From positions 248,001 through 312,000 of the forward strand of contig NW_024055654.1 in assembly GCF_902713615.1 (NCBI RefSeq): a stretch of 64,000 bases of DNA. Reading direction: 5' to 3'. Of the stretch, positions 1 to 64,000 are shown one piece after another; position 1 is the stretch's first letter; each line of letters begins with the position of its first letter. The translations under genes were made by a program, and so were the position numbers. The notes below the pieces were generated by a model. It was given only the letters and a program-made list of their open reading frames with translations, did not search any database and was not told the origin of the DNA. Source of the stretch: Scyliorhinus canicula (lineage: Eukaryota).

Positions 1-292
1 GGGAAAGCAGCACCCTCTCCCTCCAGAGAGTAAGGAAGTGAATCCGAACCGTGTCCCTGGGAAAGGGTGCTCCCTGCCCGCCAAAGAATAAGGGAGCGAA
101 TCTGAACCGTTTCCCGGAAAAGGAGCACCGTCGGGACCAGCCCTCCGCCCTTCCCACAGGGACCAGGGCCGATGGGGTCCTAGCCGCAAACCACCCATCA
201 AGGAAGCCCCCAAAGCCGGCCTGCCTTTCAAATTGGCCTGTGGGGACATATATTATACCCGCCTCCATTCATGAAAGTCAATTAGAGCGGGC

Positions 293-366
293 AATCAATA
301 ACCAGTGGCTCTGTGTGCAGCAAATCATTAACCAGTGGCTCTGTGCGGCAAATCATTAACCAGTGG
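293..366. repeat. short tandem repeat, ~2.5 x 28-30 bp (AATCATTAACCAGTGGCTCTGTG..GC)
   Basis: Direct repeats read from the sequence. Confidence 0.8.
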
Positions 367-454
367 GGACGGGTTTACATTAGACTTTTCCACTGACTCT
401 GATGGATTGCAGTTTGACTTTACGAATGTCCAGTTGCTACATCCTCACTAATGC

Positions 455-618
455 GGGGGTGTTTTGCACAGGGCTAAATCGCTGGCTTTGAAAGCAGGCC
501 AGCAGCACGGTTCGATTCCCGTTACAGCCTTCCCAAACAGGCGCCGCAATGTGGCGACTAGGGGTTTTTCACAGTAACTTCATTTGAAGCCTACTTATGA
601 CAATAAGCGATTTTCATT
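455..618 (+). mobile_element. short tRNA-derived SINE (tail type D, ...TTTTCACAGTAACTTCAT...GACAATAAGCGATTTTCATT)
   Basis: B-box-like GGTTCGATTCC. Homologous copies on the minus strand at 24824-25145, 30177-30340 and 60996-61168. Confidence 0.75.
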
Positions 619-779
619 AATGGATCCAAGTTTCCCAACAACAGTTTTTAAACTAACTAGGTTTCTAGTTTCTGCCTTTTGGAACAGGAGAGGTTACATT
701 AGACTTGCCCACTAATGCAGTGACATTGTCACTGGGTCCGTGTCTCCCTCCCCTGGTCTCTATGATGTTGTTTATGGAG

Positions 780-1325
780 AGAAGCCGGAAGTGACGGACT
801 GTGAGAGTGGAGACTGTTCATTGTTCGGCTCTGGGGCCGCACTGGGGTTTGTAAACCCCGCCCCCCGACAGACCTCTCGCCTGACACCTCACAATGCGCG
901 AAGTGATTGACGGCAGCACTGACCAATAGGCAAAGAATAAGTTGGAACGGAGGACCTGTGGGGAGTCAGGAGTCCTCCTACCAATCAGCGTGAATGAGGG
1001 GGCGGGACGGGGCTGAATGAAGCATGCGCAGTGTGATTAATGGCGACACAGAAAAACGTTCGTTCTCGGATCCACAATCCGTAAAGGTGGGAATGACGGG
1101 ACCGAGGGAGAGATGAATCAGGCGCGTCGTTGGACACACTACATAAATATGTGATATAAACCGAAAACCCGTAAAAATAACCTACCGGTACCGGGGGCCC
1201 TGAGCGAGGCCTGCAGCTTTCTCACAGACAGGACGATGGAGCCGCCATCTCTAGCGCGCGTTAGCGGGGTTGCGCATGCGCACCCATTAACTTTATTTGG
1301 GCACTAGCAGTGCGCACGCGCACCC
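780..1325. promoter_or_regulatory. CpG-island promoter containing a reverse-oriented copy (890-1035) of the ZNF promoter module
   Basis: ETS-like CCGGAAGTG, GC boxes, two CCAAT, NRF1-like GCATGCGCA/TGCGCATGCGCA and YY1-like GCCGCCATCT. The reverse complement aligns by eye to 24245-24395. Confidence 0.7.
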
Positions 1326-1334
1326 ACCATTTTT

Positions 1335-1555
1335 TTTTTAAATTTAGATTAGCCAATTATTTTTTCCAATTAAGGGGCAATTTAGTGTGGCCAATCCACC
1401 TACTCTGCACATTTTTGGGTTGTGGGGGCGAAACCCACACAGACACGGGGAGAATGTGCAAACTCCACACGGACAGTGACCCAGAGCCGGGATCGAACCT
1501 GGGACCTCAGCGCCGTGAGGCGGTTGTGCTAACCACTAGGCCACCGTGCTGCCCC
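1335..1555 (-). mobile_element. HE1-like tRNA SINE, tail type C (poly-A), 16-bp TSD
   Basis: TSD CGCACCCACCATTTTT at 1319-1334 and 1556-1571. Nearly identical to the copy at 12249-12468. Confidence 0.9.
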
Positions 1556-1894
1556 CGCACCCACCATTTTTATTGGGGGCAGCAGCAGCGGAGTTCAGGC
1601 TCAGTCGCCATCATTGTTGAGGGCAACATTGAGAATTGTTTCATCGTGACAGACTGTTTCACTCTGAGTTACAAATTCCTATTTATGAGACAGAACAATG
1701 ATACATTTCCAGGGCTGTGACGATAATTCAAATTTATTTTGACAGAATAAAGTTTTTTGAGACATTTCAGAGAAATGTTACAAAATAACAATTGACACTG
1801 AGCCTCAAGAGGAGATATTAGATTTTAATAATAATCGTAATAGAGGAAAGTGAGTGAGAGAGTTGGAGATTTTTAAGGAGGAAATTCCAGAGCT

Positions 1895-2215
1895 AGTGTG
1901 GAGCATGCGCAGTGTCACTTTGCTTGGGGCCCTGTGCGTGCGGGAGACGCTTTTCTGAACGGGTGAGAGTCGGTGGGCCGGAGGGAGGAATTGAGCCGGG
2001 GTGGGGAGGGAGCCGAGGCTTCATAAACACCCAATGCAGGTCTCACAACCTCAATAGGAACCTGGAGGCCCCGGGTTTGTAACACCCAGGCTTTTCCCCA
2101 GGGAACAGGCCCAGGTGACCGGCCGCCATCTTGGATCAGTGGGGAGTGACGGGCATGCGCCGTTATGTGACGCAATAGTGTGGGCGGGGCCTCAGGGTTC
2201 CGGTGACCGGGGACA
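1895..2215 (+). promoter_or_regulatory. CpG-rich promoter or first-exon-like region upstream of the ZNF gene at 7377
   Basis: GCATGCGCAGTG and a GC box. GGAACAGGCCCAGGTGACCGGCCGCCATCTT (YY1-like) is paralogous to 62517-62552. Confidence 0.55.
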
Positions 2216-2329
2216 GTCTCCTTTGGGACCTTTCTGTTCTCAGAGCTGGATTCAGGTGGACTCAGAGGCAAAACTGGTTCAGGTGGTGATGGACATCCTG
2301 GTGCATCCTCAGTCACCGAGAGTAATTAT

Positions 2330-2610
2330 GCAACATGTCGAGGATTTGAAAGAGAGAAACATGCCCCAATTTGATGCATTTTTATTTATGAGGCATCGAG
2401 GTGTCGCCCAATTCTCAGCAACATTTGTCACTGAGCCATACATGGAGATATCAGAGCAGGTGGACAAAAGCTTGTATATAAGGTAGGTTTTAAGGAGATT
2501 CTGAAAATAGGAAAGTGAAGGAGTGAGCAGGAGAGTTTTAAGGAAGAATTTCCACAGCTTGGCTCTCAGGCAACTGAAAAAATAGGCACCAGTCATAGTG
2601 ATTAATATTG
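2330..2610 (-). mobile_element. old L2-like LINE 3' remnant
   Basis: Resembles 1740-1895 and 51400-51800. Degenerate. Confidence 0.45.
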
Positions 2611-2621
2611 CAAATGCTGAG

Positions 2622-2832
2622 TACAGCATTGTGGCGCAGTGGGTTAGCCCTGCTGCCTCACAGCGCTGAGGTCCCAGGTTCGATCCCGGCTCTGGGTCAC
2701 TCTCCGTGTAGAGTTTGCACATTCTCCCCGTGTTTTAGTGTGTTTCGTCCCCACAACCCATCTTTGGTGGATTGGCCATGCTAAATTGCCCCTTAATTGG
2801 AAAAAATTAATTGGGTACTCTAAATTTATTTT
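2622..2832 (+). mobile_element. HE1-like SINE, tail type C
   Basis: A/B boxes TGGCGCAGTGG..GGTTCGATCCC. Tail TAAATTGCCCCTTAATTGGAAAA. Confidence 0.85.
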
Positions 2833-2864
2833 TAAAGAAGCAAAAAATATTGAGACTGCTCATG

Positions 2865-3260
2865 ACCATAACATGTAAGATATAGAGCAAAGTAGGACAT
2901 TCGGCCCATCGAGTCTGCCCTGCCATTCCATGAAATGGTGGCTGATCTGATATCCTCAATTCCACTTTCCCGTCTTATCCCCATAATTCCCTTGATTCCA
3001 TTCCTTTTTTGTTTCAAAAAAAATTTAGATTACCCAATCATTTTTTCCAATTAAGGGGCAACTTAGCTTGGCCAATTCACCTACTCTGCACATTTTTGGG
3101 TTGTGGGGGCGAAACCCACGCAGACACGGGGAGAATGTGCAAACTCCACACGGACAGTGACCCAGGGCCGGGATCGAACCTAGGACCTCAGCGCCGTGAG
3201 GCGGTTGTGCTAACCACCCTTGATTCCATTCCTGATTTGCAATTGTCTATCTCAGTCTGA
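2865..3260 (-). mobile_element. CR1 3'-end fragment interrupted by a type C SINE (3006-3216, 17-bp TSD)
   Basis: CR1 tail matches 25825-25970. TSD CCCTTGATTCCATTCCT at 2989-3005 and 3217-3233. Confidence 0.8.
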
Positions 3261-3469
3261 GTCCAGAATTAGATCAGAGCAAACATCTCGGTGGCTGGAT
3301 GAGATGACAGAGATAGGGAGACACAACCCTGGAGGAAAAGGTGCTTCTTAAACAGGAAATGTTATAGGTCACTGAGCCACTGGATTAACTCAATATTACA
3401 GGGAGGTTGAATGTGGGAGGTCATCTGAGGGTGCGTTAGGATAGTTGGATCTAGAGGAAATAAGAGAAT

Positions 3470-3785
3470 GGATTGGGTAGCACAAGTCGATAGCACTGTG
3501 TCTTCACAGCACCAGAGTCCGAGCTTCGATTCCCCGCTGGGCCACTGCCTGTGCGGAGTCTGCATGTTCTCCCCGTGTCTACGTGGGTTTCCTCCGGGTG
3601 CTCCGGTTTCCTCCTACTGTCCAAAGGTGTGCATGTTAGGTGGATTGGCCATACTAAATTGCCCTTATTGTCCAAAAAGGTTAGGAGGGGTTATTGGGTT
3701 ACGGGGATAGGGTAGAAATGAGGGCTTAAGTGGGTCGGTGCAGACTCGATGGGCCGAATGGCCTCCTTCTGCACTCTATGTTCAT
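3470..3785 (+). mobile_element. HE1-like SINE, CR1-derived tail type B
   Basis: SINE body plus GCAGACTCGATGGGCCGAATGGCCTCCTTCTGCAC tail. Confidence 0.85.
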
Positions 3786-4359
3786 GTCGGCCAGACCAGG
3801 TAAGGACGGCAGATTTTCTTTTCTGTTCATTCACGGGATGTGGGTGTTGCTGGCTGGGCCAGCATTCACTGCCCAGCCCTAATTGCCCTTGAACTGAGTG
3901 AATCTTAGAGCATTTTAAGGGTCAACCAGCTGACTGGATCTGGTGTCATGTGTAGGCTAGACCAGGTAAGGATAGAAGATTTCCTTCACTGAAGGACATG
4001 AGTGAACCAGATGGGTCATTATAACAATCAACAATTGGCTGACCAAGCCACTCAGTTTAAGGGAAATTAGGGATGGGCAATAAATGTTGGCCCAGCCAGT
4101 GACTCCTACAAATCATAAAATAAAACCCTGGAGTCTCCAGTCAGTCAATCCGGGAGAGTTGGCATCCGGTCCAGGCTCGCAGCGCATGCCATCACGGTCA
4201 TCAGCAGACTTCCAATGAATTAAAATTTTACCTTCTGCCTTGGTGAGATTCATGCATGGGTCTCTGGAAAATCATTAGAACAGTAAAAAAGATTTTTGGA
4301 TCTTTGAAAAAAATAGTTGGCCCCTCGAGCCTGCTCCTACACACAAACTTGTGTGTAAG

Positions 4360-4686
4360 GGTAGCATGGTGGTTAGCGTAAATGCTTCACAGCTCCAGGG
4401 TCCCAGGTTCGGTTCCCGGCAGGGTCACTGTCTGTGTGGAGTCTGCACGTCCTCCCCGTGTGTGCGTGGGTTTCCTCCGGGTGCTCCGGTTTCCTCCCAC
4501 AGTCCAAAGATGTGCGGGTTAGGTGGATTGGACATGCTAAATTGCCCGTAGTGTCCTAAAAAGTAAGGTTAAGGGTGGGTTGTTTGGGTTACGGGTATAT
4601 GGTGGATACGTGGGTTTGAGTAGGGTGATCATTGCTCGGCACAACATCGAGGGCCGAAGGGCCTGTTCTGTGCTGTACTGTTCTAT
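4360..4686 (+). mobile_element. HE1-like SINE, CR1-derived tail type A, inserted in the 39-bp minisatellite
   Basis: Tail GGCACAACATCGAGGGCCGAAGGGCCTGTTCTGTGCTGTACTGTTCTA. AAACT duplicated at 4345-4349 and 4687-4691. Confidence 0.9.
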
Positions 4687-6298
4687 AAACTACGAGTCGG
4701 CCCCTCGAGTCTGCTCCTAACACACAAACTGGGAGTCGGCCCCTCGAGCCTGCTCCTAACACACAAACTAAGAGTCGGCCCCTCGAGTCTGCTCCTTACA
4801 CATAAACTGGGAGTCGGCCCCTCGAGCCTGCTCCTTACACACAAACTGGGAGTCGGCCCCTCGAGCCTGCTCCTAACACACAAACTAAGAGTCGGCCCCT
4901 CGAGTCTGCTCCTTACACATAAACTGGGAGTCGGCCCCTCGAGCCTGCTCCTTACATGCAGGCTAGGAGTCGGCCCCTCGAGCCTGCTCCTTACATACAA
5001 ACTAGGAGTCGGCCCCTCGAGCCTGCTCCTTACATACAAACTAGGAGTCGGCCCCTCGAGCCTGCTCCTTACACACAAACTAGGAGTCGGCCCCTCGAGC
5101 CTGCTCCTTACACACAAACTAGGAGTCGGCCCCTCGAGCCTGCTCCTTACATGCAGGCTAGGAGTCGGCCCCTCGAGCCTGCTCCTTAATACAAACTAGG
5201 AGTCAGCCCCTCGAGCCTGCTCCTTACATACAAACTAGGAGTCGGCCCCTCGAGCCTGCTCCTTACACACAAACTAGGAGTCGGCCCCTCGAGCCTGCTC
5301 CTTACATGCAGGCTAGGAGTCGGCCCCTCGAGCCTGCTCCTTAATACAAACTAGGAGTCACCGCCTCGAGCCTGCTCCTTACACACAAACTAGGAGTCAC
5401 CGCCTCGAGCCTGCTCCTTACACACAAACTAGGAGTCAGCCCCCCGAGCCTGCTCCTTACACACAGACTAGGAGTCGGCCCCTCGAACCTGCTCCTTACA
5501 TGCAGGCTAGGAGTCGGCCCCACGAGCCTGCTCCTTACATACAAACTAGGAGTCGGCCCCTCGAGCCAGCTCCTTACACACAAACTAGGAGTTGGCCCCT
5601 CGAGCCGGCTCCTTACACACAGACTAGGAGTCGGCCCCTCGAGCCTGCTCCTTACACACAGACTAGGAGTCGGCCCCTCGAGCCTGCTCCTTACATACAA
5701 ACTAGGAGTCGGCCCCACGAGCCTGCTCCTTACACACAAACTAGGAGCCGTCCCCTCGAGCCTGCTCCTTACACACAGACTAGGAGTCGGCCCCACGAGC
5801 CTGCTCCTTACATACAAACTAGGAGTCGGCCCCACGAGCCTGCTCCTTACATACAAACTAGGAGTCGGTCCCTCGAGCCTGCTCCTTACATACAAACTGG
5901 GAGTCGGCCCCACGAGCCTGCTCCTTACACACAAACTCGGAGTCGGCCCCTCGAGTCTGCTCCTTACACACAAACTAGGAGTCGGTCCCTCGAGCCTGCT
6001 CCTTACACACAAACTACGAGTCGGCCCCTCGAGCCTGCTCCTTACACACAAACTAAGAGTCGGCCCCTCGAGTCTGCTCCTTACACACAAACTAGGAGTC
6101 GGTTCCTCACGCGTGCTCCTTACATACAAACTAGGAGTCGGCCTCTCGAGCCTGCTCCTTACGCACAAACTAGGAGTCGGCCCCTCGAGCCTGCCCCTTA
6201 CATACAAACTAGGAGTCGGCCCCTCGAGCCTGCTCCTTACACACAAACTAGGAGTCGGCCCCTCAAGCCTGCTCCTTACATACAAACTAGGAGTCGGC
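4687..6298. repeat. 39-bp minisatellite, ~41 units (AGGAGTCGGCCCCTCGAGCCTGCTCCTTACACACAAACT)
   Basis: Direct tandem repeats, giving 13-aa periodic ORFs on both strands. One extra unit at 4315-4349. Confidence 0.97.
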
Positions 6299-6394
6299 CA
6301 CTCAGCCCCTCAGGCCTGCTCCACTATTCAATGAGATTATGGCTCATCTAATTTTCAAAAATAAATTTTGATTACCTATTTTATTTTCCATTTT

Positions 6395-6627
6395 TTTCCC
6401 TTTAAATACAGAGTTGCCAATTCTTTTCTTTTCCCAATTAAGAGACAATTTATAAAGGCCAATTCACTTAACTTGTTCTTGGACTGTTGGAGGAAATCTG
6501 AGCACCGGGTGGAAACCCACGCAGACACAGGGAGAAAGTGCAAACTCCACACAGACAGTCACCAAGGCCGGAATTGAACCCAGGTCCCTGGCACTGTGAG
6601 GCAGCAGTGCCAACCACTGTGCCACCA
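6395..6627 (-). mobile_element. older HE1-like SINE (type C-like tail)
   Basis: Degenerate SINE body and head. Confidence 0.7.
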
Positions 6628-6810
6628 GAAGCATAGTTTCAGTCTCAATATTACTGTTTATGAAGGTCAAGATCGCATTTGCTTTGCCAACTTCTCTCGT
6701 AATATGTCTTGTAGATATACAAAATCCCTCTTTACCCCTTTCTCCTCCCAAAGAGGCCAGTTGGGTTTTTATGACAATCCAGCAGTTTTCATGGCCTTTA
6801 TCCCTTGTTT

Positions 6811-7154
6811 CATAGAACATGGAACAGTACAGCACAGAACAGGCCCTTCGGCCCTCAATGTTGTGCCGAGCCATGATCACCCTACTCAAACCCACGTATC
6901 CACCCTATACCCGTAACCCAACAACCCCCCCCTTAACCTTACATTTTAGGACACTACGGGCAATTTAGCATGGCCAATCCACCTAACCCGCACATCTTTC
7001 GACTGTGGGAGGAAACCGGAGCACCCGGAGGAAACCCACGCACACACGGGGAGGACATGCAGACTCCGCACAGACAGTGACCCAGCCGGGAATCGAACCT
7101 GGGACCCTGGAGCTGTGAAGCATTTATGCTAACAACCATGCTACCGTGCTGCCC
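6811..7154 (-). mobile_element. HE1-like SINE, tail type A, in ZNF intron
   Basis: Reverse complement of 4360-4686. Splits the conserved class-1 intron block. Confidence 0.9.
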
Positions 7155-7376
7155 TAATGACCGGCTCCACAAATGACCAGATTCATTCAGCTCAATTTCA
7201 CAACCTGCCTTTGTGTTTTTGTGGGTTCTCTCTCACTCCCTATTTTCTGTTTTAAATCAGTTTCACAGGGTGTTCGAAGGGGAGGCTTCAAAGTCCAGAA
7301 ACTCAAATCAAGCATCACATCAGGATCTGACAGAGTCCTCAATTTATCAGATCCTGAATATCATGGGATTTTGAAC

Positions 7377-8234
7377 ATGGAAGCAAAAAGCATTGTTCAC
7401 AGTGGGGAGAAACCGTACACGTGTTGTGTGTGTGGACGAGGATTCACTCAACCATCAAGCCTCACAAGCCACAAATGCAGTCACACTGAGGAGAAACCGT
7501 GGAAATGTGCGGACTGTGGCAAAGGATTCACTTCCCCATCCAAGCTGGAAACTCATCGACGCAGTCACACTGGGGAGCGACCGTTCACCTGCTCCAAATG
7601 TGGGAAGGGATTCACTCAGTCATCCTCACTGTCCACACACCAGCGAGTTCACTCCAGGGAGAGACCATTCACCTGCTCCGAGTGTGGGAAGGGATTTACT
7701 ATTTCAGCCCACTTGCTGAGTCACCAGCGAGTTCACACTGATGAGAGACCGTTTCAGTGTCCAGACTGCGGGAAGTGCTATAAAAGTTCTGGGGAACTGA
7801 TGCGCCATCAACGTGTTCACACTGACGAGAGACCGTTTAGGTGCTCTCACTGCGGGACTGGGTTCAGGCGATCATCTGACCTCACTGTACATCAGCGAAT
7901 TCACACAGGGGTGAGGCCATTCACCTGCGCCAAGTGTGGGAAAGGATTCACTCAGTCATCCGATCTGCAGAAGCACCAGCGAATTCACACTGGGGAGAGG
8001 GCATTTACCTGCTCCAAATGTGGGAAGGGATTTACTACATCATCCATCTTGCTGGCACACCAGCGAGTTCACACAAACAAGAAAACTTTTAAATGTCCAG
8101 ACTGTGAGAAAGGCTACAAAAGTTCTGAGAAACTGATGCTCCATCAACGTGTTCACACTGACGAGAGACCGTTCAGGTGCTCTCACTGTGGGACTGGGTT
8201 CAGGCGAACATCTCAACTCGCTGCACACCAGTGA
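7377..8234 (+). CDS. class-1 tandem C2H2 zinc-finger protein; 9 complete fingers, premature TGA in finger 10 (ancestral ORF to TAA 8498, 13 fingers)
   Basis: CxxC-x12-HxxxH repeats with TGERP/TDERP linkers. Splice acceptor TTTCACAG at 7268 and ATG at 7377. Three more in-frame fingers follow the stop. Confidence 0.85.
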
Positions 8235-8819
8235 GTTCACACTGACAAGAGACCTTTCAAATGTCCAGACTGTGGAAAGTGCTTTAAAAGTTCTGGGGAA
8301 CTGACCCGTCACCAACGTGTTCACACTGAGGAGAAACCATTCAGGTGCTCTCACTGTGGGACTGGGTTTGTGCGATCATCTCAACTCACTGTACATCAGC
8401 GAATTCACACTGGGGAGAGGCCATTCCCCTGCTCCGAGTGTGGGAAGGGATTCACCACTTCATCCCACCTACTGAGACACCAATGTGGCCACAAGTAACC
8501 ACAGTGATTAGATTTTGCGATGTTCAGTTGGGTCTTTTTCTGCTGATAAATTCAAGCCCATTTACAGGGGCTAATATACTGGCTAAAAGTCAAATAAATT
8601 AGATTTGTGTGAAATACGCAGTGTGCTGAACCTTTTTAATATCTCTAACACAAGTCAGTCCCTTTTGAAGTACTCTCGTTCTCCCCTGTCTCTTCCATCC
8701 TCCCCTCCAACAAGAAGTGGGAGGAGCTGGTGGAGCTTCTTTGTGACTGAGATTAAGTAAATCTGATCAGCTGCCTCTGCTGCTTCCCTCCCTTCCATGA
8801 GCCTCTAATTTTCCTCATT

Positions 8820-10690
8820 GAGTGGTGAACCCTGAGGGCGAGAGGTCTGGATGGTGAGGAATTTGTTAACTGTGTCCAAGATGGTTTTTTTTGGAACAAT
8901 ATGTGGATAGTCCGACTAGATAGGAGTCTATATTGGACCTAATACTAGGGAACGAGCCCGGCCATGTCATCAAAGTTGTAGTAGGCGAACATGTGGCGAA
9001 CAGTGACCACAATTCCGTAAGCTTTGGGATATTCATGGAAAAGGACGAGTGTTGTCCTCGGGTTAAGGTGCTAAATTGGGATAAGCCTAACTACAACCAG
9101 ATTCGGCCGGATTTCGTGGCTGTTGTTTGGGAGAGGCTGTTTGAGGGGAAATCCATATTTGACATGTGGGAGTCTCTTAAGGAGCAGTTGATGGGAATGC
9201 AGAACAGGCATGTGCCGGTAAAAAGGAAGGACAGGAAAGGCAGGGTTCGGGAACCATGGATGACCAGGGAAATTGAGAATCTGGTCAAAATGAAAAAGAT
9301 GCATATGTTACGTAAACGCAACTAAAAACAGATGAAGCACTTGAGGAATAGAAGGAAAGTAGAAAATAGCTCAAGCTGTGAGTTAGGTGGGCAAAAAGGG
9401 GTCACAAAGTGTCCTTGGCAGATAGGATTAAGGAGAATCCCAAGGTATTTTATACGTATATTAGGAACAAAAGGGTAGCTGGAGAAAGAGTTGGTCCACT
9501 CCAGGACAAAGGAGGGAAATTATGGTGTAGAACCAAAGGAAGGAGGTGAAGTCCTTAATGAGTATTTTGCATCGGTATTCACAATGGAGAGGGACACGTT
9601 GATTGGTGGTGTCTCAGAGGGATGTGTAAAAACTTTTGAACAAGTCATTATTTCGAGGGAGGAAGTGTTTGTTAAAAAGCATTAAGGTAGACAAATCCCC
9701 ATGGCCAGGTGGCATCTATCCCAGATTACTGAGGGAGAAAAGAGAGGAAATCGCTGGGCCTCTAACATAAATCTTTGTCTCCTTATTGGCCACAGGTGAG
9801 ATCCCAGATGATTGGAGGGTAGCCAATGTTGTGCCGTTATTTAAGAAGGGTTGCAAGGATAATGTGGGTAATTATAGCCAGTGAGGTTGACGTCAGTGAT
9901 AGTGAAATTGTTGGAAAAGATTCTCAGAGATAGGATCTATGCACATTTGGAAGTGAATGGTCTTATTAGTGACAGACAGCATGGTTTTGTGCAAGGGGGG
10001 TCATGTCTCACTTGATTGAATTTTTTGAGGAGGTGACAAAATGATTGACGAGGGAAGGGCTGTGGATGTCCACATGGACTTTAGTAAAGCATTTGATAAG
10101 GTCCCTCATGGCAGGCTGGTGCAAAAGATTAGATCAAATGGGGTCAGGGGTGAACTAGTTGGATGGATCCAGAACTCACTTAGCCATAGAAGACAGAGGG
10201 TAGCAGTGAAAGGGTGTTTTTCCAAATGGAGGTCTGTCACGAGTGGTGTTCTGCAGGGATCAGTTCTGGGACCTCTGCTCTTTGTAATATATATAAATGA
10301 TTTAGTAAAAAACGTAGCGGGTCTGATTAGCAAGTTTGCGGATGGTACTAAGATTGCAGGAGTTGTGGATAGTGATGAAGATTGTCAGAGAATACAACAG
10401 GATATAGATAGGCTGCAAAATTGGCCGTGGAAATGGCAGATGGAATTTAACCCAGACAAATGCGAGGTGATGCATTTTGGTCGATCCAATTCAGGTGGGA
10501 GCTATAAAATAAATGGCAGAACCATCAGGTGCATAGATACACAGAGAGAGCTGGGTGTATAGGACCACAGATCCTTAAAAATGACAGCACAGGTGGAAAT
10601 GGTGGTAAAGAAAGCATATGGCATGCTTGCCTTCATAGGACGGGTATAGAATATAAAAGCTTGGAAATTATGTTACAGTTATATAGAACT
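8820..10690 (+). mobile_element. degenerate CR1 LINE ORF2 fragment (end of the APE endonuclease plus RT), 3'-truncated
   Basis: LDLILGNEP..SDHN, DFSKAFDKVPH, GVLQGSVLGP and KFADGTK motifs, with frameshifts and stops. Confidence 0.9.
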
Positions 10691-10999
10691 CATCCACACA
10701 CCGAACACGTGTATGGTTTCTCCCCGCTGTGAACGGTGCAATGTTTTTTCAGGCTGTGTAACTGGTTAAAGCTCTGTCCACAGTCAGTTCACTGGAACAC
10801 TCTGACTCGAGGAGTCTGTGTCGCGGTGCTTTTCCAGTCACACTGATGTCTGAAATCTTTTCCCACAAACAGTACAGAGAAACATTTCTCCTTCCACATT
10901 CAAAGGCCGATGATATTCAGGTTCTAAAAAATTGAGTGACTGTCAGATTTCGATATTTGGTTTCAGTTTTCTGTCGGCCAATGCTCCACTTCCAATATC
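10691..10999 (-). pseudogene. 5' remnant of a class-2 ZNF coding exon (leader only, finger array deleted)
   Basis: Reverse complement reads ..[52 protein letters not shown] and then abuts CR1. Acceptor at 11000-11002. Confidence 0.8.
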
Positions 11000-11284
11000 C
11001 TGTAAAAGGAGTTTATAAAAGCCATCACTGTCAGTCCAGATTAGAAATTCTGAACAGGCAATTCTAGTTTCTCTGGAACATTTGTTACTCTCTTGTTCCC
11101 CCAAAGCTGTAAATCCCCATCCTACACACTCTCCCTCCTCCCTGGGCTGAAATCCAAACCCATCTGCACCATTTCTTTCCTCCACTCCCAGTTTTCTCCC
11201 TCCCTCTCCTCTGCCTGGGTTCAGTTCTCCAGCTCCTGTCTGCAGACTGACAATAAAATCAATGGGTCTTATTGGGGGGTCCAG

Positions 11285-11540
11285 CTTCATACCCGCACTG
11301 CGCATGCTCCAATCCAAAATGGCTGTGGAGTAATGGGTGGCAGCTCCGGACCAATAGGAAGCTAGTAATCAAGGTCTGGATTTTCCGTGGCAACCAGCCA
11401 CCATCTTGGGACAGGAAGGCGAATGTTTCATTCAGAGATTGAGTGCTGGGGGTGGCCATCTTGGTATGGGTAGAGGGAGTGGGCGGGACTTCCTCCCGGG
11501 TCACCCGGTGGCTGCCGCCATCTTGTGGCGGGATTTTCTA
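11285..11540 (-). promoter_or_regulatory. promoter-like region of the ZNF remnant
   Basis: NRF1-like TGCGCATGC, CCAAT, three YY1-like CCATCTT motifs and a GC box. Confidence 0.55.
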
Positions 11541-11674
11541 TCCGGGTCTTTAGTGAAGGACAATGAGCTGGAGCTGAGGTTGCAAAGTGTTCAGAGGAAG
11601 GTCTGAAATCAGATTTACAGCCAGATATCTGTAAGAACCACAAAGTTCACATTCATTATGTTTGTCAAATTAAA

Positions 11675-11830
11675 CCACAATGCTGCAAACTCTCACTTCT
11701 GAAGAAGAATCAGATTGCATTGGAAATGTTAACTCTCTTTCTCTCTCTTCACAGAAGCTGCCAAACCTGCTGAGGATTTCCACAACTTTCTGTTTTCACT
11801 TCGCATTTCCAGCTTCTGCAGTGTTTTACT
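11675..11830 (+). mobile_element. Penelope-like terminal repeat fragment
   Basis: CTGAAGA..GAAA.GTTAACTC..CACAGA.GCTGCC..ACCTGCTGAG. Similar to 60920-61225. Confidence 0.5.
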
Positions 11831-12181
11831 CAAACTTATTATGCTTTTCAAATTTTGTCACATAACCAGTTAAGAGTAAAATAATTGTCGCTATTTAAAT
11901 GTCTAAATCAGTGAGATTTATTTGTCTAACTGAGACTGGGCTGTTCAGGAGCAATGTCAGAAATCACTTCACAAAATATAGTGAAATCTGCAATTCTGTC
12001 AATAGAAAATATTTAAAGCGCTGAGATTGCGAGTAATTTGTGAGGTGAGAGTATTAATGGTTATAGAATCAATGGAGCTGGATAGCTTTACCAGAGTTCA
12101 GGCATCTGCAAACTGGAGCTCGGTGACTGAGGTCGGACTGATTCTGGTTTTATTTTAGAGGTGGTGTAGGTTTCCTGTCCT

Positions 12182-12723
12182 GCAGCAGCATGGTGGTACA
12201 GCGGCTAGCACTGCTGCCTCACTGCACCAGGGATTTGGGTTTGATTTTTTTTTAAATTTAGATTACCCAATTATTTTTTCCAATTAAGGGGCAATTTAGC
12301 GTGGCCAATCCACCTACTCTGCACATTTTTGGGTTGTGGGGGCGAAACCCAAGCAGACACGGGGAGAATGTGCAAACTCCACACAGACAGTGACCCAGAG
12401 CCGGGATCGAACCTGGGACCTCAGCGCCGTGAGGCGGTTGTGCTAACCACTAGGCCACCGTGCTGCCCGGGTTTGATTTTAACATCGGGTGACTGTATGG
12501 AGATGGTACAATTCCCCGCCATGTCTGCGTGGGTTTCCTCTGGGTGCTCCGGTTTCTGCCCACAGTCGAATGATGTGCAGATTAGGGGGATTGGCCAAGC
12601 TAAATTATCCCTTAGGATGGTGTAGCAGGAATAGGGCAGGGGATTGGTAAGGGGGTCTTTCGAAGAGTTGGTGCAGACTCGATGGGCCGAATAGCCTCCT
12701 TTTGCACTGTAGGGATTTTATGA
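12182..12723 (+). mobile_element. type B SINE with a nested antisense type C SINE (12249-12468, 12-bp TSD)
   Basis: TSD GGGTTTGATTTT at 12237-12248 and 12469-12480. Confidence 0.85.
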
Positions 12724-12831
12724 AGAATCGGAGTGGCACCATTCAAATCACTGGGTGGGATTCTCAGTGAACCAACAGCATTTGCTCAGAGAGAGGAAGG
12801 TTTATGTTACAGCTGATTAGAAGCAGCACAG

Positions 12832-15800
12832 ATAGTCTGCAGTCACACACAGCCTGCAGACACACACAGCCTGCAGGCACACACAGCCTGCAGACCCACA
12901 CAGCCTGCAGGCACACACAGCCTGCAGACCCACACAGCCTGCAGGCACACACAGCCTGCAGACCCACACAGCCTGCAGGCACACACAGGCTGCAGACACA
13001 TACAGCCTGCAGGCACACACAGCCTGCGGACACACACAGTCTGCAGTCACACACAGTCTGCAGACACACACAGCCTGCAGACACACACAGCCTGCAGACA
13101 CACACAGCCTGCAGACACACACAGCCTGCAGACACATACAGCCTGCAGGCACACACACAGCCTGCAGACACACACAGGCTGCAGACACATACAGCCTACA
13201 GGCACACACAGGCTGCAGACACACACAGCCTGCAGACACACACACAGCCTGCAGGCACACACAGCCTGCAGACACACACAGCCTGCAGACACACACAGTC
13301 TGCAGACACACACAGTCTGCAGTCACACACAGCCTGCAGACACACACAGCCTGCAGACACACACAGCCTGCAGTCACACACAGTCTGCAGTCACAGCCTG
13401 CAGACACACACAGCCTGCAGTCACACACAGCCTGCAGACACACACAGCCTGCAGTCACACACAGCCTGCAGACACACACACAGCCTGCAGACCCACACAG
13501 CCTGCAGTCACACACAGTCTGCAGACACACACACAGCCTGCAGACACACACAGCCTGCAGTCACACACAGCCTGCAGACACACACACAGCCTGCAGACAC
13601 ACACAGTCTGCAGTCACACACAGTCTGCAGTCACACACAGCCTGCAGACACACACAGCCTGCAGTCACACGCAGTCTGCAGTCACAGCCTGCAGACACAC
13701 ACAGCCTGCAGTCACACACAGCCTGCAGACACACACAGCCTGCAGTCACACACAGCCTGCAGTCACAGCCTGCAGACACACACAGTCTGCAGTCACACAC
13801 AGCCTGCAGACACACACAGCCTGCAGTCAGTCTGCAGACACACACAGTCTGCAGTCACACACAGCCTGCAGTCACACACAGCCTGCAGACACACACAGCC
13901 TGCAGACACACACACAGCCTGCAGACACACACAGTCTGCAGACACACACAGCCTGCAGACACACACAGTCTGCAGACACACACAGCCTGCAGACACACAC
14001 AGCCTGCAGACACACACAGCCTGCAGACACACACAGCCTGCAGACACACACAGTCTGCAGACACACACAGCCTGCAGACCCACACAGTCTGCAGACACAC
14101 ACAGCCTGCAGTCACACACAGCCTGCAGACACACACAGTCTGCAGACACACACAGTCTGCAGTCACAGCCTGCAGACACACACAGTCTGCAGACACACAC
14201 AGTCTGCAGTCACACACAGCCTGCAGACACACACAGCCTGCAGACACACACAGCCTGCAGTCACACACAGTCTGCAGTCACAGCCTGCAGACACACACAG
14301 CCTGCAGTCACACACAGCCTGCAGACACACACAGCCTGCAGTCACACACAGCCTGCAGACACACACACAGCCTGCAGACCCACACAGCCTGCAGTCACAC
14401 ACAGTCTGCAGACACACACACAGCCTGCAGACACACACAGCCTGCAGTCACACACAGCCTGCAGACACACACACAGCCTGCAGACACACACAGTCTGCAG
14501 TCACACACAGTCTGCAGTCACACACAGCCTGCAGACACACACAGCCTGCAGTCACACACAGCCTGCAGTCACAGCCTGCAGACACACACAGTCTGCAGTC
14601 ACACACAGCCTGCAGACACACACAGCCTGCAGTCAGTCTGCAGACACACACAGTCTGCAGTCACACATAGCCTGCAGTCACACACAGCCTGCAGACACAC
14701 ACAGCCTGCAGACACACACACAGCCTGCAGTCACACACAGCCTGCAGACACACACACAGCCTGCAGACACACACAGTCTGCAGACACACACAGCCTGCAG
14801 ACACACACAGTCTGCAGACACACACAGCCTGCAGACACACACAGCCTGCAGACACACACAGCCTGCAGACACACACAGCCTGCAGACACACACAGCCTGC
14901 AGACACACACAGGCTGCAGACACACACAGTCTGCAGACACACACAGCCTGCAGACCCACACAGTCTGCAGACACACACAGCCTGCAGTCACACACAGCCT
15001 GCAGACACACACAGCCTGCAGACACACACAGTCTGCAGACACACACAGTCTGCAGTCACAGCCTGCAGACACACACAGCCTGCAGTCACACACAGCCTGC
15101 AGACACACACAGCCTGCAGTCACACACAGTCTGCAGTCACAGCCTGCAGACACACACAGTCTGCAGTCACACACAGCCTGCAGACACACACAGCCTGCAG
15201 TCACAGTCTGCAGACACACACAGTCTGCAGTCACACACAGCCTGCAGTCACACACAGCCTGCAGACACACACAGCCTGCAGACACACACACAGCCTGCAG
15301 TCACACACAGCCTGCAGACACACACACAGCCTGCAGACACACACAGTCTGCAGACACACACAGCCTGCAGACACACACAGTCTGCAGACACACACAGCCT
15401 GCAGACACACACAGCCTGCAGACACACACAGTCTGCAGACACACACAGCCTGCAGACACACACAGCCTGCAGACACACACAGTCTGCAGACACACACAGG
15501 CTGCAGACACATACAGCCTGCAGACCCACACAGCCTGCAGACACACACAGTCTGCAGACACACACAGCCTGCAGACACACACAGGCTGCAGACACACACA
15601 GTCTGCAGACACACACAGCCTGCAGGCACACACAGGCTGCAGACCCACACAGGCTGCAGACACACACAGCCTTCAGACCCACACAGTCTGCAGACACACA
15701 CAGCCTGCAGTCACACACAGCCTGCAGACACACACAGCCTGCAGACACACACAGCCTGCAGTCACACACAGTCTGCAGACACACACAGTCTGCAGTCACA

Positions 15801-16390
15801 GCCTGCAGACACACACAGCCTGCAGTCACACACAGCCTGCAGACACACACAGCCTGCAGTCACACACAGCCTGCAGTCACAGCCTGCAGACACACACAGT
15901 CTGCAGTCACAGTCTGCAGACACACACAGTCTGCAGTCACACACAGCCTGCAGTCACACACAGCCTGCAGACACACACAGCCTGCAGACACACACACAGC
16001 CTGCAGTCACACACAGCCTGCAGACACACACACAGCCTGCAGACACACACAGCCTGCAGACACACACAGTCTGCAGACACACACAGCCTGCAGACACACA
16101 CAGCCTGCAGACACACACAGCCTGCAGACACACAGTCTGCAGACACACACAGCCTGCAGACACACACAGGCTGCAGACACACACAGCCTGCAGACACACA
16201 CAGCCTGCAGACACACACAGGCTGCAGACACACACAGTCTGCAGACACACACAGCCTGCAGGCACACACAGGCTGCAGATCCACACAGGCTGCAGACACA
16301 CACAGCCTGCAGACCCACACAGTCTGCAGACACACACAGCCTGCAGACACACACAGCCTGCAGACACACACAGTCTGCAGAGACACACAC
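12832..16390. repeat. 17-bp satellite (AGCCTGCAGACACACAC)n, ~210 units, with 9/13/19-bp variants
   Basis: Direct tandem repeat with CTGCAG in nearly every unit. Confidence 0.98.
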
Positions 16391-16547
16391 CTTTGAATAC
16401 ACAACCACATTCTGAAACACAGAGAGCGACAGTCACACACACTGACACAGGAATACCTCCTGTCCCATAAGGTGGACAGTCCCATCCAACCTGACCAATC
16501 CTGGGGTTAAAGTACCAGTGTCTGGAAAGACCACAGCGTTACGGAAA

Positions 16548-16850
16548 TTATAATAATCTATTAGTGTCACAAGATGGCTTACATTAACACTGCAATGAGG
16601 TTACTGTGAAAATCTCCCAGTCGCTGCACTCCAGCACCTGTTCAGGTACACAGAGGGAGAATTCAGAATGTCCAATTCACCTCACAGCACGTCTTTCGGG
16701 ACATGTGGGAGGAAACCGGAGCACCCGCAGGAACCCACACAAACACGTGGAAAACGTGCAAACTCGCACGGACAGTGACCCAAGCGGGAATCAAACCCGG
16801 GTCCCTGGTGCTGTGAAGCAACAGTGCTAACCACTGTGCTACCGTGCCGC
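16548..16850 (-). mobile_element. HE1-like SINE, long form with tail type D
   Basis: Reverse complement of 52880-53182. Confidence 0.8.
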
Positions 16851-17531
16851 ACTCAATTACAAGTACAAATTCAAGTAAACAGGTTACAAAGGGAAAGAAT
16901 ATAATAGAAATGTTTGTACTTGGCAAGAGAAAACTCTAAAGCTACAAAAGGAAGCACCTTATTGAGCCTCGAGGTGGGGAATGTAGACAGAGGGAGGCAA
17001 CGCAAGAAGATCTGAATAACTTTAATAAACATTTTTCAACAGTAATGACACTTGCATACATTAAAACTAAGGACCTACAATAGAAACAGGTTCTCAGAGG
17101 TCACACTGAGGATAAGATTAGACATGAAGAGATAAATGATCTGAAAGGACAGACAATGGGCCGAATGGCCTGCTTCAGCACTGTCGGGATTCTATGATTC
17201 TATGAATGTAAGTTGTCGACACTGAGACAGAGGGTCAGGAGATGGACTGAATACAAAGACATTATTACATCCTTCAGAAAGAGATGAGATATTTAGGTAC
17301 AAACCATGAAAAAAGTAATGATAATATCACACAAGACTACTAAAGAGCATGATATCATTTATCAGCTGAATTAATGGGTTAATATGTTATGTTTTAATAA
17401 ACAAGTAACCAGAATTTATTGAGATGTTATCGTCAGGTTAATACAACATTACTAAAGCTGGGACCTGTAAGAGAGGGAGACGGCTTTTGCACTATGTTTA
17501 TAGTTTCATGTACATTGTTTATTTTGTTGTT

Positions 17532-19950
17532 GTTTTTTTCAAAAATAATAATTTTTATTGAAATTTTTAACAAAAAATATAACAACAAACAGTAACAAGC
17601 AACAATAAAACAACATAATAAGTATAACACCCCCAAGACAGTAGCAACGCATATATCGCACCCCCCCCCACCCTCCCCAAACCCAGTAAATAACAAGATA
17701 ACTTAAAAATAAATTAAAATTAAATAAACATAGTCAACGACACCCCCCCCCCCCCCCCCCCGGGTTGCTGCTGCTGCTGACCCAGTTCCCTATCGCTGAG
17801 CCAGAAAGTCGAGGAAAGGCTGCCACCGCCTAAAGAACCTTGTACCGATCCTCTCAGGACGAATTTGACCTTCTCCAGCTTAATAAAACCCGCCATGTCA
17901 TTGATCCAGGTCTCCACGCTTGGGGGTCTCGCATCCTTCCACTGTAGCAAGATCCTCCGCCGGGCTACTAGGGACGCAAAGGCCAAAACACCGGTCTCTC
18001 TCGCCTCCTGCACTCCCGGCTCCACCGCAACCCCAAAAATCACAAGTCCCCAGCCTGGCTTGATCCTGGATCCTACCACCCTCGACACCGTCCTCGCCAC
18101 CCCCTTCCAGAAATCCTCCAGTGCCGGGCATGCCCAGAACATATGGGTATGATTCGCTGGACTCTCCGAACATCTGACACACCTGTCTTCGCCCCCAAAG
18201 AACGTACTCATCCTAGACCCGGACATGTGGGCCCGGCGCAGCACCTTGAATTGGATGAGGCAAAGCCGCGCACATGAGGAGGAAGAGTTAACCCTCTCCA
18301 GGGCATCCGTCCATGTCCCATCCTCGATCTGTTCCCCCAGTTCCCCCTCCCACTTAGCCTTTAGCTCCTCTACTGACGCCTCCTCCACCTCCTGCAATAC
18401 CTTGTAGATATCAGATATCTTCCCATCCCCGACCCAGATCCCCAAAAGCACCCTGTCCCTCACCCCCTCGCGGGAAGCAAATGGAATCCCTCCACCTACC
18501 GCCTAGCAAACGCCTTTACCTGCAGGTACCTAAACATGTTCCCTGAGGGGAGCTCAAATTTCTCCTCCAACTCTCCCAGGCTCGCAAACCTCCCATCAAT
18601 CAACAGGTCCCTCAGCTTTCCGATGCCCGCTCTGTGCCAACCCTGGAACCCCCCATCAATGTTCCCCGGGATGAACCGATGGTTCCCCCTTAGCGGAGCC
18701 TCCATCGAGCCCCCCACTTCCCCCCTATGTCGCCTCCACTGCCCCCAAATCTTGAGGGTAGCCGACACAACCGGACTCGTGGTATATCTCGTAGGAGGGC
18801 GCGGCAACGGCGCCGTTACCAGGGCCCCCAGGCTTGTGCCTCCACAGGACGCCATCTCCAACCTTTTCGGTGCTGCCCCCTCCCCCTCCATCACCCACTT
18901 GCGCACCATCGACACATTGGCCGCCCAATAATACCCAGAAAGATTGGGTAACGCCAGCCCCCCACCATCTCTACCCCCCTCCAAGAAGGCCCTCTTCACC
19001 CTCGGGGTCCCATGCGCCCAAACAAAGCTCATGATGCTGCAAGTCACCCTTCTAAAAAAGGCCCTAGGGATAAAGATGGGCAAACACTGAAAAAGGAACA
19101 AGAACCTCGGGAGCACCGTCATTTTGACGGACTGCACTCTACCCGCCAGCGATAGCGGCACCATGTCCCACCTTTTAAATTCCTCCTCCATCTACTCCAC
19201 AAGCCTGGTAAAATTAAGCTTGTGGAGAGTCCCCCAACTCCTGGCCACCTGCACCCCCAGGTATCTGAAACTCTTCACTGCCCTCTTAAATGGGAGTCTC
19301 CCAATTCCCTCCTCCTGATCACCCGGGTGCACTACAAATACCTCGCTCTTGCCCAGATTCAGCCCGGGAAGCCCCAAACTCAGCCAACAGCTCCATCACC
19401 CCCGGCATTCCCCCTTCTGGATCCGCCACATACAACAGCAGGTCGTCCGCATACAGCGATACTCAATGTTCCTCCCCACCCTGCACCAGGCCCCTCCACC
19501 TCCCCGACTCCCTCAGCGCCAAAGCCAAAGGTTCAATTGCCAGTGCAAAAAGCAAGGGGGACAGGGGGCACCCCTGCCTGGTCCCACGGTAGAGCCTGAA
19601 GTACTCTGATCTCCTTCCATTAGTAACTACACTCGCCATCGGGGCCTCATAAAGCAACCTCACCCATTTGATGAACCCCTCCCCAAATCCAAACCGCTCC
19701 AGCACCTCCCGCAGGTACCCCCACTCAACTCTATCAAACGCCTTCTCTGCATCTAGCGCCACCACTATCTCCGCCTTCCCCTCCACCGCCGGCATCATGA
19801 TAACATTTAACAACCTCCGCACATTCGTGTTAAGCTGTCTTCCCTTGACAAATCCTGTCTAATCCTCGTGTATCACCCCTGGCACACAGTCCTCTATCCT
19901 GGTAGCCAGGATCTTCGCCAGCAACTTAGCATCCACATTGAGGAGCGAGA
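17532..19950 (-). mobile_element. 5'-truncated L1-clade LINE (RT plus C-terminal region), several frameshifts, 16-bp TSD
   Basis: LDAEKAFDRVEW and GTRQGCPLSPLLF motifs. TSD TGTTTATTTTGTTGTT at 17516-17531 and 19951-19966. Related to 40493-46361. Confidence 0.93.
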
Positions 19951-20459
19951 TGTTTATTTTGTTGTTATAATACCAAAAATACCTCAATAAAATGTTTATT
20001 AAAAAAAAACACAACATGACTGAAGTCAGAAAGGACCAATATAAAATCTCGGTGTTCCTGACCAGGTCTACCTTTGAGCAGATTGATCAGATTAGAATAA
20101 CGTGCTCCCAGATCTTTCTGATGAGACCTCCTATCAGTATCCAGTAATCTCATGGTTCCTGTCTGGAATGGCTTATGTGATAGAAATAAAAACATTGAAC
20201 CAATGTCTCATTGTTGCTTGTTTAAAGCAATAAATCATTGTGTAAAAACAAAAAAGTATATTCAGCCATTAAGACAGCAAATCTGCAACAATTTGAAATG
20301 AATTCCAGGATCTCTGATCAAAACGATATTCATTTTCAGGAAATGTGTTTGCAGACAGGAAGCAGGTGAATATCCTCTCTCCACTTTGTAATTGACAAAT
20401 TTACAGTTGTGATGATGATCAAATCCTTTTATACACACACACACACACACACAAACACC

Positions 20460-20800
20460 CTCTGTGCAGTGTGAACTCACTGACGAGTCAGAAGTTTAAA
20501 CGACTGAGTGAATCCCTTCCCACACACGGAGCAGGTGAACAATCTCAGCCCAGTGGGAACTCGCTGGTGTGTCCACAGATTAGATGATTAATGAATCAAT
20601 CTCATGTCAGATCACTGCCCAGCCTTTCCCCCAGTGTGAACAATTTGGTGATTCATCAGGTCAGTTGAAACATTTCCACACACGGGGCAAGTGAAAGACT
20701 GTCCAACAGGAGACTGTGTAACTGACTGAATCCCTACACACATACATCTTTTCCCCAGTATGAACTCACTAATATCTCAGAAGGGCGTATGTCTGATAGA
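20460..20800 (-). pseudogene. decayed C2H2 fingers 3' of the 20805 stop codon
   Basis: Finger-coding remnants such as TTCACCTGCTCCGTGTGTGGGAAGGGATTCACTCAG (reverse complement), with stops and indels. Confidence 0.7.
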
Positions 20801-20804
20801 CTCT

Positions 20805-22529
20805 CTACTCACATATGACATCAGACAGCTCCTCCCAGGTGTGAGTGCGCTGGTGTGTCAGCAAGTTGGATGACTGAGTGAATCCTTTCCCACACTGAGA
20901 GCAGGTAAATGGTCTCTCTCCAGTGTGAACTCGCTGGTGTGTGAGCAGGTGGGATGACTGAGTGAAACGCTTCCCACACAAGGGGCAGCTGAACGGCCTT
21001 TCCCCAGTGTGAAGTCGCTGGTGTGTCAGCAGGTAGGATGAGGTAGTGAATCCTTTGCCACACACAGAGCAGGTGAATGGCCTCTTCCCCGTGTGAATAC
21101 GCTGATGTACAGTGAGGTCAGATGATCGCCTGAACCCAGTTCCACAGTCAGAGCACCTGAACGGTCTCTCATCAGTGTGAACACGTTGATGGGACATCAG
21201 TTCCTCAGAACTTTTATAGCACTTCCCACAGTCTGGACATTTAAAAGGTCTGTCCTCACTGTGAACTCGCTGGTGTCTCAGCAGGTTGGATGAATGAGCA
21301 AATTCCTTCCCACACTCAGAGCAGATGAATGGCCTCTCCCCGGTGTGAACTCGCTGGTGGGTCTGCAGATGGGATGAACAAGTGAATCTCTTCCCACACC
21401 CGGAGCAGCTGAATGGTCTCTCCCCAGTGTGAGTGCGCTGGTGGGTCTGCAGTTGTGATGAGGCACTGAATCCCTTCCCACACTCACTGCAGGGGAACAG
21501 CCTATCCCCAGTGTGAATTCGCTGGTGTTCCAGAAGACTATATCTCTGAGTGAATCTCTTCCCACAGTCTGAGCAGGTGAATGGCCTCTCCCCAATGTGA
21601 ATGTGCTGGTGTCTCTGGAGGTTGTGTGAGTGACTAAATCGCTTCCCACACCTGGAGCAGGTGAATGGTCGCTCCCCAGTGTGAACCCGCTGGTGTCTCA
21701 GTAAGTAGGCTGTACAAATGAATCCCTTTCCACACTTGGAGCAGATGAATGGTTTATCTCCAGTATGAATGCGTTGGTGTGTCAGCAAGTTGGATGACTG
21801 AGTGAATCTTTTCCCACATTTGGAGCAGATGAATGGTCTCTCTCCAGTGTGAACTCGCTGGTGTGTCTGCAGGTGGGATGACTGAGTGAATCCCTTCCCA
21901 CATTCAGAGCAGGTGAATGGCCTCTCCCCACTGTGAATACACTGGTGTGTCAGCAGGTAGGATGAGGTAATAAATCCTTTCCCACACTCAGAGCAGGTGA
22001 ACGGCCTCTCTCTGGAGTGACTGCAATGATGTACAGTCAGATCAGATGATCGTCTGAACCCAGTCCCACAGTCAGAGCACCTGAACGGTGTCATGTCAGT
22101 GTGAACATGTTGATGGGACATCAGTTCCCCAGAACCCCGACAGTGTTTCCCGCAGTCTGGGTATTTAAAAGGTCTCTCGTGGGTGTGAGCTCGCTGGTGT
22201 CTCAACGGGTTGGCTGAGTGAGCTAATCCCTTCCCACACTCGGAGCAGCTGAACGGTCTCTTCCCAGTGTGGACTCATTGGGGTCAATAGGTGGGATGAG
22301 GTAGTGAATGTCTTCCCACACTCAGAGCAAGTGAGCGATCTCTCCCTGTGTGTGTCACTGTGAATTTCCACTTCAATGGGTAATTGTATCCCTTCCCACA
22401 GTCCACACGTTTCTACGTTCTCTCTGCTGTAACTGCGTTTGGCTCAACAGGACAGCTGATCGGCTGAAATCTCAGCCACACAGAACCTGAGCACAGTTTC
22501 CACTGTGAACGGTGTTGTTTCCCTTCCAT
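20805..22529 (-). CDS. class-1 C2H2 ZNF; open frame 22205-20805 has 15 intact fingers, while the 5' part (ATG 22529 to ~22270) is frameshifted, so it is a possible pseudogene or uses an internal Met
   Basis: 466-aa ORF in the track. Class-1 leader GATTTTGAACATGGAAGGG. Acceptor at 22625-22627. Confidence 0.75.
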
Positions 22530-23059
22530 GTTCAAAATCCGTCAGCATTTGGATGATGATGAATTGGGCGACTATGTAAGATTCTGATGTGATGTTGAGT
22601 TTCAGTTTTCCAATGTTCAACCTCCTGTAAAATTGACAGAAAACAGAAAAGTGTGAGAATGAAATTGAGCTGAATTAATTTGGTCAGTTTGGGAAACACT
22701 CGGAAAAAGTGACCATGAAAACTGCTGGATTGTCATGAAAACCAACTGGTTCAGGAATGTCCTTCAGGGAAGGAATCCTGCCAACTGGTCTGGGCCAACA
22801 CAAGATTCAGACTTCTATAGGAGGAGGGAGAATGGAAGAGAGAGTGAGAGGAGAGGTGGGAGAGGTAGGGAATGAAGGAAAGGGTTTTTATCCATCTACA
22901 GCTTGACCAGACGTTTACAAATCTCTCAAGCCTTCAGCCTCCATCACCATAAAGGACCAGGGCAGCATGTGTATGACAACGCATTCACCTACAAATTCCT
23001 CTCCCAGTCACACACCGTACTGACATACTGAACTGGATGAGCAAACATTTACTGCATTT

Positions 23060-23520
23060 AAACATTGCAAAAAATGATCCCATTGTCTTTGCTTCTCTCC
23101 TACAAACTCCATTTACTCAGCACCGGCTCCACCCATCTCCCCGATAACAGCCTGAGACTGAACCATGGTTCATACATATCCCAAAATATTTTGTGATAAT
23201 CCCATATCTACATCATCACCAACACTGCCTATTTCCAGCTCAATAACATCACCAGACTCTCTGCTCATCTGCTGCTGAAACCTTCACCCATTCCTTTGTT
23301 CCCTGTGGACTGAACTGTTCTAATGCTGGTCTGGCTGGTTGGTCTCCCACATTAAACCTCCCTATTAACCTGAGATCATAAACTTTATTGCTTAATCACA
23401 CCCAATTTTCATTCATGCTCACAGACCTCCAAAGGCTCCCAGTTAAGAAGCAGATACATTTAGAAATTCTCATCCTTGTTTTCAAATTTCTCCATGCTCT
23501 TGCACCGCGCCCCCCCTCCT
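23060..23520 (+). mobile_element. old L2-like LINE ORF2 C-terminal remnant
   Basis: Degenerate TAYF.L.NI..L / AETF.H.FV / WLPV-like coding remnants. Confidence 0.55.
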
Positions 23521-23529
23521 CCTCCTCCA

Positions 23530-24045
23530 AGTCTAATCTCCTCCATGCCCCTCTCTATCTCTGTCATCTCCCCCATGCTCTGGTCTCTCTCTGTCATCTC
23601 CCCCATGCTTTGGTCTCTCTCTCTCTCTCTCTGTCATCTCCCCCATGCTCTGGTCTCTCTCTGTCATCTCCCCCATGCTTTGGTCTCTCTCTCTCTCTCT
23701 GTCATCTCCTCCATGCTGTGGTCCCTCTCTGTCTGTAATCCCCTCCATGGTTTATTTTCTCTCTGTAATCTCCTCCATGCTCTGGTCTCTGTCTGTCTGT
23801 AATCCCCTCCATGCTCTGGTCTCTGTCTGTCTGTAATCTCCTCCATGCTCTGGTCTCTCTGTCATCTCCTCCATGCTGTGGTCCCTCTCTGTCTGTAATC
23901 CCCTCCATGGTTTTTTTTCTCTCTGTAATCTCCTCCATGCTCTGGTCTCTGTCTGTCTGTAATCTCCTCCATGATCTGGTCTCTCTATCATCTCCTCCAT
24001 GCTGTGGTCCCTCTCTGTCTGTAATCCCCTCCATGCTCTTCTCTG
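23530..24045. repeat. CT-rich minisatellite, ~29-37 bp unit (TGTAATCTCCTCCATGCTCTGGTCTCT..)
   Basis: Direct repeats. Confidence 0.9.
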
Positions 24046-24099
24046 TCTCAGTCTCTGCAATCATTGCCCCCATTAAAGATGGTGATCTTTAACACGGGC

Positions 24100-24620
24100 C
24101 GGTGAGGACGTGTTCGGTTCAAATGGGAGTCCAGGACGCCCTTTTCCCCAGATTGTGCTGCGCAACATGTTGACAAAAACACTGCACACACCCGGCAGAT
24201 GGACCGCTGCCGGCTTTCCGCAATTTTCTGCTCATCGATCCCCCGCACTGCGCCTGCGTCAGTCACTGCCTAGCCCCGCCCCCTCATTCACTCCGATTGA
24301 CTGGGGGACCAGCCGCTCCCGCTCGGTCTTCTTGCCCCGCCCCTTCTTCCGATTGGCGCGGAGGCGCCGTCAATCACTCGCCGGCATTGTGACGCAGGCA
24401 ACGGGCTGGGACAGAAGCTTGTTTGTCAGATCCACAGACGGTGAGGGGAATGGAGGGAGAGGCGGAGCCTGGGGAGGGTCCGTGAGTCCCGGGGTGCGGC
24501 TCTGACCCCGGAAGAAGAAGCTGCCGGTTCCGGGTTTGTATCTGCGCGGCGGAGGCAGCAGCTGAACCGCGTCTGCAGTGAGAGGCCCGGATTCAGGGCG
24601 CATGCGCGGTGCTCCCTGTC
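24100..24620. promoter_or_regulatory. CpG island and bidirectional promoter with the ZNF module at 24245-24395
   Basis: High CpG content, GC boxes, reverse CCAAT (GATTGG) and GCGCATGCGC. Lies between divergent ZNF genes. Confidence 0.7.
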
Positions 24621-24823
24621 AGCAGGAGGTGAGAATGTTGTGAATTTCTATCCTGGACTGACAGGGATGCATTCTGCAAACTACTTTTACAGGGGGTTGG
24701 GATGGCTGGATTTACACAGAAAACTCAAATCAAAGATTACATCAAGATCTAACAGAGTCACCCTGAACATTATCAGAATGTGAGTATAATTGAGCTCCAG
24801 GACAGTCCTGCTCGCTGCATGTG

Positions 24824-25145
24824 AAAATGAAATGAAATTTGCTTATTGTCACGAGTAGACTTCAATGAAGTTACTGTGAAAAGACCCTTGTCGCCACATT
24901 CCGGTGCCCGTTTGGGGAGGCTGTTACGGCAATTGAACCGTGCTGCTGCCCTGCCTTGGACTGCTTCAAAAGCCAGGGATTTAGCCCAGTGTGCTAAACC
25001 AGCCCATAATGAAGTTACTGTGAAAAGCCCCTCGTCGCCACATTCCGGCGCCAGTTCGGGGAGGCCGGTACGGGAATTGAACCCACGCTGCTGGCCTGGG
25101 TCTGCTTTACAAGCCAGCTATTTAGCCACTGTGCCAAACCAGCCT
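24824..25145 (-). mobile_element. two tandem short type D SINEs
   Basis: Two copies of GAAGTTACTGTGAAAAG..CGCCACATTCCGG..ATTTAGCC. Confidence 0.8.
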
Positions 25146-25309
25146 GTGTAGTGGGCGTTACAGTCAGATCAGCCAGATACTTATTCAATGGTGGAGCAGG
25201 CTCGAGGGTGTCTCCGAACACAGACAGAAAAGTCCACTTTTCTCTTGGAGTTTGAGAAAAATCAGTTTTCAAAATGATGCAGTGTTTCAGCCACTGAGGG
25301 AGATCCGGG

Positions 25310-25480
25310 CTCAGCCCCACTCCTCATTCACTCCGATTGGTTGGAGGACCAGCTGCTCCTGCTCAGTCCTCCAGCCCCACTGCTGCTTCCTGTAGGTTCA
25401 GAGATGCCGTCAATCACAACTCGGGCATTGTGAGCTGGAACACGCGCAGTGCAGGTTCTTGCTCTGGACTCAGGTGGGTA
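25310..25480 (+). promoter_or_regulatory. second copy of the ZNF promoter module and a probable first exon
   Basis: CCTCATTCACTCCGATTGGTTGGAGGACCAG..GCCGTCAATCAC..GGCATTGTGA, followed by donor-like GGTAAGA. Confidence 0.65.
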
Positions 25481-25808
25481 AGAGGAGACCCCAAACTCCC
25501 AATAAGACCCATTGATTTTATTGTCTGTCTGCAGACAGGAGCTGGAGAACTGAACACAGGCAGAGGGAGAAAACTGGGATTAGAGGAAAGAAATGGTGCA
25601 GATGGGTTTGGATTACAGCCCAGGGAGGAAAGGGAGGGTGTGTGGGATAGAAATTTACATCTTTCACTTTGGTAATCTTCATTTATAGGATATTCGAAGT
25701 GGATGATTTACAGATGGGAAATTAAAATTAAGCATCACAACAAAATTCAACAGAATCACTCGATTCAAGACCTCAATCTCATTTGCCTTTGAATGTGGAA
25801 GGAGAAAT

Positions 25809-27207
25809 AAGACCATAAGACCATAAGACATAGGAGTGGAAGTAAGGCCATTCGGCCCATCGAGTCCACTCCGCCATTCAATCATGGCTGATGGGCATTT
25901 CAACTCCACCTCCCAGCATTCTCCCCATAGCCCTTAATTCCTCGCGACATCAAGAATTTATCTATCTCTGCCTTGAAGCCATTTAGCGTCCCGGCCTCCA
26001 CTGCACTCTGCGGCAATGAATTCCACAGGCCCACCACTCTCTGGCTGAAGAAATGTCTCCGCATTTCTGTTTTGAATTTACCCCCTCTAATTCTAAGGCT
26101 GTGCCCACGGGTCCTCGACTCCTCGCCTAACGGAAACAGTTTCTTTGCGTCCATCCTTTCTAAGCCATGTATTATCTTGTAAGTTTCTATTAGATCTCCC
26201 CTTAACCTTCTGAACTCCAATGAATACAATCCCAGGAACGCCAGCCGTTCCTCATATGCTAGACCCGCCATTCCAGGGATCATCCGTGTGAATCTCCGCT
26301 GGACACGCTCCAGTGCCAGTATGTCCTTCCTGAGATGTGGGGCCCAAAACTGGACACAGTACTCCAAATGGGGCCTAACCAGAGCCTTATAAAGGCTCAG
26401 TAGCACATCGCTGCTTTTATATTCCAACCCTCTTGAGATAAATGACAACATAGCATTCGCTTTCTTAATCACGGATTCAACCTGCATGTTTACCTTTAGG
26501 GAATCCTCGACTAGCACTCCCAGATCCCTTTGTACTTTGGCATTATGAATTTTCTCACCGTTTAGAAAGTAGTCTATGCTTGGATTCTTTTTTCCAAAGT
26601 GCAAGACCTCACATTTTCTCACGTTGAAATGCATCAGCCATTTCCTGCACCACTCTCCCAAACTGTCTAGATCCTTCTGCAGCCTCCCCACTTCCTCAGC
26701 ACTACCTGCCTGACCACCTAACTTCGTATCATCAGCAAACTTCGCTAGAATGCCCCCAGTCCCTTCATCCAGATCATTAATATATATGGTGAACAGCTGC
26801 GGCCCCAACACTGAACCCTGTGGGACACCGCTGGTCACCGGCTGCCATTCCGAAAAAGAACCTTTTATCCCAACTCTCTGCCTTCTGTCAGACAGCCAAT
26901 CCTCAACCCATGCCAGTAGCTCACCTCGAACACCATGGGCCCTCACCTTACTCAGCAGCCTCCTGTGTGGCACCTTATCAAAGGCCTTTTGGAAATCCAG
27001 ATAGACCACATCCACTGGGTTTCCCTGGTCTAACCTACTTGTCACCTCCTCAAAGAATTCTAACAGGTTCGTCAGGCACGACCTCCCCTTACTAAATCCA
27101 TGTTGACTTGTTCTAATCCGACCCTGCTCTTCCAAGAAATTAGAAATCTCATCCTTAACGATCGATTCTAGAATTTTACCAACAACCGAGGTTAGGCTAA
27201 TTGGCCT
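25809..27207 (-). mobile_element. young 5'-truncated CR1 (HER1-like) LINE with an uninterrupted RT/C-terminal ORF
   Basis: Frame open from 27207 to the stop at 25900, with YLDFQKAFDKVPH, GVPQGSVLGP and KFADDTK. (TATGGTCT)n tail. AAAT duplicated at 25805-25808 and 27208-27211. Confidence 0.95.
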
Positions 27208-27444
27208 AAATGTTTGTCTTCAATCTGTGGGAAAAGATTTCAAACATCAGTGTGACTGGAAAATCACTGAGACGCACATACACCCAAGTGAGAGTGTTCC
27301 AGTGAACTGACTGTGGAAAGAGCTTTAACCAGCGTGAACAAAAATCACACCATTCACAGCGAGGAGAAATCATTCAGGTGTTCTATGTGTGGACAAGACT
27401 TCAACTTATCTTCCAACCTGGAGAGACACAAGGACACCGGCACC

Positions 27445-27873
27445 ATGGAGAAACCGTGGAAATGTGGGGACTGTGGGAAAGGATTCAATTACCCATCCCA
27501 TCTCGAAACTCATCGACGCAGTCACACAGGGGAGAGGCCGTTCATCTGCTCCGTGTGTGGAAAAGATTTCATTCAGTCACAACACCTACAGTCACACCAG
27601 CGTGCTCACTCCAATAAGAGACCTGTAGAATGTTCTGACTGTGGGAAGAGCTTTAAAAGCAGAAAGAACCTGATGCAACACCAACACACTCACACTGGAG
27701 AGAGGCCGTTCACCTGCTCCATGTGTGGGAAAGGATTCACTCAGTCATCCACCCTGCTGAGGCACCAGCGGGTTCACACGGGGGAGAGGCCATTCACCTG
27801 CTCTGTGTGTGGGAAGGGATTGACTCGGTTAAGCATCCTCGCTGCACATCAACGTGTTCACATTGCTAAATGA
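27445..27873 (+). CDS. class-2 C2H2 ZNF, 5 fingers (decayed fingers continue to ~28015)
   Basis: ACCATGG start, [23 protein letters not shown]. The exon begins at 25689 and is split by the CR1 insertion. Confidence 0.7.
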   Translation: MEKPWKCGDCGKGFNYPSHLETHRRSHTGERPFICSVCGKDFIQSQHLQSHQRAHSNKRPVECSDCGKSFKSRKNLMQHQHTHTGERPFTCSMCGKGFTQSSTLLRHQRVHTGERPFTCSVCGKGLTRLSILAAHQRVHIAK

Positions 27874-28484
27874 TCTCTTGTTATGAATGTGAGAAGTACA
27901 GGTGAGGCTCAGACACACCAACGCACTCATGTTGGGGAGGGGCTGGTCATCTGCTCTGTGTGTGAAAAGGGTTCACTCAGTTACAGCACCTATTGTGAGA
28001 CCAGTGAGTTTACATGTGATTGCAGGGGTGGGATTCTGCTGTTCATCACTTTCACTGTTTGTTTCTGCTGATGTTAAACGTCAGCCCCGTCTTGGAGGTT
28101 ATTGAAATTTTAGATGAAGATATTCTCCCCGTGTCTGCATGGGTCTCACACCCACAACCCAAAGATGTGCAGGGCAGGTGGATTGGTAACGCTAAATTGC
28201 CCCTTAATTGGAACAAAAAGTATTGGGCACTTTAAATCTATTTCTTTTTAATTCTAGATGAATGTCAATTTGGTCAGTTGTTGAGCAAATACACAGTGTT
28301 ATGTTCCATTTTTCTCCAATGTAAGTGGAGATTAATTGATGTCCTGTTGCCGACTGCTTTATTTTTGGGGCCTTTTCTCTTTACTAATCATTAGTTATCT
28401 GATTATCATCTGATTATTTCAGATCTCACGGCATCAGTTACTCGCGTGGACAATTCCCAGCTCTCCATATCTTGCAGACTGATG

Positions 28485-28795
28485 ATAATCATAATAATCT
28501 TTATTATTGTCACAAGTACGCTTACATTAACACTGCAATGAAGTTACTGTGAAAATCCCCGAGTCCCCACACTCCAGCACCTGTTCGATTACACACAGAG
28601 AGATTTCAGAATGTCCAATTCACCTAACAGCATGTATTACGGGACTTGTGGGAGGAAACCAGAGTACCCAGAGGAAGCCCACGCAGACACGGGGAGAACG
28701 TGCAGACTCGGAACAGACAGTGACCAAAGCAGGGAATAAAACCTGGTATGCTACTGCTGTGAAGCAGCAGTGCTAACCACTGTGGTACCATTCCA
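28485..28795 (-). mobile_element. HE1-like SINE, tail type D
   Basis: Homologous to 16548-16850. Confidence 0.8.
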
Positions 28796-28799
28796 CCCA

Positions 28800-29110
28800 T
28801 GAGACACTGTTACACTGTCAGTGTGCTCCTGTACTGCTCTGTATTTAACAGGAGTCTGCAGACTGATGAGACTGTGTTACACTGTCAGTGAGCTCCTGTA
28901 CTGCTCTGTATTTAACAGGAGTCTGCAGACTGATGAGACTGTGTTACACTGTCAATGTGCTCCTGTACTGCTCTGTATTTAACAGGAGTTTGCAGACTGA
29001 GACTCTGTTACACTGTCAGTGTGCTCCTGTACTGCTCTGTATTTAACAGGAGTCTTCAGGCTGATGAGACTGGGTTACATTGACAGTGTGCTCCTGTACT
29101 GCTCTGTATT
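28800..29110. repeat. 67-bp minisatellite, ~4.6 units
   Basis: GAGACTGTGTTACACTGTCAGTGTGCTCCTGTACTGCTCTGTATTTAACAGGAGTCTGCAGACTGAT repeats. Confidence 0.93.
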
Positions 29111-29824
29111 TTGCCTGTAATAGAAAATGACTGAATCGTTGTTCCAGTGGAGCCTTTGCTGTTCTGAAATGTGGGTGAATATTACTGAGCCTCACATCCT
29201 TGCTCATATTGCTGCAGTTGTGTAGAAAGGGGATGTGTAAAGAGCTGGTCTCTGTGTGGATATGTGAACCTAGGAAATGGTATCTGTGTGTGTGACAGAG
29301 ACACAGCCTTGTGCTCACACTCAGAACAAAGATATCCCTGTGGTGAGGGTTTGAAAGGGTCAGATCACAAATGTAGTGGAAAAGTTTAATATAAATATCT
29401 CCAGTGTGGCTGCAGCTTGTTAAATCAGAGCTGAGGAAAAGGGAGCTCTGAATCCCTGTATTATCTCTGTTCCCCAGAACAAGTAACTGTGCTGTCTGTA
29501 TTATTGCAGAGCTGTTAATAAAGTCAGTAAAAGACAATCTGTTGTTGGGAGTTTGATTCTCTGGTGTCTGAAAGCAAAAGATTCAATATTTAGAGTCAAC
29601 AAGATGAACACGGAAACACAGTAGGGCCCAAAACTCCAGCTGTATATTCACAGAGAAAGTCTGTTATCAAACACCTCGAATGGACAAAACAGATAAAGAT
29701 CCCAACTGTGAGAAACTCTCGAACCATTTGCAAATATCTTTCAAATGCTGACAGGTTCCAACTGTCAGATTCCGTTCAATTGAAATTATTGAAAGATGAG
29801 AGACTGTGTTGGAAGCAGAGCTGG

Positions 29825-30155
29825 GCCCACTTGTACTGAGACCCCAAAGCCAGAGATCACTGACTCTGACACACCAAATCCAGGGGCCACTTACACTGAG
29901 ACATCAAATCCAGGGACCACTTACTCTGACACACCAAATCCAGGAACCACTTACTCTGGCACACCGAATACGGGGACCACTTGCACCGAGACACCAAATC
30001 CAGGTACTACTTACACCTAGACACTAAATCCAGGGACTACTTACACCTAGACACCAAATCCAGGGACCATTTACATCGAGATACCAAATCCAGGGACCAC
30101 TTACACTGAGGCACCAAATCCAGGGACCACTTACACCGAGACACCAAATCCAGGT
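29825..30155. repeat. 30-bp minisatellite, ~10-11 units (CCAAATCCAGGGACCACTTACACTGAGACA)
   Basis: Direct repeats. Confidence 0.93.
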
Positions 30156-30176
30156 AACATTTACATTTTGAAGTTG

Positions 30177-30340
30177 ATGAAATGAAAATGAAAATTGCCT
30201 ATTGTCATAAGTAGGCTTCAATGAAGTTACTGTGAAAAGCCCCTAGTCTCCACATTCCGGCGCCTGTCCCGGGAATCGAACCGTGCTGCTGGCCTGGCTT
30301 TAAAAGCCAGCGATTTAGCCTGGTGAGCTAAACCAGCCCC
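30177..30340 (-). mobile_element. short type D SINE
   Basis: Reverse complement of 455-618. Confidence 0.8.
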
Positions 30341-30495
30341 AGTTTAATTAATGGGGTTCAGATCGTTTGCAATAAATCCCCAACTTTCAATTAAATCCGG
30401 TTCTAAAAGATTTAACTATCTGACAGAATGAACACTTTAAATGGTAAATTCAAAAGATTTATGAACCATTAAAAGGTAGAAAGGTAACGAGTTTG

Positions 30496-30710
30496 GGGTG
30501 GCACAGTGGTTAGCACTGTTGCCTCATGGCACCGAGGACCCGGGTTCGATCCCGGCCCCGGGTCACTGTCCATGTGGAGTTTGCACGTTCTCCCCGTGTC
30601 AGCACGGGGTCTCCACCACAACCCAAAGATGGGCCGAGTCGGTGAATTGGCCACGGTAAATTGCTCCTTAAGTTGGAAAAAATAATTGGGTCCTCTAAAT
30701 TTTGAAAAAA
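30496..30710 (+). mobile_element. HE1-like SINE, tail type C
   Basis: A/B boxes and type C tail. Confidence 0.85.
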
Positions 30711-31379
30711 GAGTAACAAGTCAGAAAGATAAAAAACTAAGTTTAATGAACAGTAATTGACAAGAGATATTTATCATTAACAATTAAACAGAGTTCATCC
30801 AACTTTCCTCAGTTTATCAGGTGAAAGACATGAAGTAATAATCCCAAAATGTGGTAACCTGTTCACAAAATGGCTAATCGAAACATTTAGCTTTATCTCC
30901 TCAACTCAGCTTTTCGAATCTCTAATTGGCCAAAGTGTCGAACAATAATTGGTTAACCTCACTGTCTGCTGATTTATAATCAACCCGACATCTACTCGTG
31001 TTTCCTGATGTCTGAGTACAGAGGCCGACTGAAAACTGAGACGGTTTGAGTCAGGCCCCATTCACGCCCCAACTTGATGGAACTTGTCACGGCCAAGAGA
31101 CTGGCTTGAAAAACATTATTTTACACTTCTCATGATAGTGTGCTGAAAATCATATAATGTGTAATTATAAAATCTAAAACATTATAAACTTTGTGTTACA
31201 GGCTATCACCAGCCTTATATCTATTGATCAATGGCTTATTCTTTAACTGTCTCAGAATTGAACTAATCTGGCTGGTTTCCAATATGGCAGAAACTGGGTT
31301 TGTTTTCAAACGGTCTTTGAGATTCGTTCAAAATGTCATCTTATTTTCGTGTTAGTAGAAAATGGCATTTTAACCTTTC

Positions 31380-32180
31380 ATTTTTTTGGGATATGTTTTT
31401 TATTGAGTTTTCATATTTAATATCCAACAAATTTGAAATTATTAGAAAAAAAACACAAAAATTAACATGTATATTTACAGATAAGCATCTTCATAATAAC
31501 AACTGTGGCCGCCCCCTTTAACCGGCATACATATTTTACATTCCCCAATATGGCCGAGGCACATGTTTATAGGCATTTATTTACAATTTGGTTTTGGGCC
31601 TTGCCATCAGACTGTCGCTTTTTTTTTGGAATAATTTTTATTCAAGTTTTCAACAACAAATTTTATCACAACAGAGAAAAAAAGTAACCCCTCCCCTCCA
31701 ATACAAAAACAATAAATTAACAAGAAAAAGAAATAAGCGTAAAACCATGCGAACAAACCCTCATAACGAACCCGTAGCCCCCCCCCCCCCCCCCCACGTT
31801 CCCCCGATTCCCGTCCATTTTTCCCTGATTCTTGGCTACCCGACTATTCTTCCTCTTGTTCGTTGACCGCAAACAGGTCCCGGAACAATTGCATGAATGG
31901 CTCCCACGTTCTGTGGAAGCCGTCGTCTGACCCTCGGATGGCGAATTTGATTTTCTCCATTTGGAGAGATTCCGAGAGGTCGGACAGCCAGTCTGCAGCT
32001 ATGGGCGGTGTTGCTGACCGCCAGCCAAACAGGATTCTACGGCGGGCGATCAGGGAGGCAAAGGCAAGAGCGTCCGCCCTCCTCCCCAGGAATAGATCTG
32101 GCTGTTCTGAAACCCCGAAGACCGCCACTATCGGGCATGGCTCCACCCTCACCCCCACCACTTTGGACATAGCCTCGAAA
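31380..32180 (-). mobile_element. L1-clade 3' fragments (ORF2 C-terminus 32170-31844 plus 3'UTR, adjacent to a second L1-like tail)
   Basis: AFASLIARRRIL..W..EKIKF motif shared with the other L1s. Two T-tract/TTTATT (reverse AATAAA) ends at ~31385-31405 and ~31620-31642. Confidence 0.8.
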
Positions 32181-32746
32181 CTCTACATAGCCACCATTAC
32201 ATCCGATTTTGCCTTCTCTCTTTCAAACTGCAGACTGAACTCAACCATATTATGATCGCTGCTTCCTAAGTGTTCCCTTACTTTAAGATCTTTAATAAAG
32301 TCTGGTTCATTACATAGCCAGGGTGGAGAGGAGGGAATGTTGCGAATTTCTATCCTGGACTGGTTATGATGGATTTTGGAAACTCCTTTTCCAAGCGGCT
32401 AGAAGGGTGATTTACACACAGCAAACTTAAACTAAGAGAAATGCTTATCCCTTTGCAATTTCTATATTGGACTAACGCTGTTGACTTTTGTAAACGCCAT
32501 TCACAGGATATTAGAAGAGGATTTGCAGACAGGACACTTGAAGCAAATACCACATTAAATCTTACAACGTCACTGATTCATCAGGACTTGGACATTATTG
32601 GTCTTTCAGAGTAAGCATTGAGTTCCTGCTCATTACCACTGTGTAAAATTTCTTTCTGACATTCCCTTATGTAATCTTGGTCAAAATCTTCAATGTGTCC
32701 CGTAATGCTTTTTGATAGCTAATGGGGACAGCTTTATTTTTAATCG

Positions 32747-33095
32747 GGCAGCACGGTAGCATTGTGGATAGCACAATGGCTTCACAGCTCCCAGGGTCCC
32801 AGGTTCGATTCGGGCTTGGGTCACTGTCTGTGTGGAGTCTGCACATCCTCCCCGTGTGTGTGTGGGTTTCCTCCAGGTGCTCCGGTTTCCTCCCACAGTC
32901 CAAAGATGTGCAGGTTAGGTGGATTGGCCATGATAAATTGCCCTTAGTGTCCAAAATTGCCCTTAGTGTTGGGTGGAGTTACTGGGTTATGGGGATAGGG
33001 TGGAGGTGTTGACCTTGGGTAGAGTGCTCTTTCCAAGAGCCGGTGCAGACTCGATGGGCCGAATGGCCTCCTTCTGCACTGTAAATTCTATGATA
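32747..33095 (+). mobile_element. HE1-like SINE, tail type B
   Basis: Full head GGGCAGCACGGTAGCA and CR1-like tail. Confidence 0.9.
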
Positions 33096-33354
33096 AACCT
33101 ATGACAAACGTGTACACCTTTATCAAATCAATCTTAAGTCCCATTTACTCCAAGGAAAACAACCCCAGTTTCTCCAATGTAATTTTGCAACTATAATCCC
33201 TCATCCTGGCGGCATGTGGCACAGTGGTTACCACTGGGACTGTGGCGCTGAGGACCTGGGTTGGAATCCTGGCCCTGGGTCAGTTGCCCCTTAATTGGAA
33301 AAGAAAAATAATTGGCTGTTCTAAATTTATTTAAAAAAAATCCCTCATCCCTTT

Positions 33355-33845
33355 GAGAGGAGAGAGGATTAATGAGAAAAGTGAGGGGGAAAGGGGAGAG
33401 GATTAATGAGGAAAGTGAGGTAGTGAGGGGGAGAGGATTAATGAGGATAGTGAGGAGGAGAGGATTAATGAGGAAAGAGGTAGTGAGGGGGAGAGGATTA
33501 ATGACGGTAGTGAGGGGAGAGGATTAATGAGGTAGTATGGGGGAGAGGATTAATGAGGATAGTGAGGGGAGAGGATTAATGAGGATAGTGAGGGGGAGAG
33601 GATTAATGAGGATAGTGAGGGGGAGAGGACTGATGAGGAAAGTGAGGGGAGAGGATTAATGAGGAAAGAGGTAGTGAGGGGAGAGGATTAATGAGGGAAG
33701 TGAGGGGGAGAGGATTAATGAGGTGAGTGAGGTAGTGAGGGTATAGGGTTAAAGAGGATTAGTGAGGAGGAGAGGATTAATGAGGATAGTGAGGTAGTGA
33801 GGGTGAGAGGATTAATGAGGATAGTGAGGGAGAGGGGATTAATGA
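33355..33845. repeat. purine-rich minisatellite, ~26-33 bp (GGAGAGGATTAATGAGGATAGTGAGG)
   Basis: Direct repeats. Confidence 0.9.
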
Positions 33846-33994
33846 TGAAATTCCAGAGCCTGAGGCCCAGGCAACTGAAAGAATGGTCGCTAATAGCAAA
33901 GTGATTAAAATAGGAAATGTTCAAGGGGCTGGAATTATATAATCCCAGCTATATAAAGTCCATCCCCTAACCCTCTCTTTTTCTATTTCCATTT

Positions 33995-34405
33995 TTTTTT
34001 CTCTCTCTCTCTCTTTGCCTCTCACTCTCTATCTGTCGCATAGCACCTCTCTCTGTGCTCCTCTCTCTCATCGCCTCTCCCTCTCACTGACCCACCCCTC
34101 GTTCTAATTCTCTTTGTCCACCTCTCTCTCTTGGTCTCTCTCATTGCCTCACACTCTCTCTGCCTCTCTCTCTCCCATTGCCTCTCTCTGTCTGTCTCTC
34201 ATATTTCCTCTGTCTCTCATGCCTCTCTATCTCTGCCTCTGTCTCATTGCATCTCTGTCTCTCCGTGCCTCTCTCACATTGCCTCTTTCTATCTTTGTCT
34301 CTCATATTGCCTCTCTCTGTCCTCTCTCTCTCTCATTGCCTCTCTCTCTCTGTCTCTCACATTGCCTCTCTGTCTCTCACTGTTTTCCCCCCTCACCTCT
34401 CCCTC
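33995..34405. repeat. CT-rich low-complexity region (CATTGCCTCTCTCT)n
   Basis: Base composition and short repeats. Confidence 0.8.
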
Positions 34406-34693
34406 AGATGGAAGGGTCCATCTCTGATCAATGTCAATGAACCAGTTGGGTTTTTATAACAATCCGACAGTTTTCAGTCACTTTTTCCCAGTGATGGTCC
34501 CACAAATGACCAGCTTCATTTTGCTGTTTCACAGCCTGTCTTTGTGTGTTTCACTCCCTCTTTTTTGTTTTCAATCAATTTCACAGGTGTTAGAAGGGGA
34601 GGACTGCAGTAAAGAAACTCAAACCCAATATAACATTTGTGTTTGATGCCATCACCCACTTTATCCTAAACTGAATATCATCGGAATTTGAAC

Positions 34694-35977
34694 ATGGAAG
34701 AAAAAAGCCCCGTTCACAGCGGAGAGAAACTGTACACATGTTGTGTGTGTGGACGAGGCTTTAATCAATCACCTGCCCTGTTGAAACATAAATGCAATCA
34801 CAGCGGAGAGAAACCGTGGAAATGTGGAGACTGTGGGAAGAGATTCAATCACCCATCTGAGTTGGAAACTCATCGACACAGTCACACCGGAGAGAGGCCG
34901 TTCACCTGTCCTGAGTGTGGGAAGGGATTCACTCAGTCATCCCACCTGCTGAGACACCAGCGAGTTCACACTGACGAGAGACCTTTTCAATGCCCAGACT
35001 GCGGGAAGTGCTGTAAAAGCTTGAGCGATCTGATGTCCCATCAACGTGTTCACACTGACAAGAGACCTTTTAAATGTCCAGACTGTTTGAAGTGCTATAA
35101 AAGTTCTGGGGAACTGATGCGTCATCAACGTGTTCATACTGAGGAGAAACCATTTAAATGCTTGGACTGCCAGAAGAGTTATAAAAGTTCTGGAGAACTG
35201 ATGTCTCATCAACGTGTTCACACTGACGAGAGACCTTTTCAATGTCCAGACTGTGGGAAGTGCTACAAAAGTTCTGGGGAACTGATGCACCATAAACGTG
35301 TTCACACCGATGAGAGACCGTTCAGGTGCTCTCACTGCGGGACTGGGTTCAGGAAATCGTCTGGCCTAACTGAACACCAGCGAATTCACACTGGAGAGAG
35401 GCCGTTCACTTGCACAGAGTGTGGGAAGAGATTCACTCAGTCATCCACCCTGCGGAGACACCAGCTGGTTCATACTGAGGAGAGACCTTTTAAATGCCCA
35501 GACTGTGGGAAATGCTATAAAAGTTCTGGGGAACTGATGCTCCATCAACGTGTTCACACTGATGAGAGACCATTCAGATGCTCTCACTGCGAGACTGGGT
35601 TTAAACAATCATCTCAACTCTCTAAACACCAGCGCGTTCACACTGGGGCGAGGCCATTTACCTGCACTGCGTGTGGGAAGGGATTCACTCAGTCATCCAG
35701 TCTGCTGACACACCAGCGAGTTCACAGTGAGGAAATGTTTAAATGCCTAGTCTGCAGGAAGGGATATAAACACCCTGGGGACATCCCACCTCATGACATA
35801 CAAGCAGGTTCACACAGGGGAGAGACCATTCACTTGCACCATGTGTGGGAAGGGATTCACTCAATCATCCAACCGGCTGAGACACCACTGAGTTCACAAG
35901 TGACTTCAGGAGTTGGATTTTGCTGTCAGCCACTTGTGATGAATATCAGACTGTCCACAGGACTTGGTTTAGAATAA
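34694..35977 (+). CDS. class-1 C2H2 ZNF, 12 intact fingers, frameshifted C-terminus
   Basis: Acceptor at 34586 and ATG at 34694. After ~35770 the last finger is out of frame (ancestral end CACAAGTGA at ~35903). Confidence 0.85.
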
Positions 35978-37094
35978 GGACATGTATAAGCAGCAGAAAT
36001 TAATACACCAAGTGTTTTAATTCAAAGTGGAATAAAACCATTTTAACAGAAAGGTCTTTCAAAAGTCAGTATCAGCTGCAAAAACTTTAGAAGTCCCCTG
36101 GGATCAGACATCTCAGGGCTTAAGGACAGCCCATAAATTCTTCAAATGACCTTCCTGCAATTCTAACCACAAGCCAGGGCCCTTGAAGGGCCCTTAGTTT
36201 TTTCCATGTCGGTGCAACATCGAGGACCGAAGGGCCTGTACTGCGCTGTATCGTTCTATGTTCTAAGGTATATAGAGATAGCAAGTCGAATAAAATAAGC
36301 AAACTTCCTTCTTAGCTATAGAACCTTTGACACTTGAGAATGCCAATTGGAATAGTGGCTATCTGGACATCTATATATTTAAGAATCTTGACACATTAAA
36401 AATAGAGAAAAGTAGCGATGTGTCTCGAACCACTCCCTGTCCGACCACATTACACGAAATAGGAAGAAATGTGTCTGTAAACGGGCAGATTCACAGAATC
36501 GGTACTCACTCTCTCTCCAGCTAAGAGTGCAGTTAGAGTTCTGTTCCTCAGCCTGCTTCGTCAAACAAAGACCATTGTGGTTTTTGTAAGTTTGTTTCTA
36601 TTGAACTTCTTCAAAATATATTAGAAATTGATATGAGATACTTTAGGATTTTCTATGTTCAGATATATACTTCTCTTAGAGACGTTAGTGTGTTAGCAGA
36701 TGACAAAAGGCTGTTGACTGATTTCTATTTTTAACTGACAAAGGACTGTTAACCAATTCATAATTTTAACTCTGCAATTTTGTATGTATAAATTGAAAGT
36801 ATTTTATAATAAAATACTATTCGAAATAACTGTGTAGTCTTACTCTCAATAATTTTGTATCCTTTCTGCTGTTGACCCTTTTATGTCTTTATCCATGAAC
36901 TTCAATTCTACTAGACACGTTTTGAAAGTTCCTGTATACACCATCTACAGCACGAACCTCACCCACATTCTTACCTCATCAAAAAAGTTGTTTAATAAAA
37001 GATGATTTACCATTAATAAATTTTATATCAGTCCATACTTGCTGATTTGGGTGTTAATATTTTCCTGGATTTTGACTTCTGCTGCACAATGCAC

Positions 37095-37791
37095 GTGGTG
37101 AACCCTTTGGTGTCTCAGCAGAGTGGACAAGGTAGTGAATCCCTTTGCACACTTGGAGCAGACAAATGGCCTCTCTCCTCTGTGAACTCGCTGTTGGGCC
37201 AGTAGGTTAGATGACAGTGAATCCCTTCCCACGATCAGAGCAGGTGAACGGCCTCTCCCCAGTGTAAATTCTCTGGTGTGAAAACAGGTCGGTTGACTGA
37301 GCGAATCCCTTCGCACGATTGGAGCAGGTAAACGGCCTCTCCCTGGTGCGAATTCGCTGGTGTACAGCGAGTTAAGACGATCACTTGAATCCCATCGCAC
37401 AGTGAGAGCACCTGAACGGTCTCTCATCATTGTGAACACGTTGATGAGACTTCAGTTCCCCAGAACATTTATAGCACTTCCTGCAGTCTGGGCATTTAAA
37501 CGGTCTCTCATCAGTGTGAACTCGCTGGTGTCTCAGCAGATCAGTTGACTGAGTGAATCCCTTCCCACATGTATAGCAGGTGAACAGCCTCTCACCAGTG
37601 TGACAACGCCAGTGCTTTACCAGGTCAGAAGGGATCATGAATCCCTTCCCACAATCCCCACATTTCCTCGGCTTCTCCCCGTTGTGACAGCATTTATGTA
37701 CTGACAGGTCAGATGATTGGCTGAATCCTTGTACACACAAAGAACACGTGTATGATTTTTCCCCACTGTGAACAACGCGCTTTCCTTCCAT
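37095..37791 (-). pseudogene. class-1 C2H2 ZNF with premature stops after 4 fingers
   Basis: ATG at 37791, TGA at 37383-37381 and a TAA three codons later. Fingers continue with an indel. Acceptor at 37900-37902. Confidence 0.8.
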
Positions 37792-37934
37792 GTTCAAAAT
37801 CCGATGATATTCAGGATTCAATAAATTAGCCAACTCCATCAGATCCTGATGAGTTTTTTAGTTTGAGTTTCCCAACTGCAAATGCTCCCTTCTAATGCCC
37901 TGCGAAACTAATTACAAACAGAAAAATAGGGAGT

Positions 37935-38902
37935 TATATAGAGAAATACAGCACAGAACAGGCCCTTTGGCCCACGATGTTGCGCCGAACTTTTGTCCTA
38001 GGTTAATCATAGAATTTTGGACAATTTTTCATGGCCAATCCACCCAACCTGCACATCTTTGGACTGTGGGAGGAAACCGGAGCACCCGGAGGAAACCCAC
38101 GCAGTCACGGGGAGGATGTGCAGACTCCACACAGACAGTGACCCAAGTCGAAATCGAACTTGGGACCCTGGAGCTGTGAAGCAATTGTGCTATCCACAAT
38201 GCTACCGTGCTGCCCTTAAGAAGTTAACCTACACTCCCTTATTCTACCCTAATCCAAGTACCTATCCAATAGCCGCTTGAAGGTCCATAAATTTTCCGAC
38301 TTAACTACTACCACAGGCAGTGCATTCCATGCCCCCACTACTCTCTGGGTAAAGAACCTACCTCTGACATCCCCTCTATATCTTCCACCATTTATCTTAA
38401 ATTTATGTCCCCTTGTAATGGTGTGTTCCACCCGGGGAAAAAGTCTCTGACTGTCTACTCTATCTATTCCCCTGATCATCTTATAAACCTCTATCAAGTC
38501 GCCCCTCATCCTTCTCCGTTCTAATGAGAAAAGGCCTAGCACCCTCAACCTTTCCTCGTATGACCTACTCTCCATTCCAGGCAACATCCTGGTAAATCTC
38601 CTTTGCACCTTTTCCAAAGCTTCCACATCCTTCCTAAAATGAGGTGACCAGAACTGCACACAGTACTCCAAATGTGGCCTGACCAAGGTTTTGTACAGCT
38701 GCATCATCACCTCACGGCTCTTAAATTCAATCCCTCTGCTAATGAACGCTAGCACACCATAGGCCTTCTTCACAGCTCTATCCACTTGAGTGGCAACATT
38801 CAAAGAACTATGAACATAGACCCCAAGATCTCTCTGCTCCTCCACATTGCCAAGAACCCTACCATTAACCCTGTATTCCGCATTCAGATTTGTCCTTCCA
38901 AA
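37935..38902 (-). mobile_element. young CR1 3' fragment whose 3'UTR contains a SINE head and body (38215-38020)
   Basis: Open CR1 C-terminal frame 38902-38249 (YKTLVRPHLEYC, LGLFSLERRR), then SINE sequence, then CR1 tail. Confidence 0.9.
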
Positions 38903-39639
38903 GTGAGTGAGTGAGAGAGAACCCGTTAGAACACAAAGGCAGGTTGTGAAATTGAGCTGAATTAATCTGGTCATTTGTGGAGCCGACACTAGGAGAAAGT
39001 GACCATGAAAGTCACTGGATTACGGAGTATGATGCAGCAACATAGCACAGTGGTTAGCACAGTTGTTTCGCAGGCTTGGGACAAATGGCCTCGTTCTGCA
39101 CTGTAAATTCTATGATTCTAGGCTCACTGGGGACAAGGTTTGGTGATGTCATTCATCTAATGCTGTGGGGACATGGGTTCAAGTGTCACCAAGGCAGCTG
39201 GTGGAAGTTGAATTTAACGAATAAATCAGGAATATAATGTGGGCGGCATGGTGATTGGCACTGCTGCCTCACAGTGCCAGGGACATGGGTTTGATTCCAA
39301 CCTCGGGTGACTGGGTGGAGTTTGCACATTCTTCTGTGTCTGTGTGGGTTGACTCCGGGTGCTGCGGTCACCATCCACAGTCCAAAGAAGGGCAATGATC
39401 ATATCATTGATTTCCTCTGATATTCATCACCCACCCAAATCGACTCCACATTCTTGGGGCCCGGATCGTCCCTCAGAACTGTACTTATTTCCTCCCTTAT
39501 TAGCAGAACTACCCCGCCACCTATTCCTTCCTGCCTGTTCGTCCCAAAAGTCAAATGATCCTGAACACCTATGTCCCCATTTGAATAGATACTCACCACT
39601 TCCTACTTATCAATCAGCAGGTTCTCAGAGTACTACCCT

Positions 39640-40310
39640 ACGATGCTGACAGCAGGACACTTCCCAGTCTGCTTCGCTGCAATGCTGACAACAGTACATT
39701 CTTCACCATCTGCTTCACTCCGATGCTGACAGCAGGACACTCTTCCTAGTCTGCTTCACTCCGATACTGACAGCAGGACACTCTTCCCAGTCTGCGTCAC
39801 TGTGATGCTGACAGCAGGACAATCTTCCCAGTCTGCTTCATTGTGATGCTGACATCAGGACACTCTTCCCAGTCTGCTTCACTCCGATATTGACAGCAAA
39901 ACACTCTTCCCAGTCTGCTTCACTGTGATGCTGACAGCAGGACACTCTTCCCAATCTGCTTCACTGCGATGCTGACAGGACACTCTTCCCAGTCTGCTTC
40001 ACTGCAATGCTGACAGCAGGACACTTCCCAGTCTGCTTCACTGCTACGCTGACAGCAGGACACTCTTCCCAGTCTGCTTCACTGCTACGCTGACAGCAGG
40101 ATTATCTACCCAGTCTGCTTCACTGCTACGCTGACAGCAGGACAGTCTTCCCAGTCTGCTTCACTGCTACGCTGACAGCAGGATACTCTTCCCAGTCTGC
40201 TTCACTGCTACGCTGACATCAGGACACTCTTCCCAGTCTGCTTCACTGCTACGCTGACAGCAGGACACTCTTCCCAGTCTGCTTCACTGCTACACTGACA
40301 GCAGGACACA
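39640..40310. repeat. 41-bp minisatellite, ~16 units (GCTGACAGCAGGACACTCTTCCCAGTCTGCTTCACTGCTAC)
   Basis: Direct repeats. Confidence 0.95.
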
Positions 40311-40802
40311 CTTCTGTAACCGTCTCACTGTGATACACCCTGATTGCGATACACCCTAATGAATTGAGTGACTCAGTCAGGTCCTGCATGTGATGGTTGC
40401 TTTGAGTGTCCCGTCGGCAAGTCCTTCCCATTTAATATCCTATAAAAAGGACTTTACTAAAAAAAGCCATCACTGTGTCCAGGATAGGAATTTTTTTTTT
40501 AAATAATTTTTATTGAAAGAGTTTTTCCATACAAACATTTACCCCTACTAATTTTTAAATTATTTACAACACAATCCCTCTAGGCAAATGTCCCTCCCTC
40601 GCCCGCCCTCTCGCGCGCACCAGTCCTCCCCCCCCCCCCCCCAGGCAACCTTAACAAACAAGGCAGCCTACAGTTTCAGACATGAGCAGCGAGCAGACTT
40701 GCCCGCGTTACAGTCGTGCATGTCCCCCCACGGCCCTTGCTGCCCCCCCCTCCCCTCCCCCCCCCCCCCCCCCCGGGTTGCTGCTGCCACGACCCCGAAC
40801 GT

Positions 40803-43800
40803 CTATCTCTGATCTAAAAAGTCAAGGAAAGGTTGCCACCGCCTGGCGAATCCCTGTACCGACCCTCTCAGGGCAAATTTGATCCTTTCTAGCTGAATAT
40901 AGCTAGCCATATCATTAATCCAAGTTTCAACGCTTGGAGGCCTCGCGTCCTTCCATTGAATTAATATCCTTCGTCGAGCCACTAGGGACGCAAAGGCCAG
41001 TATTCCGGCCTCCCTAGCCTCCTGTACCCCCGGTTCTACCCCGACCCCAAAGATCGCAAGCCCCCATCCTGGTTTGACCCTGGACCCCACCACCTTCGAC
41101 ACCGTCCTTGCCACCCCCTTCCAGAACCCTTCCAGCACCGGACATGCCCAGAACATATGCACATGGTTCGCTGGGCTTCCCAGACATCTGACACACCTGT
41201 CCTCACCCCCAAAGAACCGGCTCATCCTTGTCCCCGTCATGTGAGCTCTATGCAGCACCTTAAATTGAATGAGGCTCAGTCTCGCACACGAGGAGGAAGA
41301 GTTGACCTTCTCCAGTGCATCCGCCCACGTCCCGTCTTCTATCTGCTCTCCCAGCTCCCCTTCCCACTTGGCTTTCAGTTCCTCCCCTGATGCTGCTTCC
41401 GCCTCCTGCATTATCTTGTAGATGTCTGATATCTTCCCCCCTCCGACCCAGACCCCCGAGAGCACCCTATCACTCGCCCCCTTACTGGGGAGCAGGGGAA
41501 ACCCCTCCACCTGCCGCCTAGCAAATGCCTTCACTTGTAGATATCTGAACATGTTTCCCGGGGGGAGCTCAAACTTCTCCTCCAGCCCTCCCAGGCTCGC
41601 AAACCTCCCCTCTATAAACAGGTCCTTCAGCTGCCGTATGCCCACCCTGTACCAGCTCTGAAATCCCCCGTCGATGTTCCCCGGGATGAATCTATGGTTC
41701 CCTCTTATTGGCGCCGCCAACAGACCTCCCATTTCCCCCCTATGTCGCCTCCACTGCCCCCATATCTTGAGGGTGGCCGCCACCACCGGGCTCGTGGTGT
41801 ACCTCGTGGGGGGGAGCGGCCATGGTGCCGTTACTAGGGCCCCCAGGCTTGTGTTGCCACAGGACGCCCTCTCCAATCGTTTCCAAGCTGCCCCCTCCCC
41901 TTCCATCATCCACTTGCGCACCATTGACACATTTGCCGCCCAGTAGTACCCCGAGAGATTGGGCAGTGCCAGCCCTCCACTGTCCCTACTCCGCTCCAAA
42001 AAGACCCTCCTCACCCTTGGGGTGCCATGCGCCCACACGTAGCTCATGATGCTACTCGTCACCTTTTTGAAGAAGGCCCTAGGGAGGAAGATGGGCAAAG
42101 CACTGAAATAAAAACAAGAACCTTGGGAGGACCGTCATTTTGATTGACTGCACCCTCCCCGCCAGCGACAACGGTACCATGTCCCACCTCTTAAATTCCT
42201 CCTCCATCTGTTCCACCAGCCTGGAAAAGTTCAACTTGTGGAGGGTCCCCCAGTTCCTTGCCACCTGCACCCCTAAGTACCTAAAGCTCTTTCCTGCTCG
42301 CTTGAAGGGGAGTCTCCCAATACCCTCTCCCTGGTCCCCCGGGTGTATCACAAAAACCTCGCTTTTGCCCAAATTTAGTTTGTACCCCGAGAAGTCCCCA
42401 AACTCTGCTAATAGTTCCATTATCTCCGGCATTCCCCCTTCTGGGTCTGCCACGTACAGCAGTAGATCATCCGCATACAGCGATACTCGATGTTCCTCCC
42501 CTCCCCTAGTCAGTCCTCTCCACCCCCCTGAACCCCTCAGTGCCATCGCCAACGGTTCAATCGCCAGTGCGAAAAGTAGGGGGGATAGGGGACATCCCTG
42601 CCTGGTCCCTCGGTGGAGCCCGAAATACTCCGACCTCCTCCCGTTTGTCACTACACTCGCCGTCGGGGCCGAGTAGAGCAACTTCACCCACTTAATAAAC
42701 CCTTCCCCAAACCCAAACCGTTCCAACGTCTCCCACAGGTACTCCCACTCCACCCTATCGAATGCCTTCTCCGCGTCCAGCGCTACCACTATCTCAGCCT
42801 CCCCCTCCACTGCCGGCATCATAATTACATTCAGCAATCTCCGCACGTTCGTGTTGAGCTGCCGCCCCTTCACGAACCCCGTCTGGTCCTCATGGATTAC
42901 CCCTGGCACACAATCCTCTATTCTAGCTGCCAGGATCTTTGCCAGCAACTTGGCATCCACGTTCAGAAGCGAGATAGGCCTGTAGGACCCGCACTGCACG
43001 GGGTCTTTATCCCGCTTCAATATCAGGGAGATCAGAGCCTGCGACATTGTCGGGGGCAGAACCCCCCCCTCTCGCGCCTCATTAAAGGCTCGTACCAGTA
43101 CCGGTCCCACCAAGTCCACATTTTTCTTATAGAATTCCACCGGGAACCCATCTGGCCCCGGCGCCTTCCCCGCTTGCATCTGACCTATTCCCTTGACTAG
43201 CTCCTCTAGCCCTATTGGCGCCCCCAGCCCTTCTACCAGCCCCTCCTGGACCCTTGGGAACCTCAATTTGTTTAGGAAGTCCTCCATTCCCCCTCTCCTC
43301 GTCGGCGGCTCAGACCGATACAACTCCTTGTAAAAATCCCTGAAGACCCCGTTCACTTCTTGCCCCTTCTGCACTACCTTCCCGCCCCTCTCCTTCACTC
43401 CCCCAATCTCCCTAGCCGCATCTCGTTTGCGAAGCTGGTGTGCCAGCATCCTGCTCGCCTTTTCCCCATACTCATAGACCGCGCCCTGTGCCCTTCTCCA
43501 CTGCGTCTCTGCCTTCCTGGTGGTCAGCAGGTCGAACTTGACCTGCAGGCTGCGCCGTTCTCCCAGCAGCCCCTCCTCTGGTGCCTCCGCATATCTCCTA
43601 TCCACTTCCAATAGCTCCCCCACCAGCCTCTCCCTCTCCTGCCTCTCCTTTCTTTCTCTGTGCGCCCTTATGGAGATCAGCTCTCCCCTGATCACTGCCT
43701 TCAGGGCCTCCCAGACCATCCCCACCTGCACCTCACCCGTGTCATTCAAGTCCAGATAGCTTTCAATGCTCTTCCGGACCCTTTTACACACCTCGTCGTC

Positions 43801-44598
43801 CGCTAACAGCCCCACATCCAGCCGCCACAGCGGGCGCTGGTCCCGCGCCTCCCCCATTTCCACATCCACCCAATGCGGTGCATGATCAGAGATCGCAATG
43901 GCCGAGTACTCAGCTTCCCGTACCCTCGGGATCAGCCCCCTGCTCAACACGAAGAAATCGATTCTGGAGTACACTCTATGGACGTGGGAGAAAAAGGAAT
44001 ACCCCCTCGCCCTCGGCCTACCAAACCTCCATGGGTCTACTCCTCCCATCTGCTCCATGTACCCCCTCAGCACTTCTGCCGCTGCCGGCCTCCTATTGGT
44101 CCTTGAGCTCGATCTGTCTAGCCCGGGGTCCAGCACTGTGTTAAAGTCCCCCCCCATGATCAAGCCCCCTGCCTCCAGTCCCGGAATGAGGCCCAATAGG
44201 CGCCTCATAAAACCCGCGTCATCCCAGTTCGGGGCATATACGTTGACCATCACCACTTTCTCCCCCTGCAGCTTACCCTTCACCATCACATACCTACCCT
44301 CCTTATCCGCCACCACCTCCTCCGCCACGAACGACACCCTCTTTCCCACCAGAATCGCCACCCCCCGGTTCTTTGCGTCCAATCCAGAGTGGAACACCTG
44401 TCCCACCCACCCCCTTCTCAGGCGAACCTGGTCCACTACCTTCAGATGGGTCTCCTGTAACATTGCTACATCAGCCTTCAGTCCCTTCAGGTGTGAGAAT
44501 ACCCTTGATCTCTTGACCGGCCCATTCAACCCCCTCACGTTCCAAGTGATCAGCCGGGTCGCGGGACGACCCGCCCCCTTCCCCTGCCGATTAGCCAT
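40803..44598 (-). CDS. L1 ORF2p (APE endonuclease, reverse transcriptase, Cys-rich C-terminus), ~1264 aa, with one +1 frameshift near 42099
   Basis: WNVRGLN, LQETH, GGDFN, SDH, KAPGPDG, YADD and CxxC..HxxWxC motifs. The 879-aa and 431-aa ORFs join if one T is removed from TGCTTTGCCC. Confidence 0.95.
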
Positions 44599-45369
44599 GT
44601 CCTGTTCCCTGCTCGCCCCGGGTCGACCCTTCCCTTCTGACCCGCTCCCCATGGCGATGTCCCCCTCCCCCCACCTCTCCAGCCCTCCACTTCCCGTTTC
44701 TGGTCTTTTCAGCAGCAACCCGGTATCCCTCCCTAACCCCCCTCACCCCCCACCCCCAGGCTAGGACCCCTCCTAGCCGCGATGTACCCTCCATCGTACT
44801 CCCGTAAGTCAGCTGGTTCACGCTGACCCGGCTGCTCCTGCCACACTCCGACTCCCCCCGGCTCGGGGGGGGGGGCCTCCCCCCCCTTGCCACTCCTCCC
44901 TGGCCCCGCTCCAGCGCGGGAAAGGTCGCCATTGCTAGCCACGCCCCACACTCCTCCCCTCCCCCCTCCTCTGCCCCGCGCGCGGGAAAACAGAGGAAAG
45001 CCCGCGCTTTCGCCCTGCCACACCCCACCCCGCCATCTTCAGTTCCACCCCCGTCCCCGTCCATGCCTGTAAAAGAACCCCCCCTAGGAACCCATATCCC
45101 CGATCTGCTCTCCCCCCCGTCCCACCTCCCCAACTTAACATTATAAATAACAGATAAATAACAAATAACAATGTACTTAACAGTCGCCCTCTACCAAACA
45201 GCATAAATAACCATAAATAACCATGAATAACCACAATAACAATAACTAAGGGAAGTTGGCAAAGGGGGAAAAAACATCAGAAGAAAAACCACAGCAAGAG
45301 TTCAAAATCCAAACAAAGAATTCAGCAGAAAGTACCCGAGCGGCTACGGCCGCCAAGTATCCCCTGGGT

Positions 45370-46215
45370 CTAATTCGAGTCCAGTTTCTCTTCCTGTACA
45401 AAGGCCCACGCCTCCTCTGGGGACTCAAAATAGTGGTGTTGGTTCCTGTAGGTGACCCACAAGCGCGCTGGCTGCAGCATTCCGAACCTGATCCGTTTTG
45501 CATGTAGCACCGCCTTCGTCCGGTTGTACCGGGCCCGCCGCTTTGCCACCTCCGCACTCCAGTCCTGGTAGACCCTCACCGTCGAATTCTCCCACTTGCT
45601 GCTCCTTTCCCTCTTGGCCCACTCCAGCACTCTCTCACGGTCGCTGAGTCGCTGGAACCGCACCAGCACCGCCCTCGGGGGCTCATTTGCTCTTGGCCTC
45701 CTAGCCATGACCCTGTAGGCCTCTTCCAGCTCCAGGGGCGAAGGGACGGCCCCTGCCCCCATCAGGGAGCTCAGCATTTCTGCTACATATCCCGGGAGGT
45801 CTGACCCCTCCAGGCCTTCTGCCAGGCCCAAGATCCTCAGGTTCTTCCGCCTCATTCGGGTATCCAGCTCCTCAAAACGGCTCTGCCATTTCAGGTGGAG
45901 TGCCTCGTGCACCTCTACCTTTCCCACGAGGACCGTGGCCTCCTCCTCCCTCACAGTCATCTCCTGTTGCAGCTCCCGAATCGACGCCTCTTGGGTCGCC
46001 TGGGCTCCCATCAGCCTGGTGGTCGTCGCATTCATTGACTCCAAGAGCTCCATTTTCAGCTCCGTAAAGAAGCGCAGGAGAGCGGCCTGCTGCTCCTCCG
46101 CCCATTTCCTCCATTCCTCGGGTGCGCCACCGGCCGCCATTTTGGTCTTCTTCCCCCGCTTTTTTTTGGGAGCTGCTGTTGCTTTCTTTACCACCCCACT
46201 CCGGGTACCGACCAT
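45370..46215 (-). CDS. L1 ORF1p (coiled coil, RRM, C-terminal domain); start at ATG 46215 or 46140
   Basis: RRKNLRILGLAEG, AYRV..PRAVLVRF, YQDWS..RR and PARLWVT are L1 ORF1-type motifs. Confidence 0.9.
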   Translation of the reverse strand: MVGTRSGVVKKATAAPKKKRGKKTKMAAGGAPEEWRKWAEEQQAALLRFFTELKMELLESMNATTTRLMGAQATQEASIRELQQEMTVREEEATVLVGKVEVHEALHLKWQSRFEELDTRMRRKNLRILGLAEGLEGSDLPGYVAEMLSSLMGAGAVPSPLELEEAYRVMARRPRANEPPRAVLVRFQRLSDRERVLEWAKRERSSKWENSTVRVYQDWSAEVAKRRARYNRTKAVLHAKRIRFGMLQPARLWVTYRNQHHYFESPEEAWAFVQEEKLDSN

Positions 46216-46529
46216 AAAGTTGGTCTGGTTCTCTTCAGGGAGCCTTCCCCCACCGGGATTTGTCCTTACAGCGCCGTTGGGGCCCTCCAATCGGCCCGAA
46301 AACACCTTTGTAGCAGGAGCAGCCAAACGTGCGACTTAGCTGGTCATAGCCGCAACCGGAAGTCCAGGATAGGAATTGAGAGACATTTTTCTTGTCTGTT
46401 GCAAATCCTTCCCTCTTAATCCTGAAGTTTCTAAACACTCCGTGCAAACTGAGCGCGGGATTTTGTAATTCAGGTTTGCAGTCCTACACCGAGTGTTTGA
46501 CAATCCCTCCCAGTCCACTCTCCTGCACT

Positions 46530-46960
46530 CGGCCCGTTTCTCCGGTGGACTTTCAACCTGGCCGCCTTCTTCCTGATCCGGAAATCGCACTGCGCATGCT
46601 TCACCTAGCTCCGCCCCTTATTACTCCAATTGGTTGGAGGACCAGCCGCTCCCGACCTCCATCACCTATTGGTCCGAGGCCGATGTCAATCAATGTGCTG
46701 GAGCATGCGCAGCCGAAAGATTCTGACCAGGAGCCAGCTGCTTTTTAAAGGCGGAGTGCAGATCCAGAGGCGAAAATAAACCCGTGAATCGAGATAGAAC
46801 CGATGGGGAGGTAAAAGAGACTTAATAAATTAATTAAATGGACACTGAATCCTGAATAAGCTCTGGGTCCCGCGATTGCTCGGTGCTGAGACTTTTCTCC
46901 AGCACAGGCCTGATTTAACGGCCGCCATCTTTTTGCGGGGCAATGACCTTCCATCAGGGC
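46530..46960. promoter_or_regulatory. CpG island and bidirectional promoter with the ZNF module at 46587-46712
   Basis: TGCGCATGC, CCGCCCC, ATTGG twice, GCATGCGCA and YY1-like CGGCCGCCATCTT. Donor-like GAG/GTAAAA at 46811. Confidence 0.7.
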
Positions 46961-47100
46961 CGATGGGAATCTGAAACTTTACATGTTACGTTCATCCGGA
47001 TTGATGCAAAAATACCAAATTTAAAAGCGAATAACAATTACTAATATAGGAGGAAAAGGTGTAAATTGGTCAGACACTCAGTTCTGATTGGGCAGGACTT

Positions 47101-47458
47101 TAGAACATAGAACATAGAACAATACAGCACAGAACAGGCCCTTCGGCCCTCGATGTTGTGCCGAGCAATGATCACCCTACTGAAGCCAACGTATCCACCC
47201 TATACCAGTAACCCAACAACCCCCCCCCCCCCCCCATTAACCTTATTCTTTAGGACACTAAGGGCAATTTAGCATAGCCAATCCACCTAACCCGCACATC
47301 TTTGGACTGTGGGAGGAAACCGGAGCACCCGGAGGAAACCCACGCGCACACGGGGAGGATGTGCAGACTCCGCACAGACAGTGACCCAGCCGGGAATCGA
47401 ACCTGGGACCCTGGAGCTGTGAAGCATTTATGTTAACCACCATGCTACCGTGCTGCCC
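47101..47458 (-). mobile_element. HE1-like SINE, tail type A
   Basis: Near-identical to 6811-7154, with a (TGTTCTA)n tail. Confidence 0.9.
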
Positions 47459-48159
47459 TGGCGAATGCAGCAGGGAGCTATCATCTCCTATGGAGTTGTT
47501 TAGGTCCAGAAGAGGCCCCTTTCCTAGACACATTCCATTTTCCGAGTATGAATATATGGACCTTCTCGCAAGTGTTAGTGGAACACTTTACGAGCCCGAC
47601 TGAGAATCTTCAAAATTTGGTATTCCTGTGTCTGTCGCGATGTGTATCAGATATAAAAGGTTTTGACACAACGTCCTTTTAGCAATACTCCAGTGTCTTA
47701 AAGGATGAGAAAGTAGGAGACAGAGAGAGAGATGGAAAGAGAGAATTTCAGAGTTTGAGGATGAGAGATCAGAAGGCATGGTCACTAATGGTGGAACAAT
47801 GAAAAAGCGAATTAGAGAAGCGCAGATATCTCGGAGGGTTGTAGAGATGGGTGATGAAGCCGTGGAGAGATGTGAACACAATGAGGAGAATTTTAATCTA
47901 AAGGCATTTAGAGTGAGAAAGAGATGAAAAATTGTTCCATAGAAACTGGAATTCTATATTTTTATTTTTGGGTGATGACTTTTGCAAACTCTTTTTGCAG
48001 ATAATTAGAAAAAGAGGATTTGCAGATGGGAAACTTGAATCAAATATCATATAAAGATCCAGCACAGTCACTCGATTCATCAGGACCTGAATATCTTCTG
48101 GCTTTGAATTGGAAGGAAATGTTCATCTGTTCTGTCTGTGGGAAAAGACCTCAAACAAA

Positions 48160-48390
48160 ATGTGACTGGAAAAGCATTGAGACACACACACCCGAGTGAG
48201 AGTGTTCCAGTGAACTGACCGTGGAAACATCAGTGTGACTGGAAAAGCAGCGAGACCCACACAACACACACCCGAGTGAGAGTGTTCCAGTGAACTGACT
48301 GTGGAAACATCAGTGTGACTGGAAAAGCACCGAGACCCACACAACGCACACTCAACTGAGAGAGTTCCAGTGAACTGACTGTGGAAAGAG
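48160..48390 (+). repeat. triplication (73-80 bp) of a dead zinc-finger segment in the ZNF 5' leader
   Basis: TGTGACTGGAAAAGCA..GTTCCAGTGAACTGAC.GTGGAAA occurs three times. Confidence 0.9.
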
Positions 48391-48512
48391 CTTTAACCAG
48401 TTACATAGTCTGAAAAAAACACACCATTACAGTGGGAAGAGATTTTACAAGTGTGTGTGCACGAAGACTTAACTGATCATTCAACCTGGAAAAACACAAG
48501 GACACCCGCACA

Positions 48513-49271
48513 ATGGAGAAACCCTGGAAATGTGAGGACTGTGGGAAAGGATTCAGTTGCCCAGCCCTGCTGGAAATTCATCGACGCAGTCACACTGGGG
48601 AGAGACCATTCACCTGCTCCGAGTGTGGAAAGGGATTCACTCAGTCATCCCAACTGCTAACACACCAACGGTTTCACACTGGGGAGAAACCGTTCACCTG
48701 TTCTGAGTGTGGGAAGGGATTCACTCAGTTATCTGACCTGCGGAGACACCAGCTAGTTCATACTGGGGAGACTCGTTTCAGCTGCTCCGAGTGTGGGAAG
48801 GAATTCATTCAGTCATCCAATCTGCTGAGACACCAGCAAGTTCACACTGGGGAGAGACCGTTCACCTGTCCTGTATGTGGAAAAGCATTCATTGGGTCCT
48901 CTGACCTGCTAAGTCACCAGCGGATTCACAGTGAGGAGAGGCTGTTCAGCTGTACATCCTGTGGAAAGAGATTCCGGACTTCAGCCCACCTCAGTGTACA
49001 CCAGCGAGTTCACGCTGGGGAGAAGCCGTTCATCTGCTCTGAGTGTAGGAAGCAATTTGCTCAGTTATCTCACCTACAGACACACCAGCGAATACACACT
49101 GGGGAGAGACCATTCACCTGCTCTGAGTGTGGCAACAAATTCACTTGTTCATCCCACTTGAGGAGACACCAGCGAGTTCACACAGGGAACAGGCCATTTA
49201 CCTGCTCCACGTGTGGGAAGATATTCACTCAGTCTGGCAGCCTGCTGAGACACCAGCGAGTTCACAAGTGA
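48513..49271 (+). CDS. intact class-2 C2H2 ZNF, 252 aa, 9 fingers
   Basis: MEKPWKC start and HQRVHK* end. Acceptor TTTTGCAG at 48000. Confidence 0.9.
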   Translation: MEKPWKCEDCGKGFSCPALLEIHRRSHTGERPFTCSECGKGFTQSSQLLTHQRFHTGEKPFTCSECGKGFTQLSDLRRHQLVHTGETRFSCSECGKEFIQSSNLLRHQQVHTGERPFTCPVCGKAFIGSSDLLSHQRIHSEERLFSCTSCGKRFRTSAHLSVHQRVHAGEKPFICSECRKQFAQLSHLQTHQRIHTGERPFTCSECGNKFTCSSHLRRHQRVHTGNRPFTCSTCGKIFTQSGSLLRHQRVHK

Positions 49272-49298
49272 CTGCAGGGATTTGATTTTGTTGCTATT

Positions 49299-50318
49299 GA
49301 ACTCCTAACCTGAACTTCCTAAACCACAGGCCACAATCAGTAAGGATAGGCAACAACACCTTCTCCACGATCATCCTCAACACCGGTGCCCCACAAGGCT
49401 GTGTCGTCAACCCACCACTATACTCCTTATACACCTGTGACTGTGTGGCTAAATTCCCCTCAAACTCGATTTTCAAATTTGCTGATGACACCACCGTAGT
49501 GGGTCGGATCTCAAACAATAACGAGACGGAGTACAGGAATGAGATCGAGAATCTGGTGAACTGGTATGTCGACAATAATCTCTCCCTCAATGTCAACAAA
49601 ACAAAGGAGATTGTCATCGATTTCAGGAAGCATAGTGGAGAACATGCCCCTGTCTACATCAATGGGAATGAAGTAGAAAGGGTCGAGAGCATCAGGTTGT
49701 TAGGTGTACAGATCACCAACAACCTGTCCTGATCCCCCCATGCCGACACAATAGTTAAGAAAGCCCATCAACGACTCTACTTTCTTAGAAGACTAAGGAA
49801 ATTTGGCATGTCAGCTACGACTCACCAAATTTTACAGATGCACCATATAAAGCATTCTTTCTGGTTGTATCACAGCTTGGTATGGAGCCTGCTCTACCCA
49901 AGACCGCAGGAAATTACAAAATGTTGTGAATGTAGCCCAATCCATCACGCAAACCAGCCTCCCATCCACTGACTATCTATAATTCCCGCTGCCTCGGAAA
50001 GGCAGCCAGCATCATTAAGGACCCCATGCACCCCGGACATACTCTCTTCCACCTTCTTCCATCAGGAAAAAGTTCCAAAGTTTGAAGTTGTGTACTAACT
50101 GACTCAAGAAAGCTTCTTCCCTGCTGCCATCAGACTTTTGAATGGACCTACCTCGTATTAAGTTGATCTTTTCTCTACACCATGCTATAACTTTAACATT
50201 ATATTCTGCAGTTTCTCCTTCCTTCCCTATGTAAGGTATGCATTGTTTGAACAACATGCAAGAAACAATACTTTTCACTGTATACTAATATATGTGACAA
50301 TAATAAATCAAATCAAAA
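49299..50318 (+). mobile_element. 5'-truncated Rex1/Babar-like LINE in the ZNF 3'UTR
   Basis: TGAPQGCV, KFADDTTVVGRI and LNVNKTKEIVIDFRK motifs, with an (AAATC)n tail. Imperfect TSD TTG(T/C)TGCTATT at 49288-49298 and 50322-50332. Confidence 0.85.
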
Positions 50319-50579
50319 TTATTGCTGCTATTAATCACATCCGGAACTGAACCTTGTTCATTCTGACAGTTGGGATTTGTTGTTCCTGATGTTATTAATC
50401 CCTGTAACTGGGCTGGAGTTTAATATTCTGGATCTGTAGCTGATTGTGTTCTCGGGGCTGTGGTGTCCCTTTAGGAAACACTGTCTGTGATCTTTCCCCA
50501 TAATTCAGGAACCCTCATCAGAAATTAGTTTACAACAAGTTTCTGAACTTTTACTTCAATCTCAAATTGTTAATTATTT

Positions 50580-51000
50580 TAAAGCTGTGTTCTGAGATTA
50601 CCAACCATCCTCCCAATGGAAACAATTTGTCTCCATGTAAACTTCTCAAGAATGGAATCTCTCCTGAATGAACTGAAACCCCTCATCCCTGACGCTATCC
50701 TGGTAACTTTTCCCAGCTTCCTCTCCAAGGCCTTGACATCTTTCCCAAAGTGAGGTGCTCAGAACTGAACACAATACTTCAGTTGAGGATTAATCAGTGA
50801 TTTGTAAAATTCAGTAGAACGGCCTTGCTTTTATTCTCCAAGTCTCCAGTGATAAACTGAGGATCCTATTAGATTTTTACAACAATTTGATCAGCCTGTC
50901 CTGTCGGACTCTGAAGTTTGTGTATATCCAGTCCCAGGTCACTCTGTTTAAAATTGCAGCATTTAGTTTTTTACTGTCTCTCCTAATTCCTGCTTCCAAA
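50580..51000 (-). mobile_element. old CR1 remnant
   Basis: Degenerate match to 26100-26500. Confidence 0.6.
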
Positions 51001-51399
51001 ATTCATAATTGACTGTCAGTCACTTTGGGATGTTCTGAGGGTTTGAAAGGTTCTAAATGAACACAAGAAATTTCTTTTACAGCTGACTTAAAGCTGTACA
51101 TTTTGCTCCAAAGGTTAAATTGGGATTGATATTCAAAGTTAACGTTTTTACAGGAAAGAGGAAAGATCCCAGACAGTGGGTCTCCCAGGTTCACTGCAGG
51201 CCCGACAACTCAATCAGCTCCACTCTCAGCTCAGGAGAGCTCAGCAGCTCCACACACTGTCCACAGGAGAGATCTCCTGGTCCAGCGGGACCAAGATTCG
51301 TGTTTTAACTGACACCACAAAAAAACTGGAGTAATCAGTCACTGGTCTGATTGCCATTTGTGGAATCTTACTTTGTACAAACTAGCTGTTGACAAACAG

Positions 51400-52600
51400 T
51401 GACAACTTGTATTTATACAATAAAATTAATGTAATAAACATCCCAAAGCCCGTCAGAGGAGTTTCAGAAAGACAAAAAATTGACAGAAAATCACATAAGA
51501 CGATGTTTGAACAGATGGTCAAAAGCTTGATTGGAGAGACAGATTTTAACAACTATTTTTAATCAGGAAAGATAGAGGAGTGGAGAGGGTTGGGAGGGAA
51601 TTTCGGAGTTTCATGTCTGCACTGACCACTAATGGTGGATAAATTATAATCAGCGATTCATGAGGTTAAAATGAGAGAGTGCAGATACTTCAGCAGGTTG
51701 TGAAACTCGGCAAAGACACAGAGGGACAAGTCCATGGAGGGATTTGAATACAAGAAGGTCTCAGCATGACTTGATCAGGAGCCAGTGTTGGTCAGTGAGC
51801 ACAGGGTGATGGTTGAACAGGACCTGGTGTGAGAAAGCACATGGACAGCAGAGTTTTAGGTAAACTCACATTTCCATGTGGGGATGGGGTGAATGTGAGA
51901 GGCTGGTCAGGAATGCATTGGAACCATCAAGTGTAAAGGTAACAGTGGCAGCACGGTGGCACAGTGGGTTAGCCCTGTTGCCTCACGGCACAGAGGTCCC
52001 AGGGTTTCAGCAGCAGGTGGGCTGGAGACAGGTGACATTGTGGAGACTGAAATATCTGGTATTAGTGACAATGTGGACCAAGAGTGTGGTTCAACCTCAG
52101 ACAGTTCCCAGGGAGAGGGATGGACTCGGGAGTTAGGGAACGGAATTTGTAATGGTGACTGAAGACAATGGCTTTGGTCTTCCCAATATTTAATTGGAGG
52201 AAATTTCAGCTCATCCAGGACTGGATGTGGGATAAGCAGTTTGATAATTTAGTAACAGTGGAGGAATGGAGAGGGATGGGGGTGAGGTAGAGCTGGGTGT
52301 TGTCAGTTTACATGTGAAAACTAACATGGTGCTTTTGGATGATGTCACCAGATGGGAAATAGGAGGAGCCGAGGATGGATCCTTGGGGAACACCAAGTAC
52401 AAGGACATTGGAGAGGAAAGTGATGTGAGATGGGATGGTAGTTGGCAACGACGGGGTGATCAATGTTTTTTTAGGATGGGTGATAATGGTGAATTTAAAG
52501 GCGATGGCAGAGGACCAAAAGAGATAGAGAACTGGAAACAGTATCAGCTAACATGGGGAAGTTGGGTGCTCAATACTTTAGTGGGAATAGGGCCAATACA
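51400..52600 (-). mobile_element. old L2-like LINE remnant
   Basis: Degenerate L2 3' end and RT remnants (GVPQGS.LG, FHM.ADNTQLYL). Confidence 0.6.
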
Positions 52601-52611
52601 GCAGAAGGCGA

Positions 52612-52838
52612 GGGCAGCACGGTGTTTAGCCCTGCTGCCTCATGGCGCCAAGGTCCCAGGTTCGATCCCAGCTGTGGGTCACTGTCCGTGTGGAGTTTGC
52701 ACATTCTCCCCGTGTTTGCGTGGGTTTCACCCACACAACCAAAAAGATGTGCAGGGTTGGATTGGCCACGCTAAATTGCCCCTTAATTGGAAAAAAATGA
52801 ATTGGGTACTCTAAATTTACAAAAAAAGGAAAAAAAAA
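52612..52838 (+). mobile_element. HE1-like SINE, tail type C, with A-tail and TSD ACAGCAGAAGGC
   Basis: Direct repeat on both flanks. Confidence 0.85.
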
Positions 52839-52879
52839 CAGCAGAAGGCAGGTCTCATGGACAGTATGAGCTCTGCGAG

Positions 52880-53182
52880 GGTGGCATGGTAGCACAGTGG
52901 TTAGCACCGGTGCTTCACAGCTCCAGGGTCCCAGGTTCGATTCCCGGCTTGGGTCACTGTCTATGCGGAGTCTGCACATTCTCCCCGTGTCTGCGTGGGT
53001 TTCCTCCGGGTGCTCCAGTTTCCTCCCACAAGTCCCGAAAGACGTGCTGTTAGGTAATTTGGACAACCTGAATTCTCCCTCCGTGTACCCGAATAGGTGT
53101 CGGAATGTGGCGACTACGGGTTTTCACAGTAACTTCATTGCACTGTTAATGTAAGCCTACTTGTGACAATCAAGATTATTAG
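52880..53182 (+). mobile_element. HE1-like SINE, long form with tail type D
   Basis: Standard head and body plus TTTTCACAGTAACTTCATTGC..TGTGACAAT tail. Confidence 0.85.
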
Positions 53183-53214
53183 GATAAAGTGAGATACAGG
53201 AGAAACTGGAGATT

Positions 53215-54190
53215 GTTTATATGATGTACATTAATGATCTGGCAGAAGGAACTGAGGGAATTGTTGCTAAGTTTGCAGATGATACAAAGATATGTAGAGG
53301 GACAGGTCGTCTTGAGGAAGCAGGGAGGCTGCACAAGGATCTGTACAGGCTAGGAGAGTGGGCAAAGTGGCAGATGGAATATAATTTGGGAAAGTGTGAG
53401 GTTCTGCACTTTGCCAGGAATAGAGGCAGAGACTTTTGTAAAATGGGAAAAGGCTTCAGAAATCAGACACACAAAGAGCCTTGGGAGTCCCAGTGTGGGA
53501 TTCTCTTCAGGTTAACCTGCAGGTTTAGTTGGCAGCCAGGAAGGCAAATGCAATGTTAGCATTCATTTCACGAGGGCCAGAATACAGGAGCAGGGATGTA
53601 CTGCTGAGACAGTTTAAATCTCTGGTCAGACTCCATTCGGAATATTGCGAGCATATTTGGGCCCGTCTCTAAGGAAGAATATGCTGGCCTTGGATGGGGT
53701 CGAGAGGATGTTTACAAGAAAGATCCCGAGAATTAAGGATTTGTCATATGAGGAGCAGTTGAGGACTCTGGGTCTGTACGCGATGCAGTTTAGAAGAATG
53801 AGAGGGGATCTAATTGAAACTTACACAATACTGAGAGGCCTGGATAGAGTGAACGTGGAGAGGATGTTTCCACTGGTATAAACACTAGAAGCAGAGGACA
53901 GAATCTCAGACTGAAGGCATGATCCTTTAAAACAGAGATGAGGAGGAATTTCTTCAGCCAGAGGGTGGGGAATCTGAGGAACTCTTTGCTGCAGAAGACT
54001 GTGGAGGCCAAATCATGGAGTGTGTTTATGAAAGAGACAGATAGGTTCTTGATTAATAAGGGGATTAGGAGTTATAGGGATACGGCAGCAGAATGGAGAT
54101 GACAAACAAATCAGACATAATTAACTGGTGGAGCAGATTCGATGGGCTGAATGACCAAATTCTGGTCCTATATCGTCAGGTCTTATGTAA
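53215..54190 (+). mobile_element. degenerate CR1 3' fragment
   Basis: YINDL..KFADDTK and RRMRGDLIETY motifs, with CR1 tail. Confidence 0.85.
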
Positions 54191-54287
54191 GATGTGGGAC
54201 AAGGACTTGGATGAGGAACTTTAGACGCAGACTGGTTCGCTGTGTTCGTGGAGAGAGGGAAGCAGCTGATCAGATTGTCTCAATCTT

Positions 54288-54590
54288 AGTGGCATGGTGG
54301 CAAGTGGTTAGCACTGCTGCCTCACAGCTCCAGGTTCGATTCCGGTCTTGGGCGACTCTCTGTGTGGACTTTTCACATTATTCCCGTGTTGTTTCCTCCG
54401 GGTGCTCCGGTTTCCTCCCACAGTCCAAAGCTGTGCAGGTTAGATGTATTGGCCATGCTAAATTGTCCCTAGGTGGGGTTATAGGGATAGGGTGGGCAAT
54501 TGTGTCCAGGTACAGTGTTCTTTCAGAGGGTCGGTACAGACTTGATGGGCCGAATAGTCTCCTTCTGCACTGTAAGGATTCTATGATGAT
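54288..54590 (+). mobile_element. HE1-like SINE, tail type B
   Basis: SINE body and tail. Confidence 0.8.
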
Positions 54591-54845
54591 GCCCGTGACA
54601 ACAAAACTCCATGAGCTCCTCACACTTGTTGGATGTGAGGATGGAGGATGTGAGGGGGAAAGGGAGACCACTTCAAAAGAAATTCACGTGAGGTCGAGAT
54701 ATTAAAAAGTCAAAGCTGATTTATTTTTCTTTCATCAGTAATAGTAACAACTGTAACAGATGTGGGGTTTATTCACACAGAAACAGACTCCAATGAACAT
54801 GATTGAGTCCTGGATGTGATTCAAAGCAAGATCCAATCACTGTCG

Positions 54846-55715
54846 TTACTCGTGAACTTGCTTGTGTCTCAGCAAGTTGGATATCCGAATGAATCCCTTC
54901 CCACACTGAGAGCAGGTGAATGGCCTCTCCCCAGTGTGAACTCGCTGATGCATAGTGAGTTCAGATGATCGTCTGAACCCATTCCCGCAGTGAGAGCATC
55001 TAAACGGTCTCTCGTCAGTGTGAACACGTTGATAGAATACCAGATCCCAGGTCCTTTTGTAGCACTTCCCGCAGTCTGGACATTTAAAAGGTCTCTCATC
55101 AGTGTGAACTCGCTGATGGGACATCAGTTCCCCAGAACCTTTAAAGCCCTTCCCATAGTTCTGACATTTAAATGGTCTCTTGTCTGTGTGAACTTGTTGG
55201 TGTCTCAACAGGTTGGATGAATCAGTGAATCCTTTTCCACACTCGGCGCAGGTGAATGTCTTCTCCCAAGTGTGAACCCGCTGGTGTTTCAATAGGTTGG
55301 ATAAATCATTGAATCCTTTCCCACATGTGGAGCAGGTGAATGGCCTCTCCCCAGTGTGAACTCGCTGATGTCTCAGCAGGCTAGATAAATGAGCAAATTC
55401 CCTCCCACACTCGGAGCAGTTGAATGGTTTATCCCCAGTGTGAATTCTCTGGTGTGCCAGCAGGTTGGATGACTGAGTGAATCCCTTACCACATGTGGAG
55501 CAGGTGAATGGTCTCTCCCCGGTGTGACTGCATCGATGAGTTTCCAGCTCAGACGGGGAACGAAATGCCTCCTCGCAATCCCCACATTTCCACCGTTTCT
55601 TCCCAGTGTGAATGTGTTTGTGTCTCCTCAAGCCTGACGATTGACTGAAGCCTTGTCCACACACAGAACACGTGTACGATTTCTCCCCAGTATGATCGGT
55701 GCTTTTCCCTTCCAT
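54846..55715 (-). CDS. class-1 C2H2 ZNF, 289 aa, 9 intact fingers and 1 degenerate finger
   Basis: Open [15 protein letters not shown]...HKQVHE*. Acceptor at 55815-55817. Confidence 0.88.
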
Positions 55716-55995
55716 GTTCAAACTCGATGATATTCAGGGCAGGATAAATTGGATAACTGTCAGCTCCCGATGTGGTTTGAGTTTCCTGACTGCAAATCCT
55801 CCCCGTCTAATGCCCTGTGAAATTGATTTAAAACAGAAAAACAGTGAGAGAGAACCCACAAAAATCACAAAGGCAGCTTCTGGAATTGAGCTGAATGAAT
55901 CTGGTCATTTATGGGGCCGGCACTGGGAAAAAGTGACCATGAAAACTGCTGGATTTTCGTAAAAATCCAACTGATTCACTGATATCCTTCAGTGA

Positions 55996-56200
55996 CGATG
56001 TGGAGATGCTGGCTTTGGACTGGGGTGAGCACAGTAAGAAGTCTTACAACACCAGGTTAAAGTCCAACAGGTTTGTTTCAAATCACTAGCTTTCGGAGCA
56101 CTGCTCCTTAGGTGAATTCACCTGAGAAAGGAGCAGTGCTCTGAAAGCCAGTGATCTGAAACAAACCTGTTGGACTTTAACCTGGTCTCAGACTTCTTAC
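55996..56200. mobile_element. Penelope-derived palindromic element with a 13-bp TSD
   Basis: Inverted arms at ~56033-56115 and 56116-56201. TSD TATCCTTCAGTGA at 55983-55995 and 56201-56213. Confidence 0.75.
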
Positions 56201-56629
56201 TATCCTTCAGTGAAGGGAACCTGCCCCCTCCCCGCCTCCTCTGTCTGGGCCGACTCAAGACTCTGGCCTCTATGGGGGCAGGGGAGTGAGGGAGGATTGG
56301 GAGCAGAAGCAAGAGAGGGATTTTATATTTGTACAAATCAATCAGGACTGTACCAGAATCTCCCAAACCCTCAACCATCATCTCCTAGAAGGAGCACGGT
56401 GTCAGGTGTGTGTGAACAACATCACCTCCACGCTCTCCAAGTTACACACTATCCTGACTTGTCCACGTCCAGCACTGGATGAGCACAATTTTCCTCCATT
56501 TACATATGGGGAAGACTGAAGCCGCTGTCTTCAGTCCCAGGTGGTGAGTTACTCACCGTAGGATTTCTAGCCTCTGACCTGCTCTTGCAGCCACAGTATT
56601 TATATGACGAGCTCAGTTCAGTTTCGAGA

Positions 56630-59190
56630 CAATTTGGAAAATTGGATACAAAATGGGTAAAATGGCAGAATGCAGAGTGTGATGGTTGGAGGTTGTTTCT
56701 GTGATTGGAAGCCTGGGTCCAGTGGTGTACCATAGGAATCGGTGCTGTGTGTATTGTACATTAATGATCTGGGTGTGAATGTGGGAGGCATGATCAGTAA
56801 GTTTGCAGATGACATGAAAATTGGCGGTGTGGTAAATAGTGAGGAGGAAAGCCTTAGATTACAGGATGATATAGACAGACGGGCTGGTTAGATGGACAGA
56901 ATACAGACATGGTTCAGGGAGGAACAGGATTGGCAGCTGTCCAAGGTATAGAATCATCAGGTGATAAAGGCGGAGGAGTAAAAGATGACGTGAGCTGCAA
57001 TATTGATCAAGGAGCTAATTACTGCAGTGAGGAAGGATGATATCTGCGCAGACACCTCAACTGAGGCCACTCGGGAAGGATGATATCTGCGCAGACATCT
57101 CAACTGAGGCCATTCGGGAAGGATGATATCTCAGCAGACATCTCAACTGAGGCCATCCGGGAAGGATGATATCTCAGCAGGTACCTCAACTCAGGCCATC
57201 CGGGAAGGATGATATCTCAGCAGACACCTCAACTGAGGCCATCCAGGAAGGATGATATCTGAGCAGACACATCAACTGAGGCCACTCGGGAAGGATGATA
57301 TCTCAGCAGATACCTCAACTGAGGCCACTCGGGAAGGATGATATCTCAGCAGAGACCTCAACTGAGGCCATCCTGGTGGAACATAACAACAAAAAGGGGA
57401 CAATCATGTTTCTGGGAGTGCGTCATTGGTCCCCAAACAAGCAGTAAGGGAGAGGTGGAAGAGCAGATATGTAGGCAAATCCCAGAGAAGTGTAAAATAA
57501 TAGGGTATTAAAAGTCAGGGAAGTGGTAGAGGTGTTAGTGATTGTGACCATAACTGATAAGGTTTATGTTGTTATGGAAAAGGAAAACTCACTGGAAATA
57601 AAGGTTCTGAATTGGGTGAAGGCTGATTTCAATGTGATACAACAGGATCTGACCAAAGCAAACTGGCAGCAGCTACTGACAGGGAAATCTTTCCAGCAGT
57701 GGGGGTCATTCAGAAAGGAAATAGAGAAAGTACAGGGCCAACATGTTCTCATGAAGCTAAAGGCTGGGACCAAAATGTTCCGAGTACCCTGGGGGTCAAG
57801 GGGTACACAGAATTGGATCAGGAAAAAAAGGGAGGCAGGAGACCCAAGACGGTGGATGCCTGAGGATTGTAGCAAGTGCAGAGGAGAACTTAATGAAATA
57901 AATTCGGAGAGTAAAGAGGTGACATGAAAAATGCTGGCGGATAAAATAAAGGAGAATTCCAAAGTGTTTTAGAATATATTAAGGGCAAGAGGGTAACAAG
58001 GGAAAGAGAAGGGCCCGTTAAGGACCTAAGTGGTAATCTGTATGTGGAGCCGGAAGATGTGGGTGAGATTTTAAATTAGTATTTTGCATCTGTGTTCACT
58101 GTGGAGAAGGACGATGTAGATATTGAAATCAGGGAGGTCCACTGTGATATAGCTGAACAGGTTAGCACAGAGAGGTTGGAGGAGTGAGCATTTTTGCAGG
58201 TATAAAAGTGGACCAATCCTCAGACTCAGAGGCGATGTGTCCCAGGCTGCTGTATGAGGCAAGGTAGGAGATTGCAGAGGCTCTAACACTATTTTTAAAA
58301 TCCTCTCTGGCCACAGGAGAGGTGCCAGAGGACTTGAGGACAGAATATGTGATGGCATTATTCAAGGAGGGAAGTAGGGATAAACAAGGAAATTTCAGTG
58401 TGAGTCATACAACAGTGGTAGGGAAAACATAGGAAAGAATTCTGAGGGACAGAATTAATCTCCACTTGGAGAGGCAAAGATCAGTCAAGTATAGTCATCA
58501 TGGCTTTTTCAGGGGGCGATCATATCTAACAGATTTGATTGAATGTTTTGAGGAGGTGACTAGGTGTGTAGATGACGCAGTCTATATGGACTTCAGTATG
58601 GCTATTGACAAGGTCTTCTCTGGGAGACTGGTGAAGAAGCCCATGGAATACAGAGCAATTCGGCAAATTGGATCCAAAATTGGTGCGAGGCAGAGGGTGA
58701 TGGTTGAACGTTGTTTTGTGACTGGATCACTGTGTCCAATGGTGTACTGTTGGGATCAGTGCTGGGTCTCTTGCTGTTTGTACTGTACATTAATGATCTG
58801 GATGTGAATGTGGGAGGTAAGTTTGCAGATGACATGAATAATGGTGGTGTGGTAAATTGCAAGGAGGAAAGCCTTAGAATACAGGACAATATAGTCGGGC
58901 TAGTGAGATGGGTAGAACAGGAGCAAATGGAGTTTAACTCTGAAAAGTCTGATGTGATGCATTTTGCGAAGATGAACAAGACAAGGATATACACACTGAA
59001 CAGTAGGGCATGAGGAAGCATAGAGGACCAGAGGGACTTTGGGGTGCATGTCCATTGATACCTGAAGGCAGCAGGACAGGTGGAGAAGGTAGTTCAGAAG
59101 GCTTATGTGATATTTGTCTGTATTAGCTGAGATTGAGAATATAAGAGCAGGGAGGTTATGATGGAGCTGTATAAAACACTGGCTGGGCCA
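56630..59190 (+). mobile_element. degenerate CR1 fragments (short RT piece, then APE-RT)
   Basis: KVLNWVKADF, DFSMAIDKV and KFADDM motifs, with many stops. Confidence 0.85.
57031..57372. repeat. 43-bp minisatellite, 8 units, inside the CR1 endonuclease region
   Basis: GGAAGGATGATATCTCAGCAGACACCTCAACTGAGGCCATCCG repeats. Confidence 0.95.
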
Positions 59191-59237
59191 CAAGGGCCAG
59201 AATCAGATAAGAACACAGTAAAAAAAATAGTAGGAAA

Positions 59238-59460
59238 GGGCAGCACGGTGGTGCAGTGAGTTAGCCCTGCAGCCTCACGGCGCCGAGGTCCCAGGTTCGA
59301 TCCCGGCTGTGGGTCACTGTCCGTATGGAGTTTGCACATTCTCCCCGTGTTTGCATGGGTTTCGCCCTCACAACCCAAAGATGTACAGGCTAGGTGGATT
59401 GGACACGCTAAATTGCCCCTTAATTGGAAAAAATGAATTGGGTACACTAAATTTATTTTT
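59238..59460 (+). mobile_element. HE1-like SINE, tail type C
   Basis: Head, body and tail present. AAAATAGTAG on both flanks. Confidence 0.85.
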
Positions 59461-59479
59461 AAAATAGTAGAGACCGGTC

Positions 59480-60430
59480 AAGGGATGTTTAAGGTTTTGT
59501 ACCTGAATGCTCGGAGCACTGGAACTAAAATGGATTAATTAGTTGCGCAGATAGATGTAAAGGAGTATGTACAGTTGGGATTACAGAGACATGGCTCTGT
59601 AATCCCAACTGTAGGCTCTGTAATCCCAACCAAGGATGGGAACTAAACATTGAGGGCTATTCAGTTTTTAGGAAGGACAGACAGAAAGGAAAAGGCAGTG
59701 AAGTTGTATAATTGATTAAAGAAGATATTGATATCATATTGAGGAAAGATATTAGCACCGATAGTGTGGAATGTGTGTGGATCGAGTTAGGAAACACCAA
59801 GGGTCAAAAAGCATTCATAGGGGAGGTAATCAGACCACCAAACTGCACTGGTAATGTTGAAATAGCATCAGACAGGAAATCAGAGATACATGTGATCAGG
59901 GAATCTGTGATCTTGGGTGACTTCAATCTGCACATTGATTAGGCTAATCAAACTGGTAGCAATGCGATGGAGAAGGATTTCTTGGAATTTGTAAGGGATG
60001 GTTTTCTCGACCAATATGCCGAGGAACCAACGAGAGAGCATTGTCAAGGCCAAGATCGATGGGTTTTTAATCAGTTGGGGAATGAAGGGTTACAGAGAGA
60101 AGGCAGGAAAGTGGACTCAGTGAGTGGTTGATCTATGATCTTAGTAAATGGCAGAGCAGACTCAAAGGGCTGAATGTCATACCCCTCTTCCTATTTCTTA
60201 TGGTCTTGTGGAGATTGAGGGGAAATTGATAGAAGTGCACAAGATTGTTAGGTTTAGATAAGGGTGTTCAACAAATGCTGTTCCTATCCGCTGATTGTAA
60301 AAGATTACATGACACAGATTTAATATTTTGAGCAATATCTACATGGGGGAATGTGAGGAAGAAGTTTTACTCAGTGTGGGGTAATAACTTGAACTCAATG
60401 CTTACACTCAAAGGGAGATAATATTCAGCT
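59480..60430 (+). mobile_element. degenerate CR1 fragments (APE N-terminus and 3' tails)
   Basis: LYLNARS, GITETWL and ILGDFN motifs. Confidence 0.75.
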
Positions 60431-60919
60431 CCTGATAAATCGAACGATGCAGTCAGACTGAGATGTGAGATTTGGTTTGAATTTCCTGTCTGCAAATCAT
60501 CTTCCAATATCCTGTAAAATACATTTACAAAAGCCATCACTGTCAGTCCAAAAATGAAATTCAGAAGAGACAAATATTTCTCTTGGTTGGAGTTTTCTAT
60601 GTGTAAATCCTCCCCTTGTAATCCCCTGTAAAAGGAGTTTCCAAAATCCATCTCTGTCAGTCTGGGATAGAAATTCACTACATTCTCTCCTCCTGCTGCC
60701 AATGCATGCTCCTTGCTGCACTTGGCCCCTTGTCATTATCATCAGCAGACCCTTGATTCAAGGATGATATCTCCTCAGGGTCGTGTTTTTCTGCTACGGA
60801 TCTCCATGTGACTTAACTGTGACTGCAGATCTTTGGACACACTCCACTTATTGCTGACCCGCTATCCAGCCCCATCGCTCCACGCCAGCCACACAGTATA
60901 AATTTGACCCTATTTCCAA

Positions 60920-61225
60920 TTCTCTAGCTTTGACAAAGGGTCATCCAGACTCAACATTAGCTCCCTCCTCTCTCCACAGATGCTGTCAGACATGAAAATG
61001 AAGAAATTAAAATCGCTTATTGTCACGAGTAGGCTTCAAATGAAGTTACTGTGAAAAGCCCCCAGTCGCCACATTCCAGCACCTGTTTGGGGAGGCTGTT
61101 ACGGGAATCGAACCGTGCTGCTGGCCTGCTTTTAAAGCCAGCAATTTAGCCCTGTGCTAAACAGCCCTGACATGACAAGATTGTTCAGTATTTTCTGTTT
61201 TTGTTTCAGATTCCAGCATCCGAAT
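60920..61225 (+). mobile_element. Penelope-like terminal fragment with a nested short SINE (60996-61168, TSD GACATGA)
   Basis: TSD at 60989-60995 and 61169-61175. Confidence 0.6.
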
Positions 61226-61335
61226 AAGATGCCTTTAACTCCATGAGGTAGTTCAATCTGGACAGCAGGATTTGCTTCCTCTTCCTTCTGTATTTTCCTC
61301 AACAATAAGACATTGGGACTAAAGGCTAATACTGT

Positions 61336-61842
61336 GGGCGTGATTCTGCGCTCCCCACGCCGGGTGGGAGAATCGCGGGAGAGCCGCTGTGTCACCCCAC
61401 CGCCATTCTCCCCCCCCCCCCCCCCCGCGACACGCTGCTTGGAGAATCGCCGCTCGCCGTTTTTCCCGGCGACCGGCGATTCTTCGGCCCAAATGGGCCG
61501 AGCGGCCTGACAACTTGCGGGGCAGTGGAGGGGAAGACGGCAACCGCGCATTATCGGGTTTGAGCCGGTCAACCTGCGCATGCGGGGCTGACGCCGGCCG
61601 CGTCATTCTTGGCGCGCGGCTTTGAGGCAAGCATCAAGGCCCGGCGGCCGAGTTTCCCGCAACGCCGCTCCTAGCCCCCCGGGGGAGGGGGGAATGGGGG
61701 GGGGAAGGGGGGAATGGGGGGGGGGAGAAGAGGAGGGGGGGAGAATAGGGGGGGAGAATAGAGGGCGAGGAGCGGCTTCTGACGCCGGAGTGAAACACTC
61801 CAAGTTTCACTCCGGCGTCGGCCGTTGCGGAGAATTTCGCCC
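61336..61842. mobile_element. non-autonomous DNA transposon (PIF/Harbinger-like MITE)
   Basis: Imperfect terminal inverted repeats GGGCGTGATTCTGCGC / GCGGAGAATTTCGCCC. 3-bp TSD TGT at 61333-61335 and 61843-61845. Confidence 0.7.
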
Positions 61843-61859
61843 TGTGTCTCCATTCTGAA

Positions 61860-62560
61860 CAATGGGTAACAAGCTCCTCCCAGTCGTTGCCCCCTATAAA
61901 GATGGCGACCACGCATGTGCCCTGCTGCACATTACCCCAATTAAGATGGCGGCCGTCAACACGCCCAATCATACAAATGGGGGGGGAAAGAGAGGGTTGA
62001 TCGGTTCTTTTTTAGGATTTGCGGTTTGCAGAACATATTTAGGAAGCCGTTTCGCCCACCCACTGGGTCCTTTGCTCCCTCTGAACCGCCATACGCACCG
62101 ATTGCGGATCAGAAAAACAAACATCTCACCCCCGCCATTACGCACACTGCGTATTCCCATCTCCCAGCTTGGTCCCGCCCCTTCTTCAGTCCGATTGGTT
62201 GGAGGACCAGCCGCTCCCTTTCGGTCTTCCCGCCCTCCCCCGCCTCCTATTGGTTCAGATCTGCCGCCAATCATTCCTCGGCAACTTGAAGCATGCGCAG
62301 TGTCGCTGCTGGAGCTGGACAACGGTGCGCAGGCGCATTGGCAAAGAATTTCGAGCATGCGCAGTGTGATTGATGCCTCGGCCCTTGTTTGTCCCGGAGA
62401 AGCGGAGTCAGCATCAGGCGGTGGGTGGGAGGATTTGGAAACACTTTGTGGGTCCGCAAACCCTTCACCATCATTGTCAGCTCCCTGGTTTGCAGCTGCG
62501 GGGCTTCTCCCTCCCTCCCGGGAACAGGCCCAGGTTAACGGGCACCATCCTGCTTCACAC
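61860..62560. promoter_or_regulatory. CpG island and bidirectional promoter with the ZNF module at ~62143-62302
   Basis: YY1-like AAGATGGCG twice, GC boxes, ATTGG/CCAAT and GCATGCGCAGTG twice. Confidence 0.7.
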
Positions 62561-63108
62561 ACTGGAGGGTGGTTCACATCACAGGATGGGGGAGGTGGGA
62601 TAATAAATAAGAGCTGACACTTTGCACTCAAATCAATGAGGACTCTGATCTCTGGCAAGGAAGGAAACCCTGGCAGGTGGGCGGGGAGGATTCACAAACA
62701 CTGGCTTGAGGCTCCAAACCCCCCTTTGACTGTCGGTGATGGATTTTGTGAAATTATTTTTACAGGATGTTAGCAGAATTTTCGGATGTGAAACTCAAAC
62801 CAAACTTCACATCAAGATGCTTCAGTGATTTGATTCACCAGAACCTGAATATCATCAACCTTTGTATACAGAAGGAGAAATTTTTGTTCCGCCTGTGGGA
62901 AAAGATCTGATCCATCAGTGTTACTGAGAAAGCACCGAGATACACAAATACCCGAGAGAGAGTTTCCAATGTGCTGAACCTGGAAAGAGCTTTCACCAGC
63001 CTGAAAGAAAAACCACAGCATTCACAGTGAGTAGTCACCCTGGACATATTCTGTCTAAACGAGGCTTCAACATTATCCAAGCTGGAGACACACGAGGACA
63101 TTCACATC

Positions 63109-64000
63109 ATGGAGAAACCTTTGAAATGTGGGGACTGTGGCAAGGGATTCAATTACCCATCTGCATTGGATATTCATCGACGTATTCACACTGGAGAGAG
63201 GCTGTTCACCTGTCCTGTGTGTGGGAAAGGATTTGCTTACTCATCCAGCCTGTATACACATCAGCGTGTTCATACTGGCGAGAGGCCATTCACTTGCCTC
63301 GAATGTGGGAAGGGATATCATGCTTTATCAAGCCTCCTGATTCACCAGCAAGTTCACTCTGATCAGAGACCATTTCAATGTTCTGATTGTGACAAAAGCT
63401 TTAAAAGCACAAAGGACTTGCTGAGACACCAGCGCACTCATATGGAGGTGAGGCCTTTCACCTGCTCAGTGTGTGGGAAGGGATTCACTCAGTCATCCCA
63501 CCTTGTAACACACCAACTTGTTCACTCTGATAAGAGACCTTTTCAATGTTCGCACTGTGAGATGTGTTTTAAAAGTAAAAATGATTTACAAGCCCATCAG
63601 CGCACACACACTGGGGAGAAGCCATTCACCTGTTCTCTCTGCGAGAGGAGATTCGGACGTTTATCTCAGCTACAGACACACCAGCGAGTTCACTCTGATC
63701 AGAGACCATTTCAATGTTCTGACTGTGGGAAGAGCTTTAAAAGCAAACAGGATCTGGTGACACACCAGCGAGTTCACACTGGAGAGAGGCCATTCACCTG
63801 CTCTGTGTGTGGGAAGGGATTCACCCATTCATCCCACCGTCTGAGACACCAGCGAGTTCACACTGGAGAGAGGACATTCATTTGCTCTGTGTGTGGGAAG
63901 GGATTTATTGATTCACCCCACCTTCTGATACATGAGCGAATTCACACTGGGGAGAGACCGTTCACTTGCTCCATGTGTGGGAAAGGATTCACTCAGCCAT
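63109..64000 (+). CDS. class-2 C2H2 ZNF, at least 10 fingers, runs off the end of the window
   Basis: Manual translation [23 protein letters not shown]... shows no stop before 64000, so it is absent from the ORF track. Acceptor at 62765. Confidence 0.88.
   Translation, partial: MEKPLKCGDCGKGFNYPSALDIHRRIHTGERLFTCPVCGKGFAYSSSLYTHQRVHTGERPFTCLECGKGYHALSSLLIHQQVHSDQRPFQCSDCDKSFKSTKDLLRHQRTHMEVRPFTCSVCGKGFTQSSHLVTHQLVHSDKRPFQCSHCEMCFKSKNDLQAHQRTHTGEKPFTCSLCERRFGRLSQLQTHQRVHSDQRPFQCSDCGKSFKSKQDLVTHQRVHTGERPFTCSVCGKGFTHSSHRLRHQRVHTGERTFICSVCGKGFIDSPHLLIHERIHTGERPFTCSMCGKGFTQP

What the first reader, a model, noticed from the sequence alone, without database searches (positions are those of the whole stretch)
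780..64000. KRAB-less zinc-finger cluster apparently built from a repeated head-to-head two-gene unit (class 1 <- promoter -> class 2)
Seen: three times, a class-1 gene on the minus strand (22529, 37791, 55715) faces away from a class-2 gene on the plus strand (27445, 48513, 63109). Each time a paralogous promoter module lies between them in the same orientation (24245/25310, 46587, 62143). The fourth module (890-1035) is inverted and is followed by a plus-strand class-1 gene (7377), which fits an inverted unit whose class-2 partner would lie left of the window. Exceptions: the class-1 gene at 34694 and the class-2 remnant at 10691 have no visible partner. Known: tetrapod KRAB-ZNF and cyprinid FiNZ-ZNF clusters are implicated in transposon repression, and KRAB-ZNFs are a lobe-finned/tetrapod family. 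Inference: this may be an independent cartilaginous-fish ZNF system whose duplication unit is a co-regulated gene pair.
Basis: partly seen in the sequence, partly recalled or inferred. Interest (0 to 1): 0.85.

Follow-up and report, generated by a model that had tools for sequence, protein, structure and literature searches.

The report
Shark finger-only ZNF pairs sharing promoter
This stretch of a catshark-type genome holds zinc-finger genes with no effector domain, copied as blocks around one promoter island; they belong to an undescribed family of over 1000 copies found in sharks and rays, but shared two-way use of the promoter is not yet shown.

Summary
The predicted minus-strand class-2 gene exists 3.3 kb left of the window.

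The module is a CpG-island promoter with a first exon. It carries GC boxes, inverted CCAAT boxes and outward NRF1-like palindromes. RNA contigs show a GT..AG splice (24779>25689) at exactly the predicted leader-exon borders on its sense strand. Both classes share one gene plan: module exon, non-coding leader exon(s), then one coding exon. Class 2 is a class-1-type gene with a dead ATG and dead first fingers.

No class-1 gene has a sense module of its own close upstream. Five of six face the antisense side of a module. That side carries a conserved YY1-like start signature (237 exact genomic copies, control 0) and a donor-like site. Antisense transcription was not seen in the one unit I could test.

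Genome-wide, class and side are not coupled. Of 29 class-1/module neighbour pairs, 10 lie on the antisense side pointing away, 15 on the sense side pointing away, and 4 point toward the module. One pair block exists in five copies at 94-98% identity under purifying selection.

No KRAB was found genome-wide. First readers flagged the same pattern on two other pieces of this genome. Transposon repression is untested.

The parts
872..1054 (-). Module M4 (promoter island, inverted). Its sense side faces the class-2 gene left of the window.
   Evidence: nhmmer E 4.9e-36; CpG island 651-1700, o/e 1.14
1020..1087 (+). Predicted antisense first exon of M4 for class-1 gene Z1: outward GCATGCGCAGTG, YY1-like TAATGGCG, donor-like G|GTGGGA at about 1086-1088.
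   Evidence: Conserved with ML3, M3 and U7. The 341-nt block is kept at 81% identity or more over its full length in the 40 best genomic matches. Transcription not shown.
7269..8492 (+). Class-1 gene Z1, single coding exon: acceptor 7269, ATG 7377, 13 fingers, in-frame stop after finger 10 (ORF ends 8234).
10693..11361 (-). Truncated class-2 unit: dead-finger leader 10693-10887, leader 10890-11021, partial sense module 11289-11361.
20805..22624 (-). Class-1 gene Z2: 16 fingers; leader and first fingers frameshifted, so probably a pseudogene.
24223..24423 (+). Module M1a. It has the left outward motif but lacks the conserved antisense exon/donor block.
24693..24779 (+). Non-coding leader exon of class-2 gene Z3. 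It is homologous to the class-1 leader, and its donor replaces the old ATG.
   Evidence: GT..AG joint 24779>25689 in contigs of three runs; borders predicted independently
25263..25467 (+). Module M1b, a tandem second copy lying inside the 24780-25688 intron.
   Evidence: nhmmer E 3.7e-49
25689..27873 (+). Class-2 gene Z3 last exon, split by a LINE RT fragment at 25900-27135(-): leader from 25689, dead fingers, ATG 27445, 5 fingers, stop 27873.
   Evidence: The joints at ~25806-25809 > 27224-27280 lack GT..AG ends, so I read them as contigs of paralogues without the insertion.
32507..32610 (+). Upstream non-coding leader exon of Z4 (acceptor plus GTAAGC donor).
34587..35977 (+). Class-1 gene Z4: ATG 34694, 427 aa, open. 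It has no module of its own and lies 9.1 kb downstream of M1b on the same strand.
37095..37899 (-). Class-1 gene Z5: ATG 37791; stops after 152 aa, 3' fingers decayed.
40355..40439 (-). Upstream leader exon of Z5. Without the LINE it lies about 0.54 kb from module M2.
40757..46326 (-). LINE insertion (endonuclease and RT ORFs) between the Z5 leader exon and M2.
   Evidence: Pfam RVT_1 3e-40, Exo_endo_phos 7e-16; 81% copy at 17744-19951
46566..46733 (+). Module M2, with outward 12-mers on both sides.
48001..49271 (+). Class-2 gene Z6: acceptor 48001, dead-finger 5'UTR, ATG 48513, 9 fingers, 252 aa, intact.
54846..55814 (-). Class-1 gene Z7: ATG 55715, 289 aa, open; two fingers have lost a zinc ligand compared with its copies.
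60406..60511 (-). Upstream non-coding leader exon of Z7 (acceptor plus GTAAGC donor), about 1.6 kb from M3 on its antisense side.
62099..62160 (-). Predicted antisense first exon of M3 for Z7: degenerate outward motif, TAATGGCG, donor G|GTGCGT after 62099.
   Evidence: CpG island 61051-62550. Not shown by RNA.
62129..62320 (+). Module M3.
   Evidence: nhmmer E 8.5e-43; four further copies at 93-98% identity
62766..64000 (+). Class-2 gene Z8: acceptor 62766, ATG 63109, runs past the window end to about 64340; 410 aa, 14 fingers counted.

Best explanation
The window is part of a very large family of finger-only C2H2 zinc-finger genes found in sharks and rays. All members follow one plan.

1. A promoter module of about 200-450 nt sits in a CpG island. 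It has two GC boxes and two inverted CCAAT boxes. It is flanked by outward-pointing GCATGCGCAGTG elements (NRF1-like palindrome plus CAGT). It ends in a short non-coding first exon.
2. One or more non-coding leader exons follow.
3. A single last exon holds the rest of the leader, the ATG and all the fingers.

Class 2 is a derived form of class 1. The old ATG is dead, about 235 nt of dead fingers now serve as 5'UTR, and a new ATG arose in the linker before finger 2.

In this 114-kb stretch the genes were multiplied by segmental duplication and inversion of blocks built around one module: class 1 <- module -> class 2, sometimes followed by another class 1. That history gives the repeated head-to-head picture.

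Shown: the module and its copy number; the gene plan; spliced sense-strand transcripts running from the module region through leader exons; block duplication; purifying selection on both partners.

Inferred: the same island also fires in the antisense direction. The transcript would start at a conserved YY1-like/NRF1-like element, pass a donor about 50-70 nt on, and splice to the class-1 leader acceptor 0.5-1.6 kb away once transposon insertions are discounted.

The proteins most likely bind DNA through their variable fingers. What they bind and how they act without an effector domain is unknown.
For: - Classes and modules.
- Left-flank prediction fulfilled.
- Promoter-like content and CpG islands only at modules, apart from transposons and tandem repeats.
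- Sense transcription: stranded raw reads on the RNA-sense strand at 24400-24599 and 25400-25799, and a GT..AG joint 24779>25689 in three runs that matches the predicted exon borders.
- Common gene plan and dead ATG. Class-1 leaders form a clade with support 0.99.
- No class-1 gene has a sense module between itself and the antisense module.
- The antisense flank is conserved among module lineages that differ by about 30-35% overall. The 341-nt module-plus-antisense block is kept at 81% or more over its full length in the 40 best matches. There are 237 exact copies of CGCCATTA-NN-CACACTGCGC-N35-65-GATTGG against 0 in the control.
- Of 29 class-1/module neighbour pairs within 10 kb, 25 point away from the module, 10 of them on the antisense side. 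This is a hand cross-match; binomial p about 5e-5.
- Block duplication: five collinear copies of 15 kb or more at 94-98% identity.
- Reading frames are kept, with dN/dS 0.0-0.6.
- Family size: 1036 module cores, 1089 class-2 starts, and between 218 (strict pattern) and 2058 (first-look candidates) class-1 leaders.
Against: - The only unit laid with reads showed no minus-strand RNA between the module and the class-1 exon. Strand counts were zero for 22800-24400 in the stranded run. That unit's class-1 gene is a pseudogene and its module lacks the conserved antisense block, so the test is weak.
- Most reads and contigs laid were 95-99% alike, so many come from paralogues.
- Several class-1 genes on the antisense side are damaged (Z2, Z5, partly Z1 and Z7).
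- Elsewhere, back-to-back module dimers give each gene its own module (also C17:132903387/735 and C32:11882/12234). This shows a one-way design also exists.
- Of the 10 module loci sampled elsewhere, which reduce to 5 independent ones, only 2 show the class 1 <- module -> class 2 layout.
- The neighbour-pair counts rest on exact-pattern lists that catch perhaps a third of copies, and they include recent duplicates.
Confidence: 0.6

Rival explanations
1. The module is a one-way promoter serving only the sense-side gene. The class-1 genes on its antisense side were carried along by block duplication. They are silent or decaying, or they are driven by unrecognised promoters of their own.
For: Only sense-strand RNA was seen at M1a/M1b. 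Z2, Z5, Z1 and the window's Z7 carry defects. Back-to-back module dimers exist. Class-1 genes lie on the sense side of modules in 15 of 25 outward pairs.
Against: The antisense flank, with a YY1-like site, an outward NRF1-like motif and a donor-like site, is conserved across diverged module lineages and in 237 or more exact genomic copies. Leader exons with acceptors (upZ7, upZ5) sit 0.5-1.6 kb from the antisense edge, with no other conserved or CpG-rich element between. Four of five copies of Z7 keep a 289-aa frame, with dN/dS 0.04-0.6.
Confidence: 0.3
2. Class-2 and class-1 last exons on the same side of a module are alternative terminal exons of one transcription unit. Examples are M1 -> Z3 -> Z4, and the recurrent sense spacings of about 5 kb and 9-10 kb. 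The functional unit would then be one promoter with several ZNF exons, not a gene pair.
For: Z4 has no module or homologous promoter of its own, but it has an upstream leader exon with both an acceptor and a donor (32507-32610). Sense-side class-1 leaders recur at uniform distances of about 5.0-5.9 kb (8 loci) and 9-10 kb (3 loci) from modules.
Against: No joint from the M1 exons to 32507 or 34587 could be tested, because the laid stretch ended at 27990. A CpG-rich stretch at 31651-32400 just upstream of the Z4 leader exon could act as a separate start, although it has no module motifs.
Confidence: 0.2
3. The repeated pattern has no regulatory meaning. It is the footprint of a few segmental duplications and inversions in a repeat-rich, poorly assembled scaffold.
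For: Duplicates at 92-99% identity are common among the sampled loci. The window is on an unplaced 4.1-Mb scaffold. Distances between units are star-like and give no partner-tree signal.
Against: The six local units differ by 20-35% in leaders and modules, yet all keep the same layout. Outward orientation relative to modules holds in 25 of 29 neighbour pairs across many scaffolds. Coding sequences are under purifying selection.
Confidence: 0.15

Closest known systems
KRAB zinc-finger gene clusters of tetrapods, lungfish and coelacanth
   Same: Large families of poly-C2H2 genes that expand fast and are lineage-restricted. They sit in clusters rich in LINEs and segmental duplications, and all fingers are in one exon.
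   Different: There is no KRAB exon. A genome-wide six-frame search found none at E<=0.001, and the proteins begin 5-14 residues before a finger. Upstream exons are non-coding. The family shares a stereotyped promoter module and leader. Transposon binding is untested.
FiNZ zinc-finger genes of cyprinid fish (Wells et al. 2023, PMC10547256)
   Same: A KRAB-less ZNF expansion restricted to one fish lineage, with hundreds to thousands of copies and a family-specific conserved 5' part.
   Different: FiNZ is defined by a conserved N-terminal protein domain. Here the conserved part is non-coding (module plus leader), together with the framework of the first one or two fingers. The paper does not mention sharks.
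Vertebrate bidirectional CpG-island promoters (divergent gene pairs with starts less than 1 kb apart; rich in NRF1, YY1, NF-Y/CCAAT and SP1 sites)
   Same: TATA-less CpG island with GC boxes, CCAAT boxes, NRF1-like palindromes and YY1-like sites. It sits between divergent genes, and donor sites lie on both strands within about 70 nt of outward motifs.
   Different: The motif names come from my knowledge of the consensus sequences, not from binding data. The antisense start is not demonstrated. The partners are paralogues, and the whole arrangement is multiplied many times.
RefSeq/Gnomon models in other elasmobranchs named 'zinc finger protein 239-like', 'ZFP2-like', 'gastrula zinc finger protein XlCGF...-like'
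   Same: The same N-termini are annotated. [14 protein letters not shown] occurs in Chiloscyllium, Cetorhinus, Mustelus and Pristiophorus. MEGKS..H.GEK.Y.C occurs in Cetorhinus. The PEYH/SEYH leader is read into models from Scyliorhinus torazame, Pristiophorus and Mobula.
   Different: These are automatic names borrowed from unrelated tetrapod genes. I found no paper that describes the family, its module or its layout.

Membership tests
Poly-C2H2 (Krueppel-type) zinc-finger proteins | Tandem C-X2-C-X12-H-X3-H fingers joined by TGEKP-type linkers | tested here: met
   Pfam zf-C2H2 1.9e-56 to 2.4e-71 and zf-H2C2_2 up to 2e-79 for Z1, Z4, Z6 and Z7; 5-16 fingers per array
KRAB-ZNF | KRAB A-box exon upstream of the finger exon | tested here: not met
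   PF01352 six-frame search of the whole genome: 74 candidates, none at E<=0.001. No KRAB in the proteins. Upstream exons are non-coding leaders with stops before the ATG. Caveat: the tool's controls cannot ring for an animal domain.
SCAN-ZNF | SCAN domain N-terminal to the fingers | tested here: not met
   No SCAN in the proteins. The 150 scored genomic PF02023 matches (of 4506 candidates) are spread over the chromosomes, and none is on scaffold C262.
FiNZ-ZNF | Conserved N-terminal FiNZ protein domain before the fingers | tested here: not met
   The proteins start at MEKPWKC (finger 1) or at MEGKS plus 9 residues before finger 1, which leaves no room for a domain. No FiNZ profile was available for a direct test.
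Bidirectional promoter (divergent pair with starts less than 1 kb apart) | Transcription start on the sense strand at the island | tested here: met
   Sense-strand reads and contigs from about 24383 onward, and the spliced joint 24779>25689. Many reads may come from paralogues that are 95% or more alike.
Bidirectional promoter (divergent pair with starts less than 1 kb apart) | Second transcription start on the opposite strand of the same island, joined to the other gene | tested here: inconclusive
A conserved antisense signature and donor-like site exist.
Tandem/segmental duplication unit made of the gene pair | Both partners and the module copied together | tested here: met
   Five collinear copies of Z7-M3-Z8, 15 kb or more, at 94-98% identity on scaffolds C262, C428, C460, C451 and C499
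Tandem/segmental duplication unit made of the gene pair | Congruent trees of partners across the older units | tested here: inconclusive
   Leader and module distances are star-like (0.2-0.4). Mantel r is -0.03 to 0.29, not significant.

The most novel reading that the evidence does not exclude
Sharks and rays have evolved their own system of over 1000 effector-less zinc-finger genes. It would be driven by a stereotyped, truly two-way promoter island, so that divergent partners are switched on together. It would work as a transposon- or repeat-binding defence without any KRAB-like domain, perhaps with the conserved first fingers (framework [20 protein letters not shown]) recruiting cofactors.
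Probability: 0.2. Interest if true: 0.75.

Novelty: new variant of a known kind. Interest (0 to 1): 0.5.

Why it matters
KRAB-ZNFs are the textbook vertebrate answer to transposons, but they are reported only in lobe-finned fishes and tetrapods. Cartilaginous fishes have 68% repeat content in this species (PMC11979771) and no KRAB-ZNFs.

A family of over 1000 finger-only genes, found in sharks and rays, with a shared promoter, shared dead-finger 5'UTRs and recent bursts would be a natural candidate for an independent solution. More than 40 leaders are 93-96% identical. I found no paper on this family.

The stereotyped module also offers a compact test case of how one promoter island is reused when genes are copied. 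The same island is found facing genes on one side, on both sides, or doubled back to back.

If the module is only a one-way promoter and the pairs are duplication debris, the finding reduces to a well-annotated example of ordinary ZNF cluster growth.

Tried and rejected
- **Spurious ORFs.** The 1203-aa ORF at 12804-16415 and the ORFs at 5341-6351 come from 17-nt and 39-nt tandem repeats. ORFs across M3 (61862-62658) have no Pfam match.
- **Gene models of this genome.** The look-up of encoding contigs withholds them. The S. torazame locus came back without DNA.
- **Genome-wide sampling by fetching DNA.** I fell back on coordinate lists from pattern searches, which are capped at 100 rows and need exact matches.
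- **Class-2/module cross-match.** It was uninformative. The class-2 list ended at C17:114 Mb, where few exact module cores occur.
- **Partner-tree congruence among the six old units.** No signal.
- **Joints at 25806-25809 > 27224-27280.** I first took them for splicing. I rejected that reading because they lack GT..AG ends and exactly skip the LINE fragment, so they are better read as contigs of paralogues without the insertion.
- **CpG-rich stretch at 31651-32400 upstream of Z4.** It has no module motifs or homology.
- **Positive selection on DNA-contact residues.** Among the five young class-2 copies, 1 of 19 variable sites is a contact site where 2.6 were expected. No signal.
- **General protein homology search.** It returns ZNFs from all vertebrates and says little.
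- **Module as part of a transposon.** Rejected. It has no terminal repeats or transposon ORF, and apart from two duplicate-pair loci in the sample it sits next to ZNF leaders.

Full report
**What genome this is.** The window is G000:C262:248001-312000, on an unplaced 4.13-Mb scaffold of a 4,220,406,627-base assembly in 646 pieces. The small-spotted catshark assembly sScyCan1.1 is described as 31 chromosomes plus 614 unassembled contigs, 4.22 Gb in all (PMC11979771). The closest class-1 protein model comes from Scyliorhinus torazame. I therefore take the genome to be a Scyliorhinus, most likely S. canicula. The tools themselves code the organism. Follow-up notes on other findings in this scan also call it catshark.

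**Checking the observation.** A C2H2 motif scan finds eight arrays. In-frame translation shows two leader types.
- Class 1 reads ...[29 protein letters not shown]. Members are Z1 at 7377(+), Z2 at about 22530(-), Z4 at 34694(+), Z5 at 37791(-) and Z7 at 55715(-).
- Class 2 starts at [23 protein letters not shown], which is the second finger of class 1. Members are Z3 at 27445, Z6 at 48513 and Z8 at 63109, all on the + strand.
- The shared module lies at 872-1054(-), 24223-24423, 25263-25467, 46566-46733 and 62129-62320.
- I fetched 30 kb to the left and 20 kb to the right of the window. One more unit lies further left: class 1(-) at -20156 and a module(+) at -18842.
- So five of five full module loci in 114 kb have a class-1 gene leaving the antisense side and a class-2 gene on the sense side.

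**The two exceptions.** The remnant at 10693-10887(-) carries its own leader and a partial module in sense orientation (11289-11361). The extra minus-strand class-2 gene at about -13860 has the same (partial module at -13424..-13345). Z4 lies downstream of Z3 on the sense side of M1a/M1b.

**What the module is.** Aligned copies share the following, in order:
- a GC box (CCCCGCCCC);
- an inverted CCAAT box inside GATTGGTTGGAGGACCAGC;
- a second GC box and a second inverted CCAAT box;
- GTCAATCA;
- on one or both flanks, an outward-pointing GCATGCGCAGTG, which is an NRF1-like palindrome followed by CAGT.

These factor names rest on my knowledge of the consensus sites, not on binding data. The modules coincide with the window's CpG islands (o/e 0.86-1.14 against 0.43 overall). 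The other CpG-rich stretches are tandem repeats, LINE sequence or a repeat-like piece. The 19-nt core occurs 1036 times in the genome with up to one mismatch; the reversed control occurs once.

**RNA evidence.** I chose 22000-27990, the only unit that fits whole.
- The stranded raw-read run places Z3-exon reads almost entirely on one strand, which fixes the library's direction.
- By that rule, sense-strand RNA is present at 24400-24599 and 25400-25799, just downstream of M1a and M1b.
- Contigs of three older runs, which are only guessed to be RNA, carry a GT..AG joint 24779>25689. These two positions are exactly the donor and acceptor that I derived independently from the alignment of leader-like elements (24693-24779 and 25689 onward).
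- So the module's sense side gives spliced transcripts that run through non-coding leader exons toward the class-2 finger exon.
- Two cautions apply. Most records laid are only 95-99% alike and may come from paralogues. The joints near 25806-25809 > 27224-27280 lack canonical ends and skip exactly the LINE RT fragment at 25900-27135, so I read them as paralogues without that insertion, not as splicing.
- No minus-strand RNA was seen between M1a and Z2. However, Z2 is frameshifted, and M1a lacks the antisense block described below, so this is a weak negative.

**One gene plan for both classes.** A profile of the leader finds 16 leader-like elements in the 114 kb. All share the acceptor TTTYACAG|GATATTAGAA.
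- In class 1 the leader runs into ...TTTGAACATGGAAG and the fingers.
- In class 2 the same leader reads ...TTTGAATGTGGAAGG, so the ATG is lost. About 235 nt of dead fingers with stops follow, and a new ATG lies in the former TGEKP linker.
- Upstream of Z4, Z5 and Z7 there are extra leader exons with both an acceptor and a donor (32507-32610, 40439-40355, 60511-60406). The Z4 and Z7 exons share GTAAGCATTGAG after the donor.
- Class-1 leaders form a clade with support 0.99.
- In Z4, Z5 and Z7 in-frame stops lie between the acceptor and the ATG, so the proteins consist of fingers only. Pfam finds nothing but C2H2 families.
- A six-frame search of the whole genome finds no KRAB at E<=0.001.
- SCAN-like matches are numerous but spread over all chromosomes. 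None of the 150 scored is on this scaffold. I take them for retrotransposon gag relatives.

**Does class 1 start at the same island?** Every class-1 last exon, and every upstream leader exon, begins with an acceptor, so a first exon must lie further upstream.
- The module profile finds no sense-oriented module between any class-1 gene and the antisense module.
- Discounting transposon insertions, the first acceptor-bearing exon lies 0.5-1.6 kb from the module's antisense edge: ML3 1.2 kb, M1a 1.6 kb, M2 0.54 kb without the LINE, M3 about 1.6 kb.
- The antisense flank is conserved among module lineages that are otherwise 30-35% apart. It holds an outward GCATGCGCAGTG, then TGATTAATGGCG (YY1-like), about 45 nt, a donor-like G|GTGGGTATGG, and further out one or two GCCATCTTT boxes.
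- The 341-nt stretch of M4 plus this flank has 809 first-look candidates, and the 40 best are 81% or more identical over the full length.
- The signature CGCCATTA-NN-CACACTGCGC-N35-65-GATTGG has 237 exact copies and none in the control.
- This pattern fits a functional antisense start, but it is not proof.

**Is the pair a genome-wide rule?** No.
- Ten module loci fetched elsewhere reduce to five independent ones:
  - the Z7-M3-Z8 block (four more copies);
  - one further class 1 <- module -> class 2 unit (C105);
  - a duplicate pair with a convergent class-2 gene and no class 1;
  - a duplicate pair with no ZNF gene within 10 kb on one side and none within about 9 kb on the other;
  - a back-to-back module dimer 265 nt apart, with each module facing its own class-2 gene.
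- Two more such dimers show up in the coordinate list (C17:132903387/735 and C32:11882/12234).
- I cross-matched by hand the coordinate lists of module cores, antisense signatures and class-1 leaders. This gives 29 class-1/module pairs within 10 kb: 10 on the antisense side pointing away, 15 on the sense side pointing away, and 4 pointing toward the module. Outward orientation is therefore strongly favoured (25 of 29; binomial p about 5e-5).
- Class 1 is not tied to the antisside. The sense-side pairs cluster at about 5.0-5.9 kb (eight loci) and 9-10 kb (three loci). The second spacing matches M1b -> Z3 -> Z4 in the window.
- These counts rest on exact patterns that probably catch a third of copies, and they include recent duplicates.

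**Duplication and selection.**
- The window's Z7-M3-Z8 block is collinear over 15 kb or more with four other scaffolds at 94-98% identity, with indels. I judge this too diverged for haplotype copies.
- All five class-2 copies keep a 410-aa frame. Four of five class-1 copies keep 289 aa. Pairwise dN/dS is 0.0-0.6 for both partners. So both genes have been under purifying selection since these duplications.
- The window's own Z7 has since lost a zinc ligand in two fingers.
- The leader of Z1 has more than 40 genomic copies at 93-96% identity, which points to a recent burst.
- Among the six older units, distances are star-like and partner congruence cannot be judged.

**How old and how wide.** Protein models starting [14 protein letters not shown] are annotated in Chiloscyllium, Cetorhinus, Mustelus and the squalomorph Pristiophorus. 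MEGKS-type starts occur in Cetorhinus. The PEYH/SEYH leader is read into models from S. torazame, Pristiophorus and the ray Mobula, and class-1-type first fingers occur in Hemitrygon and Hypanus. Both classes therefore predate the split of the main shark lineages, and the class-1 type reaches rays. The names given are automatic ('zinc finger protein 239-like' and the like). I found no paper describing the family: the whale-shark and catshark genome papers and the metazoan ZNF survey do not treat it.

**Earlier notes of this scan.** First readers flagged the same head-to-head idea on two other pieces of this genome (s1-213903, s1-195981). They also noted dead-finger 5'UTRs and an effector-less ZNF cassette (s1-203730, s1-195939, s1-223453). 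These are unchecked leads. My class-2 anatomy agrees with the dead-finger 5'UTR reading. The 'stop 13 codons before the start' holds for Z6 but not for Z3 or Z8.

**Verdict.** The locus is built from duplicated and inverted blocks around one promoter island. The island demonstrably serves the sense side, and it plausibly (about 55-60%) also serves the antisense class-1 genes. The specific class-1/class-2 pairing is a local and recurrent layout, not a rule of the family. Transposon repression remains a guess by analogy.

Noticed in passing
window 12823-16441 and 4684-6307: Two long tandem arrays (units of about 17 nt and about 39 nt, roughly 90% alike). The first creates a spurious 1203-aa ORF with strong strand skew.
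   Followed up: partly
window 40757-46326(-); 17744-19951(-); 25900-27135(-); 10041-10562(+): A LINE with long endonuclease and RT ORFs (879 aa and 431 aa) is inserted between a class-1 leader exon and module M2. There are also an 81% sister copy and two RT fragments, one of which splits the last exon of Z3.
   Followed up: partly
G000:C17:130724870-130725574(-): Eight exact module cores within 700 nt, spaced about 63-125 nt apart: a tandem array of the promoter core itself.
   Followed up: no
G000:C17:130416xxx (L024/L025), C17:132903387/132903735, C32:11882/12234: Back-to-back module dimers about 265-350 nt apart. At the one fetched, each module faces its own class-2 gene. This could be the ancestral state of the single two-faced island.
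   Followed up: partly
G000:C17:111.5-114.1 Mb: About 65 exact class-2 start sites but only one exact module core in 2.6 Mb. This large class-2 array may use a diverged or different promoter.
   Followed up: no
window 7758-8408, 21093-21239, 34991-35641, 37432-37494, 54936-54998: Class-1 arrays repeat a fixed two-finger cassette ([26 protein letters not shown] + [21 protein letters not shown]). Class-2 arrays carry CSDC.KSFKS.KDL..HQR.H fingers. These fingers have near-constant helices and may not read DNA.
   Followed up: no
whole genome: The Pfam SCAN model has 4506 first-look candidates spread over all chromosomes, many in open frames of 100-470 aa. They are probably gag of a Gypsy-type retrotransposon family.
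   Followed up: no
window 62340-62375: M3 carries a second outward GCATGCGCAGTGTGATTGATGCC element on its sense side. It nearly matches the antisense-side start signature, so the same start element can sit on both faces of the island.
   Followed up: partly
P0033, P0049 (Hemitrygon akajei models): Stingray relatives with class-1-type first fingers are modelled with N-terminal extensions of 190-215 aa that have no Pfam match. These could be real ray-specific domains or model artefacts.
   Followed up: partly

What the first reader, a model, noticed from the sequence alone, without database searches (positions are those of the whole stretch)
7730..55230. Constant fingers among variable ones: a KSSGEL + RCSHCGTGF finger pair in every class-1 gene, a candidate effector module
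Seen: all five class-1 genes carry the finger F(K/Q)[21 protein letters not shown] (or a close variant) next to [21 protein letters not shown], joined by acidic TDERP linkers. The pair occurs 3 times at 7.7-8.4 kb, twice at 21-22 kb, twice at 35 kb (with four KSSGEL-type fingers in tandem), and once each at 37.4 and 55 kb. Helix positions -1/+2/+3 are mostly S/G/E, and there is an extra Cys after the CxxC. Neighbouring FTC-type fingers vary freely at the base-contact positions. Two class-2 genes have an analogous CSDCGKSFKSxxDL finger. Inference: since no N-terminal repressor domain is visible, a conserved finger pair could act as the protein-interaction or cofactor-recruiting part. A shared DNA half-site is the alternative.
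Basis: partly seen in the sequence, partly recalled or inferred. Interest (0 to 1): 0.75.

Follow-up and report, generated by a model that had tools for sequence, protein, structure and literature searches.

The report
Conserved finger pair in shark zinc-finger genes
A catshark cluster of DNA-binding zinc-finger genes carries a recognisable pair of fingers that is real and shared with distant sharks, but here it evolves much like its neighbouring fingers and looks like ordinary DNA-reading fingers, not a proven cofactor-recruiting module.

Summary
Five arrays (G1 7.4-8.5 kb, G2 20.8-22.3, G4 34.7-35.7, G5 37.2-37.8, G7 54.8-55.7) carry 13 KSSGEL-type (K) and 9 RCSHCGTGF-type (R) fingers. Every R directly follows a K, giving 9 pairs at the stated places.

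K, R and the N-terminal Y and W fingers are separate finger lineages in a unit tree. Class-2 KSFKS fingers are sisters of K. Extra pairs per gene come from 3- and 4-finger block duplications.

The pair is old. Heterodontus has a K-TDERP-R pair 82% identical to a catshark pair, Cetorhinus has one, and Pristiophorus has the K finger.

Inside the window the pair is not specially constrained:
- Codon-model omega is 0.44 (K) and 0.40 (R) against 0.57 and 0.61 for flanking fingers, and the difference is not significant.
- Base-contact positions +3 (R) and +6 (both) vary freely.
- K and R are the fingers most often disabled.

Fold and closest solved relatives are canonical DNA-bound fingers. The one distinctive feature is that Gly-less linkers flank every K.

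An effector role is untested and not favoured. The scan had noted this fingers-only shark family on other DNA, but not this pair.

The parts
7416..8507 (+). G1 finger array (13 units: Y W F F K R F F K R K R F). The ORF from ATG 7377 ends at a TGA (8232-8234) inside the second R finger.
7752..7919 (+). G1 K-R pair 1, intact
8088..8255 (+). G1 K-R pair 2. K is a variant (EKGY...SSEKL). R carries an in-frame stop.
8256..8423 (+). G1 K-R pair 3, intact
7565..8242 (+). 336-base (four-finger F-F-K-R) tandem duplication, 82% matches. It explains pairs 1 and 2.
20826..22253 (-). G2 finger array (17 units). The 5' leader and first fingers are decayed by frameshifts.
22002..22169 (-). G2 K-R pair A. 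K has lost its first Cys (Tyr).
21078..21245 (-). G2 K-R pair B, intact
34733..35740 (+). G4 finger array (12 units: Y W F K K K K R F K R F). The ORF runs from ATG 34694 to 35977 with a frameshifted tail. RNA-run contigs lie on it.
34985..35320 (+). Four K fingers in tandem in G4
35237..35404 (+). G4 K-R pair 1
35489..35656 (+). G4 K-R pair 2
35216..35733 (+). 252-base (three-finger K-R-F) tandem duplication, 84% matches
37165..37752 (-). G5 array, a pseudogene with stops, lost ligands and a frameshift
37333..37500 (-). G5 K-R pair. R has two in-frame stops and its last His is changed to Arg.
54837..55676 (-). G7 array (10 units: Y W F F F F K K R F). The ORF runs from ATG 55715 to 54846.
54921..55088 (-). 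G7 K-R pair. K has its first His changed to Tyr.
55089..55172 (-). Extra G7 K finger with the CxxC lost (CQNY)
27625..27708 (+). Class-2 K-like finger (CSDCGKSFKS) in G3, preceded by a Gly-less linker
63373..63792 (+). Three class-2 K-like fingers in G8 (63373-63456, 63541-63624, 63709-63792), alternating with F fingers. Each is preceded by an SD(Q/K)RP linker.

Best explanation
The KSSGEL (K) and RCSHCGTGF (R) fingers are two old finger lineages, each inherited as a unit. They sit side by side as a cassette, [Gly-less linker]-K-TDERP-R, usually one to three fingers from the C-terminal end. The genes belong to a shark-specific, KRAB-less C2H2 zinc-finger family whose ancestral plan is leader, Y finger, W finger, a run of generic F fingers, K, R, last F.

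Genes with several pairs acquired them by duplicating blocks of three or four fingers. Both fingers are canonical beta-beta-alpha C2H2 fingers.

The most likely mechanism is inferred, not shown. They read DNA like their neighbours, supplying a conserved anchor sub-site. R carries an Arg(-1)/Asp(+3) helix of the Zif268 type. K is a weak, low-specificity reader. Positions +6 (both) and +3 (R) are still tuned gene by gene.

In this window most carriers are decaying genes, and the pair is under the same relaxed purifying selection as the fingers beside it.
For: Lineages by descent. In a tree of all 84-base units, K forms a clade (13 of 13, support 0.996). K plus the class-2 K-like fingers form a clade (17 of 17, 0.945), as do R (9 of 9, 0.81), W (0.98) and Y (0.98).

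Block duplication. There is a 336-base repeat in G1 and a 252-base repeat in G4.

Age. The Heterodontus francisci protein P0194 ends with a K-TDERP-R pair 82% identical to G1 pair 1. Cetorhinus P0182 has K-TDERP-R-F-stop. Pristiophorus P0181 and S. torazame P0123 carry K. Heterodontus P0185 carries an R with the same [11 protein letters not shown] helix.

Same selective regime as the neighbours.
- IQ-TREE GY omega is 0.565 (upstream F), 0.435 (K), 0.399 (R) and 0.609 (downstream F).
- The partitioned model against a single model gives 2dlnL = 16.3 for 18 extra parameters, which is not significant.
- Li93 gives 0.55, 0.64, 0.42 and 0.77.
- Framework codons give NG86 omega 0.20-0.21 in K and R (0.26 and 0.38 in the flanking F fingers), while contact codons are above 1 in all types. 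This is the usual signature of DNA-reading fingers.

Canonical nature.
- Pfam zf-C2H2 and zf-H2C2_2 match.
- AlphaFold2 gives two beta-beta-alpha units for K-R (pLDDT 84.7, pTM 0.46), like the F-F control (87.3, 0.53).
- The best sequence and fold matches are DNA-bound ZFP568, PRDM9, Aart, Zif268 and CTCF.
- ZFP568 itself has a TDEK linker inside a DNA-bound array.
Against: No DNA-binding datum exists for any of these proteins.

Some features depart from the best DNA-binding consensus:
- Every linker leading into a K (18 of 18) and every K-to-R linker (9 of 9) lacks the Gly of TGEKP and is acidic.
- R has CGT where other fingers have the CGK lysine. By my knowledge of Zif268-DNA structures, that lysine position touches a phosphate.
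- K has Ser, Gly and Glu at -1, +2 and +3, a poor base-reading set.

The long-term conservation of KSSGEL and RSSDLTV across shark orders would fit a conserved protein surface as well as a conserved DNA sub-site.
Confidence: 0.55

Rival explanations
1. Spacer or hinge reading. K does not read bases. Flanked on both sides by Gly-less acidic linkers, it bridges or interrupts the array. This splits it into an N-terminal reading block (Y, W, F...) and a short C-terminal block (R, F), much as finger 8 of CTCF bridges two blocks.
For: All 18 linkers into K and all 9 K-to-R linkers lack Gly. By contrast Gly is present in 22 of 26 F-to-F, 7 of 7 W-to-F and 6 of 8 R-to-F linkers. The same Gly-less linker precedes the class-2 K-like fingers and the K fingers of Pristiophorus and S. 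torazame. K has weak base-reading residues (Ser -1, Gly +2, Glu +3). [quoted passage not shown] The linker block of the K-R model has lower pLDDT than the control, 78 against 85.
Against: Asp and Asn are the non-Gly residues that best tolerate the left-handed capping conformation (my knowledge), so TDERP may still latch. ZFP568 has a TDEK linker in a DNA-bound array. Position +6 of K is the most variable site of the finger, with pN 0.60. That is what a base-contacting position does, and an idle surface should drift more evenly. In Heterodontus P0194 the linker before K is a normal TGEKP.
Confidence: 0.2
2. In a family without KRAB or any other N-terminal effector, the K-R pair is the protein-interaction or cofactor-recruiting module.
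For: No effector domain is found in the ORFs, and the shark homologues list no KRAB family. KRAB families are reported as lost or absent in cartilaginous fishes (PMC8455134). In G4, G5 and G7 the protein can only start 13 codons before finger 1. The pair and its TDERP linker are conserved across shark orders. It departs from the DNA-binding consensus at the linker Gly and the CGK lysine. C2H2 fingers are known to mediate protein contacts (Brayer and Segal 2008, cited in PMC8455134; PMC8084297).
Against: No partner, no tethering assay and no interaction signal of any kind is available. The pair is not more constrained than its neighbours. Outside the obvious pseudogene G5, the only disabled fingers are K or R: 4 of 20 against 0 of 32, Fisher p = 0.018. 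That is odd for the one indispensable part. Class-2 genes and G6 lack R, and G6 lacks K too, yet they belong to the same family. There is no sign of special inter-finger packing. A conserved leader exists in relatives and is an equally good effector candidate.
Confidence: 0.12
3. Descent only. The similarity of the copies reflects recent duplication or gene conversion inside a decaying cluster. The pair has no function of its own.
For: Three- and four-finger block duplications are present. Transversions at four-fold sites among the K copies next to R are very few, 0.014 against 0.10-0.12 for the other finger types. With Li93 this lowers K dS to 0.24 and raises omega to 0.64. Four of the five carrier genes show disabling lesions.
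Against: Synonymous divergence among copies is still substantial (dS 0.24-0.5), and omega stays below 1. The same pair, 73-82% identical at the protein level, is present in Cetorhinus and Heterodontus, and K is present in Pristiophorus. Recent events in one catshark cluster cannot explain that.
Confidence: 0.08

Closest known systems
Tandem poly-zinc-finger (Krueppel-type C2H2) gene clusters, such as mammalian KRAB-ZNF clusters
   Same: Tandem arrays of 28-residue C2H2 units with H/C links. Clustered paralogues lie among retroelements, and many are pseudogenes. Framework codons are conserved, base-contact codons change fast, and arrays grow by duplicating blocks of fingers.
   Different: There is no KRAB, SCAN, BTB or other Pfam effector domain. 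The proteins start 13 codons before the first finger. Fixed N-terminal (Y, W) and C-terminal (K, R) finger lineages bracket the variable fingers.
CTCF finger 8, a bridging finger outside the major groove
   Same: One finger inside a DNA-binding array may not read bases and may separate two reading blocks. K has weak contact residues and non-consensus linkers on both sides.
   Different: This rests only on sequence analogy. No structure or footprint exists for K, and its +6 position varies like a base-contacting residue.
Ikaros-family C-terminal dimerisation fingers and other protein-binding C2H2 fingers (Brayer and Segal 2008)
   Same: A conserved pair of fingers near the C-terminal end, distinct from the DNA-reading fingers, could serve protein contacts.
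   Different: By my knowledge, the Ikaros fingers depart strongly from the consensus in sequence and linkers. K and R keep the full consensus spacing, the hydrophobic core and H/C-link-like linkers. Their best matches are DNA-bound fingers.
Zif268/Egr1 fingers (helix RSDELTR)
   Same: The R helix (R-S-S-D-L-T-V from position -1) has Arg at -1, an acidic residue at +3 and Leu-Thr at +4/+5, like the Zif268 helices. Zif268-DNA complexes are among the best fold matches.
   Different: R has Ser, not Asp, at +2, Val at +6, and Thr in place of the basic residue of the CG(K/R) turn.

Membership tests
C2H2 (Krueppel-type) zinc finger, Pfam PF00096 / PF13465 | C-x2-C-x12-H-x3-H ligand spacing with the conserved aromatic and Leu of the core | tested here: met
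   17 of the 22 K/R fingers keep all four ligands and an open frame, and all keep the spacing. Pfam zf-C2H2 E = 4e-62 and zf-H2C2_2 E = 2e-64 on the G1 ORF.
C2H2 (Krueppel-type) zinc finger, Pfam PF00096 / PF13465 | beta-beta-alpha fold | tested here: met
   The AlphaFold2 model of the K-R pair has two strand-strand-helix units (helices 13-24 and 41-52) and pLDDT 84.7, like the F-F control. Foldseek's best hits are DNA-bound C2H2 arrays.
C2H2 (Krueppel-type) zinc finger, Pfam PF00096 / PF13465 | TGE(K/R)P H/C link between fingers | tested here: inconclusive
   Length and the T..RP frame are kept. But the Gly is absent in all 18 linkers into K and all 9 K-to-R linkers, which read TDERP, TEEKP, TDKRP and similar. 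It is present in most other linkers.
KRAB zinc-finger proteins | N-terminal KRAB domain (PF01352) | tested here: not met
   There is no PF01352 hit in the window ORFs. The shark relatives list no PF01352. KRAB families are reported lost or absent in cartilaginous fishes (PMC8455134).
SCAN-, BTB-, ZAD- or FiNZ-type zinc-finger proteins | A named N-terminal oligomerisation or effector domain | tested here: not met
   Pfam finds only finger families in G1 and G4. Only a short conserved leader without a Pfam name precedes the fingers in relatives. Upstream exons outside the ORFs were not all recovered.
Protein-binding C2H2 fingers (effector or dimerisation fingers) | A demonstrated protein partner, or activity when isolated from the DNA-reading fingers | not testable with these tools
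   No interaction or reporter data exist. The sequence tests give no stronger constraint than in the neighbours.
Bridging or spacer fingers (CTCF finger 8 type) | The finger lies outside the major groove without base contacts | not testable with these tools
   Only indirect evidence exists: Gly-less linkers and weak contact residues.

The most novel reading that the evidence does not exclude
In sharks, which lack KRAB, a fingers-only zinc-finger family may carry its effector inside the array. On this reading the K-TDERP-R cassette, conserved across shark orders with its Gly-less acidic linkers and its missing CGK lysine, is a protein-docking module that recruits the silencing or activating machinery, while the variable F fingers choose the DNA target.
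Probability: 0.12. Interest if true: 0.7.

Novelty: new variant of a known kind. Interest (0 to 1): 0.3.

Why it matters
How large zinc-finger families outside tetrapods act without KRAB is an open question. A conserved cassette bracketing a variable array gives a concrete, small construct (56 residues) to test for DNA anchoring, hinge behaviour or cofactor binding.

As it stands, the finding mainly documents the internal architecture of a shark-specific family: fixed end fingers, a variable middle, and growth by block duplication. It also shows that the simple 'constant, therefore effector' argument does not survive positional controls.

Tried and rejected
1. A protein search scored on the K-R region alone was swamped by long tetrapod zinc-finger proteins, because every finger pair adds score. 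No shark protein appeared among the 120 listed. Searches anchored on the leader or limited to short proteins did work.

2. Fetching orthologous DNA from S. torazame, Cetorhinus and Mobula failed because the sample files were too large. No orthologue-based dN/dS could be computed, and cross-species evidence is at the protein level only.

3. Reads and contigs laid on G4 are dominated by short unitigs and multi-mapping among paralogues, and the listed 'joints' are repeat artefacts. I take from it only that near-exact contigs from RNA-labelled runs cover 34587-36400, and that two contigs continue beyond 34587. Transcription is therefore likely but not proven.

4. NG86 gave omega near 0.3 for K and R. 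However, per-codon pS exceeds 1 at two-fold codons, which shows a transition bias. Li93 and the ML codon model are the figures I rely on.

5. I tested the idea that K-R packs into a compact two-finger unit by folding it beside an F-F control. There was no difference.

6. A literal text search for the motifs found no paper.


Full report
**What is in the window.** The window is a retroelement-rich cluster of C2H2 zinc-finger genes from a catshark.
- The best named relative of the first gene is a Scyliorhinus torazame protein, 86% identical over the leader and the first two fingers.
- A paralogue is RefSeq XP_038643830.1 of S. canicula.
- Pfam finds only finger families in the finger ORFs.
- Pfam finds LINE-type endonuclease plus reverse transcriptase in 42079-44718(-), and a reverse-transcriptase fragment in 25900-27135(-).
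- A six-frame scan found 79 regular fingers. Stepping in 84-base units resolved eight arrays, G1 to G8, with 83 units.

**Observation.** I sorted the units into five types.
- Y is the first finger and W is the second.
- F is the generic [19 protein letters not shown] finger.
- K is the KSSGEL type and R is the RCSHCGTGF type.
- Ser/Gly/Glu at -1/+2/+3 hold in 9, 9 and 10 of the 13 K fingers. The extra Cys holds in 9 of 13.
- Class-2 arrays G3 and G8 hold four related KSFKS..DL fingers.
The caveat is that five K/R fingers are disabled by stops or lost zinc ligands.

**State of the genes.**
- G1, G4, G5 and G7 share an ATG in the identical context TTGAACATGG, 13 codons before finger 1. In G4, G5 and G7 an in-frame stop lies just upstream, so their products can only be fingers-only proteins.
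- G1 ends at a stop inside its second R finger.
- G2 has lost its 5' part to frameshifts.
- G4 has a frameshifted tail.
- G5 is a clear pseudogene.
- In G7 both K fingers have lost a ligand.
- Near-exact contigs from RNA-labelled runs cover G4 from 34587 onwards, and two of them run on upstream. Transcription and splicing are likely, but paralogy makes the picture noisy.

**Finger lineages and how the copies arose.**
- In a maximum-likelihood tree of all units, each type is a clade: K 13 of 13 (support 0.996), R 9 of 9 (0.81), W (0.98) and Y (0.98).
- The class-2 K-like fingers are the sister group of K (17 of 17, support 0.945).
- So the types are inherited finger lineages, not convergent look-alikes.
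- Tandem Repeats Finder shows a 336-base, four-finger F-F-K-R duplication in G1 (82% matches). It also shows a 252-base, three-finger K-R-F duplication in G4 (84% matches). These account for the multiple pairs per gene.
- In G1, G4 and G7, and in the Cetorhinus and Heterodontus relatives, the array ends K-R-F or close to it. The ancestral plan therefore looks like leader, Y, W, variable F run, K, R, last F.

**Is the pair more constrained than its neighbours?** I compared K and R with positional controls, namely the F finger just upstream of K and the F finger just downstream of R.

| Measure | upstream F | K | R | downstream F |
|---|---|---|---|---|
| NG86 omega, all 28 codons | 0.40 | 0.33 | 0.31 | 0.52 |
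| Li93 omega | 0.55 | 0.64 | 0.42 | 0.77 |
| GY codon model omega (IQ-TREE) | 0.565 | 0.435 | 0.399 | 0.609 |

- NG86 dS is similar across the four sets, 0.42-0.56.
- Per-codon pS above 1 at two-fold codons reveals a transition bias, so I rely on Li93 and the codon model.
- With Li93, K has the lowest dS (0.24) because it has very few four-fold transversions.
- Giving each finger position its own codon model improves lnL only from -1773.08 to -1764.93 for 18 extra parameters (2dlnL = 16.3), which is not significant.
- Framework codons are constrained in all four sets, with NG86 omega 0.20-0.38. The four base-contact codons run at or above the synonymous rate in all types. Contact dN is 0.41 in K and 0.42 in R, against 0.61-0.63 in the flanking F fingers.
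- Per site, K is quieter than F at -1 and +3 but more variable at +6 (pN 0.60). R is invariant at +2 but as variable as F at +3 and +6.
- Disabled fingers number K 3 of 13, R 2 of 9, F 2 of 29 and W/Y 0 of 8. Leaving out the pseudogene G5, this becomes 4 of 20 against 0 of 32 (Fisher p = 0.018).
- Inside this cluster the pair is therefore at most slightly more conserved than its neighbours, and it is not protected from decay.

**Across species.** The pair is nevertheless old.
- Heterodontus francisci XP_067892418.1 (P0194) ends with K-TDERP-R, 82% identical to G1 pair 1.
- Cetorhinus P0182 has K-TDERP-R-F-stop, 73% identical.
- Heterodontus P0185 has an R finger with the same [11 protein letters not shown] helix.
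- Pristiophorus P0181 has an almost exact K ([12 protein letters not shown]) behind a TDERP linker, and S. torazame P0123 has K plus a truncated R.
- Looser K-like fingers (..KSS.EL.. or ..KS..DL..) behind Asp-containing linkers occur in Mobula, Heterodontus and Chiloscyllium, and behind an SSERP linker in Rhinoraja.
- By my knowledge of shark phylogeny these orders separated roughly 200 million years ago or more. That figure is not a tool result.
- This rules out 'recent duplication only'. It shows long-term retention of the two helices in at least some functional genes.
- Between the two catsharks, K differs at 4 of 23 residues and the F fingers at 2-5 of 23. This is my reading of the sequences printed, so there too K is not the most conserved finger.

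**Biochemical reading.**
- K and R are canonical fingers.
- AlphaFold2 gives two beta-beta-alpha units for K-R (pLDDT 84.7, pTM 0.46). This is no different from the F-F control (87.3, 0.53), and there is no sign of special packing.
- The best sequence and fold matches are DNA-bound ZFP568, PRDM9, Aart, Zif268 and CTCF.
- The distinctive feature is the linkers. All 18 linkers that lead into a K or K-like finger, and all 9 K-to-R linkers, lack the Gly of TGEKP. Gly is present in 22 of 26 F-to-F, 7 of 7 W-to-F and 6 of 8 R-to-F linkers.
- R also has CGT where other fingers have CGK. By my knowledge of Zif268-DNA structures, that position contacts a phosphate.
- A review describes the linker residues as needed for latching on DNA, and CTCF finger 8 as a bridge outside the groove (PMC8084297).
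- On the other side, ZFP568 has a TDEK linker inside a DNA-bound array. Asp and Asn are also the non-Gly residues best able to take the capping conformation (my knowledge).

**The effector question.**
- No KRAB or other named domain is present, in line with the reported loss or absence of KRAB families in cartilaginous fishes (PMC8455134).
- Relatives carry a conserved leader of about 45 residues (..LQ.GNSNQ.S..DLTESLDSSGPEYH.PLN.EG..). A profile of it found 37 representative proteins. All those I looked up by name are from sharks.
- In the window's class-1 genes this leader is out of frame or interrupted.
- The leader is an equally good, and equally untested, candidate for an effector motif.

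**Verdict.**
- The best-supported reading is that K and R are inherited, position-specific finger lineages. They form a C-terminal cassette, are multiplied by block duplication, and most likely work as DNA-reading fingers that supply a conserved anchor sub-site (0.55).
- A hinge or spacer role for K is a serious rival (0.2).
- Pure descent without function is unlikely, given the cross-species conservation (0.08).
- No paper in the library contains the motifs.
- Earlier notes of this scan describe the same fingers-only shark family and its constant first finger on other pieces of the genome, but none mentions this pair.

Noticed in passing
window 7269-7376, 34586-34693, 37792-37899(-), 55716-55814(-): The leader before finger 1 is read in two frames. 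The same DNA gives ..[13 protein letters not shown].. in one frame, which is the frame annotated in Pristiophorus and Heterodontus. It gives ..[13 protein letters not shown].. in another frame, which is annotated in S. torazame, S. canicula XP_038643830.1 and Cetorhinus. In the window's class-1 genes the leader is frameshifted or stopped relative to the fingers. A conserved ATG (TTGAACATGG) sits 13 codons before finger 1.
   Followed up: partly
window 60406-60519(-), 47972-48109(+), 25681-25815(+), 62776-62879(+), 10886-11071(-), 22518-22626(-): There are separate leader-like exons or relics (..LQ.GNSNQ..SLDSSGPEY..PL..) upstream of G7, G6, G3, G8 and G2. One more belongs to an otherwise decayed gene relic near 10.7-11.1 kb, which also has a [13 protein letters not shown] remnant at 10696-10734(-). 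A profile of this leader finds 37 representative proteins in 1.84 billion. All those I looked up by name are shark proteins.
   Followed up: partly
window 12837-16389: A 17-base tandem repeat (about 211 copies, 87% matches) produces a spurious 1203-residue ORF at 12804-16415 and strong GC and AT skew.
   Followed up: no
window 4687-6307: A 39-base tandem repeat, about 42 copies at 91% matches, lies just upstream of G1.
   Followed up: no
window 40803-46326(-): A LINE-like element has an open 879-residue ORF holding an endonuclease (PF03372) and a reverse transcriptase (PF00078) at 42079-44718(-). It is flanked by open ORFs without Pfam hits at 40803-42098(-) and 45370-46326(-). A second reverse-transcriptase fragment lies at 25900-27135(-).
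   Followed up: no
window 7500-7583, 27457-27540, 34817-34900, 48525-48608, 55509-55592(-), 63121-63204: The W finger ([21 protein letters not shown]) is the most constrained finger type in the window. Its omega is 0.19 (NG86) or 0.32 (Li93) at the highest dS. It occurs in all classes and in Chiloscyllium and Heterodontus, with looser forms in Mobula and Rhinoraja. It is a better example of a 'constant finger' than K or R.
   Followed up: partly
K units, e.g. window 7752-7835, 35237-35320, 35489-35572: The K copies next to R share nearly invariant codons at several four-fold sites (TCT, CTG, CGT, GTT). Four-fold transversions run at 0.014 against 0.10-0.12 in the other finger types. This could be gene conversion, younger common ancestry or chance in 28 codons.
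   Followed up: partly
protein P0183 (Hippolais icterina, a bird): A bird zinc-finger protein has a TDERP linker followed by FRCPECKTGFR.., an R-like finger start. The R features are therefore not strictly unique to sharks and may arise convergently.
   Followed up: no
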